Notes under the pieces: model-generated
The model's database searches: none
Seen by the model: the letters and a program-made list of their open reading frames with translations, nothing else
Told to the model about the DNA's origin: nothing
Shown: positions 1 to 64,000 of the stretch, one piece after another
Numbering within the stretch: the first letter of the stretch is position 1
Layout of the letters: each line of letters begins with the position of its first letter
Translations under genes and position numbers: made by a program
Source: Dictyostelium discoideum
Taxonomy: Eukaryota
Length of the DNA: 64,000 nucleotides
Assembly (NCBI GenBank): GCA_000004695.1
Contig: CM000152.2
Span: 2,624,001-2,688,000, forward strand
Reading direction: 5' to 3'

Positions 1-706
1 TGGGTCAGTTACCATAACAGCAACTTCACCAGTACCGAGAGTTGATTCAACTTTGTAAGCAACACCAATGGTGAAAGTGGTACCGTGTGGACCAGAAGCT
101 GGTGAAACATCGCTAGTTAAAACAGTGGCATTACTATTTTGATTTTTTGGGCAAACAGTTAATTCTTCACAAATCCAAACTGGATCAGCATCTTCACCAA
201 TGTTATTGAAAACTTTAAGGAATTCATCAATACCAACGATATCACATAAAAGATTGCAAGCACCTAAAATTAATAAAATAAAAAATAAAAAAATAAAAAA
301 AATAAAAAAAAAGTATTAAAATTTGTTTGAAGTATTAATAGTAAAAGTAATAATAAAAATAAGATTTTTTTTTTTTTGTTTTTTTTTTTTTTCTTAAATC
401 TTACCTTGTTCAATATTATTTGGGAGTAATGAACAAACGGCACCACATGAAGTGGCAATACCACCTGAAATAATTTTTTCTAAATCACCCATATCGTTAT
501 TGATGAAGTCGACGCTAATTAAAAAAAATAAAAAAATAAAAAAATAATAATATTAGATATAAAATGAAATATTATTATTTTTATAATTATTTTTTTTTTA
601 TTTCTTTTTTTCACACATACCATGTTGGACATAAACTGAATTGGAGATCAGCTTTGACTAATGAAGCAATGAATAAAATAGCAATTGTGATATATTTAAT
701 CATCAT
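1..706 (-). CDS. Secreted small cysteine-rich protein with saposin-like (SAPLIP/amoebapore-like) Cys spacing; exons 621..706, 405..514, 1..263 (3' end beyond window start)
   Basis: Minus ATG at 706 followed by hydrophobic signal peptide MMIKYITIAILFIASLVKA; donors GTATGT (620) and GTAAG (404), AT-rich introns ending AG; junction phases consistent (…LCPT|CVDFINNDMGDLEKIISGGIATSCGAVCSLLPNNIEQ|GACNLLCDIVGIDEFLKVF…); paired cysteines. Confidence 0.55.
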
Positions 707-1509
707 TTTTTATATATATATTCTCTATGTTTTTGATAAAAAATGAAAAGAAAGAAAAAAAAAAAAAAAAAAAAAAAAATGAAAAAACGATTCAAAAAAA
801 AAAAAAAAAAAAATAATAATAATAAAAAAAAATAAAAAAAAAAATAATTAAAAATATCTTGAGGTCGATGATTTCATTCACAATTGCACAAACCCATTTT
901 TTTAAAAATTTGTGATTTTTTTTTTTTCCAATAATTTTTTTTTTTTTTTTTCAAAACGACTAATTTTTGTATGTGATTTTTTTTTTTTAAACAACTACCT
1001 TTTTGTATGTGATTTTTTATGATTTTTTTTTTTTCACTTTTTTTTATTTATTTATTTATTTTTCATTTTCCATAGTTCACGTATAAATGTCTTTTGAAAA
1101 TTGTTTAAAAAATAAATTGAGAATAAATAGATTTTTAAAAAAAAGATTGATTAAAATTGTATCAAAAAATAATTTTTTTATTCTTATCATTTCTTTTTTT
1201 TAATTTTTTATTATTTTATTATTTTATTATTTTATTAATTTTTATTTTTGTTTCTGAATTCTAATTAAATTTTTTATTTTTTTTATGAAACAAACTGCAA
1301 GAAAAAAAAAAAAAAAAAAAAAAAAAAATTAAAAAAAAAAAAAAATTTAATGTGGTAAACAAAATTTTATTTTTAGCTTTTTTTTGAATAAATTAAGTAC
1401 TTCTTCTGATAAAATGATTAAGAATTTCAATAGAAGGGACACTGGTATTCGAAGATATTATTGTGTAGTTTTGAGAACTTGTGGTGGTCGAGGAAATTAA
1501 TTCTGGTGG

Positions 1510-1620
1510 GTTTTGTTGGTGAATAATAATTATACTCAAATAAATAATAATATTTTATCAATTATTATGGCTTAAAATATTATTATTTATTTGAGTGTAA
1601 TTGTTATTCACCAACAAAAC
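1510..1620. repeat. Near-perfect 47-bp-stem hairpin (arms 1510-1556 / 1574-1620, 17-nt loop); candidate hairpin RNA or MITE
   Basis: Left arm gttttgttggtgaataataattatactcaaataaataataatatttt vs reverse complement of right arm differs at 2 positions, both G:U-compatible. Confidence 0.6.
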
Positions 1621-2011
1621 ATTATCATTTCGGCTTGAGATTTTAGGTCTTTTTGAAGCACGTAGTGGGACGTACCATTTAACTAAAAATTAAAGTTAGC
1701 ATCAAAATTTATTTAATTTTTAAAAATGATATAAATAAATTAATTATAAAAGTATATATACTAACATTTTTAAAAGGTTGTAGTTATTTCCAAAGAAAAT
1801 GATGGCGGTGAGGTCGAAAACAAGAGATCAGAGTTACCCAAACAAATTCAATCCCAGCACTTCACTTTGGTTGGTAAAATCACAGCAATCAAATCTGGTT
1901 ATGTTCCACAAATGAACAATAGTTTAAAAAGAGTGAGTGTTGAATTTCCTGCCTCTGTTGGTGATGTATTTATTAACAATTCTGGTTTCGTATGTATAAT
2001 TTCAACTTTTT

Positions 2012-2400
2012 TTTTTTTTTGAATTGGATAACGCAATTATTAGTTGCTTCTCCTTGAGATTCTAGATCTCATTTTATTTGTAGTTTTTACAGGGTCTCTA
2101 AAAGAGGGGTCACTTTTTTTTTTTTTTGTTTCAAATTTTGAATTGTATTATTACTTTTGATTAAAACATCTTTTTTGTCCAAACTTTTTTCTAAATCTTT
2201 TTTTATTTTATCATCAGCTTCATGATTGATGTTGATGACATATTTGAATTGTTTTTTTTTTATTTGAGTTTTATCCACAATTTCACTTATTTTTTGTAGG
2301 CATTTGTGTTGTTTGTAATTTTCATCTTATTTTCTTTCGATTTTTTTTATATTACTTTAAAAAGTTAAAAATCTGGAAATTTTCTGCAGCTCTTTGTGTT
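2012..2400 (-). mobile_element. TRE5-A non-LTR retrotransposon remnant (A/B-module incl. frameshifted ORF1 start fused to C-module, oligo-A tail)
   Basis: Reverse complement matches 51760-51960 (B-module/ORF1 N-terminus MKITNN…DKTQ.KKKQFKYVININHE.DDKIKKDLEKSLDKKDVLIK) and the C-module 53753-53844; T-run 2012-2025 is oligo(A) on minus strand. Confidence 0.7.
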
Positions 2401-3143
2401 TTAATTAGTTCGCGTATGACTTGTTGTCTATGAATTATTATTTCTTTTTCATCGTGGATGAGTTTGTTTCTTTTGTGCCAAATTATATAATTTCAACAAT
2501 CTTATAAAATATATATAAAATATAATATACTTTATGTGAATACATTTTCCTGGCGGCTTCAACTTTATCAGAATGGGACATTTGTTCGATTCTTTCAGGA
2601 GTATATCTAAGTTTATTCATTATCATAAAAATAAAATGTTTTTTTTATCTATTAATTGTACAATTGTAATATTATAAATAAAATGGTAAATTTTTTGTTT
2701 TTTTCATTTTAAGGTGTCCTAAGTTTGTCATTAATTAAAAAAAAAATTAAAAATAAATTTATTTAATTTGAAATCTATGAAAATTAACTTTTATAGATTT
2801 GGATTGTTTATTTTTTATTTATTCCCATATAAAATTTAAAAAAAAAAAAAAAAAAAAAATCTTGCAATAAATTTAAAAAAAAAATACGAGTTTTTATTTT
2901 TTTTTATTTTTTTTATTTTTTTTTTTTTTTTTTTAATTTTTTTTTTTTTTTCCCATAAATCTTAAAAACATCACCATTTATTTTTTGTTTCTAAATTCTA
3001 GTTTAAAATTTAAATTTTTTTTTATTTTATTATTTATTTTATTTCACACCAAAATGTTCGTTAATATTCCGCGGAATCCCAAATAATAAATGATTCTATT
3101 TCATTTTAAATTAAAATAACAATAATAAAAAAAAAAACACTAT

Positions 3144-3182
<39 letters not shown>

Positions 3183-3201
3183 TTTCAATTCATAATTTTC
3201 A

Positions 3202-4062
3202 ATGAACAAAAATAAAATAATAATAATAGCAATATCTTTGTTTTTTATATATTATTTCTTTTTATCAAGTTCAATTAATAAAAATAATACCAATAACAAT
3301 AATAATTTAAATAATAATAACAATAATTATAATAATCATAATAATTTAACAATTCATCGAAAACAAAAAATGTCAAAATTATTTAATTCAATCTTTATTT
3401 CTCATGGAGCACCAAATCTTATCTTAGATCATTCGGATAAAACAAGAGAATTTTTAAAAACATTATCAAAAAATCATTATGGTTCAGTAAAACCAAAAGC
3501 AGTTTTATTAATATCTGTAAGTATTATTACTATTATTATTATTTTATTTATATATTTATATATTTTCAAAATTTTAATTTTTTTTTATTGTTATTATTAT
3601 TTTTATTTTTTTTTTTAAATAGGCGCATTGGGAAGAAAGAGAATTTACAATTCAAACTAAACCAGAACCAGATGTAATTTATGATTTCGGTGGATTTGAA
3701 CCAGAGATGTACAGAATGAAGTATCCAGCAAAAACATCACCAGAATTAATTGATAGAGTATCAGAATTATTTGCAAAAGCAAAGATACCATTAGGAAAAG
3801 ATAATAAACGTGGATATGATCATGGTGCTTGGATGCCAATGAAATTGGTATATCCAGAAGCTGATGTACCAATAGTTCAATTATCTATAAAAGAAAATTT
3901 AAATGCTGCTCAACATTTTCAAATTGGTACAATTTTAAGACCATTAAGAGAAGAAGGTTATTTAGTTTTAGCTAGTGGTGGATCTGTTCATAATTTAAGA
4001 GCAATTTTTGATCCAAAATATCATTTAGATCCATCTTGGGCTTCAAAGTAAATATTATTAAT

Positions 4063-4101
<39 letters not shown>

Positions 4102-4376
4102 TTAATAATTATTATTTATAAATTTATTTTAGTTTTGAAGCATGGTTACAAAATACAATTTGTGAAAAGAGTGGTAAAGAACGTGAGGATGAACTTTTAA
4201 AATATGAAAGTTTACCATATTATAAACTTGCACATCCACGTTCTGAACATTTAATACCAGTTTTTGTAGCAGCCGGTTGTGCATCACCAGATTCAAAAGG
4301 TGTTAGAGTACATGATTTTTGGAAAACACCAGTTTTTAGTGTTTCAAGTTATTTATTCAGTGAACCAAACAATTAA
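3202..4376 (+). CDS. Extradiol ring-cleavage dioxygenase, class III subunit B (LigB/DOPA-dioxygenase family); exons 3202..3516, 3623..4047, 4133..4376
   Basis: Translation contains SHGAPNLILD…, HGAWMP, VLASGGSVHNL, IPVFVAAG motifs typical of LigB/YgiD; GTAAGT donor at 3517, GTAAAT at 4048, acceptors (t)nAG at 3622 and 4132; phases consistent. Confidence 0.75.
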
Positions 4377-4469
4377 TAAATAAAAATAAATTATTTATTT
4401 TACACATATAATAATTGTTTTGTTTTTTTTTTTAAAAAATTTATTTATTTGTTTTTATTTTTTTATTTT

Positions 4470-6347
4470 TTAAAAATTAATAGAAAATAAAGAGTCATTA
4501 TCATAATCATCATTATTATTATTATTAAAATTTTGATAATCTTCTAATTTAATAAAAGGTAATAAACCAAATGATTCCCATAAAGGAATTTTATTTGGAT
4601 TATTATGATTTAAGAATTCTAAAATATTTAAAGATTGGAAATATTGACCTTCTAAAAGTTTATCAATTAAAATTTTATTTTCATTAGTGAAAATAGTTAA
4701 TTTTAATCCACCTAAATTTGAAAAATGTGAAATTAATTTTTTAGATAATGAATCACTTATATATGGTATTATGATAATTTGAAATAATACATAAAGTCTA
4801 TCACTATTTAAAATTATATCATCTGATGGTGATGATGATGATGATGGCAATGGCATACCTTTAAATTGTTGTTCATTTAAATTTATTTGACCAAAACCAT
4901 TTGAAAGTAATTTAAAAATATTATAATATTTAAATTGATTTAAACCAAAGATTAATTCAAAGAATGGATTAGTTTCAATACAATTTGAATGAGATAAAAG
5001 TTTTGCTAAACAATTTAATAATGTTGAACAATTAATTTCAAAAAATGAAATATTTGAAATGAAGAATAATAATTGTTTAATATTACCATCAATAAAATAT
5101 TTTTCAATAATTGATGATAATTCATTTAAATTTAATGGAATCTTAATTAATATATATTTGTTTGGGATTTTATATTTTTTTGAACATAATAAAACTGCCA
5201 AATCCTTTTCAATTTCATTATATTTTTTTAAATTATTTAATAAATAACTTGTAATTATTGAATTCTCACCAATCATATTACAAATTGAATTAAAATTTTT
5301 TAATAAATTATTATTATAATTATAATTATTATTATTTTTATTCTTTGATAATTTTACTAAATCATTAAAATTTTGAAATTTATAATTATTAAAATAATCT
5401 TTAAATTCTAATACCATTTTTAAAAATATTTTTCTATTCTCTATTGGTTTTGGTAAATCACAAAGAAAATCTAAATATATTTCATTGATATCAGGTGAGG
5501 TTGTTTTATAAAAATATTTATTTTTTAAAATTGGTAATAATAGTTTGAAAAGATATGGATATCCAATATGTTTATGATTTGGTAAAGATTTTCTTAATAA
5601 TAAAATACAACTATGATTATTTAATGGTTCATAAATTGCTGAAGGTCTTAAAATGTCTATCTTTTCATTGATTATATAAGTAACTAAATTTTCATAACCA
5701 AGATCTATTAAATCTGATATTTTATTTATTGTTAATGAAAAAGAGGTTAAATAATCATCAAAATACTTTAAATTATCATTCATAATTTTACATTTATAAT
5801 AATCATTTTCCATTAATTTTGGTTTAAAATAAATTTGATTTCTAATGATATCATTTTCTCTAATACATTTATATTTAAAAATGATTTTACTTTTTGTTGT
5901 TTTAAAAGAGTTTATATTAAATTCATTTAATTGAACATTATTCTTTTTTAACATTTCAATAATATAATCAGCATAATCTGGATCGTTAACTTCAAATGGA
6001 TTAATTGGTCTATTATTTGCAAATAATTTTAATTCTAACCATACAGTTTCATTCATTAATTTAAATAATGGTAACATTTGTTTATTAGTTTTAAAAATTT
6101 TTAAATTAATTATATCTGCCAATTCTTTTAATGAAATTCTTTCACCAAAAATTTCAACAATACTTGAATCATCTTTTTTAAATTTGAATTTAAATTTTGA
6201 AAATAATTTCTTTACTAAATTTAAATCATCATTTTCAATTGATACATTAATTAATTTACAAATTTTATTAAATGTTTCATTATTTCTTTTAAAAAATGCA
6301 TCATTATTTAACAAATTAAATAATTCATTCCTTATTTCATTTATTGA

Positions 6348-6407
<60 letters not shown>

Positions 6408-6968
6408 GTTATTATTATTATTATTATTATTATTAATATTATTATTATCATAAGAATTTAATAAAATTTCTATAATATCATCATTTGTTAATAAAATTTT
6501 AAAAAATTGATCATCACAATTAAATAACCACCTTAATTTATCAATTGATATAAATGGTATTAACTTGAATAAATGATTATTTTCACATTTTTCAATACCT
6601 TCTAATAATCTTGATTTAAAAGTAATACAAACTTTTTTAAATAAATCTATATCTAATTCTTTCCATTTTAATAACATTAAATATTGTTCCCAATTAAAAT
6701 CTAAATGAAATTTTATAATTTCATCATCATCATTAAAGTTTTTATTATTATTATTATTATTTATCAATAAATTTTTGGAATTTAAAAAATCATTAACTTT
6801 ATTTGATAATAATACTTGATTTTTTATTTTTATTATAAATTCTATTGATAATTCGTAATAGTTAAATCTTTCATAAAAAAGATTCTTATTTATTTTTTTT
6901 ATATTTTTAAATATTAAAAATCTTAAATATATATTTCTATAAACTTGTAAAAATAGATCTTCATTCAT
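4470..6968 (-). CDS. Hypothetical protein, 832 aa, with long poly-N tract; single exon
   Basis: Uninterrupted minus-strand ORF with Dictyostelium-like codon usage, A-rich upstream region; no recognisable domain. Confidence 0.6.
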
Positions 6969-6969
6969 T

Positions 6970-7015
<46 letters not shown>

Positions 7016-7221
7016 AAAAAAAAAAAAAAAAAAAAAGAAAAAAATAAGAAAAAAATTGAATATTTATTGATTACTTTTTATAAAAAATATCTGTTCAACA
7101 AATTTTTTTTTTTTTTATTAAACCATTTTATTTTTATTTTTATTTTTATTTTTTTTTTTTTTATTTTTTTTTTTTTTTTGGTTAAAGTATTAACAAGAAG
7201 TAAATAGTTTGCCTGTATCAA

Positions 7222-7854
7222 TTATTTTACTGCTTTCAACACTTTGGATTGTAATTGAAATGAATTGACCACTAATTGAATAATAATAATATTAGTTGGC
7301 CAATAATTATAAGTGGTTTGAGTTAGATTTACAAATTGTGAACTACCACTAAGTTTAATTGAAACTTGTTTTATATTAATTGCAGAATTAAAAATTAAAA
7401 AAGATGTCCAATAAGCATTACTTCCATCTTTCATCATAACTTTAACATTTCCAGTTACAGTACAGGGTACTTTTACATATGATAATCCATCTAATACACC
7501 CTTTGATTGTAATCCTAAAATTGAGAATGCATTTGGTGATAAACCAAAATGATTATCTCTTTGACAATATCCAGCTTCATTACATGAATCAGTGGCCATT
7601 ACTGTTACTGATGAACCATTAGAATTTGAAATTTTAAAACATTGGCCACATTGTGCACCTACAACAAATTTATTAAATAAAAATAATAATAATAATTTTT
7701 TAATGTTGATATTTTTTTTTTAAAAATTAATAAATTTAATTTATATTATAAACAAACCATTTTGATATAGCTTTGTACCTAATGCACAAATCAAATAATT
7801 TCCAGGACCAGTTGGGCCTGTCAACAAACCATATCCACAGTTTCCATTATCCAT
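7222..7854 (-). CDS. Expansin-like protein (DPBB domain), exons 7758..7854(+?) and 7222..7658; N-terminus/signal peptide not found, possibly pseudogene
   Basis: MDNGNCGYGLL…GAQCGQCFKISNSNGSSVTVMATDSCNEAGYCQ…; 99-bp AT intron 7659-7757 with GT…TAG; upstream ATG (7895) hits stop after 8 codons. Confidence 0.55.
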
Positions 7855-8002
7855 TGCACTATTGAAAGTAGCTGAAGCACCATTAATTGATGATATTGAT
7901 TTTAATCATTTTTTAAAATTTTTTTTTGTAAATATTTAATTGTTTTAAATTATTTTTTGATTAGGTGCTTTGAAAAAAAAAAATTTAAATGGTTTATATA
8001 GG

Positions 8003-8054
<52 letters not shown>

Positions 8055-8481
8055 TAGTATTTATAATTATATGAATTTAAAATTCATAATAATTAATTTA
8101 TAGATTTCAAGATTAAAGTTAAAATTAAACATTTAAGACAATATTTTTCCCCAAACAAAAATAAAATCCATTCTTTTAATTTTTTTTTTTCAAACAGCAA
8201 ATTCTGAAATTTCTTATATAATCTTTTTGAAAAATAAAAATAAATTAAAAGTTATTTATTTGTAATATATTGAGATAGGTATTTTTTTTTTTTTTGTTGT
8301 ATTTTTATTATTTTTATTTAAGTTTCAACAAATGATTTATAATTTAAAAACCAATATGGATAAAATGTTTAATTTACAATTTGTTTTTTAATTTTTCCTA
8401 AAGCTTTGAAAATACTATTTTTTTTTGAATTGGAATTGAAAATACTATCAATATCGCTATTAAAAATTAAATTTTCAACAA

Positions 8482-8553
8482 GTTTCGATAGCTCAGTGGA
8501 AGAGCAAGCGACTGCAAATCGTTAGGTCGCCAGTTCAATCCTGGTTCGGAACT
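8482..8553 (+). tRNA. tRNA-Cys (anticodon GCA)
   Basis: Cloverleaf: acceptor GTTTCGA/TCGGAAC, D-arm GCTC-AGTGGAA-GAGC, anticodon loop CTGCAAA, T-arm GCCAG-TTCAATC-CTGGT. Confidence 0.85.
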
Positions 8554-8666
8554 TTCATTTTTAATTTTTTATTTTGTTTTAAATGATTGCCCCCTCTGTT
8601 TCCTCTCGATTTATCATATTTTCATTAAAATCTGACCATATTTAAAAGAGATTCAGTCATTTTAAA

Positions 8667-8687
8667 GTAAAATTATTATAAAAAAAA
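8667..8687. repeat. Left target-site duplication of TRE3 element (gtaaaattattataaaaaaa)
   Basis: Identical 20-bp copy at 13936-13955 immediately after the element poly(A). Confidence 0.7.
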
Positions 8688-8851
8688 CCGTACCGCGATC
8701 AAGAGGATACAAGATAGACGTGAAAAGTAATTCATCCTTTTCTATCCTTAATCTCGGTCAATTTTAACCAATCTTTCAAAAAAAATCACCAATCCACCAC
8801 GATCTACAGATCTAACTTACCAAATCGCCGATTCAAAGGAATCCCATCGAG

Positions 8852-10105
8852 ATGAATTCCTACGCAGACGCGGCTAAAATGGCCAACCCCTCCACCCATA
8901 TGGACGAGGCATCAGAGAACTTCATTAAGGAATTCTCCACAAAAACAGCAGAGATAAAGGAGACCTACCCCAAATTATCAATAGGCCTCAAAGACATCTC
9001 CAAATACTGCGAGACCATATTGAACATGACTGCGCTCTCAACCTACGAGAAAAACAACGGATTCTACCCAATTACACTCGAATTCCCCAAAATGGATCTC
9101 ATGGGGTTAGAAGAAATGAGAAAAACACTCTCAAACTACGATATCCCAATCGACAAGATATACATAGGCAAAGGAACTAGAAAAATGATCCACCTGATGA
9201 TTAAAAACGAACAATCTCTCCTAAATATCATTAGAGATAGAAGCAAATTGGGAACCTTCATCACCTCCAGTAGAGACTACCACGTCCTCACAGGAAGAGT
9301 AAGAATTCCAAGAGAAAAGGCAGGAATAGTGGACGCCCTCATCAAAACTGCCTTTGCAGAAGAAATACCCTATGCAATATACCATACTATATACTCCACC
9401 GACCACCTCCTAGTATTCGGTCTAATAGAATGCAAAATAGGCGATCAAATGAAATCTGGCCAACACAATACAGAAATCGCCAACTTTACCATCAGAACGG
9501 CCACCAAAACCTACTCCTCACAAAAGAAAAATAAGAAAGTAGAGTCAAACAACACGGAAGAACCATTAGAAGATGAGATGACAGATGATCCTCCCAACAC
9601 CCAAAACAGGATAGCAATCAAATCCTCTCAACCAAAACCACAACAACAAACAAACAACCCAGCAAAAAATCAGTCTGATAAACAATCAACCCAAGAGAAA
9701 AAAGCCCAATCAAAAAAGCCCTCTCAACCTCTTCCCCCCAAAAACCAAGCAGAATCTCAATCTGTCAAACCCACCACAACCACTACCACAACATCCAACG
9801 CCATCCAAAAAGACAATGCCAACAAAACGAGCACTAACATCCATTCATCCTCGGAAAACAGAGAGAAGACACCAAACATCCCTCCATCACATAAACGCAA
9901 GAACGAGGAAATCCACTCAAACAACGAGGTCACCCAACTCTCACCAACAATAAACAGAAGCAACCCTTACATCCCATCCACCCCTAAGACACCTGTCAAA
10001 AATGAAAGGAAAGGAATCATTGAGAGCTTCATAGAGAGTATCTACCCTTCACCATCCAAACCGCAGCTATACGACTCCCAAGAGGAGATCGATATCATCT
10101 CATAA
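8852..10105 (+). CDS. TRE3 ORF1 (nucleic-acid-binding/Gag-like protein)
   Basis: 417-aa ORF, basic/Q,T,N-rich C-terminus; stop TAA overlaps next ATG (TAATG at 10103-10107). Confidence 0.7.
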   Translation: MNSYADAAKMANPSTHMDEASENFIKEFSTKTAEIKETYPKLSIGLKDISKYCETILNMTALSTYEKNNGFYPITLEFPKMDLMGLEEMRKTLSNYDIPIDKIYIGKGTRKMIHLMIKNEQSLLNIIRDRSKLGTFITSSRDYHVLTGRVRIPREKAGIVDALIKTAFAEEIPYAIYHTIYSTDHLLVFGLIECKIGDQMKSGQHNTEIANFTIRTATKTYSSQKKNKKVESNNTEEPLEDEMTDDPPNTQNRIAIKSSQPKPQQQTNNPAKNQSDKQSTQEKKAQSKKPSQPLPPKNQAESQSVKPTTTTTTTSNAIQKDNANKTSTNIHSSSENREKTPNIPPSHKRKNEEIHSNNEVTQLSPTINRSNPYIPSTPKTPVKNERKGIIESFIESIYPSPSKPQLYDSQEEIDIIS

Positions 10106-10953
10106 TGGTAGTAATCAAAATCAACCAATGGAATGTCAGAGGTTGGGGCACTGACACCTCCTTCAAAAACAAAACAGACTTTATCAAATCCCAATCCCCC
10201 CCAAACTCATTGGCACTAACCATAGTCAATGAACTCAACGCCGACGCAACACAAGCACACCAGCTATTTCCTGGCTCCATCATTAGCGCAACCAACAGAG
10301 GCAACGGAATAGGAATACTAAACCACAACAACCAAAACATAAAACTCTCACCAATATTCATAATAGAAGGTAGACTAATAATATCAGACATTCTAATAAA
10401 AGATACCACAACGAGAATCTTGGCCATATACGCCCCGGCCCAACCTGATAAAAGAAAAACACTAGCTTCAACACTAAACAAACACTTCAACAACCAATAC
10501 CACAACCTAACGTCTAACCCTAATAAAAACATCGACATCATAGCAGGCGACTTCAACTGTTTAGACTTCAATGACAATCACACATCAAATGATGACCAAG
10601 GCAACTTGACAACACAATCCCCAGATGAGATGGCCACAGTAATCGAAGCCATCAGAATTTCAAATAACCTAATGGATATGGACCAACTAAATAAAAGACC
10701 CACCTTCTCAAGAACGATACACAACACAAACAATAACCTCACAAGAATCTTGGAAAGGAGACTAGACAGAATATACCTTAACAATAGCATAATCAACTAC
10801 AGCCAATTATACTTAAGGAACCTAATCCCCCCAAAAATTAACAACATACCTCTATCAGATCACAACTTCCTATCAACCACCTTCACTCTACCCAACATAC
10901 AGATGAACATGCGCAGATGGAGATTAAAAAATCCTCAATCCTCTCAAGCATAA
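10105..10953 (+). CDS. TRE3 ORF2 N-terminal part: apurinic/apyrimidinic-like endonuclease domain
   Basis: WNVRGW…, IAGDFNCLDFNDNH, LSDHNFL motifs of L1-type EN; overlaps RT ORF by 37 nt. Confidence 0.7.
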   Translation: MVVIKINQWNVRGWGTDTSFKNKTDFIKSQSPPNSLALTIVNELNADATQAHQLFPGSIISATNRGNGIGILNHNNQNIKLSPIFIIEGRLIISDILIKDTTTRILAIYAPAQPDKRKTLASTLNKHFNNQYHNLTSNPNKNIDIIAGDFNCLDFNDNHTSNDDQGNLTTQSPDEMATVIEAIRISNNLMDMDQLNKRPTFSRTIHNTNNNLTRILERRLDRIYLNNSIINYSQLYLRNLIPPKINNIPLSDHNFLSTTFTLPNIQMNMRRWRLKNPQSSQA

Positions 10954-13808
10954 TGCTTAAGAAAATAGACTTCCTACTTAACGATTATTCAAGGGAGTTG
11001 TCATCCAACCATAACTCTATTTCCTTCTCTCAACTCAACAGCTTACTGAACAAAATAAAACAACTATACACAGAATTTCAAAAACAAAACGACTACAACA
11101 ATAAGGCAAACATCAAAAATCTAATCTCCCTACTAGAGACAGAATTTAAAGACCAAGCCTTCGCAACCCTTTCAGCAATAAATGAATCTAAAAGAAGAGA
11201 AGAACAACTTAAACAAGAATTGAACAACTATTGCGAAGAAACCTCACTCAAGTACATCTCCGCGAGAATCAAGAAAAGACATAATGATTTCACCATCAAC
11301 GCAGTAAAAGATGCACAAGGTAGAACAATTAACAAACAGGAATTGATCGAAGAAGAATACGTAAAATATTACTCAAATCTTTATGACTACAAAGAAGATG
11401 ACCCACCATCTCATTATGAAATGTTGGAAAATTGGACAGTGACCAGGGACTCAACATGGGACAACCTTGAAAACGAATTCACATCACAAGAGATCCTAGA
11501 AGTAATAAAACAATTGAACCCACACAAATCTCCAGGCCCAGATGGAATTCCAAACTTATTCTACATAACACACAAAGAAAAACTAGCTCCAATACTGGCC
11601 TCAGCATTCAACGACACTCTAAGAAATCCTCATCTAATTAGCAAAAATTACAAAGAAGGCCTCATTATCACGATACCTAAAAAGGGAGACCCCGAACTAA
11701 TCAAAAACAGAAGACCAATTACACTGGCCAACTGTATATATAAAATCCACTCAAAACTAATAAACAATAGAATAATCCCAATACTAACGAAAGTGATCAA
11801 CCACAATCAAAAAGGTTTCGTACCAGGCAGATTCATTCTAGATAATATCATATCAATGAACGAATTAATCAACTATTGTAATGATAAAAGAATAAACGGA
11901 ATAATTACACTATATGATTTCGAAAAAGCTTTTGACTCGATCTCACACGGTTCAATACTCAGATCACTACAACACATCAACATTCCAACCAATATAATCA
12001 ACCTGATAATGAATCTACTCACCAAATCTGAAGCAAGAATTGAAATTAATGGTAGAACTACTATACCCTTTGAGATCAAAAGAGGAGTTAAACAAGGAGA
12101 TCCACTATCACCCACCCTGTTCGTCCTTGTAATAGAGGCTTTAGCTAGAAAAATTTTACAAGATGACCGAATTACTGGCCTTCCTCTAAACAACAGCAAC
12201 CACAGAGAGAAATTCCAAAGCTTTGCAGACGACTCGGCTTCAATGGTCCCAGACTCTCAACAACTTGAATTAGTACTACAACACTTCAATTCATTTTGCA
12301 AAGCCACTTCCTCAAAACTAAACATCGACAAATCTTCATCAATTCTTATAGGCAACCCAGACAATACCAACCAAAGAATTCCAATATCTACAAATCCAGA
12401 AAGATACTTGGGATACTTCTTCACAGGCAAAGGGATAACAAGAAAAATGCCAGAAATATTAAACACAATAAGATCATCCTTAGTACTATGGAAAACCACT
12501 GACTCAACAATCAAAACCAAAACCAACATCCTCAAAGCATTCGCACTCTCTAAATTAACCTACTATTCATATGTAGAGAACTTTAAGGAAGAGGAATTAA
12601 ACCAAATCAATAAATTAGTCGAATGGTTTTTATCGGCACCAAACAACAAAAATGCTAGTGGATTTCAAGTTATTAATTTAATGAGAACCAAAAGAGCAAG
12701 ATACCCACTAAAAGTAGGAGGCTGGAACATTTGGAATATAGAATTGAGACAACTGGCGCAGAAACTTTGGATCATAAACCAGTTCATCCTAGCACTAGAA
12801 ACCAAACAAACAAACTCATCTCATCACAAAAGCTGGGAATATCAGATCCAAAAAAACAAATTCACATCCAGATACCTAAAAGAAAACTTAGACGAATGGA
12901 ACAAAATAAGAATAAAAAAAGCAATCTTCAACAATAATCTCACATCCATAAAAAACGAAAATGGACAACCACTTTCACTGGCAGAATGGTATACCACAAT
13001 TCAAGACCAAAATCCAACCATCCCTAAAACGGAATTCCAATCATCTCTAAACTTAAGAGGCTACAGCTATAATCAACTCTTCAACAATATACTGAAGATA
13101 AAAGACCCTAAAACAAGAGACACAATGTTTAGATTCCATGCCAGATGCCTTCCAATAAACTACCTTCACAACAAACAATGCCCACTCTGCAAAGAAGATA
13201 TGAGCAAAGACCCATACGGTCACCTGTTCTTCTCATGCAAGAAAACAAAACAATTCATAAAAATAAATAAACTCAAAAATTTCATCTTTATTACCACAGG
13301 CAAAGGTAAAAACTGGCACCATACAAGAATTAGGCAAAATAACAATTTCATTAATAGAATAACTCCAAAATTATCACCGACAGCCAAAAAAGATCAAGAA
13401 GTGAATGCAGATTACGCCAACCACAGATTCCACAAAGAATACTTTGAATGGAACTATAAAGCAATAGACTATGATCTAACCAGATCATTCGCATATAGAA
13501 ACCTAATGGCCCTTATCCTCCACAACATTTGGATTTGGATTTGCAATCAAATATACAGTGAAGATCCTTTAACAGATGAATCACTATCATACAGCTCCCT
13601 TCTAAAGAAATGGCACAAATTGGCCACTCTAGAATACATCAAAAAAGCAAAAGATCTGAAAAACTTATCAGCAAAAGACCATAATAACTTCAAAGATCCT
13701 AAGATCCTTCTCACTTCAACGATCAAGCTAAGAAAAACAACAGCTAATTACTATTGTATTCCAGAATCATCTCTCCCAAATATTATATCTTTTGATCAAT
13801 TCATATGA
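10917..13808 (+). CDS. TRE3 ORF2 reverse-transcriptase part (-1 frame relative to EN ORF)
   Basis: RT motifs PKKGDPE…RPITL, YDFEKAFDSISH, FADDSA; C-terminal Cys/His region. Confidence 0.75.
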   Translation: MEIKKSSILSSIMLKKIDFLLNDYSRELSSNHNSISFSQLNSLLNKIKQLYTEFQKQNDYNNKANIKNLISLLETEFKDQAFATLSAINESKRREEQLKQELNNYCEETSLKYISARIKKRHNDFTINAVKDAQGRTINKQELIEEEYVKYYSNLYDYKEDDPPSHYEMLENWTVTRDSTWDNLENEFTSQEILEVIKQLNPHKSPGPDGIPNLFYITHKEKLAPILASAFNDTLRNPHLISKNYKEGLIITIPKKGDPELIKNRRPITLANCIYKIHSKLINNRIIPILTKVINHNQKGFVPGRFILDNIISMNELINYCNDKRINGIITLYDFEKAFDSISHGSILRSLQHINIPTNIINLIMNLLTKSEARIEINGRTTIPFEIKRGVKQGDPLSPTLFVLVIEALARKILQDDRITGLPLNNSNHREKFQSFADDSASMVPDSQQLELVLQHFNSFCKATSSKLNIDKSSSILIGNPDNTNQRIPISTNPERYLGYFFTGKGITRKMPEILNTIRSSLVLWKTTDSTIKTKTNILKAFALSKLTYYSYVENFKEEELNQINKLVEWFLSAPNNKNASGFQVINLMRTKRARYPLKVGGWNIWNIELRQLAQKLWIINQFILALETKQTNSSHHKSWEYQIQKNKFTSRYLKENLDEWNKIRIKKAIFNNNLTSIKNENGQPLSLAEWYTTIQDQNPTIPKTEFQSSLNLRGYSYNQLFNNILKIKDPKTRDTMFRFHARCLPINYLHNKQCPLCKEDMSKDPYGHLFFSCKKTKQFIKINKLKNFIFITTGKGKNWHHTRIRQNNNFINRITPKLSPTAKKDQEVNADYANHRFHKEYFEWNYKAIDYDLTRSFAYRNLMALILHNIWIWICNQIYSEDPLTDESLSYSSLLKKWHKLATLEYIKKAKDLKNLSAKDHNNFKDPKILLTSTIKLRKTTANYYCIPESSLPNIISFDQFI

Positions 13809-13935
13809 TTAAAATAACCCTTCAGCTTAAATGATAAGCCTTTAAATAAATATTAAATAAAACTCGTATTAACACAGATGGACATATATCAATCTTGTTA
13901 ATCCAATATTAAAAAAAAAAAAAAAAAAAAAAAAA

Positions 13936-13955
13936 GTAAAATTATTATAAAAAAA
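13936..13955. repeat. Right target-site duplication of TRE3 element
   Basis: gtaaaattattataaaaaaa identical to 8667-8686. Confidence 0.7.
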
Positions 13956-14119
13956 TTGGAATTTCGGTAATAAAAAAAAAATAATAAAAAATAAAAATAA
14001 AATTAAAAAAAAAAATTTCGTTTTTTCAGTTGAAAATTAATTTCCCATTATTTTATTTTAATTTAGAAAACAAAATAAAAAAAGAAACTAAAATATAATT
14101 TTAAAGAGTTTTAAAGGAA

Positions 14120-15986
14120 ATGAGCGCAGCACCACCACCATCAATTTACACCGAATCATTTAGTACGAGTAGTAACAATACAACCGAATCAGAATCGATT
14201 AATGTTGAAGAAACTAGAGAGAATATATTATCAGGATTTTCATTTGAAGAGTATTTTCAAGTTTCAGAATCAATTTCAGTTATAATAAAAAATAATTTTA
14301 AAAAGATTGCTTTACAATTACCAGATTATCTATTATGGGCATCTTCAGAATTATCAAATAAAATTCAAAATAGTGTACCTTTAGAATATGGTATTAAAGT
14401 TTTCATTTTAGGTGATACTTCATATGGTTCATGTTGTGTTGATGAAGTAACTTCTTCACATTTAAAATCGGATTTTATAATTCATTATGGTCATTCTTGT
14501 TTATCACCGTAAGTATACTGAATTTTATGATAATATTATAAAAAACAAAAAAAAAAAAAAATAAAACAACAACAACAATATATTAATATAAAAATTGATA
14601 ATTTTTAGATCATCTAAAATACCAGTGCAATATGTATTTGGTAAAAAAAAAAATTTCAACGTTGATAAATTTTCAATAGAATTAAATAAATTGGTAGAAT
14701 CAAAAAAAGAAGAAAACTTTGTAATTTTTTATGATTTATTATATCATCATAATAGAGATTCAATTGAAAATCTTTATAAAAACAATGATAATATTATAGT
14801 TACAAATATAAATAATTTTAATAATATTTATTTAAATAATTCATTTAAAAATAATAAATTAAATGAAACTCAAAATTGTAATAATAATTATAATAATGAT
14901 TGTTGTGGTAGTGATAATAATAATAATAATAATGATAGTGGTTGTTGTGGAGGTAATAATAATAATAATAATAATAACAGTGGTTGTTGCCAATCACAAT
15001 CACAACAACAACAACAACAAAATGATTGTTGTCAACAAAAATTAAATAATGAAATTAATAATGAAAATGATAATAATAATGAAGAATTAATTTCAGGTAG
15101 GAAAATTGAATTTAAAAATGAAAAAGATATTAAAAAATTTAATTTTATATGGATTGGTGAAGAATCATTAACTTTAACCAATTTATTAATGAATTTTAAT
15201 CAACAAATGGTTTATAGATATTATATTGATGATAATAAATTACTTCAAGAAACATTACCAAGAAATAAAAGTTTAATGAGAAGATATCATATTTCCGAGA
15301 AATGTAAAGATGCATCAATCATTGGTATTGTGGTATCAACATTATCAGTTCAAAAGTATTCAGAAACAATCGATGGTTTAAAGAAATTAATTATAGCCAG
15401 TGGTAAGAAACCATACGTTTTCGTTGTTGGTAGATTAAATGTACCAAAATTAGCAAATTTCTCAGAGATTGATATCTATGTAATCGTTGCTTGTCACGAG
15501 AATACAATGGTTGATTCAAAAGATTTCTATAAACCAATTGCAACACCATTCGAATTAAATCTTTCACTAAGAAATGAAAAATGGACAGGTGAATATATAA
15601 CTGATTTTGGTAGAGTTTTCCCAAAATTAATTAAAGATTTATCTTTTGATGAAGATGATGAAAATAAATGTGAAATACCAGAAGATCAAGTTGAAGATGA
15701 TCAAGGTAATATTCATCATTTCTCATTAGTAACTGGTAGAATTGTTATTCAAAATAAAAATCAATCAACACTTCAACAACAACAACAACAACAACAAACT
15801 CAACAATCAGGTGATTTAATATCAGTTAATAATCAATTTAAACAGGTTTCATTAGTTGGTGAACATTTATCAAATAAAACTTATAAAGGTTTAGATATGA
15901 GAATTGGTGAAACACCTGTAACCACTGCAATAGAAGGAATGTCTGGTATACCAAAGAATTATAATACTGATAAAAATAATTTATAA
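14120..15986 (+). CDS. dph2: Diphthamide biosynthesis protein 2 (2-(3-amino-3-carboxypropyl)histidine synthase subunit 2); exons 14120..14508, 14609..15986
   Basis: [35 protein letters not shown] signature of Dph1/Dph2 family; GTAAGT donor 14509, acceptor tttttAG 14608, phase 2 junction consistent; long N/Q insert typical of Dictyostelium. Confidence 0.8.
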
Positions 15987-16020
15987 ATAAATAATTTAAA
16001 TTTTAATTAAAAATATATAT

Positions 16021-16081
<61 letters not shown>

Positions 16082-16158
16082 TGTTTAAAAATAAATTATT
16101 TATTTATTAATTTTTTTTTTTTTTTTTATTTTTTTTTTTATACACTTTTTTATTTTAT

Positions 16159-16457
16159 TTATTTTAATTGGTCGAATTTTTCAGCACATTTCTTTAAAGA
16201 ATCACCAACTAAACGATATTGTAACCATTCATTTAAAGGTTCAGCACCTAATGATTCATAAAAATCGATTGATGGTTTATTCCATTTGAGTACTTGCCAT
16301 TCCATACGACCATAACCTTTTTCATAACAAAGTTTACTTAAATATAATAACATCTTTTTACCATATCCTCTTCCACGATATTCTGGTTGAACATAAATAT
16401 CTTCAAGATAAATACCAGGTTTACATAAAAATGTACTTTTAAATTTGAATAATGATT

Positions 16458-16493
<36 letters not shown>

Positions 16494-16790
16494 TTAACGA
16501 ACATATTTAATCAAAATAATAATAATGAAAAATAATTACCTATAATTTCTAAAATGTAAAGAATATGCAATAATTTTACCAGTTGATTTTATTTTACCAC
16601 AATTGATAAAAATAACTGGGTCTTCACCAAATGCCCATTTTTCCATATCTTTGACGTCACCAACTACCATATGTTTTAATTTTTCATATTCTGCTAACTC
16701 TACAATTAAATCGTAAACTTTTTGCATATCATCTCTAGTAGCAGGTATAATTTCAAAATCGTCTTGAATTGGTTCCATTTCTTTTTGCAT
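16159..16790 (-). CDS. Diamine (spermidine/spermine) N1-acetyltransferase-like GNAT protein; exons 16540..16790, 16159..16435
   Basis: IIPATRDDMQKVYDLIVELAEYEKL…PGIYLEDIYVQPEYRGRGYGKKML…VLKWNKPSIDFYESLGA aligns with SSAT; donor GTAATT 16539, acceptor aaaAG 16436, phase 2. Confidence 0.75.
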
Positions 16791-17048
16791 TCGTTTTTTA
16801 ATCTGTTGAAAATGTCAAAAATTAAAAATAAAAAAAAAAAAACGAGAATGAATCTTGTTCCAAAAAATTAAAAATAAATTAAAAAAAAAATAAATTAAAA
16901 AAAAAAAAAAAAAAAAAAAATATCTATTAAAAAAAACTAAAAATTATTCTTTTAAAAATACTTTATTTTATTCCATTTAATTAATTTTTATTGTTTTGGA
17001 TATTTGTTCGAATAATTAATTGGTTGGACTATATATTTGAGTTTATTG

Positions 17049-17322
17049 TTATGGATATTGACTTGCATAATTAACTGGCTGAACAATAAACGTTTGCTCA
17101 TGACAATGTTCATTATATTCACAAACCATTTCATTTAAAAAAAATAAATCAACAAACCATCCAATTGTAAAAAGACCTTTTTAAATGTTTTTTTTTTTTT
17201 TAAACAAAGGTTAATAATTAAATTATTTATTTAATTATTTAATTATTTATTCATTTTATTTATTTAGTAATTTTTTTTATTAAATCAATTATTTCATAAT
17301 TTTAAAGTTTTTTTAATAATTT

Positions 17323-17355
<33 letters not shown>

Positions 17356-17447
17356 TTCATATACTTTTTAAAAACTCACCTCCTGTAAAAAAATATAACA
17401 AACCAGACAATGGCATACCAAGGTAAAATCTATGTGCTCCAAATATT
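17049..17447 (-). CDS. TM2-domain membrane protein, 3' two exons (17380..17447, 17049..17176); 5' exon(s) not resolved
   Basis: …IFGAHRFYLGMPLSGLLYFFTGG|LFTIGWFVDLFFLNEMVCEY… (GxHRFYLG TM2 motif); donor GTGAGT 17379, acceptors tatttAG 17448 and aaaAG 17177. Confidence 0.5.
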
Positions 17448-17845
17448 CTAAATAAGAATGTTAATAATTTTATTTCAAAGTTTTAAAAATTTAATAAAAA
17501 AATAAATACCCTAAAAAAAACCATAGCAGAAATGTCACGGTAAATGATGCATGATGTGTGTAACACATTTTTATATGTATATAATATTTAATGAATATAA
17601 ATTATTAAAAAAAAACAAAGAAAAAATAAATTAAAAAAAAAAAAAATAGATAAAAAAAAAGAAAAATATTAAAAACAAAAAAAAAACAATATTAAAAACT
17701 ATAAAATTAAAAAATTTTAAACAAAACAAAAAAGGAAAAAAGCACAACAGATTAACTTGAATGTTTGAGTTTTTTTTTTTAAAACTAAACATTAACCAAA
17801 TGAAACAACTTTTTTTTTTTTTAATCTATAAATATATTTTTTTTT

Positions 17846-21863
<4,018 letters not shown>

Positions 21864-21963
21864 NNNNNNNNNNNNNNNNNNNNNNNNNNNNNNNNNNNNN
21901 NNNNNNNNNNNNNNNNNNNNNNNNNNNNNNNNNNNNNNNNNNNNNNNNNNNNNNNNNNNNNNN
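21864..21963. other. Assembly gap (100 N)
   Basis: Run of N. Confidence 1.
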
Positions 21964-22040
21964 AATTACCTTATTAATTTCAGCAGCCATATTAATTTCA
22001 GCATGTACATAGCTGCCAAAATTAATATGGTAATTTTGGC
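21964..22040. repeat. Palindromic repeat family 2 unit (…aattaccttattaatttcagcagccatattaatttcagc…), abutting gap
   Basis: Matches inverted units at 23683-23860 and 24497-24640. Confidence 0.6.
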
Positions 22041-22396
22041 ATAGAAAAAAAAAAAGTCAAAGTCATTTAATTAATAATCATCTCAAATATAAACAAAATT
22101 TTAGTACTAAAATTAATATTATTATTATTTTTATTTTAATAATTATAATAATAAAAAAAAAAAAAAAAATTTTCATATTATTTTATTTATATCTTTTATT
22201 TATTTTTATCTTTTTATTTTTATTATTAATTTTATAATTTATTTTCATTTCTTTTTTTTTTAGTTGATATATATTTTTTTATTATTCATTTATTTCTAAG
22301 GCTAACAAAAAAAAAAAATTAAAAATAAAAAAAAAAAATAAAATAAAAAAAAAAAAAAAAAAATTAAAATAATTTTTTTTTTTTAATTTTTTTTTT

Positions 22397-23152
22397 TTAA
22401 TTATCTACTCTTCTACTTACTCTTTTGTTACTAACAGATGAAGTTTCGTTTGAAAATCTTTTGGTGAAAAAATCAGCATCAGATTGTAATTGATTAGCTC
22501 TTTTTTTACCCGTTTTGTTTTTGTTTGATTGAGTTGTGATTCCACCATTATTGGAAGTTGTTGCAGCTTCATGTGTTGATCTAACTTCGGTGGTAGAGTG
22601 CTCGATTGCTTTTCCAACTAGGTCATCTGTTGATTTTCTTTTGGTTATTTCGATATCCCTTTGCAATTTATTTTTACTTGAGAGTTTGGTGGCCTCTATT
22701 CTAGAAGTAGGCTCAGTATTGTAATAAGCCTTTATAATAGCAGAATGATTATCTGCTTTATAATGATTACTGATGTGCTGTTGACACTGGTTTTGATTAA
22801 TCATATGAGAGACACCATCTTCATCTTTGTTAAGCCTAACCTTCTCTATAATCTTCACTAAGTCTTTTGGGTACCAATTTTTTCTTTTTATCTTTATCAA
22901 TATAAAACACTTCTTTAATAGTTGCCGTACCATATTCTACATTCTCAACAACATACTGTTTATCCAAAATGTTTTTCCAATAGCTTATATTTTGTCCACT
23001 CAATTTGGTATTATGAAATTTATAATCTATTTTAAATTTTACATCTTCGTCATATTTTTCCAAGAGTTTTTTTAATTTATTTTTATTATTTTTTCAATTT
23101 CTGTTGCAGAAAGTTGATTATTTAATTTATTGTCTTTACTGAAGACCATTTT
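22397..23152 (-). pseudogene. Hypothetical K/N-rich protein gene interrupted by frameshifts/stop in A-runs (three overlapping ORF pieces)
   Basis: ORFs 23152→23075, 23063→22836 and 22933→22397 are collinear but in different frames; frame switches fall at homopolymer A tracts. Confidence 0.4.
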
Positions 23153-23682
23153 TTGGAACGAAAACTTTAAAAAAATAAAAAAATAAAAAAAAAAATACTT
23201 TTTTTTTTTAATTTTTTATTTTTATATTTTTTTTTTTATATTTTTTTTTTTTAAATTTTTTTTTTTAATTTTTTTTTTTTATTTTATTTTTTTTAAGTTT
23301 CGAACAATTATATATAAAAAAAAAGTAAAAGATATCCCTTCGGTTAATTAAATAATAATAATAATAATAATAATAATATAATAATAATAATAATAATAAT
23401 ACTTATTTCGAAATGTTTAAACAATCATACAGTTTAAAATTAAATAAATTGTTTTAAACCACCACTTTTTTTGAACACATGAAAATAAATAAGATATAAA
23501 AATAATAAGATAAAAAAAGATTTTTTTTTTTTTTTTTTTTTTATTTTATAATTATTCTTGTCGTCAGTATTGTTACTATAATTAATCCCATGAGTTTTTT
23601 TTATTATTATTTTTAATTCTTTTATATTTGAGATGATTATTATTAATTAAATGACTTTGAGTTTTTTTTTTTATATTTCTAT

Positions 23683-23860
23683 GCCCAAAATTACCATATT
23701 AATTTCAGCAGCCATATTAATTTCAGCCTAAAATAGTTGGTCTGTGCATGCCAAAATTAATATGGCTGCTGAAATTAATATGGTAATTCTAGCAGACATA
23801 AGTCCCATGCCAAAATTACCATATTAATTCCAGCAGCCATATTAATTTTGGCATGGGACA
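23683..23860. repeat. Palindromic repeat family 2, complete composite copy (three alternating inverted units)
   Basis: gcccaaaattaccatattaatttcagcagccatattaatttcagc … reverse-complement unit … direct unit. Confidence 0.65.
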
Positions 23861-24227
23861 TGCAACATAAAATTTTTATTGCCATTGATTAATTTTTTAG
23901 GTTTTTTTATTTTGTTTTTTTTTTAATTTTTTAAGTAGAAGTATTTTTAAAAAATTAATAAAAAACGAAGGTTAAATAAATAAAAATTAGAGCCAGTTTT
24001 CCCTCAAAATAAAAAAGGCTATTTTCAATACGTCCTGGTGAAAAATTTCACAACAACCTCATACTGTTTATGTATTGCACATTATCATATTTATTTTTAT
24101 TATTCATTGTGTGTCTCAAGACCTTATAAAATTGACAGATATCTCTTTTTGAAAAATCTATTTTTATTTATAATTTTTTTTTTTTTTTTTTATTTACTCT
24201 AATAATTTTTTATAAATTTCCTTGATA

Positions 24228-24500
24228 CTATTTTTCCTCGATAATCTTAAAACAATTCCAAGGATATACACATGGGCTATTGTTGAATTGTTGTTTACAA
24301 GAAGGTGATTTATAAATTTGGATATTACTTGTTATTGGAATTCCTTCGGTTTGTATATCGTCAACATATATAACACTAACACTTGGTGGTATTTCATATA
24401 TTTTTTGATCGAATCCATCCAATAAAAAAAGTGAGGAAACACCTGGTGGTATTGAACCACCCGATAATGGTTTTTTAATAGCTCCAACATATAATGTTTG
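24228..24500 (-). pseudogene. FNIP-repeat exon fragment (B-box/FNIP family, divergent subtype like 48370..48830), 5' part replaced by palindromic repeat
   Basis: …LYVGAIKKPLSGGSIPPGVSSLFLLDGFDQKIYEIPPSVSVIYVDDIQ…YKSPSCKQQFN…; no B-box exons upstream. Confidence 0.6.
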
Positions 24501-24640
24501 CCCCATGCCAAAATTAATATGGTAATTTTTAGGAGCCATATTAATTTCAGCATGCATATACAACCTGTTTTTAGGCTGAAATTAATATGGTAATTTTAGC
24601 CTGCTGGAATTAATATGTTGAAATTGGCATGGAACATATA
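24497..24640. repeat. Palindromic repeat family 2 copy inserted into FNIP exon fragment
   Basis: catgccaaaattaatatggtaatttttaggagccatattaatttcagcatg… with inverted partner. Confidence 0.6.
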
Positions 24641-24954
24641 CTACATGTAATTTCTCACATTTTTAGAAAAGACATTAAAAAAATTTATAACAAACTGCCA
24701 TTAAAAAAAATTTAATATTAATTAAAAATTGATAAAATCTAATATTATTTATTATTGAATAATTAATTTGTTATTAATAAATAAAAAAAATAAAAAAATT
24801 TATTTATTTTTGCCTAATAAAAAGTATAATTTCTTGTAAAATAGTAAAATTTCTAACTTTTTTTCCCGTGGGTGTATATTGTCTCTTGTGAAAAAAATAA
24901 AATAAAATAAAAAATGATAAACTGGATTTATTTAATACTTTTTTATGAGTCCAC

Positions 24955-26296
24955 TTAAAATTCAATTTTAGGCTCCCAATTACCACCATCCCAATTTCTC
25001 ACATTTGAGTGAGTGAGTTGTTGTTTATATTTTGGGCTTCTGTGAATAAGGATTTTGGAATATGGGAAATTTGTTAAAGGAGTATCAAAAAGGAATAACT
25101 CTTTAACTGATTGTGGTATTTCAGTTATTTCTTGATTAAATCCATCTAATAATGACAAAGCAATAACACCATTTGGTATTGAACTTTTTAACAATGGTTT
25201 TTTAATTGCACCAACAAATAGAAATCTAATTGATTGTGGTAGCATGCCTTCTGTCAGTTGAACATTGAATCCATCAAGTAATAGTAAATTTTGAACCGAT
25301 GTTGGAATTGAACCTATTTTAATTGTTTTAACACTTGGTCCAATCGCTACATGAATAGTACCATTTGGAATGATAGAATCATTTTTATAAATAAAATATT
25401 CAGCTGTAAATCTTCCAGCTTTATATAAATAATAATTAAATATTAATAACCCTGTTAAAACAATACTATAGTGTTTTTTAATGATATTTACAAATAACTC
25501 TTTTTGGATCCTTTACATTTGTAATAGAGAGAGAATTGCTAATTTCAAATATTTCTTTAATTGAATTTTTAACTTGTTCGCTATTATTTACAATATTTAC
25601 ATTTTTATATTGATTTATTAATTCTTTGATTTTATTTTCATTTTGATTATCTTTTATTAATAGTTGTGATTGAGAACAATGTTTTAATATTTCAATATGT
25701 TGATCGTTATTATTATTAATGATTTTATCAATATTTATATGATTTATTGTATTTTTATATTTATTTGTAATTAAATTAATATTATTTAAATTATCATGTA
25801 TTGTGGTTGAAATGTTTGTATTGATATCTTTATTTTCATCATAGAGTGTTACTAATTGTTTGATTTTATCAATTTCAATGATTGGTAATAATTTGGAGAG
25901 TTCTTTAAATACTTCTGTGATTGTATTTACATTTTCAGTGTGTTTATCTTCTATTGATTTAAATAAGTTATTTGATTTATTTAATAATTCATTATTGATA
26001 TCAATTTGTTTATCTAAATTTTGAATATGATTATTTTTAAATTCTTCAAAGATTTTTTTTGAATTCTCCACATCTATACGATCAAGTTTATGACCATTAT
26101 GATCTGAAAGAATACATTCAATACATACTACTACCTATTTTATTTATGATAATCATAAAAAATGAGTAAGAATTACCTTTTATTTAAAAGGGTGGAGATA
26201 TGTTACGATATTTACCTTACATGTTGCACATATTATTTTGATTTTGTGCTCTTTATGTATTGCACATTTTCTATCGTATTTATTTTTATTATCCAT
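24955..26296 (-). CDS. B-box zinc finger / coiled-coil / FNIP-repeat protein, array copy 2; exons 26216..26296, 25492..26134, 24955..25418
   Basis: MDNKNKYDRKCAIHKEHKIKIICATCK|VVVCIECILSDHNGHKLD… coiled-coil …KDPKRVI|S GRFTAEYFIYKNDSIIPNG…LLDGFNQEITEIPQSV…; donors GTAAAT, acceptors AG; all phases consistent. Confidence 0.75.
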
Positions 26297-26439
26297 TGTG
26301 TGAGAGAATTTTTTAGAAAGTTAAAAAAAAAAAAAAATTTTGAAAAAAAAAAAAAAAAAAAAAAAAATTCAACTAACCCAAGATGTTGTTATGAATTTAT
26401 TAAAATCCAGATATTTGTAATTAATAAAGAACAATAATA

Positions 26440-26800
26440 ACTACCTTATAAGTTGATCAAATCAATTAATATCATACTCTTTATGTGTTGCACATTTGTT
26501 ATCATATTTATTTAAATTATTCATTGTGTGCGTGTGTTTCAAGACCTTATAAAATTTGAAAAAAAAAAATAAAAAAATAAAAAATTAAAATAATTAAATT
26601 AATCTTTTTTTTTTATGTCGTTTATATTTTTATAATAAAATATTCATATCCTAAAACATAATTTAATATTAATAACCCCTATTAAAACAATCTAATATTA
26701 TTATAATTGTTTTAAAATAATATAGAATATTTACCAATAACTCTTTTTGGGTCTTTTACATTTGTAATAGAGGGAGAATCACTAATTTCAAATATTTCTT
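26440..26800 (-). pseudogene. Solo exon-1 fragment (26440-26540) and exon-2 3'-end fragment (26640-26800) of the B-box/FNIP family
   Basis: …ATGAATAATTTAAATAAATATGATAACAAATGTGCAACACATAAAGAG… and …SDSPSITNVKDPKRVIG|gtaaat… without remainder of gene. Confidence 0.5.
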
Positions 26801-27014
26801 TAAAAATATTTGATTTTATCAATTTTTTTTTTTATGGCAAGTTTCTTTTTTATCAGTTTGTTATAAATCCTATTAAATTATAATAAAATAGTAAAATTTC
26901 TAACTTTTTTTTTCCAGTGGGTGTATATTGTCTCTTGTGAAAAAAATAAAATAAAATAAAATAAAATAAAAAATGATAAACTGGATTTATTTAATGATGT
27001 TTTTATGAATTCAC

Positions 27015-28371
27015 TTAAAATTCAATTATAGGCTCCCAATTTCCTCCATCCCAATTATTCACATTTGAATAAGTGAGTTTTTGTTTATATTTTGAACTTC
27101 TGTAAATGGATTTGGAATATGGGAAATTTGTTAAAAGAGTATCGAAAAGTAATAATTGAAGAACTGATTGTGGTATTTCACTTATTTTTTGATTAAATCC
27201 ATCTAATAAAAACAAACATTGAACACTATTTGGTATTGAACCTTTTAATAATGGTTTTTTAATTGCACCAACTAATAGATACATAATTGATTGTGGTAGC
27301 ATACCTTCTTTTAGTTGAACATTGAATCCATCAAGTAATACCAAATATTTAACCGATGTTGGAATTGAACCTATTTTAATTGTTTTAACACTTGGTGCAA
27401 TCGCTACATGAGTAGTACCATTTGGAATGATAGAATCATTTTTATAAATAAAATATTCTATTCCTGCAGCTTTATATAAATAATAATTTATATTAATAAC
27501 TTCTATTAAAACAATCTAATATTATAATTCTATTAAAATACTATAGTATTTTTTTAAAATATTTACCAGTAACTCTTTTTGGATCCTTTACATTTGTAAT
27601 AGAGAGAGAATTGCTAATTTCAAATATTTCTTTAATTGATTCTTTAACTTGTTTACTATTATTTACAATATTTACATTTTTATATTGATCCATTAATTCA
27701 TTGATTTTATTTTCATTTTGATTATCTTTTATTAATAGTCGTGATTGACAACAATGTTTTAATATTTCAATATGTTGATAACTATTATTATTATTAATGA
27801 TTTGATCAATATTTATTTGATTTATTGTATTTTTATATTTATTTGTAATTAAATTAATATTATTTGAATTATCATGTACAATGGTTGAAATGTTTGTATT
27901 GATATCTTTATTTTCATCATAGAGTGTTACTAATTGTTTGATTTTATTATTTTCAATGATTTGTAATAATTTGAAGAGTTTTTTAAATACTTCTGTGATT
28001 GTATTTACATTTTCAGTGTGTTTATCTTCTAATGATTTAAATAAATTATTTGATTCATTTAATAACTCATTATTGATACCTATTTGTTTATCTAAATTTT
28101 GAAGGTGATTATTTTTAAATTCTTCAAAGATTTCTTTTGAATTCTCTACATCTATACGACCAAATTTATGACCATTATGATCTAAAAGAATACATTCATT
28201 ACATACTACATCCTGTTATAATTGTAATCATACAAAAATGAGCGACAATTACTTTTTATTTAAAGGGTGGAAACATGTTAAAATAATTACCTTACATGTT
28301 GCACAAATCATTTTGATTTTGTGCTCTTTATGTATTGCACATTTGTTATCATATTTATTTATACTATCCAT
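27015..28371 (-). CDS. B-box zinc finger / coiled-coil / FNIP-repeat protein, array copy 3 (393 aa); exons 28291..28371, 27567..28212, 27015..27469
   Basis: MDSINKYDNKCAIHKEHKIKMICATCK|DVVCNECILLDHNGHKFGRID… B-box C-x2-H-x8-C-x7-C-x2-C-x4-H-x2-H; FNIP exon …LLDGFNVQLKEGMLPQSI…LLDGFNQKISEIPQSV…NWDGGNWEPIIEF*; exon lengths 81/646/455 give intact frame. Confidence 0.8.
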
Positions 28372-28474
28372 CATGTGAAAGAATTTTTATTGAAAATTAG
28401 GGAAAAAAAAAAATTTTAAAAAAAAAAAAAAAATATAAAAAAAATAAAAAAAATAAAAAAAATTTGATCGATGT

Positions 28475-28570
28475 AAAATTAAATGTTGTAGGGAATTTTT
28501 TTTGAAATTTCGCTTTCTAAACGGCAGTGAATTTTTACACTAAAATACACTGTTATGCATGGTGTAAAAA
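28475..28570. mobile_element. MITE-like short repeat family 1 (TTGTTGTAGGGAA… / …CAGTGAAWTTT internal palindrome) copy
   Basis: gttgtagggaattttttttgaaatttcg…cagtgaatttttacac…gtgtaaaaattcactaaaa; related copies at 30655, 35709, 40901, 59534 and partial 28815-28880. Confidence 0.5.
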
Positions 28571-28699
28571 TTCACTAAAATTTTTTTATTTTTATAATTA
28601 AATTAAAAAACAATTTATTTAATCAGAACAATAAAAAACCAATTTTATTCAGTTATTTGCTTGTTATTTATTTTTTTATAACAAAAAAATTTAGTTTGC

Positions 28700-28755
<56 letters not shown>

Positions 28756-29493
28756 CAAATTTTTTTTTTCAACATTAAATAAAATTTTTTTTTTTTTTTT
28801 AAAACAAAAAAGTTAATTTGTTGCAGGGAAATTTTTTTTTTTTTTAAAACAAAAAAGTTAATTTGTTGCAGGGAAATTTAAATTTCTTTCCCCTGAACTG
28901 AGAATTTTATTATTTAATTTCACTACACCAACTGAGTGAAAAAAAAAAAATCATTAACCCACCAAAATTCATTGGTATATTACAAAAGTAAATTGATTTA
29001 TGAAAATGAAATGTTTTTTTTTAAAAATTATATTGTAAAGGTTTTATTTAATAAAGTTTATTGTTATTTTTCTAATTTTACCTTTTTTAAAATTTTTTTT
29101 TAAAGTTCAATTTCAGGCTCCCAATCAATCACATTTGAGTTTTGTAACAAGATCTCAAAAATATCTTGTTAATACTAATATTTATTTAATTTTATGAAAT
29201 GTTCTAAACAGAACATTTAAAAATAACTATTAATATTGAATTAATAATTAAATATTAATTATTACTAACTTAATTTATTTTAATAAATTGTTTCATTTTA
29301 TATAATAAACTCCCTAAACCCAATTAAACAATAATTCAAAAATAAATAATAATTTAGAATATAGTTTTGTTTCAACATTTTATTATGACACATACAATTC
29401 AGAAAATAATAATAATTTATTTTATTGTTTTGTTTAAAGGGGTTTTCTCCCGTTGTAATTAAATTTAATTAATTTTAAATTAAATTTAATTTT

Positions 29494-29541
<48 letters not shown>

Positions 29542-29705
29542 TTTGAATTTCACAAAAGTTTTCGTAATAGATATTAGATACCAGATATTAAAAATGTCAC
29601 ACAAAATCACCATATAAAATAATAATATAAATTTAAAAATAATTAAAAGAGAAAATAATAATTAAATTAAAATAATATAATATTGTAGTTTAAATTGGAT
29701 CTAAC

Positions 29706-29833
29706 CCTATCGGCTGAGGTTGGAGTAGTTAACAGATTTGAGTTCGCTCAAATCTAAGGACTATAAAAGAAAACTAGGTTTCTAATTCAACCTCAGTAAT
29801 AGATATATACAAATAATAAAAACGCGATAGGGC
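29706..29833. repeat. 128-bp nested imperfect palindrome (ccctatcg…ctgaggttg…agatttgag-ttcg-ctcaaatct…caacctcag…cgataggg); candidate structured RNA or foldback element
   Basis: Three concentric complementary segment pairs readable directly. Confidence 0.5.
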
Positions 29834-30299
29834 TACGGTCATTAATTAATTTTTGCGTACATTTATTTCTTAAATAATTAATCATTTACTTTAATAATAA
29901 TAAAATAAATAAATTCAATAATAATAAAACAATAAATAAAATTAATAATAAATAATCAAATTTTATTAAATAATTTATTTTAAAAGAATGTCAACTAATA
30001 ATAACGAAGATATTGATAATGATGAATTGCAACAACAGGATAATGAGGAACAAAAACGACAACCACAGGTATCAACATTCAATGAACAGCAACGTCAAAT
30101 AAGGGAACAGCAGCAGGTAATAGATAAACAAAATCAACTTCTTCAACAACACATTCAATTAATAAATCAACAATCTCAACAACAATTAAATAATCATTCG
30201 ACACCACCATCACCCAACATTGCAACACCAATAACTTCAGCAGCAATAACCAACACAATAAAGAAATCATTAGGAAAAATTAACACTGATGATACCGAC

Positions 30300-30970
30300 C
30301 ACCAGTTGTTACAAGTTTTTTTGTTAAATCCATCTAATAAAATTAAATCAATAACACTATTTGGTATTGAACCTTTTAACAATGGTTTTTTAATTGCACC
30401 AACTAATAGATATAATTGATTGTGGTAGCATACCTTCTTTTAGTTGAACATTGAATCCATCAAGTAATAGCAAATATTGAACCGATGTTGGAATTGAACC
30501 TATTTTAATTGTTTTAACACTTGGTGCAATCGCTACATAAGTAGTACCGTTTGGAACGATAGAATCATCTTTATAAATATAACATTCCTGCAGCTTTATA
30601 AAATAATAATTTAATATTAATAACCTCTATTAAAACAATCTAATATTATTATAATTGTTGTAGTGAAAAATTTCACCAAGTATAACAGGGAAAAAAAAAT
30701 TGTTAAATTTCCCTACAACAATAATTCTATTAAAATAATATAGAATATTTACCAGTAACTCTTTTTGGATCCTTTACAATTGCAATAGAGAGAGAATCGC
30801 TAATTTCAAATATTTCTTTAATTGATTCTTTAACTTGTTCACTATTATTTACAATATTTACATTTTTTAATTGATTCATTAATTCTTTGATTTTATTTTT
30901 CATTTTGATTATCTTTTATTAATAATTGTGATTGATGACAATGTTTTAATATTTCAATATGTTGATAACT
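30300..30970 (-). pseudogene. B-box/FNIP family copy 4: truncated FNIP exon fused to unrelated sequence plus 3' half of exon 2, cut off by (att)n tract
   Basis: …GMLYL*… AGMLYIYKDDSIVPNGTTYVAIAPSVKTIKIGSIPTSVQYLLLLDGFNVQLKEGMLPQSI… then frameshift; exon 2 ends at microsatellite 30975-31055; no exon 1. Confidence 0.6.
30655..30721. mobile_element. MITE-like family 1 copy (67 bp) in intron 2 of array copy 4, flanked by TAA duplication
   Basis: attaTAA|ttgttgtagtgaaaaatttcac…aaatttccctacaacaa|TAAttc; orthologous intron of copies 2,3,5,8 reads attataattc (empty site). Confidence 0.6.
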
Positions 30971-30974
30971 ATTA

Positions 30975-31051
<77 letters not shown>

Positions 31052-31089
31052 TTATTATACTAATAATAATATAGATTTATGAAAAAATG

Positions 31090-31330
31090 AAAAGTTGTAT
31101 GCAAGGAAATAATGGAAAAGAGATATGATAAACTTGTTGAATCAGTTGGCTTTTTAAAACATCCTATATCTAATGTGCTTTATCGTGCAATTGCTGCTGA
31201 ATCTACCTCTATTGTTATTGAAACTCCCACTGATTACCAAATCCAAAAAAAATTACTATTCTGGTAAAAGCAAAAGTCATGTGGTTAAATTATTCGTAAA
31301 CATGATAGCTTTCCAATCTTGGGTAATTAT
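31090..31330 (+). mobile_element. Degenerate DNA-transposon fragment encoding HTH-type transposase N-terminus
   Basis: …MEKRYDKLVESVGFLKHPISNVLYRAIAAESTS… ; inverted, more complete copy at 42290-42560. Confidence 0.4.
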
Positions 31331-31383
31331 TTTAAATAACCAAATCACTACCTCTTACCTTAATACTTTGTTATTAATTTTTA

Positions 31384-31426
<43 letters not shown>

Positions 31427-31595
31427 TATTTGTAACATTATTATTTTATTTTTTTTTGGAAAAAAAATATTCAAAATACGGTAAACATTTTTTAATTAAT
31501 TTACCCTAAGCATACTTGAACCTATTTTTTTATTATCTTGTATCATGGTAATATTTTTAGGTTTAGTTAATAATTTTGATAATTTCCAACATAAA

Positions 31596-31638
<43 letters not shown>

Positions 31639-32013
31639 TTATTATTATAATAATTATATATTATTGGTATTTTTTATTTATAAAAATTAAAATCTGGGAC
31701 AATAAAAAAAAATAAAATAACAAAATTTGTTTAAGGGTCATTTTTATTTTTATTGATTTTATTGATTTTATTTTTATTATTTTTATTGATTTTATTATTT
31801 TTATTTTTGTCGTTTGAGAAAGTTTTTTTTTTTTTTTTTTTTGCTTGGAATCTAATAAAATAAATTGTTGTAATTGAATTAATTTTTTTGTTTGATAAAT
31901 ATTATTTATAAGCAGAAAGTTAAATAATTAAGATTAATATTTAATTAGCTATATAAGATTGGAAAAAAAAAAAAAAAAAAAAAAAATTCGGTCTAATTGA
32001 TTATTATTATTTT

Positions 32014-33370
32014 TTAAAGTTCAATTTTAGGTTCCCAAGTTGACAGATTCCAATCTTTCACTTTTGGGTGAGCGAATTGTTGTTTATATTTTGAAGTTCT
32101 GAGAATAAAATTTTGAAATGGGAAATTTGTTAAAGGAGTATCAAATAGGTATAAATGAACTGTTGATTGTGGTATTTCAGTTATTTTTTGATTAAATCCA
32201 TCTAATAAAGACAAATCAGTAACACCATTTGGTATTGAACCTTTTAATAATGGTTTTTTAATTGCACCAACAAATAGATGTGTAATTGATTGTGGTAGCA
32301 TACCTTCTTTTAGTTGAACATTGAATCCATCAAGTAATACCAAATATTTAACCGATGTTGGAATTGAACCTATTTTAATTGTTTTAACACTTGGTGCAAT
32401 CGCTAAATGAGTAGTACCATTTGGAATGATAGAATCATTTTTATAAATAAAACATTCTTTTCCTCCAGCTTTATATAAATAATAATTTATATTAATAACT
32501 TCTATTAAAACAATCTAATATTATAATTCTATTAAAATACTATAGTATTTTTTTAAAATATTTACCAATAACTCTTTTTGGATCCTTTACATTTGTAATA
32601 GAGAGAGAATTGCTAATTTCAAATATTTCTTTAATTGATTCTTTAACTTGTTCACTATTATTTACAAAATTTACATTTTTATATTGATCCATTAGTTCAT
32701 TGATTTTATTTTCATTTTGATTATCTTTTATTAATAGTCGTGATTGACAACAATGTTTTAATATTTCAATATGTTGATAACTATTATTATCATTAATGAT
32801 TTGATCAATATTTATTTGATTTATTGTATTTTTATATTTATTTGTAATTAAATTAATATTATTTGAATAATCATGTACAATGGTTGAAATGTTTGTATTG
32901 ATATCTTTATTTTCATCATAGAGTGTTACTAATTGTTTGATTTTATCAATTTCGATGATTGGTAATAATTTGGGGAGTTCTTTAAATACTTCTGTGATTG
33001 TATTTACATTTTCAGTGTGTTTATCTTCTAATGATTTAAATAAATTATTTGATTCATTTAATAACTCATTATTGATACCTATTTGTTTATCTAAATTTTG
33101 AAGGTGATTATTTTTAAATTCTTCAAAGATTTCTTTTGAATTCTCTACATCTATACGACCAAATTTATGACCATTATGATCTAAAAGAATACATTCATTA
33201 CATACTACATCCTGTTATAATTGTAATCATACAAAAATGAGTGACAATTACTTTTTATTTAAAGGGTGGAAACATGTTAAAATAATTACCTTACATGTTG
33301 CACAAATCATTTTGATTTTGTGCTCTTTATGTATTGCACATTTGTTATCATATTTACTTATACTATCCAT
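32014..33370 (-). CDS. B-box zinc finger / coiled-coil / FNIP-repeat protein, array copy 5; exons 33290..33370, 32566..33211, 32014..32468
   Basis: Same three-exon structure and junction sequences as copy 3; exon lengths 81/646/455; FNIP exon …LLDGFNQKITEIPQSTVHLYLFDTPLTNFPFQNF…. Confidence 0.8.
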
Positions 33371-34188
33371 CGTGTGAAAGAATTTTTATGAAAAATTAGG
33401 GAAAAAAAAAAAATTTTGAAAAAAAAAAAAATATTATACTATTTTTTTTTTTTTTAAAAATTTAAGTCAAAATTTGAGTTGACAAAATTTAAGTCAATTA
33501 TTTTTTTATTTTTAACATATTTTTCATAAAAAAAAAAAAAATAAAATAAAAACAAGGGATAGGCATTAATTTTTTACTCTTTTTTTAAAAAAAATAAAAT
33601 TAAGTTTTCAATTAGTTTTCAAATAATTTTTATTCACTTCCCACAATCCCATTATTATTATTATATATTTGATACCTTTTTTAAAAGTAAAATATTAAAA
33701 TAATTTTTTTTTTTCAATTTTTTCAATTTTTTTTTTTTTTTTTCATTTTCATTTTAAAGTAGGCAATATAATATTAGTGAATGAATATATAAATGAATAA
33801 ATAAACGAATAAATAAATGAATAAATAAATGAATAAATAGACAAATAAACAAATAAACAATAAATAATAATTAAAAAACATCAAGTAGCTATTTCCAACA
33901 GGTTATCAAGTGGATTTATTCAATTTAGTTTAAATGGTAATTTTCTACTCATGACGGTAGTGATTGTAGAAATGGTGTTCAACAATTATCATTTGAAAAG
34001 GGTTTCTTTTTTAGAGTAGATAGTTCTTTATTTGAATTTTAAACCAAATTTAGTTAAACAATAAAATAAAATTTTTTTTTTTTTTTTCAAAACATATTTA
34101 CAAAGTTTTAGATTTATTAAAACTAGTTTTATTTTATTTATTTATTTTTTTTTTTTTTTTTTTCAATCAAGATTGTAGTTTTATTTTA

Positions 34189-35550
34189 TTATCTTTTTTT
34201 ATTGTTTTTAGTTATTATTATTATTAAGATTTGATTGAGAAGGTAATCTTTTTGGTAAAATTTTAGATGGAGTTGATGGTGCAGTATTTTGATCAATTTT
34301 AGTCCAAATTTCTTTAGCAGAACCACCAGAAACTTTATTAGTTTGAGTAGTGGTGGTTGAAGAAGAAGATGATGATGTAACAATGGTTTAGCAGTTACAA
34401 CACTTTCAAGAGTTGGTAATTTTGGAGATGGTGTAGTTGATAATGTTGAATTATCAATAGTTGTGGCCAATAATGATTCTCTTGATGATTCTTTAACTAA
34501 TGATGGTACAATAATTGATACCATCATTAGTTTAAGCACCACTTATTGTACCATCACTAATAAGTTCATCATCATCCATTGGTATATTAATAATATTAAC
34601 TGGTAATGGTAATGGCGAATCTAATTGTTGTTGTTGTGGTGGTGGTGATGTTGTTGTTTTTGTTGTTGTTGAAGAAGATGAAGAAGATGAAGAAGATGAT
34701 CTTAATTGCAGTGGTTGTAGTTGATTTATTACATTCTTCAATTGGTTCCTCTGGAATTGCATGCTTCAGTTTCTTGTTTAGTTAATTCTTTAGTTGGTTT
34801 AATTTCTTGTAAAATTTGACTAGCCGTTGTTACATTATGTTGATTTAAATCTTGTGATGAAGATAAAGAATTCTCTGCATTAACTTTTGATTGTAAAATA
34901 TCAAATGGTGATAATACTTCAGGTGCTTCATCAATCGATTTTGGATGATTGTTACTATTATGTTGTTGTTGTTGTGATGATGATGATATTGATAATGATG
35001 AAGATGAAGGTGAAGATGAAGCTGATTGATGATTTTCTCTTTCTTTACCAAGGAAATCAGTTGATCAATTCAAAGAAGAATTTAATTTTGGCATCATATT
35101 GCACCGACTGATGGTTTGCGTTGAATAAAACTTGTTGATCTGGTGATGATGGTATACCCCTAATTGTTGGGGATTATCCAACTGATACACTTGTAGTAGT
35201 ATTACCACCAATATTATTACTACTAGTATTTAATGGAGTTGGAATTGGTGTTAATGCACTACTTAATGATGGTGAAGATTGAGCTGATGATATCACATTA
35301 TTATTATTATTTATTTTTTATTATTGATAACAACTGGAGTAACACTTAGAATTGTTTTGAAAGAAACCTTCACTATCTAATTTTGCTGCTTTTGTTCTTT
35401 CATCTTTTGAAATTAATACCCAATTAAGTATTTTAATTTTGGTAATTCATTAATAACAAATAATATAAACTCTTCACATTTCTTTTAAATTAAATTATTT
35501 TCAAATGATAAATATTCTGAAGTTTTAGATTTCTTTAATGTTTGTTTGAT
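34189..35550 (-). pseudogene. Decayed S/T/Q-rich low-complexity gene with multiple frameshifts
   Basis: Collinear ORF pieces 34845-35051, 34532-34762, 34189-34542 in different frames; no intron signals at switches. Confidence 0.4.
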
Positions 35551-35583
35551 AATTTGTTGTCCTAAAATTGAAAATATGAAAAA

Positions 35584-35615
<32 letters not shown>

Positions 35616-35708
35616 ATAATAATAATTAACCATTAAAATAGGAATTAATAATTAAAAACAAAAAAATAATAAACTTTATTTGTTTTTTTGAAAAAAAAAA
35701 AAATTTAA

Positions 35709-35812
35709 GGTCAGTGAAATTAAATAAAAAAATTCAATGCTACTGTAGTGAAATTAAATAGTAAAATTCACTACGCTGGGCAGTGAAATTTTATTGAAAA
35801 TTCCCTACAACA
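35709..35812. mobile_element. MITE-like family 1 copy truncating array copy 6
   Basis: aatttaaggtcagtgaaatt…cactacgctgggcagtgaaatttt…ttccctacaacaa; same outer motif as copy at 59534-59632 (reverse complement). Confidence 0.5.
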
Positions 35813-36235
35813 ATATCTTTATTTTCATCATAGAGTGTTACTAATTGTTTGATTTTATCAATTTCAATGATTTGTAATAATTTGGAGAGTTCTTTAAATA
35901 CTTCTGTGATTGTGTTTACATTTTCAGTATGTTTATCTTCTAATGGTTTAAATAAATTAATTGATTCATTTAATAACTCAAAGATTTCTTTTGAATTCTC
36001 TACACCAATACGATCAAATTTATGGCCATTATGATCTAAAAGAATACATTCTACACATACTACTACCTATTATATTTATAATAATCATACAAAAATGAGT
36101 AAGGATCTTTTATTATTTAAAGAGGTGGATATTTGTTACGATAATTACCTTACATGTTGCACAAATCATTTTAATATCGTGCTCTTTATGTATAGCACAT
36201 TTGTTATCATATTTATTTATATTATTCATTGTGTG
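35813..36235 (-). pseudogene. B-box/FNIP family copy 6: exon 1 plus 5' part of exon 2 with internal deletion, 3' end replaced by MITE
   Basis: ATG ~36231 MNNINKYDNKCAIHKEHDIKMICATCK|…; exon 2 breaks at 35813. Confidence 0.55.
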
Positions 36236-36365
36236 AGAATTATTAAGAAAAAATAATGGAAAAAAAAAAAAAATTTAGAAAAAAAAAGTTTCTGGATTTT
36301 CAATTTAAATCAAAAAAAAAAAAAAACCCAGTTGCGATTTTAAAATTATTTTATTATTTTTTAAT

Positions 36366-36401
<36 letters not shown>

Positions 36402-36726
36402 CTTAAAAATTTAGTTATTTGACTGGAATAATTTATAATCTTAAATTTTATATTGGTTTTTTTTTTTTTATTTTTTTTTTTTTATTTTTTTAAAAACTTA
36501 TTTGTGATAATTTTTTAAAAGATTTTTTTATATAAAATATTGCCTATCTTTATTCCCAAAAAAAAAAAAAATTATAAAAAAATAAATGATAAATTATTAA
36601 ATAATAAAAATAGAAATTTTGAGAAAAAAAAAAAATAAAATAAAAAAAATGGTGAAAATGACCTAATAGATTTATTTAATGATGTTTTGTTATTATTTTA
36701 TAATTCAACTTTTTTTAAAAACTCAC

Positions 36727-37510
36727 CTAAAGTTCAAGTTTAGTCTCCCAAACACCATCCCAATTATTCACATTTGGATAAGTGAGTTGTTGTTTATATT
36801 TTGTGCTTCTGTATATGGTTTTGGAATATGGGAATTTTGTTAAAGGAGTATCAAAAAGTATTAATTGATTAACTGATTGTGGTATTTCAGTTATTTCTTG
36901 ATTAAATCCATCAAATAAAAGTAAATAATAAACACCATTTGGTATTGAACCTTTTAATAATGGTTTTTTAATTGCACCAACCAATAGAGATAATTGACTG
37001 TGGTAGCATACCTTCTGTTAGTTCAACATTGAATCCATCAAGTAATAGCAAAGCTTGAACCGATGTTGGAATTGAACCTGTTTTAATTGTTTTAGTACTT
37101 GGTGCAATCGCTACATGAGTAGTACCATTTAGAACCATAGAATCCTCTTTATAAATAAAATATTCAGCTCCTCCAGCTTAAATAAAAAATTTAATATTAA
37201 TAACCTCCATTAAAACAATCTAATATCATTATAATTCTATTAAAATAAAAATGAATATTTACAAATAACTCTTTTTGGATCCTTTACATTTGTAATATAG
37301 GGAGAATAGGTAATTTCAAATATTTCTTTAATTGATTCTTTAACTTGTTCACAATTATTTACAATATTTACATTTTTATATTGATTCATTAATTCATTGA
37401 TTTTATTTTCATTTTGATTATCTTTTAATAATAATTTTGATTGAGAACAATGTTTTAATATTTCAATATGTTGATCGTTATTATTATTAATGATTTTATC
37501 AATTTTTAAT
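36727..37510 (-). pseudogene. B-box/FNIP family copy 7: FNIP exon with 1-bp frameshift (~37000) and partial exon 2; no exon 1
   Basis: …LPQSIISIGWCN*… instead of …LPQSIKSLLVGAIKK…; exon 2 truncated at 37510 by unrelated AT-rich sequence. Confidence 0.6.
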
Positions 37511-37755
37511 TAATATTAAAATTTTTTTTTTATGGCAAGTTTCTTTTTTATTATCAGTTTGTTATAAATTCTATTATATTATAATAAAATAGTAAAATTT
37601 CTAACTTTTTTTTTCCAGTGGGTGTATATTGTCTCTTGTGAAAAAAATAAAATAAAATAAAATAAAATAAAATAAAATAAAATAAAATAAAATAAAATAA
37701 AATAAAATAAAAAATGATAAACTGGATTTATTTAATGATGTTTTTATGAATTCAC

Positions 37756-39115
37756 TTAAAATTCAATTATAGGCTCCCAACCACCACCATCCCAATTATT
37801 CACATTTGAACAGTGAGTGAGTTTTTGTTTATATTTTGGGTTTCTGTAAATGGTTTTGGAATATGGGAAATTTGTTAAAAGAGTATCGAAAAGTAATAAT
37901 TGATAAACTGATTGTGGTATTTCACTGATTGCTTGATTAAATCCATCTAATAAAAATAAACATAAAACACCATTTGGTATTGAACCTTTTAATAATGGTT
38001 TTTTAATTGCACCAACTAATAGAGATTTAATTGATTGTGGTAGCATACCTTCTGTTAGTTCAACATTGAATCCATCAAGTAATATCAAATATTGAACCGA
38101 TGTTGGAATTGAACCTATTTTAATTGTTTTAACACTTGGTGCAATCGCTACACGAACAGTACCATTTGGAATGATAGAATCATTTTTATAAATAAAATAT
38201 TCTTTTCCTCCAGCTTTATATAAATAATAATTTATATTAATAACCTCTATTAAAACAATCTAATATTATAATTCTATTAAAATACTATAGTATTTTTTTA
38301 AAATATTTACCAGTAACTCTTTTTGGATCCTTTACATTTGTAATAGAGAGAGAATTGCTAATTTCAAATATTTCTTTAATTGATTCTTTAACTTGTTTAC
38401 TATTATTTACAATATTTACATTTTTATATTGATTTATTAATTCTTTGATTTTATTTTCATTTTGATTATCTTTTATTAATAGTCGTGATTGACAACAATG
38501 TTTTAATATTTCAATATGTTGATAACTATTATTATTATTAATGATTTGATCAATATTTATATGATTTATTGTATTTTTATATTTATTTGTAATTAAATTA
38601 ATATTATTTAAATTATCATGTATAATGGTTGAAATGTTTGTATTGATATCTTTATTTTCATCATAGAGTGTTACTAATTGTTTGATTTTATCAATTTCAA
38701 TGATTGGTAATATTTTGGAGAGTTCTTTAAATACTTCTGTGATTGTATTTACATTTTCAGTATGTTTATCTTCTATTGATTTAAATAAATTATTTGATTT
38801 ATTTAATAACTCATTATTGATACCTATTTGTTTATCTAAATTTTGAAGGTGATTATTTTTAAATTCTTCAAAGATTTCTTTTGAATTCTCTACATCTATA
38901 CGACCAAATTTATGACCATTATGATCTAAAAGAATACATTCATTACATACTACATCCTGTTATAATTGTAATCATACAAAAATGAGTGACAATTACTTTT
39001 TATTTAAAGGGTGGAAACATGTTAAAATAATTACCTTACATGTTGCACAAATCATTTTGATTTTGTGCTCTTTATGTATTGCACATTTGTTATCATATTT
39101 ATTTATACTATCCAT
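37756..39115 (-). CDS. B-box zinc finger / coiled-coil / FNIP-repeat protein, array copy 8; exons 39035..39115, 38311..38956, 37756..38213
   Basis: Intact frame across exons (81/646/458 nt); junction sequences as in copy 3. Confidence 0.8.
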
Positions 39116-39712
39116 CGTGTGAAAGAATTTTTATTAAAAATTAGGGAAAAAAAAAAAATTTGAAAAAAAAAAAAAATTTGAAAATCTGATCTTATATTTT
39201 TTTATTTTTTTTTTTTTTTTTAAAAAATTTAAGTCAAAATTTGAGTTGACAAAATTTAAGTCTATTATTTTTTTATTTTTACCATATTTTTCATAAAAAA
39301 AAAAAAATAAAATAAAAACAAAGGATAGGCATTAATTTTTTACTCTTTTTTAAAAAAAAAAAATTTATTTCAAAAAAATAAAATTAAGTTTTCAAATTAT
39401 TTTTATTCACGATTTTTTTTATTTTTTTTTTTTATTCAATTTAATTTTTTATTCACTTCCACAATTCCATTATTATTATATTTGATACCTTTTTTAAAAG
39501 TAAAATAAACTTAAACAATAAATAAAATAAAATAAAATAAAAAGATAATATTAAAATAAACATAATCAAATATTAATTAACATAAAAAATTTTTTTAATG
39601 CACCACCAACTTTGGATTGAAACAAATTTTTTTAATGGAAATCCTAAATAAACTAAATTTAAATAATAAAATTTTTTAAATTTTGAACAGTCACTTTCAT
39701 TTATTTTGAATT

Positions 39713-39745
<33 letters not shown>

Positions 39746-40393
39746 CTTTCATTCATTGTTATTCAATAACAAATAATTAATTGTAAATAATTTACTTTTA
39801 TTTGAGCAAAAATCAAATGTAATTTCAAAATTCAAAATAAAATAAAAAAAAATAAATATATATTTTAATTTGTTTATTTTATTAAAATTTTTAAAAGCAG
39901 ATTTATTACTATTATTATTATTTTCACATGATTTGCGAAGTTTTTTTATTATTATTTTTATTTCCTTATTTTTATTTCCTTTTTTCCATTTCTTTTCTTT
40001 TCTTTCCTTTTCTTTCTTTTTATTTTTTATTTTTTTTATATATTTGACTTGGTTAGAAAGAACTTAAAATAAAAATTTTTAAAAATAAATAAATGCACAA
40101 AAAAAAAAAAAAGAGAAATATTAACACTTTTGTTTTTTGTTTTATAACAACACTATAAAAAAAAAATAAAAAATTAAACAAAATAAAAAAAAAATAAATA
40201 AATAAAAATAAAAATAAAAACAATTTTTAGGTTTGGGTTACCAAGATTTATTTAAATTTAAATTTAAAAAAGGAAAAAAAAAATTTTAGAAATCTGGAAA
40301 AAAAAAAAAAACTGAAACCAAATGGAAGAATTGGGAACCAATTTGCCAAAATCAAGTTTGTAGTGTTGTTATTATTATATAATTCATATTTTT

Positions 40394-41872
40394 TTAAAGT
40401 TCAATTTTAATCTCCCAATTACTAAGATCCCAATTATTCACATTTGAGTGAGAGAGTTGTTGTTTATATTTTGGGCTTCTGTAAATGTATTTGGAAAGTG
40501 GGATATTTTTGAAAGGAGTATTCAAAAGGTAGAAACTGTTAACTGATTGTGGCAATTCACTTATTTCTTGATTAAATCCATCTAATAAAAACAAATTTAA
40601 AACACCATTTGGTATTGAACCTTTTAATAATGGTTTTTTAATTGCACCTACCAATAGAGATTTAATTGATTGTGGTAGCATACCTTCTGTTAGTTCAACA
40701 TTGAATCCATCAAGTAATAGCAAATATTCAACCGATTTTGGAATTGAACCTACTTTAATTGTTTTAACACTTGGTGCAATAGCTACAAATCCACTACCAT
40801 TTGGAACGATAGAATCATCTTTATAAATAAAATACTCAATTCCTACAACTTTATAAAATAATTTAATAACCTCCATTATAACAATCTAATATTATTATAA
40901 TTGTTGTAGTGAAAATGAGCAGGTTTTTTTTTTTTACCAACAGTAGTGAAAAATTTCACCAAGTATAGCAGGGAAAAAAAAAATGTTAAATTTCCCTACA
41001 ACAATAATTCTATTAAAATAATATAGAATATTTACCAGTAACTCTTTTTGGATCCTTTACATTTGTAATAGAGGGAAAATCGCTAATTTCGAATATTTCT
41101 TTAATTGATTCTTTAACTTGTTCACTATTATTTACAATATTTACATTTTTATATTGATTCATTAGTTCATTAATTTTATTTTCATTTTGATTATCTTTTA
41201 TTAGTAGTCGTGATTGATGACAATGTTTTAATATTTCAATATGTTGATAGTTATTATTATTATAATTATTATTATTATTAATATTATTTTTATTATTATT
41301 AATGATTTGATCAATATTTATATGATTTATTGTATTTTTATATTTATTTGTAATTAAATTAATAGTATTTAAATTATCATGTACAATGGTTGAAATGTTT
41401 GTATTGATATCTTTATTTTCATCATAGAGTGTTACTAATTGTTTGATTTTATCAATTTCAATGATTGGTAATAATTTGGAGAGTTCTTTAAATTCTTCTG
41501 TGATTGTATTTACATTTTCAGTGTGTTTATCTTCTAATGATTTAAATAAATTATTTGATTTATTTAATAGCTCATTATTGATACCAATTTGTTTATCTAA
41601 ATTTTGAATGTGATTATTTTTAAATTCTTCAAAGATTTCTTTTGAATTCTCTACATCTATACGATCAAGTTTATGACCATTATGATCTAAAACAATACAT
41701 TCAACACATACTACTACCTATTAAATTTATAATAATCATATCAAAGAATCACTTTTTATTTAAAGGGGTGGATATATGTTACAATAATTACCTTACATTT
41801 TGTACAAATCAATTTAATATCATGCCCTTTATGTATTGCACATTTGTTATCATATTTATTTATACTATCCAT
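40394..41872 (-). CDS. B-box zinc finger / coiled-coil / FNIP-repeat protein, array copy 9; exons 41792..41872, 41036..41717, 40394..40848; MITE in intron 2
   Basis: Intact frame (81/682/455 nt); exon 2 carries in-frame 36-nt poly-N insertion (…IINNNKNNINNNNNYNNNNYQHI…). Confidence 0.75.
40901..41004. mobile_element. MITE-like family 1 copy (104 bp) in intron 2 of array copy 9, same site as copy-4 insertion
   Basis: attaTAA|ttgttgtagtgaaaatgagc…aaatgttaaatttccctacaacaa|TAAttc. Confidence 0.6.
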
Positions 41873-42289
41873 TGTGTGAGAGAATTTTTAAGAAAATTTA
41901 AGAAAAAAAAAAAATTTGGGAAAAAAAAAAAAAAAAAAAAAAAATTAAAATAAAATAAAATCTAATTTTTTGATGTTGGAAATCTTGTTTTGTGAAAAAA
42001 AAAAAAAAGATATTATTTTTTTTTTATTTTATATTTTATTAAACTAATATTAATTTTTTATTTATTTTTGACTATTTAAATTGTTTTTATTTTTTTATTA
42101 TTTAATCATTTGATTGTTTTAATATTTTTTACGAATAATTTGACCATTATTATAGTCTATTTTGGTCTTTTATAGTATATATTTGATCATGATCGGAACC
42201 TGGGAATCCCTCAGGATGTAGTAACATTAATCTGTATGATCTAGTGCATACCTCACAATGAAATTTGACCACATGACTTTGCTTTTACA

Positions 42290-42560
42290 AGAATAGTATT
42301 TTTTTTTGGATTTGGTAATCAGTGGGAGTTTCAATATCAATAGAGGTAGATTCAGCAGCAATTGCACGATAAAGCACATTAGAAATAGGATGTTTTAAAA
42401 AGCCAACTGATTCAACAAGTTTATCATATCTCTTTTCCATTATTTCCTTGCATACAACTCAAAGTGAATGAATGGTTGACTATAGTGATTTTGAAATGTT
42501 TTTGGACTAATACCAAAAGTAACACATATCTCATAAATTGGAAGATATTGTTTCCATTAT
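42290..42560 (-). mobile_element. Degenerate DNA-transposon fragment with HTH (…LPIYEICVTFGISPKTFQNHYSQPF…) followed by frameshifted MEKRYDKLVESVGFLKHPISNVLYRAIAAESTSIDIETPTDYQ…
   Basis: Minus-strand translation; inverted relative to the 31090-31330 copy. Confidence 0.45.
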
Positions 42561-43939
42561 AAGAGAGTCTTACACAAAAAAAATAAAAAATAAATAATGT
42601 TGTTAATAATTCATTTTATTTTTTACATTTTTTATTTTTTTTTTTTTTACATTTTATTTAATTTAGGACTTGGTGTAATTTTACTAAATAATTTAATTTA
42701 ATTTAATTTAATTTAATTTATTTTAATTTTTTTTCATATAATTTAAAAAAATGAGTGGTTTTTAATGGTAATATTATTGTCTAAAAATAGATATTTTTTT
42801 TTTAAAATAATATTATTTTTTTTTTTCATTCAAATTTAGAAATTTCCGGAAAATCTTAAAAAATACGTATTTCATTTAAAAGTAAAGCTATTTTTGTTTT
42901 TTTTTCTTTAAAAAAAACATATTATTGTAAAAAAAAGATGTATTTTTGGAAAAAAAATATTATTTTAAAATTTTATAATGTTAAGGGGGTAAAAAAAAAA
43001 TTTTTACTAATTATGTTAATCGGGGTGTTAAATATTCTTTAAAAATTTTTTTTTGAAGTTGTGTTTTTTAATTAAATAAATAAATTCATAATTATTTCCT
43101 TCTATTAATAAAAAAAAAAAAAACCCAGTAAAATGTTAAAATATAATTAATTAAATCAAATTTTAATAAAAGTTTGTAATTCTATTTTATAAATAAATAA
43201 AAATTATCAAAAAATAAGATTAATAATAACAAAAAAATAAAATAAAATTTATAAAAAATGAAACTTTTTATAAAAAAAAAAATAGCATTTTTTATTAAAA
43301 TTTAATTAATACTAAAAAATATTAGAATTTTTAAATTTTATTAATTGGTGTTATTTTTTTTTTTAAAAATAATTATAATAATTATTAGAAAATAGGATAT
43401 TTTATAAAAATAAGATTATTTATAAAAAATAACCTTTATTATTATATATTAAAAAATAAGATAAATAATAATAAAAAAAAATATATTAATAATTGATACA
43501 TTAAATAATTTTTAACATATTTTATTAAAATATAATAGATCTTGTATGGAAAATCATCACTGGTGATTTAAGTAATCAATTTTTATTTTTGGAGAATAAG
43601 ATGTTTAAAAAATAATAAAATAAATTATAAATTGGAAAATTTTATAATATTCAACATATTTATTTAAAATATAAGTAATCCAACTTGGTTTTTTTTTTAT
43701 TTTTTTATTTTCTTTTTTTTTTATCCATTTTTACTATATTTTCAAACTTTTTTTTTTATTTTCAAACTTTTCATTTTTACATAAAATTTAATATAAAAAA
43801 ATATAATAAAATTAAAAAAAAATAAAATAACAAAATTTGTTTAAGGGTCATTTTTATTTTTATTGATTTTATTGATTTTATTATTTTTATTTTTATTATT
43901 TTTATTGATTTTATTATTTTTATTTTTGTCGTTTTAGAA

Positions 43940-44001
<62 letters not shown>

Positions 44002-44170
44002 TGGAATCTAATAAAATAAATTGTTGTTGTAATTGAATTAATCTTTTTGTTTGAAAAATATTAATTATAAGCAGAAAGTTAAATAATTAAGATTAATATT
44101 TAATTAGCTATATAAGATTGGAAAAAAAAAAAAAAAAAAAAAATTCGATCTAATTGATTATTATTATTTT

Positions 44171-44926
44171 TTAAAGTTCAATTTTAGGTTCCCAATTTGA
44201 CACACCATTCCAATTACTCATTTTTGGGTGAGTGAGTTGTTGTTTATATTTTGGAGTTCTGTGAATAAAATTTTGAAATGGGAAATTTGTTAAAGGAGTA
44301 TCAAATAGGAATAAATTAGCTGATTGGGGTATTTCAGTTATTTTTTGATTAAATCCATCTAATAAAAACAAATCAGTAACACCATTTGGTATTGAACCTT
44401 TTAATAATGGTTTTTTAATTGCACCAACAAATAGATATCTAATTGATTGTGGTAGCATACCTTCTTTTAATTGAACATTGAATCCATCAAGTAATATCAC
44501 ACATTTAACCGATGTTGGAATTGAACCTATTTTAACTGTTTTAACACTTGGTGCAATCGCTACATGAGTTGTACCATTTGGAATGATAGAATCATCTTTA
44601 AAAATAAGATATTCATTTCCATCAGCTTTATATAAATAATAATTTAATATTAATAAAATAATTAAAACAATCTAATATTATTATAATTTGATTAAAATAC
44701 TTAATGATATTTACAAGTAACTCTTTTTGGGTCCTTTACATTTATAATAGAGAGAATTACTAATTTCAAATATTTCTTTAATTAAATTTTTAACATGTTC
44801 ACTATTATTTACAAAATTTACTTTTTTATATTGATTCATTAATTCTTTGATTTTTTTTTCATTTTGATTATCTTTTATTAATGGTTGTAATTGACAACAA
44901 TGTTTTAATATTTCAATATGTTGATG

Positions 44927-44998
<72 letters not shown>

Positions 44999-45593
44999 AT
45001 TATTATTATTATTATTAATGATTTGATCAATATTTATTTGATTTATTGTATTTTTATATTTATTTGTAATTAAATTAAAAATATTTAAATTATCATGTAT
45101 AGTGGTTGAAATATTTGTTTTGATATCTTTATTTTCATCATAGAGTGTTACTAATTGTTTGATTTTATCAATTTCAATGATTTGTAATAATTTGAAGAGT
45201 TCTTTAAATACTTCTGTGATTGTATTTACATTTTCAGTATGTTTATCTTCTAATGGTTTAAATAAATTATTTGATTCATTTAATAACTCATTATTGATAT
45301 CAATTTGTTTATCTAAATTTTGAATATGATTTTTAAATTCTTCAAAGATTTCTTTTGAATTCTCTACACCAATACGATCAAATTTATGGCCATTATGATC
45401 TATAAGAATACATTCTACACATACTACTACCTATTATATTTATAATAATCATACAAAAATGAGTAAGGATCTTTTTTTATTTAAAGAGGTGGATATATGT
45501 TACGATTATTACCTTACATATTGCACAAATCATTTTAATATCTTGCTCTTTATGTATAGCACATTTGTTATCATATTTATTTATATTATTCAT
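44171..45593 (-). pseudogene. B-box/FNIP family copy 10: three-exon structure preserved but 2-bp deletion near end of exon 2 (~44760) gives premature stop before the FNIP exon; (att)n expansion in exon 2
   Basis: …AATTCTCTCTATTATAAATGTAAAGG… vs …AATTCTCTCTCTATTACAAATGTAAAGG… in intact copies; frame then reads …KGPKKSYL*; exon 2 length 716 nt not ≡1 mod 3. Confidence 0.6.
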
Positions 45594-46349
45594 TGTGTGA
45601 GAATTATTAAGAAAAAATAATAAAAAAAAAAAAAATTTTAGAAAAAAAAAGTTTCTAGATTTTCAATTTAAATCAAAAAAAAAAAACCCAGTTGCGATTT
45701 TAAAATTATTTTATTATTTTTTAATTATTTTTTTTTTTTTTTTTTTTTTTAAAAACTCAAAAATTTAATTATTTGACTAGAATAATTTATAATCTTAAAT
45801 TTTATTTTGAGAAATCTTGTTTTGAGAAAAAAAAAAAAATATTATTTTTTTTTATTTTTTATTTTATTAAACTAATATTAATTTTTTATTTATTTTTGAC
45901 TATTTAAATTGTTTTTATTTTTTTATTTTTTTTTAAAAATAATTGTTTTCTTTTTTCTCTTTTGGTAAAAATTAAAAAATAATAAAAAGTATAAATTATT
46001 TCCATTAATAATTTATTTTGTTTAGTTTGAAAGGTTGTCTTATTCAATGGATAAATAATTAAATTCTATTAATTTACTTTTTAGTTTATTAAAATAAAAA
46101 ATAAAAAAAAATAATATTTTTATTTTATTACAATAGTTTTATAATCATTTTTTAAAATAAACTTATTTAAAATATTTTATGTGGTGGTTTGAAAGCCTTT
46201 AATTATATATAAATCCATATTGATATTTGTTTATAATTAAAAAAATAAAAAAAAAAAAAATAATAACAGGTTGCTGAAAATGGCATAATGGATTTATTTA
46301 ATGATGTTTGTTATTATTTTATAATTCATACTAATTTTTGTAAATCTAC

Positions 46350-47723
46350 TTAAAATTCAATTTTAGGCTCCCAATAATAAGCAGTATCCCAAGTATACAC
46401 CCTTGGGTGAGTGATTTGTTGTTTATATTTTGTGCTTCTGAATATGTTTTTAGAATATGGGAATTTTGTTAAAGGAGTGTCAAAAAGTAATAATTCTTTA
46501 ACTGATTGTGGTATTTCACTTATTGCTTGATTAAATCCATCTAAAAAAAACAAATTTAAAACACCATTTGGTATTGAACTTTTTAATAATGGTTTTCTAA
46601 TTGCACCTACAAAAAGATGTGTAATTGATTGTGGTAGCATGCCTTCTGTTAGTTTAACATTGAATCCATCAAGTAATATCACACATTTAACTGATGTTGG
46701 AATTGAACCTATTTTAACTGTTTTAACACTTGGTGCAATCGCTACATGAGTTGTACCATTTGGAATGATAGAATCATCTTTATAAATAAAACATTCATTT
46801 CCACCAGCTTTATATAAATAATAATTTAATATTAATAAAATAATTAAAACAATCTAATATTATTATAATTTTATTAAAATACTTAATGATATTTACCAGT
46901 AACTCTTTTTGGGTCCTTTACATTTGTAATAGAGAGAGAATTGCTAATTTCGAATATTTCTTTAATTGATTCTTTAACTTGTTCACAATTATTTACAATA
47001 TTTACATTTTTATATTGATTTATTAATTCTTGGATTTTATTTTCATTTTGATTATCTTTTATTAACAGTCGTGATTGATAACAATGTTTTAATATTTCAA
47101 TATGTTGATAGTTATTATTATTTTTATTATTATTAATGATTTGATCAATATTTATATGATTTATTGTATTTTTATATTTATTTGTAATTAAATTAATATT
47201 ATTTAAATTATCATGTATAGTGGTTGAAATGTTTGTATTGATATCTTTATTTTCATCATAGAGTGTTACTAATTGTTTGATTTTATCAATTTCAATGATT
47301 TGTAATAATTTGGAGAGTTCTTTAAATACTTCTGTGATTGTATTTACATTTTCAGTGTGTTTATCTTCTAATGATTTAAATAAATTATTTGATTCATTTA
47401 ATAACTCATTATTGATATCAATTTGTTTATCTAAATTTTGAATGTGATTATTTTTAAATTCTTCAAAGATTGTTTTTGAATTCTCTGCATTTATAAAATC
47501 AAATCTATGACCATTATGATCTGAAACAATACATCCATCACATACTACTACCTTGAAATAATAAAAATAGAGACAATGAGAATTACTTTTTGTTTTAACA
47601 AGTGGTAAATGTTTTTAAATAATAAAAAACTATAACTACCTTACATGTTGAACAAACTAATCTAATATCAAAATCTTTATGCAATGCACATTTATTATCA
47701 TATTTATTAATTAGAGTAGTCAT
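46350..47723 (-). CDS. B-box zinc finger / coiled-coil / FNIP-repeat protein, array copy 11; exons 47640..47723, 46897..47551, 46350..46807
   Basis: MTTLINKYDNKCALHKDFDIRLVCSTCK|VVVCDGCIVSDHNGHRFDF…; intact frame (84/655/458 nt). Confidence 0.75.
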
Positions 47724-47812
47724 TTGGTTTGGAAAAAATATAAATATTTAGCAATTAAAATTTTATTAATTTGTGAAATTTTCAAAAAAAAAAAAAATAA
47801 AAAAAAAATAAA

Positions 47813-47849
<37 letters not shown>

Positions 47850-47899
47850 AAATAAAAATAAAATTTTGAACCAAAAAAGGATTTAAATTCATTTTAATT

Positions 47900-47935
<36 letters not shown>

Positions 47936-48369
47936 GAATGGATTGATTCTTTTATTTCCCTACTAGAAAAAGTGATCAATTTTAATTTTTTTTTTCTTTT
48001 TTATTTAAATAATAGTAAAAAAAAAAATATATTTCCAAAATTCTAACAAATTTAAAACAATCACAAAAAAATAATAATAAGTTCACTGCAAATCTCATTA
48101 TTCCAAAAAAAATATCTTTTCAAAATAGAAAAAAAAAAAAATAAAAATCCAATTCCAGAAATTTCTGTGAAAATGAAAAAAAAAAAAAATTAGTGATTTT
48201 TTTGATTGAAAAAAAAATAATTAGTGATTTTGTATGTTGAAAAAAAAACAAAAAAAACAAAAGAAAAAAATAAAGTGAAAATAAATAAATAATTTGGCTA
48301 AAGAAAACCGTAATTTTTTTAAGATTGCATATTGTACAATTTATTATAAGTTTTTTTTTTTTTTTTTTT

Positions 48370-49661
48370 TTACATTTCAATTTGAGAGTAACCATTTGAA
48401 TTCCATAACACTTCATTAAAACCATTGAGATCTTGTTTACAAGAAGGAGTTTTATAAACTCTAACTGATTTTATTAAAGTTTGAGGGATTTTAAAAGAAG
48501 TATCACCTAAATAGATTTGAGTAACATTTGGTGGTATTTCAGAGATTTCTTGATTGAATCCATCTAATAAAAATAAAAATGAAACACTTTGTGGTATTGA
48601 TTTCTTTATCAATGGTTTTCTAATGGCACCAATATGTAACCATTGGACGGAATTTGGTAATAAACCTTCAGTTAATTGAAGATTAAAGCCATTTAATAAT
48701 GCAATTCTTTGAATAGTTGCAGGAATTGAACCAATTGTTAAATTTTTAATACTTGGTCCTAATGCTAAATAAAGTGTGCCATTTGGTATAACACAACCAT
48801 CTTTATAAATGAAATATTCACCACCACCCACTTTTTTGTTTTTTTAATTATAATTTAAAATAATTAGGAATTAGTTTTAAAGGATTTTAAAAAATTAAAA
48901 AATTAAAATAAATTAAAATATTATATTTACATTTTACTCTTTTTGGATCTTTATAAGTTGCAGAACTTAATTTAATTTTAAAAGTATCTTTAATTGAATT
49001 CTTTACAAAATCCATTGAATTTTCAATTGTAACTTTATTAAATTCATTTAATAAATCAATATTTTTATTTTCAGTATTCTTTTCTTTTACCAACATTTGA
49101 GATTGATGACAATGTTTTAATAATTCTAAATGTTGATGATTATTTCCTTTAATATTTTGATCATTATTAAAAATTTGTTGGATATTAAAATTATTAATTG
49201 TATCCTTGTATTTATTTGTAATTAAATGAGCATTCTTTGAATTATTTTCAAGTTTTTTTGAAATTTTTGAATGAGTTTCTTTATTTTCATCATAATGACT
49301 GACCAAATGTTTAATGGTATCCTTTTCAACTGAATCCAAAATTGTATGTAATTGTTTAAATTCATTGGAAATTGTATTGACATTGTGAATATGTTCCTCT
49401 TCAAGTTCATTAAAAATCTCATTTGATTTATTTAATAATTCTTTATCACCATCCAAACATTTAATTAAAAATTGAAAATTATTATTTTTAAATTCTTGAA
49501 AAATTTGATTACAATTTTCAGAGGTAATAAAATCAATTGAATGGCTACGATGATGATTTTTTGAAACAATACAATAATCACAAACTGGAACTCTACAATC
49601 ACTACAAATAAATCTATAATCATAATCATTATGTAGTGTACATTTATTATCAAATTTACCT

Positions 49662-49666
<5 letters not shown>
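48370..49666 (-). CDS. Divergent B-box zinc finger / coiled-coil / FNIP-repeat paralog (array copy 12, 398 aa); two exons 48931..49666, 48370..48830 (no intron within B-box)
   Basis: MAGKFDNKCTLHNDYDYRFICSDCRVPVCDYCIVSKNHHRSHSIDF… ; donor GTAAAT at 48930 phase 1, acceptor aaaAG 48831; …LLDGFNQEISEIPPNVTQIYLGDTSFKIPQTL…. Confidence 0.8.
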
Positions 49667-49715
<49 letters not shown>

Positions 49716-50731
49716 TTAAAACAATATTTTTTTTTTTTTTGTTTTTTGTTTTTTGTTGAGATGTCAGTTGTTTTGGATGATCAAAATAAAAAAAAGAAAA
49801 TAAAAAAAAAAAAAAAAAGTAAATCAATTTTTTTTTTTTTTTTAAAAAAGTAAAAAATAAAAAAAAAAAAAAAAAAAAAAAAGTTTTTAAATATATTCGA
49901 TCAGTGGATAGTTTTCACATAAAGAAGCTGTGCAACCCAACATAGAAAAAATGGGGTATTAGTTTAATTTATTTGGGCACCAAAACACTTTTTTTTTAAA
50001 AAAAAAAATAAAAACTCTGCTGAATATCAATGTGATTTTTTCTTTTTTTTTAATTTTGATTTTTTGATTTTTTTTTAATTTTTTTATTATTTTTTTTTTT
50101 TTTTTTCTGATATTCTGGAAAAACTTAAATTTCGACTTTTAAAATCATTATTAATTTCATTGCTTCCTTCTATTATTTTTTTTAATTATTTTTATTTTTA
50201 TTTTTTTTTTATAAATGTGGTTTTTAAAAAATCTCAGATTAATCTTGACGTAAGGATATTTTTTTTATTGTGTTATAGAAGTTTTTTTTTTTTTTTTTAT
50301 ATTATAATACCAACCCATATATTAATTATTCACACGTGTGCTTTGAGTTTTTAAAAATATCAAAGAATAAATTTAAATTTCTAAAGAAATTTTATTAAAA
50401 TCCCAACCTGATATTTAAAATATAAAAAAAAAAAAAAAATTTATGTAATTTCACATTAATTTTCAAAATGTGGATTATTCTACCAAATAATTTTGGCAAA
50501 ACAGACTATATTAAAAAAAATATTTTTTTTTTTTTTTTTTTTTCTCCAAGTAAATTATTAAAAACATATGATTTCAGAATATTATTTTGATTAAAAGTTT
50601 TAATAATATTAATAAGAATAATAATGATTAACAATAAAACAATAATAATTAAAATAATAATTTATTTATTTAGTTTTATATATTTTAGAGTTTTCGTTCG
50701 AAACTTTTCGTTATTTTTCGACCGAGAACTC

Positions 50732-50874
50732 TTTTTTTTTTTTTTTTTTTTTTTACCTAAAAGCGGTGTATTGTTATATTTTATTACATTTTTAAATTTT
50801 TAGATTTTTAAATTTTTAAATTTTTATATTGTTATATGTTGATATTTTTGGTTATATTATGATTACTACTACTT

Positions 50875-50948
<74 letters not shown>

Positions 50949-51442
50949 TATAATGGAATTGGGTTTGGAGTGTTCGGGTTATGCCATGATGTGTTGAAGT
51001 TGATTATTAATTGGTCTCTGTTATTTAATTTGTATATTGTTTCATTCCTTTCGATCTTCTTTATTAAAATGAATTTCTCTATTTTAATTAAGTTGGTTAG
51101 TTCTTTTTCAATTAATGTTGGATCAAATGAGGGTGGAGTTTTAGATTCGTCTTGATTGAATAGTTTGTAACAAATGATTCTCCATAGTTGATGTATAATT
51201 ATGCCGATTAAATTTGGGTAGATTCTTTCTTTTTTATTTGTTTTGCTAATATCTAGTGAATTGAGATCCCAATTTCTGATCTTGAAGAATGAGAGATTGT
51301 TGAATGTTGAAATTATTATGTTTTCTATTTCTTTTACTTGCATACAGTCTATAAAAAGGTGAGTGTATGGGTCACGGATTATATTGTTAGAGATTTTGCA
51401 TGGTACGTTCCGTTCATAGTTGATTCCAGGAAGTGACCTTTA
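50732..51442 (-). mobile_element. 5'-truncated TRE3-type retrotransposon 3' end (ORF2 C-terminus + A-rich tail) flanked by 12-bp TSD gaccgagaactc (50720-50731 / 51443-51454)
   Basis: Minus ORF 50948-51420 (…IIIHQLWRIICYKLFNQDE…) resembles TRE3 ORF2 C-terminus (…LILHNIWIWICNQIYSED… at 13500); 5' junction 93 bp downstream of tRNA-Glu. Confidence 0.6.
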
Positions 51443-51496
51443 GACCGAGAACTCCAAAATTATAAAAACTTATTAATGAATGTAATTCATTACAAA

Positions 51497-51506
51497 GATT
51501 CGAACC
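51497..51506 (-). promoter_or_regulatory. External B box (exB, GGTTCGAATC) downstream of tRNA-Glu
   Basis: Perfect B-box consensus 30 bp 3' of tRNA, outside a foldable tRNA; Pol III T-run terminator directly after tRNA (51531-51534). Confidence 0.55.
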
Positions 51507-51535
51507 TGCGACTTTTGGTCTCCCTGATTAAAAAG

Positions 51536-51607
51536 CTCCCCATTCGGGAATCGAACCCGAGGTACCAGTGTGAAAGACTAGAGTGTTACCGACTACACCA
51601 ATGAGGA
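51536..51607 (-). tRNA. tRNA-Glu (anticodon UUC)
   Basis: TCCTCAT-TG-GTGT-AGTCGGTA-ACAC-T-CTAGT-CTTTCAC-ACTGG-TACC-TCGGG-TTCGATT-CCCGA-ATGGGGA-G; all stems pair. Confidence 0.85.
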
Positions 51608-51719
51608 TTTGGTTTGAATTTTGATTTTTTTATATAATAAAATTTCACGTTTTTTGGAAAAAAACAAACAACAACAACAATCTCTTTTTTTGATTATTTC
51701 ATTTTTCATATAAAAAAGA

Positions 51720-51754
<35 letters not shown>

Positions 51755-51829
51755 GGAACCAAGTTAATTAGAAAATTTCCAGATTTTTAACTTTTTAAAG
51801 AAAAATAAAAAAGATAGAAAGAAAATAAA

Positions 51830-53164
51830 ATGAAAATCACAAACAACACCACAAATATTAAGCAACACAAATGCCTACAAAAAATAAGCGAAATTGTGGA
51901 TAAAACTCAATTAAAAAAAAAACAATTCAAATACGTCATAAACATCAATCACGAACCAGACGATAAAATAAAAAAAGATTTAGAAAAAAGTTTGGACAAA
52001 AAAGATGTTTTAATCAAAAGTAATAATACATTCAAAATTCTCACAGACAGTATTAGTACAGTAATCTATTTTGTAAATATGTTTGATGCAGAATTAAAAG
52101 GACAATTTATAACCACTATAAGACCAAAAAATATGTATACAGATTTTGATTGGTATAAATCACTCACAGAAATAGAATGGGTAATAGAAAATGAAGGATG
52201 TAAACTAATTAAATCAGAAATTAAAGGCGAAACTCTAATTATCAAAACAGTGAAAAGAGTCGTAGAAGAATTTGACACTATCATTGAACTAGACAATCTA
52301 ACATTAATTGGACACTCCAACAAAGGATGGAGAGATCAAACCTCATTACCAGAAAATCAAGAAGAAAACAAAAATAAAAAACAATCAGATGAACAACAAC
52401 CACAATCTACATCAGAACAAATACCAAAACAAGGAAAAAGAACAATCATTATCCCACCAATCACATCCTCATCTAATGATAAAACATTTATGGCCCTAGA
52501 TGATACAGCTCAAAAGGTAATAGAAGCATCACTAGAAAACGTAGATGAACTAACAAGAATAGAGAATGAGATCAATACACAATCGATAAACAATCAAGAA
52601 ATTAAAACAAAATCAGAAAAACCTATCGAACCACCATCTCCATACAATACACCAATAAAACAACACGGCGAAACAAAGGGACTAACAACGGAAGAAAAAC
52701 TTAGAGAGGCAAATGATATCTTCGACTTCACCAGCCCAAACACTGATGCAATAAGAAAAATAGAATTCCCACTTTCAATCCCTTCAAATCAATGGTTCTT
52801 CTCCTCTCCAATAAAACATATCATGAGTTTCAGCCCAACCTATGGTACACCATCGAAAATTATCGATTCACCAAGTAAATTGTTAAACACACCAAAAAAG
52901 AAACAACAAGACAAAACAAACAAGACCAACAAAACACCAGTCAAACCAAAATTGGGTGAATATGGACAAAAAAGCATAAAAACAAAAATGGATGAAGATA
53001 TAGACAACTTCAACAAGGAAATTCTAAAACAAATCAATAAATCAAAAAACCCCACAAACACACAAGACCAACAACACAACGAACAAAGTAAAGATCAGTT
53101 AGAAGACAAAATAAACCAGAAACTTCAAAAGGTAGATAAAAATCTACCCCAAATAAAACTATAA
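51830..53164 (+). CDS. TRE5-A ORF1 protein
   Basis: 444-aa ORF; N-terminal 60 aa repeated in 3' B-module and in remnant at 2087-2330. Confidence 0.7.
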   Translation: MKITNNTTNIKQHKCLQKISEIVDKTQLKKKQFKYVININHEPDDKIKKDLEKSLDKKDVLIKSNNTFKILTDSISTVIYFVNMFDAELKGQFITTIRPKNMYTDFDWYKSLTEIEWVIENEGCKLIKSEIKGETLIIKTVKRVVEEFDTIIELDNLTLIGHSNKGWRDQTSLPENQEENKNKKQSDEQQPQSTSEQIPKQGKRTIIIPPITSSSNDKTFMALDDTAQKVIEASLENVDELTRIENEINTQSINNQEIKTKSEKPIEPPSPYNTPIKQHGETKGLTTEEKLREANDIFDFTSPNTDAIRKIEFPLSIPSNQWFFSSPIKHIMSFSPTYGTPSKIIDSPSKLLNTPKKKQQDKTNKTNKTPVKPKLGEYGQKSIKTKMDEDIDNFNKEILKQINKSKNPTNTQDQQHNEQSKDQLEDKINQKLQKVDKNLPQIKL

Positions 53165-53418
53165 AGAAAAACACAATAAGAATAGGTGTTTGGAACGTCC
53201 AAGGATCCAACACCATCCAATCTGCCAGCATAATAAACACCGTTTTAGACAACAACAAGCTGGACGCAGCACTTCTAACTGAAACAAATATAAAAACAAA
53301 TAAAATTTACTCAATAAATCAACAATATAAAAACAAAATAACACACCACGCACCAATTGATAAAACAGGACAAGGGGTGTCACAAATCATCATCAACACC
53401 CGCAATAGAACTTCCTAA
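53161..53418 (+). pseudogene. TRE5-A ORF2 5' fragment (AP-endonuclease N-terminus), truncated by internal deletion
   Basis: IGVWNVQGSNTIQSASIINTVLDNNKLDAALLTETNIK… in -1 frame relative to ORF1, followed by poly(A) 53463-53518. Confidence 0.55.
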
Positions 53419-53460
53419 ACATCTCAAAAAATACAATAATTCACTCAGTACTTTCTATAA

Positions 53461-53520
<60 letters not shown>

Positions 53521-54077
53521 CAAGTTAATCAGAAAAATAAAAAAGATAGAAAGAAAATAAAAGGAAAATCACAAACAACACCACAAATATTAAGCAACAC
53601 AAATGCCTACAAAAAATAAGCGAAATTGTGGATAAAACTCAATTAAAAAAAAAACAATTCAAATACGTCATAAACATCAATCACGAACCAGACGATAAAA
53701 TAAAAAAAGATTTAGAAAAAAGTTTGGACAAAAAAGATGTTTTAATCAAAAAGACCCTGTAAAAAAAAAAAAAAAAATAAAATGAGATCTAGCATCTCAA
53801 GGAGAAGCAAATAATAATTGCGTTATCCAATTCAAAAAAAAAAAAATTTCACGTTTTTTCGAATTAAATAAATTATAAAATTTCAAAATTTTTTCCAGAT
53901 TTTTTAATATTCAATTTTTCCCCATTGGAATCATTAAAAATAATGAAAAATATGTATTATTAAACGAAAATGTAACATTTTAAATGTATATTTGTTTAAA
54001 TAAAAAAATTATTTCGGTTCAAAAAAAAAAAAAAAAATTAAAAATAAAAAAAAAAAAAAAAGTCGTTCGTTTTTTAA

Positions 54078-54108
<31 letters not shown>

Positions 54109-54218
54109 TAAACTTTGATTCACTTATAGATTACTTTTTTTTTTTCTTTTTTTTTTCCTCCTTGTAAATAATAACAAATAAATAAAATAAATAAAAATAT
54201 ATATATAATATATATAAA

Positions 54219-54501
54219 ATGGAATCTGAAAATAAAAATAATAATAAAAAAGTTAAAGAAGAATCTAAAGTTAAAGTTAAATTTATAACTAATGATGCAA
54301 ATATTAGAGTTACAGATACACCAATTGCTGTACCAGTTCGTTTAGGTCGTCTTGGTTTATCAGAAGTAATTCATCATTTAAGAGAAGAAGAAAACGAAAC
54401 ATCAAAACCATTCGATTTCCTTATTAATGGTAAATTTATTAGAACAACTTTAGATAAACATATTAAAAATGCAAATTTAAGTGAAGTAAGTTATAATTAT
54501 T

Positions 54502-54536
<35 letters not shown>

Positions 54537-55731
54537 TTATTATTAATATTATTAATAATATTATTTACTAATTTTTTTTTTTTATTTTTTTTTTTTTAAA
54601 AAAAAGGAACAAATTATTACAATTGAATATTTAGAAGCAATTACAGAACCAAAAAGAGAAAAAGAATGTCAACATGATGATTGGGTTAGTTGTGTTGATG
54701 GTAGTAATTTTGGATTAGTAGTTAGTGGATCATATGATTTAGGTGTTAGAGTTTGGGGATATGATGGTGAACTTATTTCAACTGGTACTGGTCATTTAGC
54801 AGGTGTAAAAAGTGTTTGTTGGATTAGTGATAAAAACGCTGATAATCTTAGTTTTGTATCAGCATCAATGGATAAAACATTACGTGTTTGGAATTTCAAT
54901 AAATCACAATCTGAAATCAAAGCATTGGCATGCTTAAAAGAGCATACTGGTACAATTGAATCTGTTTACGTTTCACCAGATTCATCACGTATTGTATCGG
55001 CTTCAATGGATTCAACAATTAAATTATGGAGTATTAAAGACATACCAAATCAACATGCAACCACTTCAAGCTCCATTGAAAAGAGTAATAGTAAAAAACG
55101 TAGATTAGCAAACAACACCAATAATGAAACAGCAGCCGTCGACCAACAATCAGAGATCATTCATAATATAACGGAGTCATTGGCATCGGTAACCGTACCA
55201 AACAGTCAAGGTGTTACAGTGGTCAATTGGACAACCCAATTCCAAATGTTGTCAGGTTCAATGGATTCAAAAATTAGATTATGGGATGTTAGTACATTGG
55301 TTGCAAATGATACAATCCCTACACCTGCTCCATTAACCGATTTGGATTATTCAATGGAATCTGGTTTAATTGTAACTGCACATAAAGATAGAATCGTTAG
55401 AATTTGGGATCCAAGATCATCCGATGAAACTAAATCTCAAACTCAATCTTTAATCTCTCATAAAACTTGGGTAACAAGTGTAAATTGGAATCCATCTTCA
55501 AAATATCATTGTTGTTCTACCTCTCATGATGGTACCGTCAAATATTGGGATATCCGTACAAAGATTCCATTATACACTATTGATACTTTAGAGAAATCAA
55601 AAGATAAAGTTTTATCATCATCTTTCATTTCAAATAAAAATAAAAATATTAATGATTATTCAATTGTTTCTGGTGGTACTGATTCAAAATTAAGAATTCA
55701 TTATAATGATAAACAAGAACAACAACAATAA
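54219..55731 (+). CDS. wdr12: Ribosome biogenesis protein WDR12/Ytm1 homolog (N-terminal NLE ubiquitin-like domain + WD40 repeats); exons 54219..54485, 54607..55731
   Basis: VKFITNDANIRVTDTPIAVPVRLGRLGLSEVIHHL (NLE), then multiple WD repeats (…SGSYDLGVRVW…, …SASMDKTLRVWN…, …SGSMDSKIRLWD…, …TSHDGTVKYWD…); GTAAGT donor 54486, acceptor aaaaAG 54606. Confidence 0.8.
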
Positions 55732-56035
55732 ATAAATAAATAAATAAAAATAAATTAAATAAAAAGTTTTAAAAAAAAAAAAAAAAAAAAAAGAAAATAA
55801 AAACAAATTAAATGAATTAAATTTAAAAAATTAATTAATTAATAAATAAATAAATTAATTAAATTAAATTGGAAATTTACGGAAATTAATTTTTTATTTT
55901 TTTTTTTTGTTTTTTTTTTTTTATTTTTTATTTTTTTTTTCATTTTAATTTTTTTTCTTTTTTCATTTTATTATTTTATTTTAATTGCCATTGTGCTTTT
56001 TATTATTTGATAATTAAAAAAAAAAAAAAAAAAAA

Positions 56036-56602
56036 ATGAACAAATTAATTAAAATTTCAAATTTTAGAAATAATAATAATAATAATATTTTAATAATAAA
56101 TAGATTTTTTAGTTCAAAAATTTATACAAAAACAGGTGATAAAGGAACTTCAGCATTATTTAATGGTGAAAGAAGAAAGAAGGATGATCAAATTTTTCAA
56201 GCATTAGGTTCAGTTGATGAATTATCATCTCAACTTGGTCTTTCAAAAGAACATTTAATAGTATTACGTAAAGAAATAAATAATGAAAAAAAAGAATTGG
56301 CAAATAGAGTAATCGATGAAATTGAACAAATTCAATGTTTACTATTAGATATTGGTTCACATATTGCTACACCAAGTTATTCAGAAGAACAATTTCAAAA
56401 GAGATCACAATTTAATGATTTTCATACAACTCAATTAGAAAATTGGGTTGATCATTATACAAATAATCATTTGGCACCTTTAAAAAATTTCATTCTACCC
56501 GGTGGTGGTCTAACTTCTGCCTCCCTTCATGTTTGTCGTTCAGTTTGTAGAAGAAGTGAACGTGAATTAATAACAATGACAAATTTAGAAAATGAATATG
56601 AA

Positions 56603-56661
<59 letters not shown>

Positions 56662-56822
56662 AATCTCATCACCAGTTTTAAGATTTATAAATCGTTTATC
56701 AGATTATTTATTTACAATCGCTCGTATTTCAAATAAAATAGAAGGAGGTGAAGAATCTATTTATCGTAGACCTTCTGAATCATTATCTTCAAATAATAAA
56801 AATAATAATAATAGTAATAGTA

Positions 56823-56859
<37 letters not shown>

Positions 56860-56911
56860 CAATAATAAATATCAAAGAATATTGGAAAAACATTCAACAA
56901 TTCAAGATTAA
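56036..56911 (+). CDS. mmab: ATP:cob(I)alamin adenosyltransferase, PduO-type (MMAB homolog), with N-terminal presequence and poly-N inserts
   Basis: IYTKTGDKGTSALFNGERRKKDD…ALGSVDELSSQLG… matches PduO/MMAB signature; single ORF. Confidence 0.75.
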
Positions 56912-57049
56912 CCTAAAAAATATAAAATAAAAAAAATATTAAAAATTAAAAAGTGAAATAAAATATCATAAACACCCGTGAAATTTTAAAAAAATATTTA
57001 CATATTTGTATAAAAAAAAAAAAATATATATATTAAAATTAATTTTATT

Positions 57050-57081
<32 letters not shown>

Positions 57082-57662
57082 TTTTTTATTTTTTTTATTT
57101 TTTTTATTTTTTTTTTATTTTTTTTTTATTTTTTTTTTTTTTTCAATTTATTTTTAAAAAAAAAAAAAAAAAAAAAAAAATTCATATACTCATATTGTCA
57201 AAACAATTGATCTACTGATATAATATCAATTTTAATATACAGCCATTAAAATCATAAATCACTAAAACCCACGATCACCTTAACATACACTAAAAATGTA
57301 GGTTATTTTTAAAAAATATAGAGAATTTTTTAATAATAAAAAAAAAAAAAAAAAAAAAAAAACACATACAACATTTTCAGACAAAAAGAGGAAAAAAAAA
57401 AAAAAAAAAACAATAGGAGGGATTTTTTTTTTTTTTTTATATTTTTTTTATATATATACATTAATAATAATCATACAATACTAATATTAAATACAAATTA
57501 ATTTAGCACACAAACAAACAAACCAAACCATATACATATATATAGATTACATAATTATTTCCCACACAAAATACATTATATAATTTATTACTTTTTGGAA
57601 ACTCAATAAAAAAAAAAATTAAATAAATTATAAATTATAGCACTCTATGTATCAAAATATCA

Positions 57663-58741
57663 ATGAAATCTTCACCATCAACGACATCGCCATCGGCTTC
57701 AAATCCACAATTTAAACTCAAAAGTATGTTTTTATATATATATATATATGCTTAAATCAAAAATTAAAGTAACGCAATAACAATATTAATTTTTTTATTT
57801 TTTTTATTTTTTTTATTTTTTTTTATTTTCAAAATATAGAACCAAATAAATTTTCAACTACTACAGCAAAATCTATTGTGCCATTAAATCTTGGTAGTGA
57901 GAAAAGTGAAAAGGGTTTAGTAAGTAATAATGGAATTTTTTCAAATACAATAAACACATCAGGACAACCAACCATACCATTGGTTTCTTCTAATAGTGTT
58001 TGGGGTGGAGTAAAACCAGCCACTCCCGTTATTACAACTACACCAACACCATCATCAACAACAACAGCAACAACAACACCAGTAACACCATCATCACCTC
58101 AACAAACTACATCAACAACAAATACAACATCATCAAACACTAATACAAATACAGGAGCACCACAAACAGTTGCAAGTTTAATCCAATCAACTCTTTTACA
58201 TCCATCACTTATAAATTCTTCTACATCATCACCACTTGGTGGCTCAACTTCATCTTCAACATCATCAATTTCATCTTCAACAGAAAATTTAGCTGCTTCA
58301 TCAACTTCACCTCCACCACCACAACCATCATCATCATCACAACCATCATCATCAACTACTACAAACCCAATAAATAATGCATCAACAACTGCGCAATCTC
58401 AATCAAATACTGTAGATACACAACAAACATCAAACACATCAAATTTAGTTATACCACCACAACCAACCACCACCACAACAACAACAACAGCGACCCCATC
58501 AACAACTAATCCAACTACAACAAATGATTCCTATATTTCACCATCTGTCGCAAAAAAGAAAGATATTATTCAACCACCATCACCTCCAACCTTTTCAACA
58601 ATTAATAAAAATACCAATTATCCTGCACTTGGTAAAAAAGATGAATTAAATAAACCAAAAACAATTGCCATGGAATATACATCAGCAGTAACAACAGCAA
58701 CAGCATCATCAACATCAATACATCTAACTCAACCACAATGA
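57663..58741 (+). CDS. S/T/P-rich low-complexity protein; exons 57663..57723, 57840..58741
   Basis: MKSSPSTTSPSASNPQFKLK|KPNKFSTTTAKSIVPLNLGSEKSEK…; GTATGT donor at 57724, acceptor atatAG 57839, phase 1. Confidence 0.55.
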
Positions 58742-58766
58742 TAGCATCATAACAAATAATGATCAA

Positions 58767-58866
58767 NNNNNNNNNNNNNNNNNNNNNNNNNNNNNNNNNN
58801 NNNNNNNNNNNNNNNNNNNNNNNNNNNNNNNNNNNNNNNNNNNNNNNNNNNNNNNNNNNNNNNNNN
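58767..58866. other. Assembly gap (100 N)
   Basis: Run of N. Confidence 1.
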
Positions 58867-59540
58867 TAGATAACAAACCAAAACCATCAATTTCACTATT
58901 TGCAAATAAAACAAGGAAAGGAAGAGAGAATAGATCAATATTATATTACCTTTTAATATCAATTAAAAATCAAATATCAAATGATGATTTTTTAATTATG
59001 GAACAATTAGTAACTATATGTTTTAAATTATATAGTGACTCTTTTGATGAAAATGATTTAAATTCACTTCAAGTATTAATTGAATCATTTAATGCAAAAG
59101 TAAATTTAATTACTGAAACAGAAATAATGAATTTCCACTTGTTGTTACATTATCCAATCTATATAAAAAATTGGGGTGCACCAAAATACACTTCAGCTGA
59201 AACTTTTGAAGCACAATTATCAAGAATTAAAAATTATTTAAATAATAATACAAATAATAGGGATGAACAATATGAAAGGGTTACCAAATTAAACATGGTG
59301 AAATTTTTTAATTCAGTAGATAAATTAAAAAGTATTGAGCCTGAAAGTACAGCATTAATTATTGGTAACAAAATAAAAAATCCAGGTAATATAGATAATA
59401 TAAAAATTAAATTAGATTCATTATTTCAAAATTATAAAAATATAACTTTTCACTCATCAATTAAAAATAATAAAGAAATATACAATATTGGTGATGCAGT
59501 TGAAGTTGCATCAGATAATGAACTTTCAGGTATGTTGTAG
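58867..59540 (+). CDS. Hypothetical protein, 5'-partial (ORF open from gap edge), ends at MITE-like insertion
   Basis: Frame open from 58867 through Met 58998 to stop 59538-59540; stop lies 5 nt into repeat copy starting 59534. Confidence 0.45.
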
Positions 59541-59632
59541 GGAATTTTCCATAAAATTTCACTACAGTAGCGTAGTGAATTTTATTATTTAATTTCACTA
59601 CAGTAGCGTAGTGAAAAAAAAAAATCACTGAC
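59534..59632. mobile_element. MITE-like family 1 copy (gttgtagggaatttt…cactacagtagcgtagtgaa ×2 …aaatcactgacc)
   Basis: Reverse complement aligns with 35709-35812; possibly terminal repeat region of adjacent Tdd-4-like transposon. Confidence 0.5.
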
Positions 59633-59735
59633 CTTAAATTTTTTTTTTTTTCAAAAAACAAATAAAGTTTATTAAATTGAAATTTTATTTTTTGTTTTAA
59701 TTATTATTTTATTTATTTTTATTATAATTATTGTT

Positions 59736-59774
<39 letters not shown>

Positions 59775-59914
59775 CAATTTTTTTTTTTAAATTTTTTTCA
59801 TTTTTTATTTGTTTATTAAATTGTATTTTTATTTTTTGTTTTAATTATTATTTTATTTATTATTATTGTTAATTTTTTTTTTTTTTCAATTTTTTTTTTT
59901 TTAATTTATTTTTA

Positions 59915-60310
59915 TTAATTTATTTTTATTAACTCCCTGAGTTGTTCAATTGCTTGATTTACCATATCACTGTAAACACTGCACACAATTGAATTTTTTC
60001 TAGCTTTGTTACCTCTGGTGCATTTGATGTTTTTGCATTTTCCTTTGTATACAAAAAAGTCCAAATATAATTCGTTTTCTATTACAGTTTTTACACAATG
60101 TTGGTGAAATTGTTTTGATTTTAATTCTAATGCTTCTAACATCATATTTGAATTTTTAACGATTAAAGCATCACCACTATTTACATATAGTACTTTGGCT
60201 GCTTTTTCGAGGAATTTAGTCAAATTTTCCTCTGAATCTAACTATTCTTCATTGCCATATTCAATGGCTAAATTTCTTAAGAGTTTTATCGAATCTATTA
60301 ATTCTTCGAT
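59915..60310 (-). pseudogene. Transposon-associated small ORF (MIEELIDSIKLLRNLAIEYGNEE*LDSEENLTKFLEKAAK…CKNIKCTRGNKARKNSIVC…) with in-frame TAG
   Basis: Minus ORF 59915-60223 extends upstream in frame through a stop at ~60245. Confidence 0.3.
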
Positions 60311-60549
60311 CATTCTTTTTTTTTGAAATTTTTTTTTATTTTGTTTTTTCAATTTTTTTTTTTTATTTTGTTTTTTCAATTTTTTTTAAGTTTTATTTTT
60401 TTTTATTTTTTTTTATTTTTTTTAACAAATGTAATTTTTTTTTATTTTTTTCAATTTTTTTTTTTTTTTAATTTTTAATTTTTTTTTTTTTTTTTAATTT
60501 TTTGTGTTGATTTGTGTTTTTTTTGTTTTTTTGATTTGGCCACTTGTTT

Positions 60550-63500
60550 TTATTTTCTAATTTCCCCATACCCCCTTCTATTAATTGCAACCAAATCAAG
60601 TTCTAATTTTTGTGTCCTTGTTAACTTTGTTTTTGCAACTTTTTTTGAAGGTATCACATTAACGATTTTTCCTATTGATGGTGATTTGGAAGGTGATTTA
60701 AATGGTGATTTAAAAGGTGAATTGGAAGGTGATTTAAATGGTGAATTGGAAGGTGAAATGGATGGTGATTTGGAAGGTGATTTAAATGGTGATTTGGAAG
60801 GTGATTTAAATGGTGATTTAAATGGTGAATTGGAAGGTGAAATGGATGGTGATTTGAGAGGTGATTTGGATGGTTTAGAATGTGATTTTAAAGGAGGTTT
60901 ATTAACAATTGGTATCTTATGAGGACGGCCTCTGAGACGTTTAACAGTTGTTACTATACCACTACCAGATTGTGGTATAGTATACGATGGTATTATTTGC
61001 ACTTGAGGTATTGGTGGTACTATTTCTTTTAAATTCATATCCTTTCTCAAACAATTCATTAAATTTGGCGCTGTTGGATTATTATTTAAAAATGGGAGTA
61101 TTTCTTCTTGTTCCATTTCATTATTGAGTTTGTGTTGAAATGGATTATCGTTAATGATAGGTGGAATATTTGATGGATTGTTAAGAGCATCTTCCAAAAC
61201 CCTAAATGGATCATTTTGTGTTACCAATTGATGCAAGTTGAAATTGGATAAATCCTTACCAAGATTTTTAATAAACTGAACCAGAAATTCAATAACTTTC
61301 CCATCATTATTTAAATAAAGACCAGAAGTAAAAGAATCAATATCTTTTTGTATGTTTGGCGATGTTCTAAAAATATCAACTGTTGATTGTTTATAAAGAA
61401 CCAACTTGTTACCTCCTACAAAACCAGAGTATAAACCTTTTTTTTGAAGGCTATTGATTCCATCTTCCAAAAATTCAAGTTTATAAAGTTGTTTAGTGTC
61501 TTCCTGTATTACCTTATGAATTTTACACAAAATCAATATTTTCTATTAGAATTAAATATAAAATTTGTTAATTATTACTGTTTCATATATTATTAATCTT
61601 TATGTTTTAATTACTTACATTATTTTTTTTAATTTCTAGAAAGAGTACAGTATCACCAACTTTCAATCCCTTTGGTGGTTTTGAATTCCATTGATTTTGG
61701 TAACTTGTGAGATTTTCAAGAATAATAGCTGTTCTTTCTTCTTTTGAAACATCTGAAACACCAATTGATTGAGAGTCTTGTTCTGATTGAACATTAATAA
61801 ACAAAGGAACAATACCAACAGCTTGAGATGGTGTCATTTTAATTGTTCTTGTTTTTGTATTATTGTAATCATACAAAGCTTGTTTTAATAGTTCAGAAAG
61901 AGACCTAGAAGTACCATCAAGAAAACTAAAATTTATTTATAAATGATTAATTAATAAACATATCGATAATTTATATTGTTCACAATATCATACTCTTGTT
62001 GTTTTAATTTTGAGATCCTCTCCTTGATAGTTCGATTCAATCTTTCTACCATACCTTGAGTTGTTGGTGTACGAGGAGCTCCATGTGCTGACTTGGAGCC
62101 TGGAAAAAGTTTTAGGAATTCTTTTTGGACTTTGTTTTTAAATTCACGTCCATTATCGCAGTGCCATACTTTCACAGGTTTGCCAAAGTACGTGAGAGCC
62201 AAAAAATTGTATATGGGAACTGTTCTCTTTGTTGTCAAACATCTAAAAAATAAATGATAATTAAAATAAAAAAAGAAAACTAATAAATTAATAAATAAAA
62301 AATAAATACCTTCCAGTAGCAAATTTTGTAAAAGAATCTATGCATAGAATAATGTAAACAACATCGGTGTCGTACGGTTGTACAGAGTCATATTGGATAA
62401 GATCATCTAGTTTAGTTAGTATCTTTTCATTATCATCATCGTATGTAACTTTTTCTTTATGTTCACCTTTAATTGATGTTAAATCATAAACCAATCTTGA
62501 GTATTCCTCGGTATCTACAATTGGAGCAAAATCCTTTGTTATACCTATTAATTTATTTAAATTATTAAAAGAGTTTTAATATAAAAGTTACAAAACATCA
62601 TATAAAAATGATTGATACCAAACCTTTTATTCTATTTCGTTGGCAAATGTCACACGTATCTACTGCATCAGATACAAAAGAATACAATCCCATATTATAA
62701 TATTTAGTCTTGTAGTTCCCATAGGTTGCATCTCTTCCTACACAGCGAAGAAAAAACCACCTTTAAATTCGCTTTAAATTAAATTTAAATTTGCTTTAAA
62801 GTCCTGAATTAAAGCAATTTTAAAGGTAATTTTAAAGGTAATTTTTAAGGTTACTTTAAAATCACCTTAAAAATTACCTTTAAAATTCCTTTAAAAATTA
62901 CTTTTTTAATCGCTTTAAAAGCGAGGTCCTGAGTTCGAAGCCGTTATTTAACGGATAAATTTTTTAAAATTTTTTTTTTAATTTTTCAAAAAATTACCAA
63001 AAGGGATTCGATCCCCCGACCCTCTATCAAAGGGTAGTCTCATCAACCATTACACCATTTGATTGCTTTGATGAAAATTTAAAAATGATAGAATATTTTA
63101 TCCCCATTTTTTTGTTCTAAAATTAGATCTTTTTTATTAAAAACCTTAAATTTATGTTTAAAGGAAATTTAAATTCACTTTAAATCTACTTTAAATCTAC
63201 TTTAAATTCTATTTAAAATTAATTTAAAATAAATTTTAAAGGTATTTTTAAATATCTTAAAAATTATCTTAAAAATTACCTTAAAAATCACCTTTAAAAT
63301 CACCTTTAAAATCACCTTTAAAATTGCTTAAAAATTTATTTTAAAGCAAATTTTAAAGGCATTTTTAAATATCTTTAAAATTACCTTAAAAATTACCTTA
63401 AAAATGAATTTTTTAAACGCGGCTTTAAATTCAATTTAAATCCAATTTAAATCAACTTTTCTTTAAATTTGCTTTAAAGGTGCATTTTTCTTTGCTGTGT

Positions 63501-63808
63501 ATATGACCTTTATGCATTTCTTCCCAGAGTGATACCATTCTATAATCATTAATTACTTCTAAACACACTTCTTTTGATATATTTCTATCTCCGCCACAAT
63601 TCATGACTTTTTTTTCAATTCTAAATAATTTTTCTTTTCTGTTTCTGTTTTTTATTGGTCAGAATTTAAAAAATGATTGTGTTATTGTAAGGAAAAATAT
63701 TTACTCATCATGTAAAAATTTATAATTTTTATGTTTAGTATTTTCAAAATTATTATCTTCAATAAATTTTAAATAATTTATAATTTCATTTATTTTATCT
63801 TGTTTCAT
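60550..63808 (-). CDS. Integrase-type (retroviral-like HHCC zinc finger, DDE core, SH3/chromo-like C-terminus, AT-hook and SPxK repeats) transposase of a Tdd-4-like DNA transposon; ≥5 exons; coding sequence interrupted by 717-bp insertion (62762-63478)
   Basis: Exon 1 MKQDKINEIINYLKFIEDNNFENTKHKNYKFLHD|EIEKKVMNCGGDRN…LWEEMHKGHIHSK [insertion] RCVGRDATYGNYKTKYYNMGLYSFVSDAVDTCDICQRNRIK|G ITKDFAPIVDT…VVYIILCIDSFTKFATG|R CLTTKRTV…VWHCDNGREF…HGAPRTPTTQGMVERLNRTIKE…; introns with GTAAAT/GTTTGG/GTATTT donors, phase-consistent; A-rich promoter upstream of ATG 63808. Confidence 0.6.
62762..63478. mobile_element. Inverted-repeat element (TTTAAA-word-rich arms ~62762-62930 and ~63110-63478) with tRNA-like/B-box core, inserted between HH and CC of the transposase zinc finger
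   Basis: Arms are reverse complements (…tttaaaggtaattttaaaggtaatttttaagg… / …ccttaaaaattaccttaaaaatcacctttaaa…); termini ctttaaa…tttaaag; core has GGTCCTGAGTTCGAAGCC (+) and GGGGGATCGAATCCC (-) B-box-like motifs and a perfect anticodon-arm-like hairpin ACCCT-TTGATAG-AGGGT. Confidence 0.45.
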
Positions 63809-63823
63809 TTTGGGAAAATGAAA

Positions 63824-63858
<35 letters not shown>

Positions 63859-64000: not shown

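Follow-up and report, generated by a model that had tools for sequence, protein, structure and literature searches.

Multicopy miRNA loci associated with the element thug-S have reportedly been described by Avesson 2012 (with Meier 2016), and plant proto-MIRNA genes are said to arise by inverted duplication, in a model attributed to Allen et al. 2004. For Dictyostelium discoideum, both intronic miRNAs and miRNAs derived from a DNA transposon, thug-S, exist, and thug-S itself is a multicopy hairpin-bearing element with published small RNAs (PMC6161686, PMC4894637). For the same species, it was furthermore proposed that 21-nt RNAs may come from an inverted fragment of the retrotransposon Skipper (Hinas et al. 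2007, PMC2175303). [quoted passage not shown]

Here we describe a hairpin in a 64-kb stretch of D. discoideum chromosome 3, the whole of which is referred to below as the window. Its structure is that of a long and almost perfect inverted repeat, it is single-copy in the DNA compared, it is restricted to certain strains, and it lies in a transposon context.

Structure of the hairpin and of similar loci

A repeat search of the 64-kb window and RNA folding both recovered the hairpin that the original prediction had placed at 1510-1620. It is composed of the following parts, each delimited by repeat search and folding:

1510-1557, + strand: 5' arm of the inverted repeat, 48 nt
1558-1572, + strand: spacer or loop, 15 nt, TCAATTATTATGGCT
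1573-1620, + strand: 3' arm, 48 nt, with G1597 and G1603 opposite T1533 and T1527

The structure had been described with a 47-nt stem and a 17-nt loop; this is the same fold, but with the innermost A:T pair omitted, and the full hairpin has a stem of 48 nt and a loop of 15 nt. The two arms are 96% complementary (46/48 positions), the non-complementary positions being T1527/G1603 and T1533/G1597. As had been claimed, both differences are U:G wobbles in the RNA of the + strand, in which all 48 stem positions pair and the stem is uninterrupted, while in the RNA of the - strand both become A:C mismatches. Folding energy had been suggested as a check, and the 111-nt + strand RNA indeed folded with -58.6 kcal/mol (z = -16.0), compared with -50.0 kcal/mol (z = -14.5) for the - strand RNA. 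None of 200 dinucleotide shuffles folded as well as the hairpin, and the folds were also run with flanking sequence. A search of the window allowing three mismatches matched the two arms only, with 0 matches expected by chance.

Library artefacts can create palindromes, and a chimeric fold-back read could in principle have introduced the hairpin during sequencing or assembly. We regard such an artefact as extremely unlikely, since the independent assembly GCA_054883475.1, which is 99.7% identical over 17 kb of the window, contains an identical hairpin, and since a fold-back read would not account for the two differences between the arms. In addition, the window encodes the AX4 protein DDB_G0279839 exactly.

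To place the hairpin among other inverted repeats, ~189 kb of D. discoideum-group DNA were scanned for arms of at least 30 nt with at least 90% pairing and a loop of at most 60 nt in complex sequence. Only four kinds of locus were returned, namely the hairpin, a mir-7131 locus, a palindrome at 62.8 kb and a tRNA-His inverted repeat present in two other isolates, which indicates that the hairpin is real and rare. The mir-7131 family (RF03716) matched the window at 23757-23845 on either strand, with 96 and 91 bits, both above the Rfam gathering score. The corresponding hairpin at 23747-23855, located 22 kb from the hairpin at 1510-1620, has 48-nt arms at 94%, a 13-nt loop and a folding energy of -64 to -76 kcal/mol, and its mismatches are wobble-only on one strand. 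An extra arm-like copy of it was seen at 23685-23723. We infer, beyond anything stated in the papers, that the mir-7131 locus probably belongs to the multicopy miRNA loci associated with thug-S.

The palindrome at 62811-62904 has 41-47-nt arms that are 87-90% complementary around a spacer of 0-12 nt, and its units are AAAGGTAATTTT-like repeats. The tRNA-His(GTG) inverted repeat was found in two other D. discoideum isolates (L005 2441-2640 and L007 3499-3717), where it is located between a ComC-like gene and a 254-aa gene. Its arms of 70-77 nt are 90-91% complementary and separated by 41-45 nt, and ARAGORN called a tRNA on one arm only. This repeat may represent a further inverted duplication within the neighbourhood of the hairpin.

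Gene model and mobile-element fragments around the hairpin

The hairpin had been described as intergenic. This holds for a newer assembly, whose gene calls include none between window positions 718 and 3369, but not for the AX4 annotation, which places the hairpin in intron 1 of DDB_G0279839. A 71-aa ORF adjoining the hairpin was 100% identical to this hypothetical protein of D. discoideum AX4, and threading the complete 110-aa protein onto the DNA gave the following gene model:

1414-1464, + strand: exon 1
1465-1776, + strand: predicted intron 1, 312 nt, with GT..AG borders, holding the hairpin
1777-1989, + strand: exon 2
1990-2364, + strand: intron 2
2365-2433, + strand: exon 3

Among 5.8 billion proteins, the DDB_G0279839 protein had no relative but itself and formed a one-member cluster, and the name DDB_G0279839 did not occur in the literature searched by full text. 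The neighbouring LigB-family gene is DDB_G0279843. Peptides from all short ORFs around the hairpin gave no Pfam match, and five ORFs that overlap the hairpin had no exact counterpart in the protein collection. For the minus-strand peptide 1396-1554, an HMMER search of 1.8 billion representatives returned two weak matches, which were judged to be low-complexity.

The DNA next to the hairpin contains fragments of mobile elements:

1777-2005, + strand: pogo/Tc5-like transposase fragment, of which 1777-1989 is exon 2 of DDB_G0279839 (DNA and protein comparison)
2008-2384, - strand: 3' remnant of TRE5-A, with a B-module-like part, terminal module and oligo(A) tail (alignment to a TRE5-A-like element)
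2531-2874, - strand: second fragment of the DNA-transposon family, with an N-terminal helix-turn-helix peptide (2620-2531) and the region upstream of it (2626-2874) (homology)

The transposase fragment was compared with three other copies of its family, L005, L010 and L014. Window positions 1760-2005 are 82% identical in DNA to L014 6100-6355, positions 1769-1887 are 87% identical to L005, and positions 1777-1983 have 78% protein identity to P0027. We label the family pogo/Tc5-like on the basis of motifs read by eye and of the PF03221 (HTH_Tnp_Tc5) record of the related protein P0026, a record that the contig gene table flags as weak. Scanned directly against Pfam, the transposase fragments of L005 and the window gave nothing above cut-off, and no full-length member of the family was present among the sequences compared. 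The second fragment is homologous to L005 4467-4804 and L010 6603-6769.

The retrotransposon remnant that the original prediction had noted next to the hairpin is the TRE5-A remnant on the - strand. It accounts for nearly all of intron 2 of DDB_G0279839, and on the + strand its oligo(A) tail (A14) is visible as the T-run at 2008-2021. When reverse-complemented, 2384-2008 aligned with both 51772-52042 (5' B-module region) and 53486-53846 (3' end) of a reference copy located head-to-head upstream of a tRNA gene (tRNA-Glu, 51535-51607), and the remnant ends in the same terminal ~70 nt plus oligo(A) as this element. The assignment to TRE5-A is based on the B-module at both ends of the reference copy and on the 3'-terminal module with oligo(A), module names being taken from established knowledge and PMC4559204. 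As the C-module of TRE5-A has an antisense promoter (PMC4559204), it was considered as a driver of the hairpin and rejected, since in the remnant it points away, toward higher coordinates.

The reference copy itself, a TRE5-A-like element at 51535-53860 arranged head-to-head with tRNA-Glu(UUC), has ORF1 at 51830-53164 and a B-module region that is duplicated at 51772-52042 and 53486-53750, the latter followed by the terminal module and oligo(A); its ORF2 appears to have been deleted. Elsewhere in the window, a series of three ORFs (8852-13808), the gene call for which carries RVT_1, lies ~300 bp downstream of tRNA-Cys(GCA) at 8481-8554. We take this arrangement to be as expected for a TRE3-type tRNA-targeted retrotransposon.

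The idea that the hairpin flanks (LVVVEEINSGG, SIEGTLVFEDIIV, LEILGLFEARSGT) are a diverged transposase exon (VVVISKENDGG, NIDEKGILFTKSNSK) was also examined and dropped. Smith-Waterman comparisons with L005, L010 and L014 against shuffles gave z values of at most 3 and no alignment there, and MAFFT alignment gave no convincing homology.

The DDB_G0279839 model is weak because the protein is an orphan, because the newer assembly makes no call here, and because exon 2 and intron 2 consist of transposon debris. Most likely it is not a gene but what appears to be a chain of transposon fragments across 1414-2433 that is compatible with splice sites. This bears on the view that the hairpin, located as it is within predicted intron 1, acts in cis, either by joining the splice sites of a 312-nt intron, which is long for Dictyostelium, or as a terminator or cruciform. 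Such a role is highly improbable in our judgement: the host model lacks both a homolog and a gene call in the newer assembly, transposon debris makes up its exons, and in the relatives L005 and L014 the hairpin is missing and the intron at this place is either short or absent.

Strain distribution and copy number

The orthologous locus was obtained from eight further assemblies, found via the 90% cluster of the LigB protein, and was compared by BLAST with window positions 600-3500. L003, which is from the same assembly as L001, matched the window across the whole spacer. Six assemblies lacked one block in the spacer upstream of LigB:

1346-2886, no strand assigned: strain-specific block of ~1.55 kb, with approximate boundaries in A/T runs (BLAST against orthologous spacers)

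Within the block lie the hairpin, the two transposase fragments and the remnant of TRE5-A. The six assemblies without it are those of L007 (D. discoideum GCA_054859355), L004 and L008 (D. cf. discoideum), L006 (D. firmibasis), and L002 and L009 (D. citrinum). In these, the left flank (to ~1286-1328) is contiguous with the right flank (from ~2891), and in L007 the flanks are just 41 bp apart (site L007 5647-5689). With A/T runs at both boundaries, a target-site duplication of the 1.55-kb block could not be delimited. As the block is absent from the same spacer in six related assemblies, sequence comparison indicates that it is specific to the AX4-type D. discoideum lineage. The hairpin locus is likewise absent from these six, and its sole other copy is identical, which means that no covariation test is possible. 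Orthologs with compensatory changes, as expected for a conserved structured RNA, were not found, and the locus is not conserved even within the species.

At L005, a further D. discoideum isolate has a different fragment of the same DNA-transposon family (~1 kb, L005 4400-5404), which is positioned ~100 bp further to the left, in the opposite orientation and without the hairpin. None of the other transposon-family copies examined had a comparable hairpin. L005 and L010 have the terminal motif ACACCCGCCCTGTTTTGCA in common, and this motif is not present in the window. Judging from these sequences, the family has evidently been mobile, leaving different deletion derivatives behind, with independent insertions in two isolates.

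Within the strain-specific block, the part that carries the hairpin stands alone:

1346-1768, no strand assigned: unique hairpin-carrying segment, with no homolog in the transposon-family copies or other DNA compared (BLAST comparisons)

This segment of 420 bp, with a GC content of 21-26%, had no match elsewhere in the 64-kb window, none in L005, L010 and L014, and none in the ~250 kb of related DNA compared in total (blastn-short). A search for further genomic copies, which had been proposed together with the hairpin, found no second or partial copy in the window and ~190 kb of other D. discoideum-group loci, and the arm pattern gave 0 matches in a scan of JGI metagenomes. The longest non-self matches of the arms in the ~250 kb were AT-rich strings of 16 nt (blastn-short), and the same DNA contained neither a founder (parental single-copy) sequence for the arms nor a candidate target longer than 16 nt.

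The copy number is relevant to the alternative reading, put forward with the original prediction, of a very short foldback transposon. The hairpin would then be a miniature foldback or MITE-type DNA transposon, formed by two terminal inverted repeats and a 15-bp core and inserted into an older transposon fragment. The palindromic architecture would suit such an element, as would the nest of mobile elements around it, the mobility of the host transposon family with its independent insertions in two isolates, and the precedent of thug-S as a multicopy hairpin-bearing element (PMC6161686, PMC4894637). However, the hairpin lacks a target-site duplication: its flanks, which read CTGGTGG up to the left border and ATTATCA from the right border (GAGGAAATTAATTCTGGTGG and ATTATCATTTCGGCTTGAGA), contain no direct repeat and no TA. 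The absence of any second or partial copy from the DNA searched also goes against this reading, and the arms resemble neither the family terminus ACACCCGCCCTGTTTTGCA of L005 and L010 nor the mir-7131 locus. Moreover, non-homology reaches ~160 bp to either side of the hairpin, which means that the hairpin is not a clean insertion. We therefore consider a MITE-type origin very unlikely.

Small RNAs, origin and known systems

The other reading that accompanied the original prediction was that of a Dicer substrate or miRNA precursor. We searched fragments of the arms in RNA and DNA letters; such short fragments miss small RNAs that start at some arm positions. By this short-fragment search, the arms were absent from the supplements of Liao 2018 (PMC6161686), which contain hairpins with read pile-ups, of Meier 2016 (PMC4894637), and of Edelbroek 2024 (PMC11014262), which contain D. 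discoideum miRNAs and failed candidate clusters. In the full text of the literature, the fragments gave one irrelevant plant paper only. The chromosome 3 coordinates in the part of the Liao 2018 supplement that we used, at 3.66 and 3.74 Mb, are away from the hairpin. The name mir-7131 was also not present in the published supplements checked, nor in the literature searched, which shows that the published lists searched are incomplete; Avesson 2012 was outside the scope of the search. An Rfam search of window positions 1-6000 gave MIR831 only, at chance level (22.3 bits versus a gathering score of 100, E = 0.34). Judged by the published lists searched (short-fragment search) and Rfam, the hairpin is not among the catalogued D. 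discoideum miRNA precursors.

The claimed precursor geometry was borne out. The criteria of Table S1 of Liao 2018 ask for a folding energy under -0.2 kcal/mol/nt and pairing of no less than 60% of the duplex bases, together with 10 or more reads from each of 5p and 3p, a 3' overhang of 0-4 nt and 5'-end homogeneity of at least 50% (PMC6161686). The hairpin lies inside the energy and pairing limits, with -0.53 kcal/mol/nt over 111 nt and 48/48 positions paired, and published D. discoideum miRNA hairpins in the supplement have -0.52 to -0.58 kcal/mol/nt. Its stem, loop and energy per nucleotide thus match those of published D. discoideum hairpins and of the mir-7131 locus. In short, the geometry of a miRNA precursor stands, but the arms are missing from the published miRNA supplements and the hairpin has no Rfam family.

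These data leave some room for the reading that the hairpin is an expressed hairpin-RNA locus, that is a newborn miRNA or a source of hairpin siRNAs, the + strand transcript of which gives the 48-bp stem; DrnB with RbdB, or DrnA, would then produce 21-nt RNAs that are loaded into Argonaute. We treat this as a tentative possibility, and on balance an unlikely one. In its favour are the similarity in geometry and energy per nucleotide to known D. discoideum precursors and the mir-7131 locus, and the fact that both mismatches are U:G on the + strand. The position in a predicted intron also fits, given that intronic and transposon-derived miRNAs are known here (PMC6161686, PMC4894637), as do the young amoebozoan miRNAs, whose hairpins are long and whose duplexes have 0-1 mismatch (PMC11014262), and the precedent of the inverted Skipper fragment as a possible small-RNA source (PMC2175303). 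Upstream of the hairpin, at ~1262-1287, a T-rich run ending in G resembles, by eye, the TSS motifs in the part of Liao 2018 consulted, but such runs are found everywhere in the D. discoideum genome. Against expression, the supplements of three studies on small RNAs in AX-lineage cells contained none of the short arm fragments searched, and the Liao 2018 chromosome 3 coordinates, for the part of that supplement used, fall elsewhere. Conservation of the hairpin is lacking even between isolates of D. discoideum, the DNA compared contained no candidate target of more than 16 nt, and transcription of the region is only putative, the host gene model being an orphan chimera. The stronger form of this reading, in which a miRNA or hairpin-siRNA gene has been caught at birth, exists in the AX4 type only and already yields Dicer-dependent 21-nt RNAs, strikes us as quite improbable.

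Our preferred explanation, which we hold to be probable though by no means secure, is that the hairpin is a young inverted duplication that arose at the DNA level in mobile-element debris and has no evidence of function. It would have started as a DNA-level accident in a region repeatedly broken by mobile-element insertions, with fold-back or template-switch synthesis during repair or replication creating the 48-bp arms and the 15-bp spacer. We infer this mechanism with no direct trace of it, such as a parental single-copy sequence. The hairpin would so far be selectively neutral. If the + strand were transcribed, for instance as intron 1 of DDB_G0279839, the product would be an uninterrupted 48-bp RNA duplex and as such an ideal Dicer substrate, which Dicer-like nucleases would cut to roughly 21-nt RNAs. 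A hairpin diced in this way would be raw material for a new miRNA rather than an established miRNA gene, and a proto-miRNA at best.

The pattern of arm differences is compatible with neutrality. At both of them, the 5' arm has a T where the 3' arm implies a C, a pattern that C-to-T change at two sites would leave in an AT-biased genome without any selection for RNA pairing. By our estimate, two random differences would both be transitions, and both wobble-compatible on one and the same strand, with a probability of ~0.15; that the mismatches are all wobbles is a poor argument for selection on RNA. What speaks against the neutral reading is that wobble compatibility on the + strand, which is the strand of the gene model, is what selection on an RNA stem would give, although the chance of it is ~0.15, and that the hairpin has the same geometry as mir-7131, a bona fide miRNA locus in the window.

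Were the hairpin expressed, one would have a dated case of miRNA-like loci arising from transposon wreckage in an amoebozoan; we consider the importance modest. If the gene has indeed been caught at birth, its natural presence/absence polymorphism could be used to study the de novo origin of small-RNA genes in Amoebozoa. One by-product of the analysis is that the 1.55-kb block is polymorphic within D. discoideum, being present in some isolates and absent from others; another is the evidence that gene model DDB_G0279839 is likely spurious.

As an inverted duplication, the hairpin resembles the plant proto-MIRNA genes, which are said to be near-perfect inverted duplications that give siRNA-like products before mismatches accumulate. 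The arms of the plant genes reportedly match a founder or target gene, whereas the hairpin has no founder sequence in the DNA compared. MITEs and foldback transposons are similar in that nearly the whole element consists of terminal inverted repeats; unlike these, the hairpin has no target-site duplication and no other copies in the DNA compared.

Within the window, the geometry of the mir-7131 hairpin is almost identical, and both loci are associated with DNA-transposon sequence (PMC4894637, PMC6161686), but there is no sequence similarity between them, RF03716 matching at 23757-23845 only. The thug-S miRNA loci are multicopy and have published small RNAs, whereas the hairpin is single-copy in the DNA compared and has no reported small RNAs. 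With the inverted Skipper fragment the hairpin shares its setting, a region of transposon debris able to fold back (PMC2175303); the Skipper stem of ~320 bp, with a 900-nt loop, consists of recognisable Skipper sequence (PMC2175303), in contrast to the 48-bp stem of the hairpin, which lies in a segment with no match in the DNA compared. The young amoebozoan miRNAs have sequenced 5p/3p duplexes that pass annotation criteria, while the short arm fragments of the hairpin were absent from the supplements of the same paper (PMC11014262). In other respects they are similar to the hairpin, as they combine a long stem and very few mismatches with restriction to a lineage or species (PMC11014262), and as in their case, too, whole 'miRNA modules' are present or absent between close relatives (PMC11014262).

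Follow-up and report, generated by a model that had tools for sequence, protein, structure and literature searches.

What does a crowded tandem array of one gene family on chromosome 3 of Dictyostelium discoideum AX4 encode, and what keeps part of it alive? The window analysed here (the whole 64-kb stretch of DNA, in whose coordinates all positions are given) contains 12 units and two small relics of a single gene family between 24.06 and 49.67 kb, all on the minus strand. Units were located by tblastn, with one spliced copy as query, and by blastn, with one whole unit as query, and gene structures are given as splice-aware models. The copies listed as intact in the first-pass annotation (2, 3, 5, 8, 9, 11 and 12) are the same seven that are intact in these models (7 of 12 units, with 5 of 12 decayed); their genes were all annotated in AX4 beforehand, and the spliced proteins (393–405 amino acids) match the AX4 proteins exactly, AreA included, with differing model lengths for u3, u5 and u8. 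The head copy, u12, is areA (Autophagy regulator A), an identity that the first-pass annotation had overlooked, and the locus is thus areA at the head, followed by a young head-to-tail array of areA paralogues. From head to distal edge, the features are as follows.

48370–49666, minus: u12, areA (DDB_G0279871), 398 aa; exons 49666–48931 and 48830–48370; gene model, exact match to XP_641480.
46350–47723, minus: u11, DDB_G0279873, intact, 398 aa; exons 47723–47640, 47551–46897 and 46807–46350; gene model and AX4 protein comparison.
44171–45593, minus: u10, pseudogene, its frame broken by a 2-bp deletion close to the 3′ end of exon 2 and its poly-Asn tract, encoded by (AAT)n, expanded; splice-aware model and alignment.
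40394–41872, minus: u9, DDB_G0279877, intact, 405 aa, with a longer intron 2 than the other copies; gene model and Pfam.
37756–39115, minus: u8, DDB_G0279879, intact, 394 aa (AX4 model 488 aa; the ACTFIT model agrees with our 394-aa model); gene model and Pfam.
36576–37533, minus: u7, dead fragment lacking everything 5′ of the exon 2 (AAT)n tract, with a 2-bp deletion in exon 3.
35813–36287, minus: u6, dead fragment reduced to promoter region, exon 1, intron 1 and the 5′ half of exon 2.
32014–33370, minus: u5, DDB_G0279899, intact, 393 aa (the sequence of the AX4 model starts at an internal Met); gene model, Pfam and AX4 protein.
30324–31052, minus: u4, dead fragment truncated at both ends.
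27015–28374, minus: u3, DDB_G0279897, intact, 394 aa (AX4 model 373 aa, resembling that of u5); gene model and Pfam.
26436–26803, minus: small relic in which the 3′ end of exon 2, intron 2 and the beginning of exon 3 are joined to a second promoter/exon-1 piece.
24955–26296, minus: u2, DDB_G0279891, intact, 395 aa; gene model, Pfam and AlphaFold.
24228–24563, minus: u1, remnant (final ~90 codons) of a third subfamily with two exons.
24064–24113, minus: relic resembling exon 1 that closes the array distally.

The exon layout described at first pass holds for each exon: exon 1 (27–28 aa) breaks off past the B-box's second Cys pair, exon 2 measures 643–682 nt, and exon 3 encodes the FNIP repeats and a C-terminus ending in WEPKIEF/L. 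It does not extend to areA, which lacks intron 1 and has only two exons, so that no single gene model is common to all copies; the paralogues carry an extra intron within the B-box that is absent from areA. The decayed units had likewise been described correctly as truncated (u1, u4 and u6), frameshifted (u7) or carrying a 2-bp deletion (u10), but u4 carries a frameshift too, and u7 lacks its 5′ end as well. Rather than a decayed copy of the same subfamily, u1 is what remains of a third subfamily, located distally, being 70% identical to the C-terminus of ACTFIW_006817 versus 55% to AreA; this subfamily is represented by an intact distal array member in the wild strain ACTFIW. The relics at 26436–26803 and 24064–24113 were absent from the earlier description.

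Each of the seven intact copies exceeds the Pfam gathering scores for both named domains (zf-B_box, 34–36 bits against a cut-off of 24.1; FNIP, 31–60 bits against 21; 1.9e-8 and 1.8e-10, respectively, in AreA). The proteins begin 8–11 residues ahead of the first zinc ligand of a B-box2 (ligand set C-H-C-C-C-C-H-H), and all eight ligands are present wherever the B-box survives, even in the u10 pseudogene. No RING was found by Pfam in the seven intact copies, and hence there is no evidence of E3 ligase activity. AlphaFold models of AreA and u2 (pLDDT 84 and 86, respectively) share the same layout, with a long helix (residues 49–153 in AreA) and return helices (162–226) leading into an FNIP-type LRR domain; the predicted helix, of ~105 residues, is probably a dimerising coiled coil. 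Foldseek matched this half to the B-box/coiled-coil regions of TRIM28, TRIM72 and TRIM5alpha with probabilities of 0.97–0.99, but with E-values of 0.02–0.15 and low TM-scores, while a sequence profile searched against the PDB retrieved CroV588 (2e-54) and otherwise TRIM B-boxes and one Toxoplasma conoid-ring protein. A TRIM-like N-terminal half without RING, as first proposed, is thus upheld, the closest solved relatives of the B-box and following helix being TRIM B-box/coiled-coil structures. The C-terminal domain belongs to no recognised TRIM class (PRY-SPRY, NHL, COS-FN3, PHD-bromo, MATH or others); it is an FNIP-type LRR with ~6–7 aligned repeats of the pattern LLDGFNxxL...(I/L)PxS, has the ~22-residue repeats with FN and (I/L)P motifs of the FNIP/FGxxFN family (PF05725), and forms an LRR solenoid fold like those of CroV588 and CroV539. 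A sequence scan found no signal peptide or membrane span in the proteins, the sole hydrophobic window being the Cys/Val-rich core of the B-box, which makes a membrane span unlikely. The intact gene product is a cytosolic, RING-less, TRIM-like adaptor composed of B-box2, helix and short FNIP-type LRR.

AreA itself binds Atg101 of the Atg1/ULK complex and is a negative regulator of autophagy; the areA knockout has a higher autophagic flux, AreA-GFP is cytosolic, areA is expressed in growing cells and drops on starvation, and the resemblance of its B-box to TRIM proteins has already been remarked upon (Mesquita et al. 2015, PMC4554924). The knockout phenotype is mild. Annotation of the genes, the autophagy role and the TRIM resemblance were therefore known beforehand; PMC4554924 handles AreA as a single gene, and what goes beyond it is the adjacent paralogue array, its turnover and its selection pattern, none of which is described there. 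The paralogues are ~48–51% identical to AreA, with the same B-box/coiled-coil/FNIP-LRR layout. AreA orthologues, 91–98% identical, adjoin the NLE/WD40 gene at the conserved position in wild strains and three further species (in D. firmibasis just the 3′ end of areA lies at the locus edge, with the flanking gene out of view). With dN/dS of 0.06–0.11 overall and 0.05–0.07 in the LRR, and 17 of 18 concave-face residues of the LRR identical across four species, AreA is under strong purifying selection.

The paralogues have had a different history. D. firmibasis has 2–3 copies after AreA, D. citrinum 2 and D. dimigraforme 5, and wild D. discoideum ~3–7 compared with 11 units in AX4, content as well as copy number differing between wild strains. 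Whole LRR segments have been swapped between copies by recombination, giving a mosaic structure (the chimeric u5 joins a 5′ part of u3/u8 type to a 3′ part of exon 3 of u10 type), and u4 and u7 share an identical 2-bp deletion, i.e. the same dead allele. The non-AreA units are young, and copies have arisen, vanished and been inactivated fast enough for strains to differ; copy-number differences, pseudogenes, mosaics and the shared dead allele bear out the decay by birth and death suggested at first pass.

Transcription and a response to bacteria are documented in published data for at least two members. In published RNA-seq, AreA changed by log2 +5.7 on B. subtilis and +3.2 on K. pneumoniae and, 2.5 h into M. 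marinum infection, by log2 −2.05, its mean expression being low in the expression tables and read mapping ambiguous among near-identical copies. The u5 gene (DDB_G0279899) changed by log2 +2.46 and +1.38 in published bacterial-exposure RNA-seq, and AreA and u5 are the only members present in the expression tables.

Neutral birth and death is one account of such a locus: areA would be the sole functional gene, the rest drifting duplicates and the variable LRR sites unconstrained surface. The five dead units, the absence of most paralogues from differential-expression tables and pooled pN/pS values among paralogues of 0.84 overall and 1.08 for the whole LRR all fit this account, and because paralogue omega is high and nearly half of the units are dead, much of the array may indeed be drifting. 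Elevated dN/dS had been predicted for the FNIP exon, and this was confirmed, the excess being concentrated on the predicted binding face, where it goes beyond neutrality. The 18 concave-face codons of the LRR were fixed before testing, and the AlphaFold strands coincide with the concave-face motifs tested. The two tests count changes and are approximate, as paralogues recombine. Changes placed on a tree of 18 copies (four strains) gave N = 143 and S = 12 at these codons and a dN/dS of 2.8 (binomial P = 7e-5), the remaining LRR codons giving 0.65 (Fisher P = 6e-8). Nine independent sister pairs gave 1.97 on the concave face (binomial P = 0.02) versus 0.57 elsewhere in the LRR (Fisher P = 5e-5). 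The variable strand positions are 2, 3 and 5. The hydrophobic core of the LRR (0.49) and the coiled coil (pooled pN/pS 0.61) lie below 1. Concave-face residues of the paralogues change above the synonymous rate, and the B-box/coiled-coil scaffold stays near-unchanged via mild purifying selection and recent duplication or gene conversion. Six reading frames of ~395 codons also survive, although 5.5% of point changes would create stops (at a divergence of 0.05, the probability of meeting no stop is ~0.04); splice sites and the complete set of zinc ligands have been preserved, and u5 is transcribed and regulated. Paralogue reading frames are held open by selection, and we consider drift of everything but areA unlikely.

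We put forward, with about an even chance of being right, a reading in which the array comprises areA and young paralogues that are diversified cytosolic LRR adaptors acting on autophagy initiation. The LRR of each paralogue would recognise a different ligand, the likeliest candidates being microbial products and host targets that microbes have altered, and the shared scaffold would act on autophagy initiation in the manner of the animal TRIM ‘receptor-regulators’ of autophagy. An anti-pathogen role of the family is inferred. A more specific version, which we offer tentatively, is a strain-polymorphic repertoire of cytosolic LRR sensors on a TRIM-like scaffold, each sensing a different microbial or viral ligand or guarding Atg101/AreA against effectors, and switching autophagy initiation. 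Such a system would give amoebae an equivalent of TRIM5-type ‘precision autophagy’ or NLR guards, its sensors having arisen separately from those of animals by the joining of a B-box to an FNIP-LRR.

Diversified adaptors need not involve microbes, since the paralogues could instead have adapted by partner switching after duplication to different endogenous partners or cargoes (e.g. selective-autophagy substrates or other complexes). The sole tested member, AreA, acts on a core host complex, the scaffold is conserved while the LRR has diverged, and FNIP-LRR proteins are very numerous in Dictyostelium, mostly without known function, all of which accords with such housekeeping sub-functionalisation. 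Endogenous partners are, however, conserved within a species, yet probable orthologous paralogues differ between strains by 14% in exon 3 at a synonymous divergence there of 0.05 (dN for AreA exon 3 between strains is 0.006), and copy content varies between strains; repeated replacement at the same sites in many lineages is typical of conflict and not of a one-off partner switch. We judge this explanation improbable. Self/non-self recognition (kin or allorecognition), the proposal made at first pass, would suit a fast-evolving array that is polymorphic between strains but found no support and is very hard to sustain, since the array proteins have neither the signal peptide nor the membrane anchor of the cell-surface tgrB1/tgrC1-like allorecognition proteins, AreA-GFP is cytosolic with areA expressed in growth and falling on starvation (PMC4554924), and no family member occurs in one chimeric-development gene list examined.

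The reading as diversified autophagy adaptors finds its nearest parallel in the animal TRIM proteins, especially RING-less ones and TRIM5alpha, with which the array proteins share a B-box2 followed directly by a predicted long coiled-coil helix, return helices and, at the C-terminus, a putative ligand-binding domain, together with a physical link to the ULK/Atg1 complex (here experimental for AreA; PMC4554924), tandem fast-evolving clusters and positive selection in the recognition domain. They differ in being without RING and in having an FNIP-type LRR in place of PRY-SPRY, NHL, COS or similar domains; sequence similarity extends from the B-box only into the first part of the helix. Common descent with animal TRIMs would be conjectural beyond the B-box. 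The D. discoideum TRIM listed in reviews is the TRIM37 orthologue only. Compared with the FNIP/FGxxFN proteins CroV588 and CroV539 (PMC9525666), the array proteins have ~6–7 repeats fused to a B-box/coiled coil, whereas viral FNIP proteins are often F-box fusions, and the most variable positions in the CroV proteins are 8–9, between FG and FN (PMC9525666), rather than the strand positions found here. Within the family itself, a near-invariant LRR face in AreA is set against a hypervariable one in its paralogues. Plant NLR/LRR immune clusters have NB-ARC/NACHT or TIR domains that the array proteins lack and far longer LRRs, and a defence role is putative here; they share with the array tandem organisation, copy-number and content differences among close relatives, pseudogenes, inter-copy recombination and, by counting methods on recombining copies, positive selection centred on the predicted ligand-binding surface, at solvent-exposed positions of the xxLxLxx LRR strand. 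In this fast change of predicted ligand-binding surfaces, the array resembles immune-receptor gene clusters.

All members of the family in the window, in which G+C is about 20%, were located by tblastn with one spliced copy and blastn with a whole unit; they span 24.06-49.67 kb, and every one is on the minus strand. The array comprises 12 units (u1-u12, u12 being the head and u1 the distal end) and two small relics:

Units and relics of the array (window coordinates, strand, state and AX4 gene where intact)
48370-49666, minus: u12, intact, DDB_G0279871 (AreA)
46350-47723, minus: u11, intact, DDB_G0279873
44171-45593, minus: u10, decayed, 2-bp deletion close to the end of exon 2
40394-41872, minus: u9, intact, DDB_G0279877
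37756-39115, minus: u8, intact, DDB_G0279879
36576-37533, minus: u7, decayed, 3' part only
35813-36287, minus: u6, decayed, 5' half only
32014-33370, minus: u5, intact, DDB_G0279899
30324-31052, minus: u4, decayed, 3' part only
27015-28374, minus: u3, intact, DDB_G0279897
26436-26803, minus: small relic
24955-26296, minus: u2, intact, DDB_G0279891
24228-24563, minus: u1, final ~90 codons of a different subfamily
24064-24113, minus: small relic

Splice-aware models gave intact proteins of 393-405 aa for the seven intact units, all of which the AX4 annotation already includes, and the spliced products of array genes match AX4 chromosome-3 proteins exactly. Introns of the GT..AG type fall at constant positions in the alignment of the eight full-length units. 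The first-pass annotation had described a collinear array of this gene model, and its description held with small corrections, such as the absence from u12 of the intron inside the B-box. The AX4 models of two or three array genes look wrong: DDB_G0279899 (u5; 373 aa) begins at an internal Met and so loses the first two B-box zinc ligands, DDB_G0279897 (u3) is also modelled at 373 aa, and DDB_G0279879 (u8) is given 488 aa versus 394 aa in both our model and the annotation of the AX4-lineage assembly ACTFIT.

Every unit carries within exon 2 an (AAT)n microsatellite encoding poly-Asn (e.g. 44900-45050 in u10, 41230-41330 in u9 and 30950-31050 in u4), which varies several-fold in length among copies, is longest in u10 and forms a low-confidence loop in the AlphaFold models. 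This tract is a recurrent breakpoint, and it is here that u4, u6 and u7 are truncated. Both u4 and u7 start there and have the same 2-bp exon-3 deletion, and were therefore copied from one already-dead unit. The possibility that an insertion had split one gene, leaving its 5' half as u6 and its 3' half as u7, was ruled out, the order of the two on the minus strand being wrong.

Matches to zf-B_box and FNIP exceeded the Pfam gathering scores in all intact copies, as the first-pass annotation had anticipated, and no RING was found by Pfam in any of them. Wherever a copy still has its B-box, and this applies to the u10 pseudogene too, all eight B-box2 zinc ligands are kept. The AlphaFold models of AreA (pLDDT 84) and u2 (pLDDT 86) agree, with a B-box followed by a single continuous helix (residues 49-153), shorter return helices to about residue 225 and a beta-solenoid to the C-terminus. 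Against PDB sequences, the family profile matched best the FNIP-type LRR protein CroV588 (2e-54), the other matches being TRIM B-boxes (TRIM28, 8.6e-5; TRIM3, 4.7e-4, the latter reaching into the helix) and one Toxoplasma conoid-ring protein; in the viral structure library (Foldseek) the LRR part alone was matched. 'TRIM-like without RING, LRR replacing SPRY' is a fair description of the form, in which the long helix is probably a dimerising coiled coil. The RING-less TRIM architecture proposed from the sequence thus stands as form (B-box, long helix, C-terminal repeats), whereas the lack of a RING and the different C-terminal domain keep these proteins out of the TRIM family proper.

The head gene, DDB_G0279871, encodes AreA ('Autophagy regulator A'), a cytosolic partner of Atg101 identified by yeast two-hybrid and confirmed by pull-down, whose knockout raises autophagic flux and whose HHpred matches to TRIM proteins were, according to its authors, limited to the B-box (PMC4554924). 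Its orthologues are 91-98% identical, with dN/dS of 0.06-0.11 at a dS of about 0.3. The gene identities, the protein architecture and the conservation of this head gene, with its published Atg101 link, are established. The AreA C-terminus (48370-48390) reads ...NGYSQIEM, in which YSQI is a candidate Atg8-interacting (LIR/AIM) motif by its core sequence; the young copies, the clade expanded after areA, end instead in ...WEPKIEF/L. The six intact neighbours may buffer the areA knockout phenotype. The adjacent paralogues are mentioned neither in the AreA paper (PMC4554924) nor in the main review of Dictyostelium cell-autonomous defence; in the full-text literature their gene IDs led to the AreA paper only, and AreA and u5 are named in just two supplementary tables.

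The array is young, strain-variable, recombining and partly decaying. Profile searches confined the family to the genus Dictyostelium, and D. citrinum, D. dimigraforme and three wild D. discoideum-type strains share a locus frame with an NLE/WD40 gene on one strand, AreA on the other and then paralogues. AreA is followed by two units in D. citrinum, five in D. dimigraforme, about 3-7 in the wild D. discoideum strains, 11 (six intact) in AX4, and 2-3 in D. firmibasis, where the fetched locus comprises the AreA 3' end and paralogues only. The B-box intron is exclusive to the expanded clade; there are two exons in AreA and in a third, distal subfamily. Mean dS among AX4 paralogues (0.11) is intermediate between the AX4-to-wild-strain background (0.05) and between-species values (0.26-0.34). 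The paralogues have a mosaic structure. Between the promoter and the middle of exon 3, u3, u5 and u8 share 96-100% identity, also in the introns, and beyond that point u5 is of the u10 type. Genes closely related to the young clade, at 64-79% identity, also lie on non-array D. discoideum contigs (P0013, P0017, P0010, P0014, P0015, P0021; e.g. ACTFIT_002104 and ACTFIT_009554), and the family therefore has dispersed members too. D. purpureum has clusters of its own on single contigs.

The spacers at 28.4-30.3, 33.5-35.8, 39.3-40.4 and 42.0-44.1 kb held no conserved gene when compared by tblastx and blastn with loci from other species and strains, their ORFs had no Pfam match, and these searches gave no sign of functional genes there. 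In other strains and species the array is bounded by a 592-aa gene and Rsm22, both of which were searched for in the AX4 window and not found; in ACTFIT (locus L007), LTR retrotransposons (rve, RVT_1) follow the array, with no more copies. Other features in and around the array were as follows:

Other features of the window (coordinates, strand where assigned, description)
8481-8554, plus: tRNA-Cys(GCA)
8852-13808: non-LTR retrotransposon ~300 bp downstream of that tRNA gene, with ORFs at 8852-10105, 10105-10953 and 10917-13808 (the last with RVT_1, 8e-34); resembles a TRE-type element that targets tRNA genes
14120-15986 and 17846-21487: two flanking genes, one on the plus strand for diphthamide synthesis (Diphthamide_syn, 2.5e-50), the other on the minus strand encoding 1213 aa, extremely Gln/Asn/Ser-rich
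21864-21963 and 58767-58866: assembly gaps, each of exactly 100 N; the first is 2.3 kb past the distal end of the array
28902-29113 and 35563-35812: spacer copies of a ~250-bp repeat shared with 59533-59789 outside the array (71-80% identity)
29988-30419, plus: 143-aa Gln/Asn-rich ORF without Pfam match, antisense and running into the dead u4; annotated as a gene in ACTFIT (L007 5912-6343)
50948-53164: interval with 131-aa and 444-aa ORFs, without Pfam match, flanking tRNA-Glu(UUC); possibly retroelement remnants
51535-51607, minus: tRNA-Glu(UUC), between areA and the NLE/WD40 gene; the 51.5-51.6 kb segment has conserved counterparts at the D. citrinum and D. dimigraforme loci
54.2-55.7 kb: NLE gene

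Among the seven young AX4 copies, pooled pN/pS was 0.75 for the B-box, 0.61 for the coiled coil, 1.08 for the LRR and 1.05 for the C-terminal tail. Because a whole-exon dN/dS of about 1 cannot tell drift from selection, we used instead a site class defined in advance from general LRR knowledge, i.e. the 18 codons for positions 2, 3 and 5 in each of the six h-x-x-h-x-h strand motifs, with which the AlphaFold strands coincide. Parsimony counts on a neighbour-joining tree of 18 exon-3 copies with no interruption, drawn from AX4 and three wild strains, gave, at these concave-face sites, a dN/dS of 2.8 (N = 143, S = 12; binomial P = 7e-5), versus 0.65 in the rest of the LRR (Fisher P = 6e-8) and 0.49 in the hydrophobic core. 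Nine non-overlapping sister pairs gave 1.97 at concave sites versus 0.57 (Fisher P = 5e-5; binomial P = 0.02). All these values come from counting methods applied to recombining paralogues and a small site set. The elevation predicted for the FNIP exon by the first-pass annotation is therefore present, both across the LRR relative to the coiled coil and at the concave sites. AreA has one change only at the same 18 positions across four species. Between u2 and its likely orthologue in the wild strain ACTFIW, dS is 0.048 and dN 0.068, exon 3 being just 86% identical; for AreA exon 3 the same strain pair gives a dN of 0.006. Since 5.5% of point changes in the intact copies would create stops, these frames are unlikely to be open by chance. 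The scaffold is constant while residues of the predicted LRR binding face change at more than the neutral rate; drift alone among redundant copies, which the whole-exon ratio would accommodate, is unlikely in view of the concave-site values.

In published data, 2.5 h after M. marinum infection AreA was down (log2 -2.05, FDR 4e-4) and u5 up (log2 +1.38, FDR 0.017) (PMC6902447); on exposure to bacteria AreA was up (+3.2 with K. pneumoniae, +5.7 with B. subtilis), as was u5 (+2.46, in what its file position indicates is the B. subtilis sheet) (PMC7078664). The remaining paralogues are absent from these lists, which is weak evidence because reads of near-identical copies map ambiguously. We propose that the paralogues may be ligand-specific adaptors, that their shared scaffold would act on the Atg1 complex, and that their ligands may be microbial or microbe-dependent. 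Endogenous sub-functionalisation of the paralogues seems unlikely. Self/non-self recognition, to which the first-pass annotation had pointed from an essentially correct structural reading of a real array, is the weakest of the rivals and very improbable, since the proteins reside in the cytosol and growing cells express them.

Dictyostelium is a main model of cell-autonomous defence and xenophagy, and the FNIP-repeat family, common to amoebae and giant viruses, is very large and mostly unexplained. Reviews count one TRIM protein in Dictyostelium, a TRIM37 orthologue, and credit it with no polymorphic intracellular receptor family. The genes themselves were already annotated and the key member, AreA, had been named and given a function. 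The apparent novelty is at the level of the array, with areA at the head of a rapidly evolving family of TRIM-like LRR proteins under positive selection. If the paralogues are ligand-specific adaptors of the Atg1 complex, they would offer a genetically tractable case of receptor diversification tied directly to autophagy initiation, the design of a B-box/coiled-coil scaffold plus a hypervariable recognition domain would have arisen outside animals, and part of the FNIP-repeat family would gain a testable role. In acting on the Atg1 complex as proposed, the paralogues would be analogous to the TRIM receptor-regulators of autophagy.

Follow-up and report, generated by a model that had tools for sequence, protein, structure and literature searches.

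Two paralogous introns in the window, the whole 64,000-nucleotide stretch of Dictyostelium discoideum AX4 DNA analysed here, contain an element that very probably derives, in miniature and non-autonomous form, from the Dictyostelium Tdd transposons (Ginger2/Tdd) and would have been mobilised in trans into one gene and then passed to a second one by gene duplication or conversion. Judged from sequence comparison, the element ends in TGTTG…CAACA, its target-site duplication is the 5-bp ATAAT and both copies go back to one insertion. An earlier note on this DNA had proposed a MITE-like DNA transposon of the non-autonomous kind and had contrasted filled with empty sites among the paralog introns; both points are supported, the contrast by a MAFFT alignment of those introns. 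The chief value of the analysis lies in correcting the annotation, and it reveals no new mechanism.

The long form of the element (102 bp, 40902..41003, minus strand, ends TGTTGTAGTGAA…TTCCCTACAACA) lies in intron 2 of the FNIP/B-box gene DDB_G0279877 (187 bp, 40850..41036, minus strand), the intron being delimited by mapping the AX4 protein P0039 at 100% identity (residues 28-254 on 41717-41037, residues 255-405 on 40849-40397). It is flanked by ATAAT on the left (40897..40901) and on the right (41004..41008), and without the element and one copy of this duplication the intron measures 80 bp. The 102 bp form an imperfect palindrome over their entire length, predicted to fold into a single long hairpin (DNA MFE -14.6 kcal/mol, z -2.6), and have no coding capacity; an Rfam scan returned just a sub-threshold miRNA-like match (18 bits vs a gathering score of 117). 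The short form (65 bp, 30656..30720, minus strand), which we read from the sequence and the MAFFT alignment as that insertion shortened by a deletion, is hosted by an internal fragment of a FNIP paralog (~750 bp, 30314-31059), with its ATAAT pair at 30651-30655 and 30721-30725. Thus, of the 67- or 104-bp element between duplicated TAA that had been described, the insertion stands, with sizes of 65 and 102 bp and with ATAAT in place of TAA. The motif TTGTTGTAGTGAAAAATTTCAC occurs only once (at 30655), and ends resembling TTGTTGTAGGGAA were observed 16 times vs 2.4 expected.

Among the 10 paralog introns aligned with MAFFT, the extra segment occupies a single intron position and is confined to two copies, those at 30.7 and 40.9 kb, whereas seven other window copies show the uninterrupted ...attATAATtc... 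and in the remaining one, at 25.4 kb, a deletion spans the insertion site. Empty sites were also found in paralogs of D. cf. discoideum (L004) and of strain GCA_054859385.1, so that at least 10 empty paralogous sites in three genomes have exactly one ATAAT each, without any footprint. Both filled copies recur in the independent assembly GCA_054883475.1 (L008, 99.8% identical). The host array of FNIP/B-box genes is expanding fast, with ~10 copies in AX4 vs ~5 in another strain, and a protein search with the FNIP exon found nothing beyond paralogs at most 71% identical.

The two element copies are 96.7% identical over 61 nt and differ by two substitutions and a 37-bp indel. The segment exclusive to the long form (40916..40952, delimited by sequence reading and alignment) is bounded by 10-bp direct repeats (GTAGTGAAAA, at 40906-40915 and 40943-40952), which fits a deletion between these repeats. 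Since site, orientation and duplication are common to both copies, a single insertion event is indicated, and it is the only one of this element within the ~270 kb of Dictyostelium DNA searched. The alternative of two independent insertions by an active MITE family, hitting one hot-spot in two paralogs and implying recent activity, seems to us improbable. It would agree with the preference of Ginger2 elements for AT-rich targets (PMC2836005) and with the right flank, where the filled copy c30 is no nearer to the other filled copy, c40, than to c27 or c38, which leaves a sister relationship of the two ambiguous on that side. Against it, the left flank of c40 is nearest to c30 (91.6% vs at most 88% for the other copies), both copies share the intron haplotype beside the element (aaaataatatagaatattt), the direct-repeat deletion accounts for the size difference and no further copy appears in the ~270 kb. 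In place of the small family of non-autonomous elements proposed in the earlier note, the window has a single insertion, present in two paralogs. Nor does the suggestion of recent activity hold, as the flanks of c30 and c40 differ by ~6-8% and this, together with the two substitutions and the 37-bp indel, points to an insertion older than the gene duplication or conversion.

The supposed related copies at 28475, 35709 and 59534 are not copies of the small element; they belong to large elements of the Tdd type, as parts of their terminal inverted repeats. By sequence, the Tdd-type ends of the window represent at least three subtypes: the one at 59533 is a Tdd-4-like end, those at 28484 and 35812 are isolated fragments. 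Specifically, a Tdd-4-like transposon runs from its terminal repeat at 59533 (TGTTGTAGGGAATTTTCC…) past the window end (59533..64000, minus strand), with transposase exons at 60125-62741 and 63500-63655 (minus strand) recognised by SPXX repeats, an rve core and H2C2; the former exons give weak rve and rve_3 matches. Dictyostelium homologs of this transposase reach 36.9 bits for Integrase_H2C2 (cut-off 25.5) and 33.5 for rve (cut-off 32.6), the first cut-off being passed by P0004, P0007 and P0009 and the second by P0004; autonomous members thus carry the integrase-like transposase of Ginger2/Tdd (H2C2 plus a DDE rve core). The terminus of the MITE also caps this Tdd-4-like element. The fragment at 35579..35812 (minus strand) is of the same Tdd-4-like (A) type, being 82% identical to 59533-59771, and its junction with exon 2 of FNIP copy 6 falls precisely at 35813. 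The one at 28484..28769 (plus strand) belongs to a second subtype (B) and matches both terminal repeats of the element at L012:6993-9772. A diverged end (TGTTGCAGGGAAATTT…, 28864..29012, plus strand) shares 70% identity with the A-type end across 150 nt and has a partial tandem duplicate at 28819-28835; its portion 28864-28930, considered as a 67-bp MITE, was rejected as a diverged Tdd terminal repeat.

The closest transposase-bearing relative lies in another D. discoideum strain, ~9% diverged, at L011:1733-10193. This element starts with TGTTGTAGGGAAATTTAACA(T)12CCC, its left end matching the 20 terminal nt of the MITE exactly and continuing, as the MITE does, with the T-run and CCC, ~33 nt in common in all (M104 vs L011, E about 1e-9); the 33-nt terminus of the small element is TGTTGTAGGGAAATTTAACATTTTTTTTTTCCC. 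At the other end just the 12-nt terminus is common to both, and besides these two stretches we see no clear derivation of the small element from the sequenced Tdd bodies. H2C2 and rve genes lie inside the L011 element, which therefore provides a transposase-bearing partner with common terminal repeats. It is bounded by a clean TCATT/TCATT, and two paralogous copies of the DIRS-like retroelement it sits in have a single TCATT at that site, i.e., they are empty. The longer partner with the same termini that had been anticipated thus exists in this other strain, in a disrupted state, and none was found in the AX4 DNA searched. A complete B-type element (L012:6993-9772), with both ~290-bp terminal repeats, has no target duplication and flanks inverted over 59 bp; because of this, a clean duplication is not given by every family member. 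The other transposase loci (L001-L005 and L013) offered single truncated ends and zero end pairs. The lone extra candidate of a TSD-aware pair scan, L001:6622-6739, was discarded as a chance match in low-complexity coding sequence, and a metagenome scan for paired termini gave just two unrelated bacterial hairpins.

The length of the duplication depends on where the element ends. In an alignment of 14 family ends TGTTG-AG-GAA is invariant, and the base at -1 of TGTTG varies across ten independent ends (A/T/T/T/A/C/T/T/G/T). The family comparison therefore fixes the terminus as TGTTG, from which ATAAT/ATAAT follows at both copies in place of the 3-bp TAA proposed before; that reading results solely from the T and the A which the flank by chance places beside the element. 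The small element represents one independent insertion, so its duplication length comes from a single site, where the 3-bp reading, if the site is taken by itself, is formally possible. Its ends agree with the TGTNR…YNACA (TG…CA) termini of Ginger2/Tdd, the TGTNR form being that given for Ginger elements (PMC2836005), and ATAAT in the MITE, like TCATT in L011, agrees with the 4-5 bp duplications of this superfamily (5 bp in Tdd-4 and Tdd-5; PMC2836005). The family terminus TGTTG…CAACA is thus fixed, and the clean filled/empty pair confirms the 5-bp duplication.

The same flanks can be read at this single site as TAA|TTGTTG…CAACAA|TAA, which would make the element a PIF/Harbinger (Tourist-like) MITE that ends in TTGTTG…CAACAA and is flanked by a 3-bp TAA duplication, the assignment made in the earlier note, and a DDE_Tnp_4 gene is indeed present in D. 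cf. discoideum (L004:18954-20258). We consider this assignment very improbable. Four of the ten independent ends have A, A, C or G at -1 and hence lack TTGTTG, so that the additional T/A falls outside the element, and the 3-nt flanks of these ends follow no TAA/TTA pattern. The right end of L011 is CAACA followed by T, where only a 5-bp duplication fits. Furthermore, the transposases of elements that end in this way are of the H2C2/rve and not of the DDE_Tnp_4 kind, and no TGTTG-type termini were found near the L004 DDE_Tnp_4 gene; neither a 3-bp TWA duplication nor a DDE_Tnp_4 partner is therefore seen. A non-transposon origin, in which a palindrome was inserted or duplicated locally within the intron and the 'empty' sites are precise deletions, could appeal to a near-palindrome rich in A/T runs, a slippage-prone type of sequence, and is hardly credible in the face of 12-33-nt termini that recur as Tdd-type ends elsewhere, both at loci unrelated to this one and in further strains, of the exact 5-bp duplication and of the at least 10 footprint-free empty sites.

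For the Tdd derivative we infer mobilisation in trans, an order of steps and, for the 37-bp change, a loss and not a gain, as follows. A Tdd-type transposase acting in trans would recognise the TGTTGTAGGGAA termini and cut the TG…CA ends, and a staggered cut of 5 bp at ATAAT would let the ~102-bp palindromic element integrate into intron 2 of a single FNIP/B-box paralog. The occupied intron would then reach a second copy of the tandem array by segmental duplication or gene conversion, and in this second copy slippage between the two 10-bp direct repeats would remove 37 bp. Today the element seems inert, a relic within the intron. The insertion serves as a common marker tying two copies of the FNIP/B-box array, and Tdd/Ginger2 elements of Dictyostelium would have left miniature derivatives within gene introns. 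It is conceivable, if rather unlikely, that ~100-bp hairpin MITEs from a third or fourth Tdd subtype make up an unannotated Dictyostelium family scattered in introns, this element being its first recognised member. If so, the Ginger2/Tdd superfamily would reach true MITEs in Amoebozoa, and foldback transcripts of such hairpins could feed the DrnB/RbdB small-RNA pathway like thug-S. A literature search on the terminal motif and on Dictyostelium MITEs returned nothing relevant.

Among known systems, Tourist-like MITEs (PIF/Harbinger) resemble the element in their small size, terminal inverted repeats, AT-rich target and intronic location, and differ from it in the 3-bp TWA duplication and DDE_Tnp_4 transposase, against its 5 bp and integrase-like termini and transposase. 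DDT-S and thug-S/T are non-autonomous Dictyostelium DNA elements (Glöckner 2001), as also stated in PMC5633606. Compared by description only, they are likewise short or non-coding DNA-transposon derivatives of the same genome; small RNAs arise from thug-S hairpins (PMC4894637, PMC6161686), and thug-S is set apart, again by description, by an intron that implies a larger element. The Ginger2/Tdd superfamily comprises cut-and-paste transposons whose transposase resembles retroviral integrases, with H2C2 and DDE. Its members Tdd-4 and Tdd-5 of D. discoideum are attributed to Wells (1999) and Glöckner (2001) in PMC2836005, and the element shares with them the TG…CA (TGTNR) termini, the 5-bp target duplication, the subterminal TTTCAC/GTAGTGAAA motifs and a partner transposase with H2C2 and rve domains and SPXX repeats, its terminal 12 nt (TGTTGTAGGGAA) being also the end of the Tdd-4-like element of the window. 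Tdd-4 is ~3.8 kb long as against a non-coding element of 65-102 bp, and past the first 12-16 nt the ends of the element differ from the window's terminal repeats of types A (Tdd-4-like) and B; it is matched best by a third subtype (D), which was encountered only in another strain (L011).

The small non-coding inverted-repeat element lies within a tandem array of B-box/FNIP-repeat genes (Pfam FNIP) that occupies 25-49 kb of the window on the minus strand, with copies or fragments at about 25.2, 26.7, 27.3, 30.4, 32.3, 35.9, 37.0, 38.0, 40.7, 44.4, 46.6, and 48.7 kb. G+C is about 20% across the window, and the DDB_G0279877 protein maps to it at 100% identity, as expected for D. discoideum AX4. 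About 10 copies or fragments were counted at 25000-49700 in AX4 versus only about five in another D. discoideum strain (GCA_054859385.1; L006/L007), with which AX4 shares only ~91% identity in orthologous DNA; the data indicate that copy number in the array changes rapidly, and mosaic identities among its copies suggest gene conversion.

When the introns of ten copies were aligned with MAFFT, extra sequence appeared only at 30.7 kb (30656-30720, 65 bp) and 40.9 kb (40902-41003, 102 bp), the empty introns reading ...aatctaatatt(att)ATAATtctatt... without interruption, so that the filled and empty paralogs described in the earlier note were confirmed. The 25.4-kb copy has a deletion covering the site. 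The site is also empty in the paralogs of D. cf. discoideum (L004) and of strain GCA_054859385.1. Assembly artefact is excluded for both filled copies by an independent assembly, L008, which contains each of them and matches the window at 99.8% identity over 20.5 kb. Placement in intron 2 holds for the 102-bp copy, by exon mapping of DDB_G0279877 (intron at 40850-41036); the 65-bp copy sits within a ~750-bp internal gene fragment. Adjoining this fragment, 31093-31291 repeats 42262-42459 (upstream of DDB_G0279877) in inverted orientation at 97% identity, which indicates that the fragment arose by complex rearrangement.

Two runs of 100 N (21738-21837 and 58768-58867) bound a 36.9-kb block that is inverted relative to strain GCA_054859385.1, and both fall in the same CAA/CCA repeat of a 1729-aa gene of that strain, which corresponds to 57878-58724 (+) plus 21863-17846 (-), suggesting that the block either was scaffolded in the wrong orientation or is truly inverted. 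A 2.2-kb segment beside tRNA-Glu (51660-53839; tRNA at 51535-51607) is missing from GCA_054883475.1, which is otherwise 99.8% identical, and looks like a polymorphic tRNA-associated insertion; its ORF (51830-53164) had no Pfam match. A non-LTR retrotransposon at 8852-13808 (RVT_1, E 8e-34), ~300 bp downstream of tRNA-Cys (8481-8554), is positioned as tRNA-targeted TRE elements typically are in Dictyostelium.

The sequences near 28475, 35709, and 59534, previously taken for related copies, proved to be Tdd-type terminal repeats or fragments, none of them the small element. The terminal repeat with its end at 59533 belongs to a Tdd-4-like transposon and shares its terminus with the small element; this transposon's minus-strand transposase exons (60125-62741, 63500-63655) code for SPXX repeats together with an rve core and an H2C2 finger. 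A transposase fragment of the window matches DDB_G0282919 at 97% identity, and Dictyostelium homologs of the transposase score above the Integrase_H2C2 and rve cut-offs of Pfam. The ~146-bp end sequence (A type) lies 3' of the transposase gene here and 5' of it in locus L002, and is therefore a terminal inverted repeat. The gene is interrupted at 62750-63490 by a 'ttaaag/tttaaa'-rich repeat block with tRNA-like fragments, also read into protein P0009 from L002, so the block belongs to this element variant. An isolated A-type terminal fragment (35579-35812) abuts exon 2 of FNIP copy 6 with an exact junction at 35813; between the fragment and FNIP copy 5, about 2 kb of the minus strand (33600-35578) looks coding, with broken frames and a higher GC content, and showed no relation to the Tdd bodies compared. 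Another isolated terminal fragment (28484-28769), of a second subtype (B type), matches both ends of a complete 2780-bp element, L012:6993-9772, and a diverged third-type end is found at 28864-29012. Around that complete element there is no target duplication; instead, the 59 bp of flank outside each TGTTG terminus (span 6934-9831) are inverted repeats of each other, giving 175-nt arms that are 97% complementary.

The 30.7- and 40.9-kb element copies have site, orientation, duplication, and adjacent intron haplotype in common, and the left flank of the latter is nearest to that of the former (91.6% vs ≤88% for other copies). Two substitutions in 61 nt and a 37-bp indel, bounded by direct repeats GTAGTGAAAA, separate the element copies, and their ±200-bp flanks have diverged by ~6-8%. 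The 102-bp form is predicted to fold as a single long hairpin, one arm of which is missing from the 65-bp form, so the ancestral state is probably the long one. Most simply, a single insertion would have spread within the array, as an occupied site, by duplication or gene conversion, slippage deletion then yielding the 65-bp form. The ~five-copy orthologous array of GCA_054859385.1 has no small element, which is consistent with insertion in the expanded AX4-type array and gives no date, and no further copies were found in ~270 kb of Dictyostelium DNA searched. The recent activity proposed earlier is therefore not supported.

The site, ATTATTATAATTGTTGTAG…CTACAACAATAATTCT, allows two parsings, TAA+TTGTTG…CAACAA+TAA or ATAAT+TGTTG…CAACA+ATAAT. 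Among ends from the window and from loci reached via transposase homologs, TGTTG-AG-GAA starts all 14 (12 aligned ends and the two of the small element), and the preceding base varies (A, T, T, T, A, C, T, T, G, T); because of this, the family terminus is TGTTG (TG…CA). Given that terminus, the duplication is ATAAT, 5 bp long and preserved on either side of each copy, rather than the 3-bp TAA of the earlier note.

A longer partner with matching termini, of the kind that note had suggested looking for, was found in strain GCA_054859385.1 (L011:1733-10193). Its left end, TGTTGTAGGGAAATTTAACA(T)12CCC, agrees with the GGGAA end of the small element over 20 nt, the T-run, and CCC, and its right end is …TTCGCTACAACA. 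Its H2C2 and rve genes stand apart, with ~3.7 kb of unrelated minus-strand genes, probably an insertion, between them. TCATT flanks the partner on both sides, and two paralogous DIRS-like copies (L011:~16589, 96%; L005:~8988, 93%) read straight through the sequence obtained when its flanks are joined by a single TCATT. CAACA is followed there by T, which makes the 3-bp/TTGTTG parsing impossible. We therefore reject PIF/Harbinger, given this partner's H2C2/rve genes and 5-bp duplication. A Harbinger-type transposase gene (PF13359 DDE_Tnp_4) does adjoin a FNIP array and retroelements in D. cf. discoideum (L004:18954-20258), and no TGTTGTAG-type termini were found near it. The small element is a real transposon relic of an ordinary kind: a single old event left this miniature derivative and its 5-bp duplication; the TGTTG terminus fits the TGTNR rule of Ginger elements (PMC2836005), and the evidence from the partner, together with the 5-bp duplications made by TDD-4 and TDD-5 (PMC2836005), places it in Tdd/Ginger2.

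Follow-up and report, generated by a model that had tools for sequence, protein, structure and literature searches.

The closest described system for the locus examined here is AreA (Autophagy regulator A), the name given to Dictyostelium discoideum DDB_G0279871 by Mesquita et al. (2015, Open Biol 5:150088, PMC4554924). [quoted passage not shown] The protein is described there as cytosolic, and the areA- mutant as developing normally with raised autophagic flux, which makes AreA a negative regulator of autophagy; HHpred similarity of AreA to TRIMs was also already noted. A second reference point is CroV588 (PDB 6nyr; Sci Rep 2022, PMC9525666), an LRR protein of the FNIP/FGxxFN type in which 25 regular repeats close into a ring. 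As far as its text shows, PMC4554924 does not describe the gene array that adjoins AreA, the position of AreA at its edge, the paralog lineages, or the contrast in selection among them, and literature searches returned nothing on DDB_G0279877, DDB_G0279891, DDB_G0279893, or mir-7131.

We analyzed a 64,000-nt stretch of D. discoideum DNA (the window; ~20% G+C), whose proteins are identical to those of D. discoideum AX4 chromosome 3 genes. The gene at one edge of the array, copy 12, is areA (DDB_G0279871), an already known and experimentally characterized gene: in an exact-sequence look-up, its spliced 398-aa product matched XP_641480.1, EAL67492.1, and Q54W55 exactly. Its features are as follows.

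48370..49666, minus strand: AreA (DDB_G0279871; copy 12; lineage B1), 2 exons, 398 aa, from the splice model and the exact protein match
48931..49666, minus strand: AreA exon 1, with the B-box (~49532-49648), which has no intron, and the helical coiled coil (~48971-49522)
48831..48930, minus strand: sole AreA intron, 100 nt, phase 1, GTAAAT...AAAG, separating the coiled-coil and FNIP parts
48370..48830, minus strand: AreA exon 2, the FNIP-type LRR solenoid and tail, ...YKTPSCKQDLNGFNEVLWNSNGYSQIEM

The reading frame starts with ATG at 49666 and stops with TAA at 48372-48370 on the minus strand. The position of the intron is common to all family members, and its junction, KDPKRVK/LGGGEY, was confirmed by the protein P0001. 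A first-pass annotation of the window, made from the letters alone, had described copy 12 as a divergent two-exon gene with an uninterrupted B-box, an unusual B-box spacing, and a distinct FNIP tail. The splice model and the exact match bear out the two exons, and the tail (...VRVYKTPSCKQDLNGF...) is indeed AreA's own. The B-box pattern is C-x2-H-x8-C-x2-C-x4-C-x2-C-x5-H-x3-H, with eight Cys/His zinc ligands, compared with C-x2-H-x8-C-x2-C-x4-C-x2-C-x4-H-x2-H in the main copies; the claimed difference in spacing therefore holds at the C-x5-H-x3-H end, but the first spacer is x8 in all copies and not x7.

AreA scored above the Pfam gathering cut-offs for both B-box (PF00643; 34.7 bits versus 24.1) and FNIP (PF05725; 41.2 bits versus 21). 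Pfam found no RING domain in AreA. Six residues precede the B-box, which starts at residue 7, so AreA cannot be presumed to have E3 ligase activity. For the fold, we used an AlphaFold (AF2) model of P0001, which is 98% identical to AreA. The model has a B-box at residues 1 to 46, long helices at 49 to 232 (pLDDT of 50 to 75), and an LRR-type solenoid at 242 to 390, with regular short strands at residues 242 to 387 and pLDDT values of >90 at residues 260 to 350. Foldseek searches with the N-terminal part of this model returned the TRIM5 B-box2/coiled coil with a probability of 0.89 to 0.99 but a weak E value (0.02 to 0.05), and the MuRF1 B2 box matched the AreA B-box fold with a TM score of 0.76 on the target; E values for TRIM-type matches were weak overall (0.02 to 0.15). 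The C-terminal 150 residues of AreA matched CroV588 in both sequence (4e-39, phmmer) and fold (E value of 9e-5, Foldseek). On these models, AreA is predicted to be a RING-less protein that is TRIM-like in layout and not a TRIM, in which a B-box zinc finger is followed by a coiled coil of ~185 residues and an FNIP LRR solenoid.

A tblastn search with copy 12 showed that the related genes at 24228-49666 are all co-oriented on the minus strand. Between copy 12 and a fragment at the opposite edge lie the main copies, which we call type A.

24955-26296, minus strand: c1, A-type, B-box intron; DDB_G0279891
27015-28371, minus strand: c2, A-type, B-box intron
30257-30970, minus strand: c3, A-type, partial
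32014-33370, minus strand: c4, A-type, B-box intron
35812-36229, minus strand: c5, A-type 5′ stub
36727-37500, minus strand: c6, A-type, 5′-truncated and frameshifted
37756-39115, minus strand: c7, A-type, B-box intron
40394-41872, minus strand: c8, A-type, B-box intron; DDB_G0279877
44171-45593, minus strand: c9, A-type, exon-1 end disrupted
46350-47723, minus strand: c10, A-type, B-box intron
54219-55731: NLE/WD40 gene, the neighbor of AreA in the window

The criteria taken for type A were a B-box intron, a C-x4-H-x2-H ending, and at least 78% nucleotide identity to other A copies. The main copies carry an intron of ~76 to 83 nt inside the B-box (...ICATCK/GTAA...AG/VVVC...), at a point where copy 12 is uninterrupted, as the first-pass annotation had stated; they share 82 to 94% nucleotide identity among themselves, and copy 12 shares 66 to 71% with every one of them. 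Copy 12 is thus not of type A, having no B-box intron, a C-x5-H-x3-H ending, and 60 to 71% nucleotide identity. We also considered whether it had lost the B-box intron by retroposition and rejected a retro-copy origin: the second intron is kept, and all non-A lineages are without a B-box intron. No Pfam match was found for the 178-aa, 444-aa, 180-aa, and 143-aa open reading frames (ORFs) near the array.

To place these genes, family loci were collected from six other assemblies and each copy was classified by tblastn. Four lineages were distinguished. Lineage A comprises the main copies and has the B-box intron in D. discoideum, D. citrinum, and D. dimigraforme. Lineage B1 is AreA. Lineage B2 (P0002/P0011 type) is ~50% identical to AreA, has the same B-box ending, and always adjoins Rsm22; its tail resembles that of A (GGGWEVKVEM). 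Lineage C comprises P0020, P0021, P0022, and P0025 together with the AX4 fragment. Full-length type-C proteins have a B-box of the form C-x5-H-x2-H (...CKVAMCKLCIISKDHCGH) and their own coiled coil, both of a third kind and unlike those of AreA, and they share a fragment-like tail, ...IYKSPSCKQQFNN...IIEEK. B1, B2, and C all lack the B-box intron, so this absence, seen in types B2 and C of other genomes, is not unique to copy 12. Experimental function in the family comes from AreA, as described in the text of PMC4554924; the A, B2, and C copies are known here from sequence.

Gene order is also conserved. In D. dimigraforme the locus reads NLE/WD40, AreA > A > A > A > C-like > C > (opposite-strand gene) > B2 > Rsm22, CAP, and on the upstream side a gene of ~1,700 aa, Cob adenosyltransferase, and NLE/WD40 all lie on the strand opposite to AreA. 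D. citrinum has this order from NLE/WD40 on; its A copies are fewer, C survives there only as remnants, and a 594-aa gene separates C from B2. D. firmibasis, which has B1 and a C-like gene, and other strains of the D. discoideum group show parts of the order NLE/WD40, AreA > A(n) > C > B2 > Rsm22. AreA was the first family gene after NLE/WD40 in every locus examined (L003, L005, L006, L008, L009, and the window). Its orthologs are 88 to 95% identical in D. citrinum, D. dimigraforme, and D. firmibasis, and orthologs at ≥90% identity were found in seven other assemblies. A tblastx search found none of the 594-aa gene, B2, Rsm22, and CAP in the window, and a protein search did not find an AX4 B2 gene either. 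Since B2, the 594-aa gene, and Rsm22 are not in the window, the downstream end of the AX4 array is visible only as far as a transposon cluster.

Trees were built by neighbor joining on 87 to 390 columns with bootstrapping. A, B1, and C were each recovered with 100% support, B1 plus B2 with 74.5%, and, in the outgroup-rooted tree, B plus C versus A with 67%. Rooted with distant outgroups from an exhaustive search, the topology was (A,(C,(B1,B2))). On this topology, copy 12 and the fragment are each older than the A copies, yet they belong to distinct lineages. B1, B2, and C arose before D. dimigraforme, D. citrinum, and the D. discoideum group diverged.

The FNIP exon alone grouped AreA weakly with C and not with B2. 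AreA might thus be a mosaic, with an exon 1 of B2-like ancestry and an FNIP exon or tail derived from, or converted by, a type-C neighbor, which would explain the shared PSCKQ. Consistent with such an origin, the exon-1 tree joined B1 to B2 (74%), the exon-2 and tail trees placed B1 nearer C (with support ranging from none to 67%), and AreA exon 2 scored 167 bits against C and against B2 alike. However, these support values are weak, the AreA tail hardly differs among D. citrinum, D. dimigraforme, and D. firmibasis, where it is already fixed, and B2, with its A-like tail, could equally be the converted gene. We regard a mosaic AreA as unlikely; because the tail is fixed across these species, any conversion event in AreA would be ancient and indistinguishable from shared ancestry. 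The reading that we prefer treats AreA as lineage B1 in its own right.

The sequence at the opposite edge of the array and its surroundings contain the following features.

24228..24500, minus strand: 3′ remnant of a lineage-C paralog (residues ~310 to 399), annotated as DDB_G0279893 (ORF 24228-24539)
24059..24120, minus strand: A-type promoter and first-codon stub (CACACAATGAATAATAAAAATAAATATGATAA...), ~60 bp, immediately following the C fragment
24505..24634: mir-7131-type arm motifs, clustered where the C fragment breaks off at its 5′ end
23757..23845: near-perfect hairpin, Rfam mir-7131 match, ~380 bp downstream of the fragment

The fragment is where the first-pass annotation had placed it and carries the motif that it had quoted (...YKSPSCKQQFN...). 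That annotation had gone on to assign it to the subtype of copy 12, with which it shares YK[ST]PSCKQ, and this assignment did not survive comparison with other genomes. In the homologous tail region, a codon alignment of the fragment with copy 12 gave 62.7% nucleotide identity and 50.6% amino acid identity; over the same region, the fragment is 57 to 60% identical to the main copies at the nucleotide level, and copy 12 is 60 to 65% identical to them. By this measure, the fragment, copy 12, and the main copies are three lineages at roughly equal distances from one another. Compared with 50% amino acid identity and a dS of 0.92 to AreA, the fragment is 81% identical in amino acids to the type-C gene P0022 of strain FIZ, with a dS of 0.12. 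Its placement inside the type-C clade received a bootstrap value of 99.5%, with P0022 as its sister (93%), and it shares with type C the tail signature IYKSPSCKQQF...(V/I)IEE(K/N), a syntenic place following the last A copy, and flank homology. The type-C orthologs were recognized among matches to copy 12; a word-indexed search with the fragment alone returned only itself, and a relaxed-parameter blastn search with the fragment region returned mostly AT-rich noise.

Could copy 12 and the fragment nevertheless be two members of one old subtype, between which the main array expanded? They share EIPP.V..IY in addition to YK[ST]PSCKQ, and a tail-only tree that included other species grouped AreA with clade C (67%). 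Our trees put copy 12 and the fragment outside the main clade (monophyly of the main clade, 100% bootstrap), and not inside it, the position that the first-pass annotation had named as evidence against its idea. A tree confined to the window likewise grouped the two outside the main clade, but in an unrooted tree this grouping (100%) merely complements that clade. Their nucleotide identity of 62.7% is no higher than that of copy 12 to several main copies, and a dS of 0.92 between them stands against 0.12 between the fragment and type C. Furthermore, full-length type C differs from AreA in its B-box (C-x5-H-x2-H) and coiled coil, and AreA has orthologs of its own at 88 to 95% identity. A single old subtype is accordingly a quite improbable explanation. 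What remains of the proposal is that both edges are older than the A copies and that the A copies expanded and contracted between them; the edges are not of one subtype.

In our reading, the fragment is the in situ relic of the type-C gene, with everything upstream of residue ~310 lost in AX4. Strain FIR carries a longer, frameshifted type-C remnant (residues 180 to 399) at the equivalent site, and D. citrinum retains type C only as N-terminal scraps; type C is intact in FIW, FIZ, and D. dimigraforme. The FIR remnant, the D. citrinum scraps, and the AX4 fragment together show that type C is decaying independently in several lineages. The A-type stub beside the AX4 fragment corresponds to the C > A > C arrangement in strain FIZ. 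The annotated start of DDB_G0279893 falls among the repeats clustered at 24505-24634, at the 5′ breakpoint; this gene is therefore most likely a pseudogene relic, and it is best handled as such and not as a protein-coding gene.

The truncation breakpoint is occupied by a mir-7131-like repeat, which may have caused the truncation. Inverted copies of the motif AATTACCATATTAATTTCAGC, at 23814-23852 and 24505-24551, flank the fragment; one motif pair forms the hairpin at 23757-23845, which passes the Rfam mir-7131 gathering score. Within the window, the 21-nt motif is confined to 21964-24634, by the fragment and at the contig end. This arrangement, together with the occurrence of AATTACCATATTAATTTCAGC beside family genes in strain FIZ, might suggest that the fragment was captured or moved by a mobile element. 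Such a transfer is very improbable: the fragment occupies the place of type C, after the last A copy and before an A-type 5′ stub as in FIZ; homology of its 3′ flank to the type-C loci of FIR and FIW (L001 and L003) runs 87 bp beyond the stop, to 24141; and the longer remnant of FIR stands at the equivalent place. An in situ relic of type C remains our interpretation.

The first-pass annotation had also raised an inversion or a segmental event. No within-array inversion is needed, because every copy is co-oriented, and we excluded one on the grounds that all copies lie on one strand. The one oddity of orientation affects the gap-bounded contig as a whole. We compared the window with CM142509.1, a gap-free assembly from a strain that is essentially identical (99.6 to 100% identity). 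Measured against CM142509.1, the window segment at 21964-58766 (36.8 kb), which lies between two 100-N gaps, is reversed relative to both flanks. The gene of ~1,700 aa is intact beside Cob and NLE/WD40 in CM142509.1, FIR, D. dimigraforme, and D. firmibasis, and it is split in the window into parts at 17846-21863 (minus strand) and 57878-58741 (plus strand). Each junction is an assembly gap, so the likeliest cause is a contig placed in the wrong orientation; the gap-bounded array contig thus appears to be inverted in this sequence, splitting the ~1,700-aa gene. Once the order is corrected, the 178-aa ORF and a cluster of LTR retrotransposons come after the array.

The number of A copies differs among close relatives. 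Between AreA and the C gene or its remnant there are one intact and one fragmentary A copy in D. citrinum, three and one partial in D. dimigraforme, four in strain FIR, and at least five in strain FIW; between AreA and the C remnant of AX4 there are ~10, with ~7 apparently intact (the exon-1 end of c9 is disrupted), 3 partial, and 1 stub. A copies cluster by species in trees, and pairwise dS among the AX4 A copies (0.07 to 0.13) is lower than that between AreA of AX4 and D. citrinum (~0.3). In addition, c4 is a mosaic, with an exon 1 like that of c2 and c7 and a tail 93.8% identical to that of c9, and c3 and c6 have a frameshift in common. These observations, namely, the species clustering, the low dS, the c4 mosaic, and the frameshift shared by c3 and c6, agree with unequal crossing-over and gene conversion between copies in tandem. 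In the model that we propose, lineage A expands, contracts, recombines, and decays, probably by these two processes, the mechanism being deduced from the pattern of copies. AreA is the conserved single-copy first gene in the order NLE/WD40, AreA > A > C > 594-aa gene > B2 > Rsm22.

Selection on these lineages was compared by dN/dS (Nei-Gojobori method, bootstrap over codons); a genome of ~80% A+T may bias the absolute values, and the contrasts among lineages rest on the same method.

AreA FNIP: dN/dS of 0.05
AreA coiled coil: 0.12
B2 FNIP: 0.11
C FNIP: 0.59
A coiled coil: 0.51
A FNIP: 1.11 (confidence interval, 0.77 to 1.69)

AreA is under strong purifying selection (0.05 to 0.12), and the FNIP part of A evolves near neutrality, being relaxed or diversifying and not significantly above 1. 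Orthologs of c10 in AX4 and FIR gave a dN/dS of 1.68 in FNIP and 0.41 in the coiled coil. AreA is thus a constrained, position-fixed bookend, and the inner members range from ~1 to ~10 copies between close relatives, with ~10- to 20-fold-faster protein evolution. The ~10 close paralogs that adjoin AreA could buffer or confound areA knock-out phenotypes.

Taken as a whole, the account that very probably explains this locus best combines AreA as the characterized edge gene, the scheme of lineages A, B1, B2, and C, a type-C relic at the other edge, and turnover of the A array. A functional extension is far more speculative and, in our judgment, rather unlikely to hold: A-type copies might be strain-variable, RING-less, TRIM-like LRR adaptors, born beside a conserved regulator of autophagy that binds Atg101, and might link the Atg1 complex to targets that vary (pathogens, prey bacteria, or non-kin cues). 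If true, the A-type array would be an amoebal counterpart of TRIM-mediated selective autophagy and immunity, with FNIP as the diversifying ligand-binding domain; the dN/dS of ~1.1 in FNIP overall and of ~1.7 between the c10 orthologs of two strains, with a coiled coil that stays constrained, would be examples of such diversification.

These features can be set against the described systems. The gene of Mesquita et al. is the same gene, encoding the identical 398-aa protein with B-box and FNIP parts, and the published data apply to it directly. The TRIM (RBCC) proteins TRIM5alpha and MuRF1 share with AreA, as predicted, a layout of B-box2-type zinc finger, long helical coiled coil, and C-terminal ligand-binding domain, but AreA has no RING and ends in an FNIP-type LRR instead of PRY-SPRY; the tandem, fast-evolving paralogs of the array resemble clusters of the TRIM5/TRIM22 type. 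CroV588 resembles the C-terminal 150 residues of AreA in sequence, fold, and the repeat motif LLDGFNQxIxEIPxSV, whereas AreA has ~6 repeats, in which DGFN and GAIKKPL units alternate, and these are joined to a B-box and a coiled coil. Finally, the array is like birth-and-death tandem families in its variable copy number, species-clustered paralogs, pseudogene fragments, and mosaic copies, and in the relaxed or elevated dN/dS of the putative ligand-binding domain of the A copies.

The contig that carries the tandem B-box/FNIP array is bounded on both sides by runs of N and spans 21964-58766.

21864-21963: N gap
58767-58866: N gap

This entire 36.8-kb contig is reversed relative to a near-identical strain whose assembly is gapless (L006, L007), and also relative to the gene order of strain FIR, D. 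dimigraforme, and D. firmibasis. The reversal is probably a scaffold misorientation. A gene of ~1,700 amino acids lies in two pieces in the window, at 17846-21863 (-) and 57878-58741 (+). Once orientation is corrected, the integrase/rve-like open reading frames (ORFs) (e.g., 61951-62322) and the long terminal repeat (LTR) retrotransposon gene of the segment at 59533-64000 lie directly downstream of the array end.

The fragment at 24228-24500 (-), annotated as DDB_G0279893, is the 3′ remnant of a lineage C gene, and C-like relatives were found in two other species.

24059-24120: A-type gene-start stub (CACACAATGAATAATAAAAATAAATATGATAA), immediately after the type C fragment
L002:5573-6974: divergent C-like paralog, D. 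dimigraforme P0184
L008:12146-13471: divergent C-like paralog, D. firmibasis P0027

The position of the stub agrees with the order C > A > C in strain FIZ. In D. firmibasis, the C-like gene is the immediate next gene after AreA, the lineage B1 gene at the array edge in the window, and no gene of the intron-bearing A type was observed within 10 kb; lineages B and C may thus predate lineage A.

Several of the lineage A copies are incomplete.

30257-30970: partial copy c3
35812-36229: copy c5, a 5′ stub running on into unrelated S/T-rich sequence
36727-37500: partial copy c6

Copies c3 and c6 have one identical frameshift in common (QSIISI[SG]WCN*). The former is without its own 3′ end, and the sequence that replaces it contains a Q-rich ORF of 143 amino acids (29988-30419, +). 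Copy c4 (32014-33370) is a mosaic: it is 93.6% identical to c2 across the entire gene, while its tail is 93.8% identical to c9 and only ~82% identical to c2. This pattern suggests gene conversion or unequal crossing-over. Between the array copies also lies a 199-bp inverted repeat (31093-31291 and 42262-42459; 97% identity), for which searches against Rfam and for tRNAs gave no match.

A near-perfect hairpin near the type C fragment scored 96 bits against Rfam mir-7131 (gathering score, 74).

23757-23845: hairpin, 87 nt, -59.8 kcal/mol, z -13.5
21964-22046: related arm motif
24505-24634: related arm motif

Elsewhere in the window, the arm motif is confined to the contig end and the type C fragment's 5′ breakpoint; it is also present in strain FIZ, adjoining family genes (L004:6857-6891). 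The hairpin may be a piece of a small mobile element.

Two further segments lie beside tRNA genes.

8481-8554 (+): tRNA-Cys
8852-10105: ORF1 of a non-LTR retrotransposon
10105-10953: endonuclease-like ORF of the same element
10917-13808: reverse transcriptase ORF of the same element
51535-51607 (-): tRNA-Glu(UUC)
51830-53164: ORF of 444 amino acids

The non-LTR retrotransposon follows tRNA-Cys, an arrangement (8481-13808) that accounts for the G+C-rich, strongly skewed block in the window. The second is a 2.2-kb segment (51660-53839) that neither strain FIR nor the gapless assembly has; it contains the 444-amino-acid ORF, which had no match in Pfam. The segment starts 52 bp upstream of tRNA-Glu(UUC), head-to-head, where insertion of a TRE5-type retroelement would be expected.

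Follow-up and report, generated by a model that had tools for sequence, protein, structure and literature searches.

The repeats of Dictyostelium discoideum are said to have been catalogued in 2001, when Gloeckner et al. reportedly defined a DDT class of transposons comprising DDT-A, DDT-B, and DDT-S. DDT-A is about 5 kb long, and DDT-S is a short derivative. Among DNA transposons, members of the CMC superfamily have CAC... termini, generate 2- to 3-bp duplications, and carry subterminal repeats, and Foldback (FB) elements are flanked by 9-bp duplications and consist almost entirely of terminal inverted repeats (TIRs) with tandem subrepeats. DDT is one of three DNA-transposon families in D. 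discoideum, and its transposases resemble nothing known (PMC5633606). Tdd-4, the name given to DDB_G0282919 (PMC12405889), is 3,839 bp long with TIRs of 260 bp (PMC2836005). The intragenic B box of D. discoideum tRNA genes has the consensus GTCnnnnGTTCRAnYC (PMC3159450). TRE3 lies 40 to 150 bp downstream of tRNA genes and shares their orientation (PMC5911963), and a TRE is present at 61% of genuine tRNA genes (PMC5006619). B-box sequences without a functional tRNA gene, as on the rDNA element, are also recognised by a tRNA-gene-targeting retrotransposon (PMC3159450, PMC5391098).

Mapping of TIRs and target-site duplications in the window, the 64-kb stretch of D. discoideum DNA analysed here, delimited a 759-bp transposon at 62741-63499. 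The element is non-coding, as its longest internal ORF encodes 37 aa and is derived from repeats. Its 28-bp TIRs start with CACAGC and were located by a pattern search, which gave two inverted matches in the 64-kb window versus none expected: CACAGCGAAGAAAAAACCACCTTTAAAT on the left (62741-62768, plus strand) and CACAGCAAAGAAAAATGCACCTTTAAAG on the right (63472-63499, minus strand). The left terminus was the same on every other copy of the element. The dinucleotide TA is duplicated on both sides (62739-62740 and 63500-63501), with flanks reading ...cttccTA/CACAGC and GCTGTG/TAtatga. A preliminary description of this DNA had placed a foldback-type insertion at 62762-63478. The insertion itself was borne out by the TIRs, the 2-bp duplication, and an empty site in a Tdd-4 paralogue, but each end had been set 21 bp too far in and the TIRs had been missed. 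A permissive blastn search for a second copy in the 64-kb window returned AT-rich noise only.

The element is inserted in a Tdd-4 DNA transposon that lies on the minus strand and runs past the window end (59531-64000; Pfam Integrase_H2C2 and rve). This host is 92 to 97% identical to AX4 proteins, DDB_G0282919 among them, and its TIR of about 240 bp (59533-59774) and inferred length of about 3.85 kb match those of Tdd-4. Its gene contains introns and encodes an integrase-like protein with H2C2 and rve domains, and the insertion interrupts the zinc-finger exon (...HKGHI/GRDATYG...). Excising the element together with one TA restores the Tdd-4 reading frame, and the insertion is predicted to have inactivated the transposase gene. 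The corresponding empty site was found in a paralogous Tdd-4 copy in locus L001, which has a single TA at 14421-14422. Window positions 62094-62740 and 63500-64000 are contiguous in this paralogue (13776-14422 and 14421-14905), with identities of 99.8% in the left flank and 96% in the right flank. A second empty site, at L001 7344/7345, belongs to the copy at L001 18285-19043. Element copies corrupt public gene models: the ATG at 63107 (minus strand), in a spacer inside the element, is taken as a start codon by one such model. The window ORF that begins there (63107-63027) starts with MGIKYSIIFKF, and the same start is present at the N terminus of protein P0002.

Eight full-length copies were found besides that of the window, with 92 to 99% identity (four in L001 at 97.9 to 98.6% and four in L010 at 92 to 99%), together with one truncated copy in L001 and, in L005, two variants of reduced length. 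Every copy found belongs to a D. discoideum transposon cluster. The central core is present in all 12 copies of these types, that of the window included, counted in about 130 kb of fetched transposon-rich sequence; most of these copies are 98 to 99% identical. The structural variants with a core measure 759, 546, and about 490 bp, and their cores are 87 to 99% identical with arms of varying length. Derivatives of 382 bp (L001) and 325 bp (L010) have the same ends and lack the core, indicating that mobility does not depend on it. Two-base-pair duplications flank 9 of 10 intact copies (TA six times, and AT, GC, and GT), and the tenth has TC/TA. The flanks of two diverged intact derivatives (L001 5085-5466 and L005 4084-4629) do not match. 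The element was absent from loci L002 to L004, fetched from D. firmibasis and D. cf. discoideum (one locus each), and a scan of metagenomes with the TIR pattern gave a single match, in a bacterial FtsH-like gene, which is attributed to chance.

The arms had been described as built from TTTAAA-containing words, and words of 11 and 12 bp were found in both (TRF periods of 11, 12, and 24, and repeat families D1 to D4). The left arm occupies 62769-62905; the right arm (63140-63471) contains the subterminal repeats in both orientations, with words at positions 493 to 655 in element coordinates. The arms are unequal in length (about 165 bp on the left versus about 360 bp on the right). Matches to [AT][CT]CTT[TA]AAAAT were concentrated in the element, which holds 15 of the 17 in the 64-kb window, on both strands. 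The left arm includes a near-perfect palindrome of 96 nt (62809-62904) with 47-nt arms that are 87% complementary and 0 nt apart, and its RNA fold reached -35.9/-42.5 kcal/mol (z about -10). The proposed foldback structure was evident in the whole element, which as single-stranded DNA is much more structured (-131.8 kcal/mol) than shuffled sequences (-75.1 +/- 4.6 kcal/mol; z = -12.3). The arms fold back because they are arrays of 11- to 12-bp subterminal repeats, and these 12-mers are putative transposase-binding sites. A miRNA precursor in the left arm was considered and rejected, as matches to Rfam miRNA models were far below the gathering scores and reflect only the long AT-rich hairpin.

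These ends are shared with a longer element. The right TIR, CACAGCAAAGAAAAATGCACCTTTAAAG, recurs unchanged as the left terminus of long-element copies in L001 (6529 and 17476) and is diverged in an intact 5-kb copy in L006. The latter (L006 5218-10251) is 5,034 bp long, has CACAGC termini closely related to those of the 759-bp element, is flanked by a TG/TG duplication, and contains a second gene besides an ORF of 814 aa; the 12-mer words occur in its subterminal regions only. The 814-aa protein had no direct match in Pfam and none in a PDB sequence search, and its AlphaFold model, with a pLDDT of 35, was of too low quality to be of use. A profile of its family retrieved about 60 remote relatives (E values of 1e-8 to 1e-3). 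Ten relatives were scanned, and four carried Pfam Transposase_21 (tnp2) above the cutoff and one a DUF4218 match below it. The protein thus appears to be remotely related to CACTA/tnp2-type transposases, an assignment that rests on remote profile matches and on the anatomy of the ends. The 759-bp element itself has CMC-type ends, namely, CACAG termini, a 2-bp duplication, and 11- to 12-bp subterminal words. Since its subterminal repeats and termini are common to the 5,034-bp element, it is probably a non-autonomous CACTA-like transposon of the "DDT" class.

The family has probably been catalogued already. The sizes of DDT-A and DDT-S would, we presume, match those of the 5,034-bp and 759-bp elements. 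From its size, DDT-S may be the 759-bp element, with thug-T as another candidate name. The statement in the preliminary description that the sequence is not a described Dictyostelium repeat is accordingly doubtful, given 12 copies in about 130 kb and a long, autonomous relative that fits the DDT class (PMC5633606).

Between the arms lies a core of about 230 bp of unique sequence. On its plus strand, a small hairpin read from the sequence, CGCTT-TAA-AAGCG (62911-62923), stands directly upstream of a B box; it occurs in all copies, with C or G as the first stem base, and is possibly the remnant of an anticodon arm. The B box, GTCCTGAGTTCGAAGC (62926-62941), has the tRNA-internal GTC signature and belongs to a partial tRNA T arm. 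In two other copies (L001 10168-10183 and 15862-15877), this B box reads GTCCTGAGTTCGAATC and matches the consensus perfectly, and GAGGTCCTGAGTTCGA agrees with the T arm of a D. discoideum tRNA-Thr at 15 of 16 bases. A further hairpin, CCGTTATTTAACGG (62941-62954), folds as (((((....))))) and is invariant in all copies; it is followed by T-runs at 62959-62986. On the minus strand, a degenerate tRNA-like sequence (62994-63064) with the anticodon GAU (Ile), in the loop UUGAUAG, aligned full length to the Rfam tRNA model (positions 1 to 71). Within it, we found the perfect 5-bp/7-nt anticodon-arm-like hairpin noted earlier (ACCCT-CTATCAA-AGGGT, 63019-63035) and a B box, GTCGGGGGATCGAATC (63005-63020), whose single mismatch (GaTCGAATC) is an A at tRNA position 54. 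A T6 run (62988-62993) directly follows the tRNA-like sequence, the minus strand reading ...TTTTGGTAA TTTTTT G; such a T-run resembles a Pol III terminator. Upstream of the tRNA-like sequence is a non-repetitive spacer (63065-63139) that is conserved in all copies, and about 60 bp downstream is a second T-arm fragment in the opposite orientation. The core therefore does carry two convergent B-box-like motifs, each one mismatch from the consensus. Six near-consensus B boxes were present in the window (0.91 expected); of the four outside the core, two are that of a real tRNA-Cys and the external B box of a tRNA-Glu.

The degenerate tRNA-like sequence and the two near-consensus B boxes agree with the earlier view of a tRNA-derived centre, and the core does not, as had been stated, fold into a complete tRNA. 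ARAGORN detected none in the window copy, and the Rfam tRNA score was 14.8 bits versus a gathering score of 29. A cloverleaf was not found as the minimum-energy fold of the core (z = -0.27). In the Rfam alignment, 6 of 7 acceptor pairs, 3 of 4 D-stem pairs, and all 5 anticodon-stem pairs are formed, and the T arm is one base short with A54 in its loop. ARAGORN called a tRNA-Ile(GAT) only in the variant at L005 11914-11985, whose T stem contains an additional G. The core was at most 59% identical to five Dictyostelium tRNAs. In a search for the origin of the tRNA-like sequence, its exact 24-mers were absent from the bacterial and archaeal genomes, viral contigs, and metagenomes scanned. Across nine copies, no additional constraint on the core was detected (pi of 0.019 in the tRNA-like part versus 0.015 to 0.031 elsewhere), and no compensatory changes or covariation were found in the cloverleaf, in which private substitutions break stem pairs.

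One copy of the core has a retroelement beside it. In L001, the tRNA-like 3' end of the truncated copy is followed, 96 bp downstream, by the start of a full-length non-LTR element of the TRE3 type, which has the orientation of the tRNA-like sequence, and ARAGORN found no tRNA gene anywhere in this locus. The truncated copy lacks 156 bp of the element, which would be expected beyond the retroelement, outside the fetched locus. The same retroelement starts 126 bp after the tRNA-Cys gene of the window, and in L008 it starts 61 bp past a tRNA gene that contains an intron; an exact-protein look-up for further TRE3 copies returned one tandem and otherwise only the locus of the window itself. The placement in L001 fits the TRE3 rule and hints that the core may still recruit Pol III factors. 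Among the 12 core-bearing copies this is the only one with a retrotransposon beside the core, and the other 11 are intact. On a broader proposal, the transposon would spread a decoy tRNA gene, its convergent-B-box core would assemble TFIIIC and TFIIIB, and the copies would serve as landing pads for TRE3-type elements and perhaps as chromatin boundaries or sources of a small Pol III transcript; we consider this proposal speculative and rather unlikely.

It is very probable that the 759-bp sequence is a non-autonomous cut-and-paste DNA transposon with a CACTA-like partner, carrying a tRNA-derived cargo that may act as a weak Pol III landing pad. The 814-aa protein encoded by its 5-kb relative would presumably move it in trans, and the window copy entered the zinc-finger exon of Tdd-4, inactivated the gene, and duplicated the dinucleotide TA. 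The centre is cargo from tRNA genes, kept through several structural variants of the family; most likely it is passenger DNA that may still offer TFIIIC and Pol III a weak landing pad. Of the options in the preliminary description, that of a Pol III-type unit carried along within a transposon comes closest to the evidence. The core might instead be a selected functional part, a mobile Pol III/TFIIIC site that acts as an insulator, gives rise to a small tRNA-like RNA, or serves as a TRE decoy, and might be kept because it is helpful to the element or to the host. Its retention in variants whose arms differ, the GTC signature kept by both B boxes with two perfect consensus matches, the T6 terminator, and the TRE3-type insertion with its canonical spacing and orientation, for which random insertion within the 23-kb locus has a roughly estimated chance of about 1%, argue for selection. 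However, derivatives without the core have the same ends, the core shows neither excess conservation nor compensatory changes, and a TRE accompanies 1 copy in 12, so that we give both the function and the selective benefit a small chance.

The other readings differ in what they take the whole unit to be. FB elements of Drosophila and thug-S share with it the arrangement of short tandem words in inverted orientation and the strong foldback, and thug-S yields hairpin-derived miRNAs (PMC4894637). The foldback shape named in the preliminary description thus stands, but a relationship to Drosophila FB is very unlikely in view of the 2-bp duplication, the unequal arms, and their identity as subterminal repeats of a CACTA-like family. 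thug-S was rejected as well, as the published miRNA_can_D3 sequences (PMC4894637) map to about 21964-24554 of the window, outside 62741-63499. A tRNA-derived SINE, that is, a Pol III-transcribed retroposon copied through RNA, would account for a short, non-coding unit with a tRNA-like core and A/B-box-type promoter elements. The end structure of the element rules this out, making the SINE-like origin suggested earlier extremely improbable: the TIRs are perfect and common to the 5-kb DNA transposon, the duplication is fixed at 2 bp rather than variable, and there is no poly(A), A-rich, or LINE-derived 3' tail. Moreover, the tRNA-like part is internal and ends at T6, which would leave the arms out of any Pol III transcript. 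Equally improbable is a bona fide tRNA gene, possibly with an intron, between two AT-rich blocks of repeats, to which the full-length tRNA-model alignment, the B box, the terminator, and the ARAGORN call in one variant would point. The tRNA-like sequence and both arms move together as a 759-bp unit with TIRs and 2-bp duplications into many unrelated sites, and the window copy fails ARAGORN and reaches half the gathering score of Rfam. The family of copies and the empty sites exclude a tRNA gene with ordinary flanks. To our knowledge, the Ile anticodons normally used by nuclear eukaryotic genomes are AAU and UAU rather than GAU.

As a repeat, the element carries little weight: it adds one copy to an abundant family of non-coding DNA transposons and is nested in another transposon. 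Its ends, 2-bp duplication, and subterminal 12-mers, together with the remote tnp2 relatives, suggest that the DDT-like transposons of Dictyostelium are near the CACTA/Mirage/Chapaev group. If Pol III factors are recruited by the core, it would reveal what portion of a tRNA gene is required by the TRE3 targeting machinery and would exemplify one transposon class making targets for another. If the decoy reading were true, the nested transposon clusters at chromosome ends would be partly built in this way.

TRE5, TRE3, DGLT-A, and Skipper-2 target genuine tRNA genes of D. discoideum with an external B box, and the core resembles these genes in its internal GTC B box, its T-run, a second B box downstream, and, in one copy, a TRE3-type insertion with canonical spacing and orientation (PMC3159450, PMC5911963). 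The core differs from them in its degenerate cloverleaf, its mobility, and its multiple copies. Its two B boxes are on opposite strands, unlike the external B box of the tRNA-Glu gene in the window, which is on the same strand, and the core is much less often associated with a TRE (1 of 12 copies versus 61%). The B-box sites of the rDNA element are at fixed positions and were identified by experimental integration profiling, whereas the site described here is borne by a DNA transposon and has a single natural TRE3-type insertion. In contrast to Drosophila FB elements, with 9-bp duplications and little other than TIR, our element has a 2-bp duplication and a unique core of 230 bp. The DDT class, to which it is likened by description, is from the same species, and its transposons have so far been unclassifiable. 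Non-autonomous CACTA/En-Spm elements (dSpm and CACTA-derived MITEs) are similar in their CAC termini and very short duplication. CACTA-type elements likewise have repeats of roughly 12 bp in both orientations within a few hundred base pairs of their ends and a large autonomous partner with two genes, and here the remote relatives of the partner carry tnp2. They usually have a 3-bp duplication, however, compared with 2 bp here (TA preferred, and also AT, GC, GT, and TG), their terminus is CACTA rather than CACAG, and the Dictyostelium protein of the partner is itself below every Pfam threshold. The tRNA-derived core is likewise not a feature of CACTA elements and distinguishes the 759-bp element from them.

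The insertion that the preliminary description placed at 62762-63478 lies in AT-rich Dictyostelium sequence (62000-64000), and its true ends are 21 bp further out. A pattern search located a left terminal inverted repeat (TIR), CACAGCGAAGAAAAAACCACCTTTAAA, at 62741-62767 (+) and its inverted right counterpart, with 3 mismatches, at 63473-63499 (-), delimiting an element of 759 bp. These were the only 2 matches in 64 kb, where 0 were expected by chance, and TA adjoins both ends. As described earlier, the arms are built from inverted TTTAAA words, which resolve into 11- and 12-bp words, TRF periods of 11, 12, and 24, and repeat families. The pattern [AT][CT]CTT[TA]AAAAT matched the window 17 times, 15 of them inside the element and in both orientations. 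Repeat and fold analysis also identified a 96-nt near-perfect palindrome in the left arm (62809-62904). Far from being unstructured, the element as single-stranded DNA folded at -131.8 kcal/mol, compared to -75.1 +/- 4.6 for shuffled sequences (z = -12.3). The repeat words, TIR matches, and fold score therefore indicate that the foldback-type observation is real and far beyond chance.

Integrase_H2C2 and rve domains occur in the protein encoded by the minus-strand flanks of the element, whose gene contains an intron, and its zinc-finger frame (...HKGHI/GRDATYG...) was regained on removal of 62741-63499 and one TA. This split protein shares 92 to 97% identity with a number of AX4 proteins from D. 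discoideum, including DDB_G0282919, which is named Tdd-4 (PMC12405889). The host starts at ~59531, has a TIR of ~240 bp, and extends beyond the window end. It is Tdd-4, its inferred length without the insert (~3.85 kb) matching the published 3,839 bp with a 260-bp TIR (PMC2836005). Locus L001 comes from a different D. discoideum assembly and includes a Tdd-4 copy with an internal deletion, in which the equivalents of 62094-62740 and 63500-64000 are joined with a single TA as overlap; this junction is an empty site of the insertion. In its C-terminal part (60550-61536, -), the Tdd-4 protein carries a long Ser/Pro/Lys-rich repeat, KSPSKSPFKSP..., whose repeat number differs between the window copy and protein P0001. 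A fragment at 58867-59540 (open reading frame 58998-59540) encodes the C-terminal part of a DDT-like 814-aa protein and is interrupted at ~59531 by Tdd-4, which is itself cut by the 759-bp element; the nesting is therefore three deep.

The element is not unique, as 12 core-bearing copies were found including that of the window, and the same core is present in all 12. L001 contains 4 full-length copies (97.9 to 98.6% identity) and 1 truncated copy, L010 contains 4 further full-length copies (92 to 99% identity), and L005 contains 2 diverged shorter variants of 546 bp and ~490 bp. D. firmibasis and D. cf. discoideum, each represented by a single locus, yielded no copies. The flanking duplications are 2 bp (TA six times, AT, GC, and GT; one copy has TC/TA), and a second empty site was found for the copy with the AT duplication. 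Short derivatives that share the CACAGC termini and the subterminal words occur without the core at L001 5085-5466 (382 bp) and L010 5012-5336 (325 bp); mobility therefore does not require the core, which is dispensable for the family. The NCBI gene model ACTFIT_001978 (protein P0002; L001 10001-13307) is a chimera whose start codon (MGIKYSIIFKF) falls within one copy of the element, just upstream of the tRNA-like sequence, and a second copy (L001 11068-11826) was taken as part of an intron of a Tdd-like integrase gene.

The 28-bp right terminus of the element recurs without change as the left terminus of a longer L001 element. A complete long element in L006 (5,034 bp, CACAGC termini, TG/TG duplication) carries two genes. 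One codes for an 814-aa protein, P0021, which is the most common form and has 20 member sequences. The 12-mer words are confined to the subterminal regions of this long element, which is likely the autonomous partner of the 759-bp element. The 814-aa protein had no match in Pfam or PDB sequence searches, consistent with a published comment that the proteins of Dictyostelium DNA transposons are unlike any known transposase (PMC5633606), and its AlphaFold model was unusable (pLDDT 35). When a profile of 15 family members was searched against 1.84 billion representatives, about 60 remote relatives were obtained (E values of 1e-8 to 1e-3). Pfam Transposase_21 was above the cutoff in 4 of the 10 relatives scanned, and DUF4218 was just under its own cutoff in 1. 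Transposase_21 ("tnp2") is the CACTA/En-Spm transposase family. These relatives, combined with termini that begin with CAC, a duplication of 2 bp, and subterminal repeats of 12 bp, place the family, likely though not proven, near the CACTA-Mirage-Chapaev group, and a nonautonomous CACTA-type element is the best fit for the 759-bp element. Among named elements, DDT-A measures about 5 kb, and DDT-S is a short derivative form. Three DNA-transposon families are listed for the D. discoideum genome (PMC5633606), and the DDT class, one of these, is the one to which the 759-bp element most probably belongs; thug-T is a possible alternative name for its family. The insertion is a real, ordinary, well-bounded mobile element; almost certainly it has been catalogued before, and quite probably it has a published name.

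Both convergent B-box-like motifs noted earlier in the core are present, each with one mismatch to the D. discoideum intragenic consensus GTCnnnnGTTCRAnYC (PMC3159450), and the plus-strand box is perfect in 2 L001 copies. At that stringency the window holds 6 matches versus 0.91 expected; 2 of the 4 outside the core belong to a real tRNA-Cys and to the external B box of a tRNA-Glu. This perfect external box, GTCGCAGGTTCGAATC (51497-51512, -), shares the strand of its tRNA-Glu(TTC) gene (51535-51607, -) and lies ~23 bp downstream of it, an arrangement described for most D. discoideum tRNA genes. The plus-strand motif belongs to a tRNA T-arm fragment, GAGGTCCTGAGTTCGAAGCC (62923-62942), with 15 of 16 bases matching D. 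discoideum tRNA-Thr; it stops just past the B box and is followed by a CCGTTATTTAACGG hairpin and T-runs. Full-length alignment to the Rfam tRNA model revealed a degenerate tRNA-like sequence at 63064-62994 (-), directly followed by a T6 run. Its acceptor stem pairs at 6/7 positions, the D stem at 3/4, and the anticodon stem, the hairpin recognized previously, at 5/5, with the loop UUGAUAG giving anticodon GAU (Ile).

A genuine tRNA gene, intron-containing or otherwise, would account for these features and for the tRNA-Ile(GAT) that ARAGORN called in an L005 variant with one extra G in the T stem. However, this reading was rejected, as the sequence is mobile and multicopy and fails the detectors: ARAGORN called no tRNA in the window copy of the core, the minimum-energy fold is not a cloverleaf, and, since the T arm lacks one base and has A at position 54, the alignment reaches just 14.8 bits, below the Rfam gathering score of 29. 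The core does not form a complete tRNA, in agreement with the preliminary description. The tRNA resemblance also underlies the SINE-like reading, which was rejected since the element is bounded by TIRs, duplicates a fixed 2 bp, lacks a tail, and has its tRNA-like part internal and terminated. The foldback reading stands as far as the fold-back arms are concerned, but a Drosophila-type foldback element was rejected on account of the 2-bp duplication and the unequal arms. The name thug-S was rejected as well. Published thug-S-derived miRNA sequences (miRNA_can_D3 5p/3p; PMC4894637) map to 21964-24554, where repeated hairpin words (AATTACCATATTAATTTCAGCAGCCATATTAATTTCAGC...) match at five places with 1 to 2 mismatches; that region is a thug-S-like element unrelated to the 759-bp element.

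The core is most likely tRNA-derived passenger DNA. When nine full-length copies were compared, the tRNA-like part (pi 0.019) proved no less diverse than the arms (0.015 to 0.031), and the copy comparison showed no compensatory stem changes, with private substitutions breaking pairs. These results and the core-less derivatives count against a selected function. The core may retain weak or occasional activity as a TFIIIC/Pol III platform. Evidence for such residual activity is the truncated copy at L001 19321-19922, which spans roughly positions 759 to 157 of the element. It ends exactly at the start of a full-length non-LTR retroelement, which begins downstream, 96 bp from the tRNA-like 3' end, in the same orientation, and ARAGORN found no tRNA genes in the whole of L001. 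We roughly estimate that about 1% of insertions placed at random in the 23-kb locus would lie within such a window. This is one event in 12 copies; TRE is present at 61% of genuine tRNA genes (PMC5006619). That the DNA transposon spreads decoy Pol III sites, thereby seeding targets for tRNA-gene-hunting retrotransposons, seems unlikely. The modest interest of the element lies in its CACTA-like family placement and in this single TRE3-type insertion, which treated the core as a tRNA gene.

The same retroelement begins 61 bp past an intron-containing tRNA gene in L008 and 126 bp past tRNA-Cys(GCA) in the window (8481-8554), in the same orientation as the latter. The window copy (8681-13808) is full length, with a 417-aa ORF1 and an RVT_1-containing ORF2, and its position suggests that it is TRE3-type. 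Downstream of the L008 gene, two TRE3-type copies stand head to tail (2930-13180), matching the published "TRE-TRE tandem" arrangement (PMC5391098). Judged by its position, the L001 retroelement conforms to the published behavior of TRE3, which inserts 40 to 150 bp downstream of tRNA genes, sharing their orientation and with the internal or external B box as guide (PMC5911963, PMC5006619).
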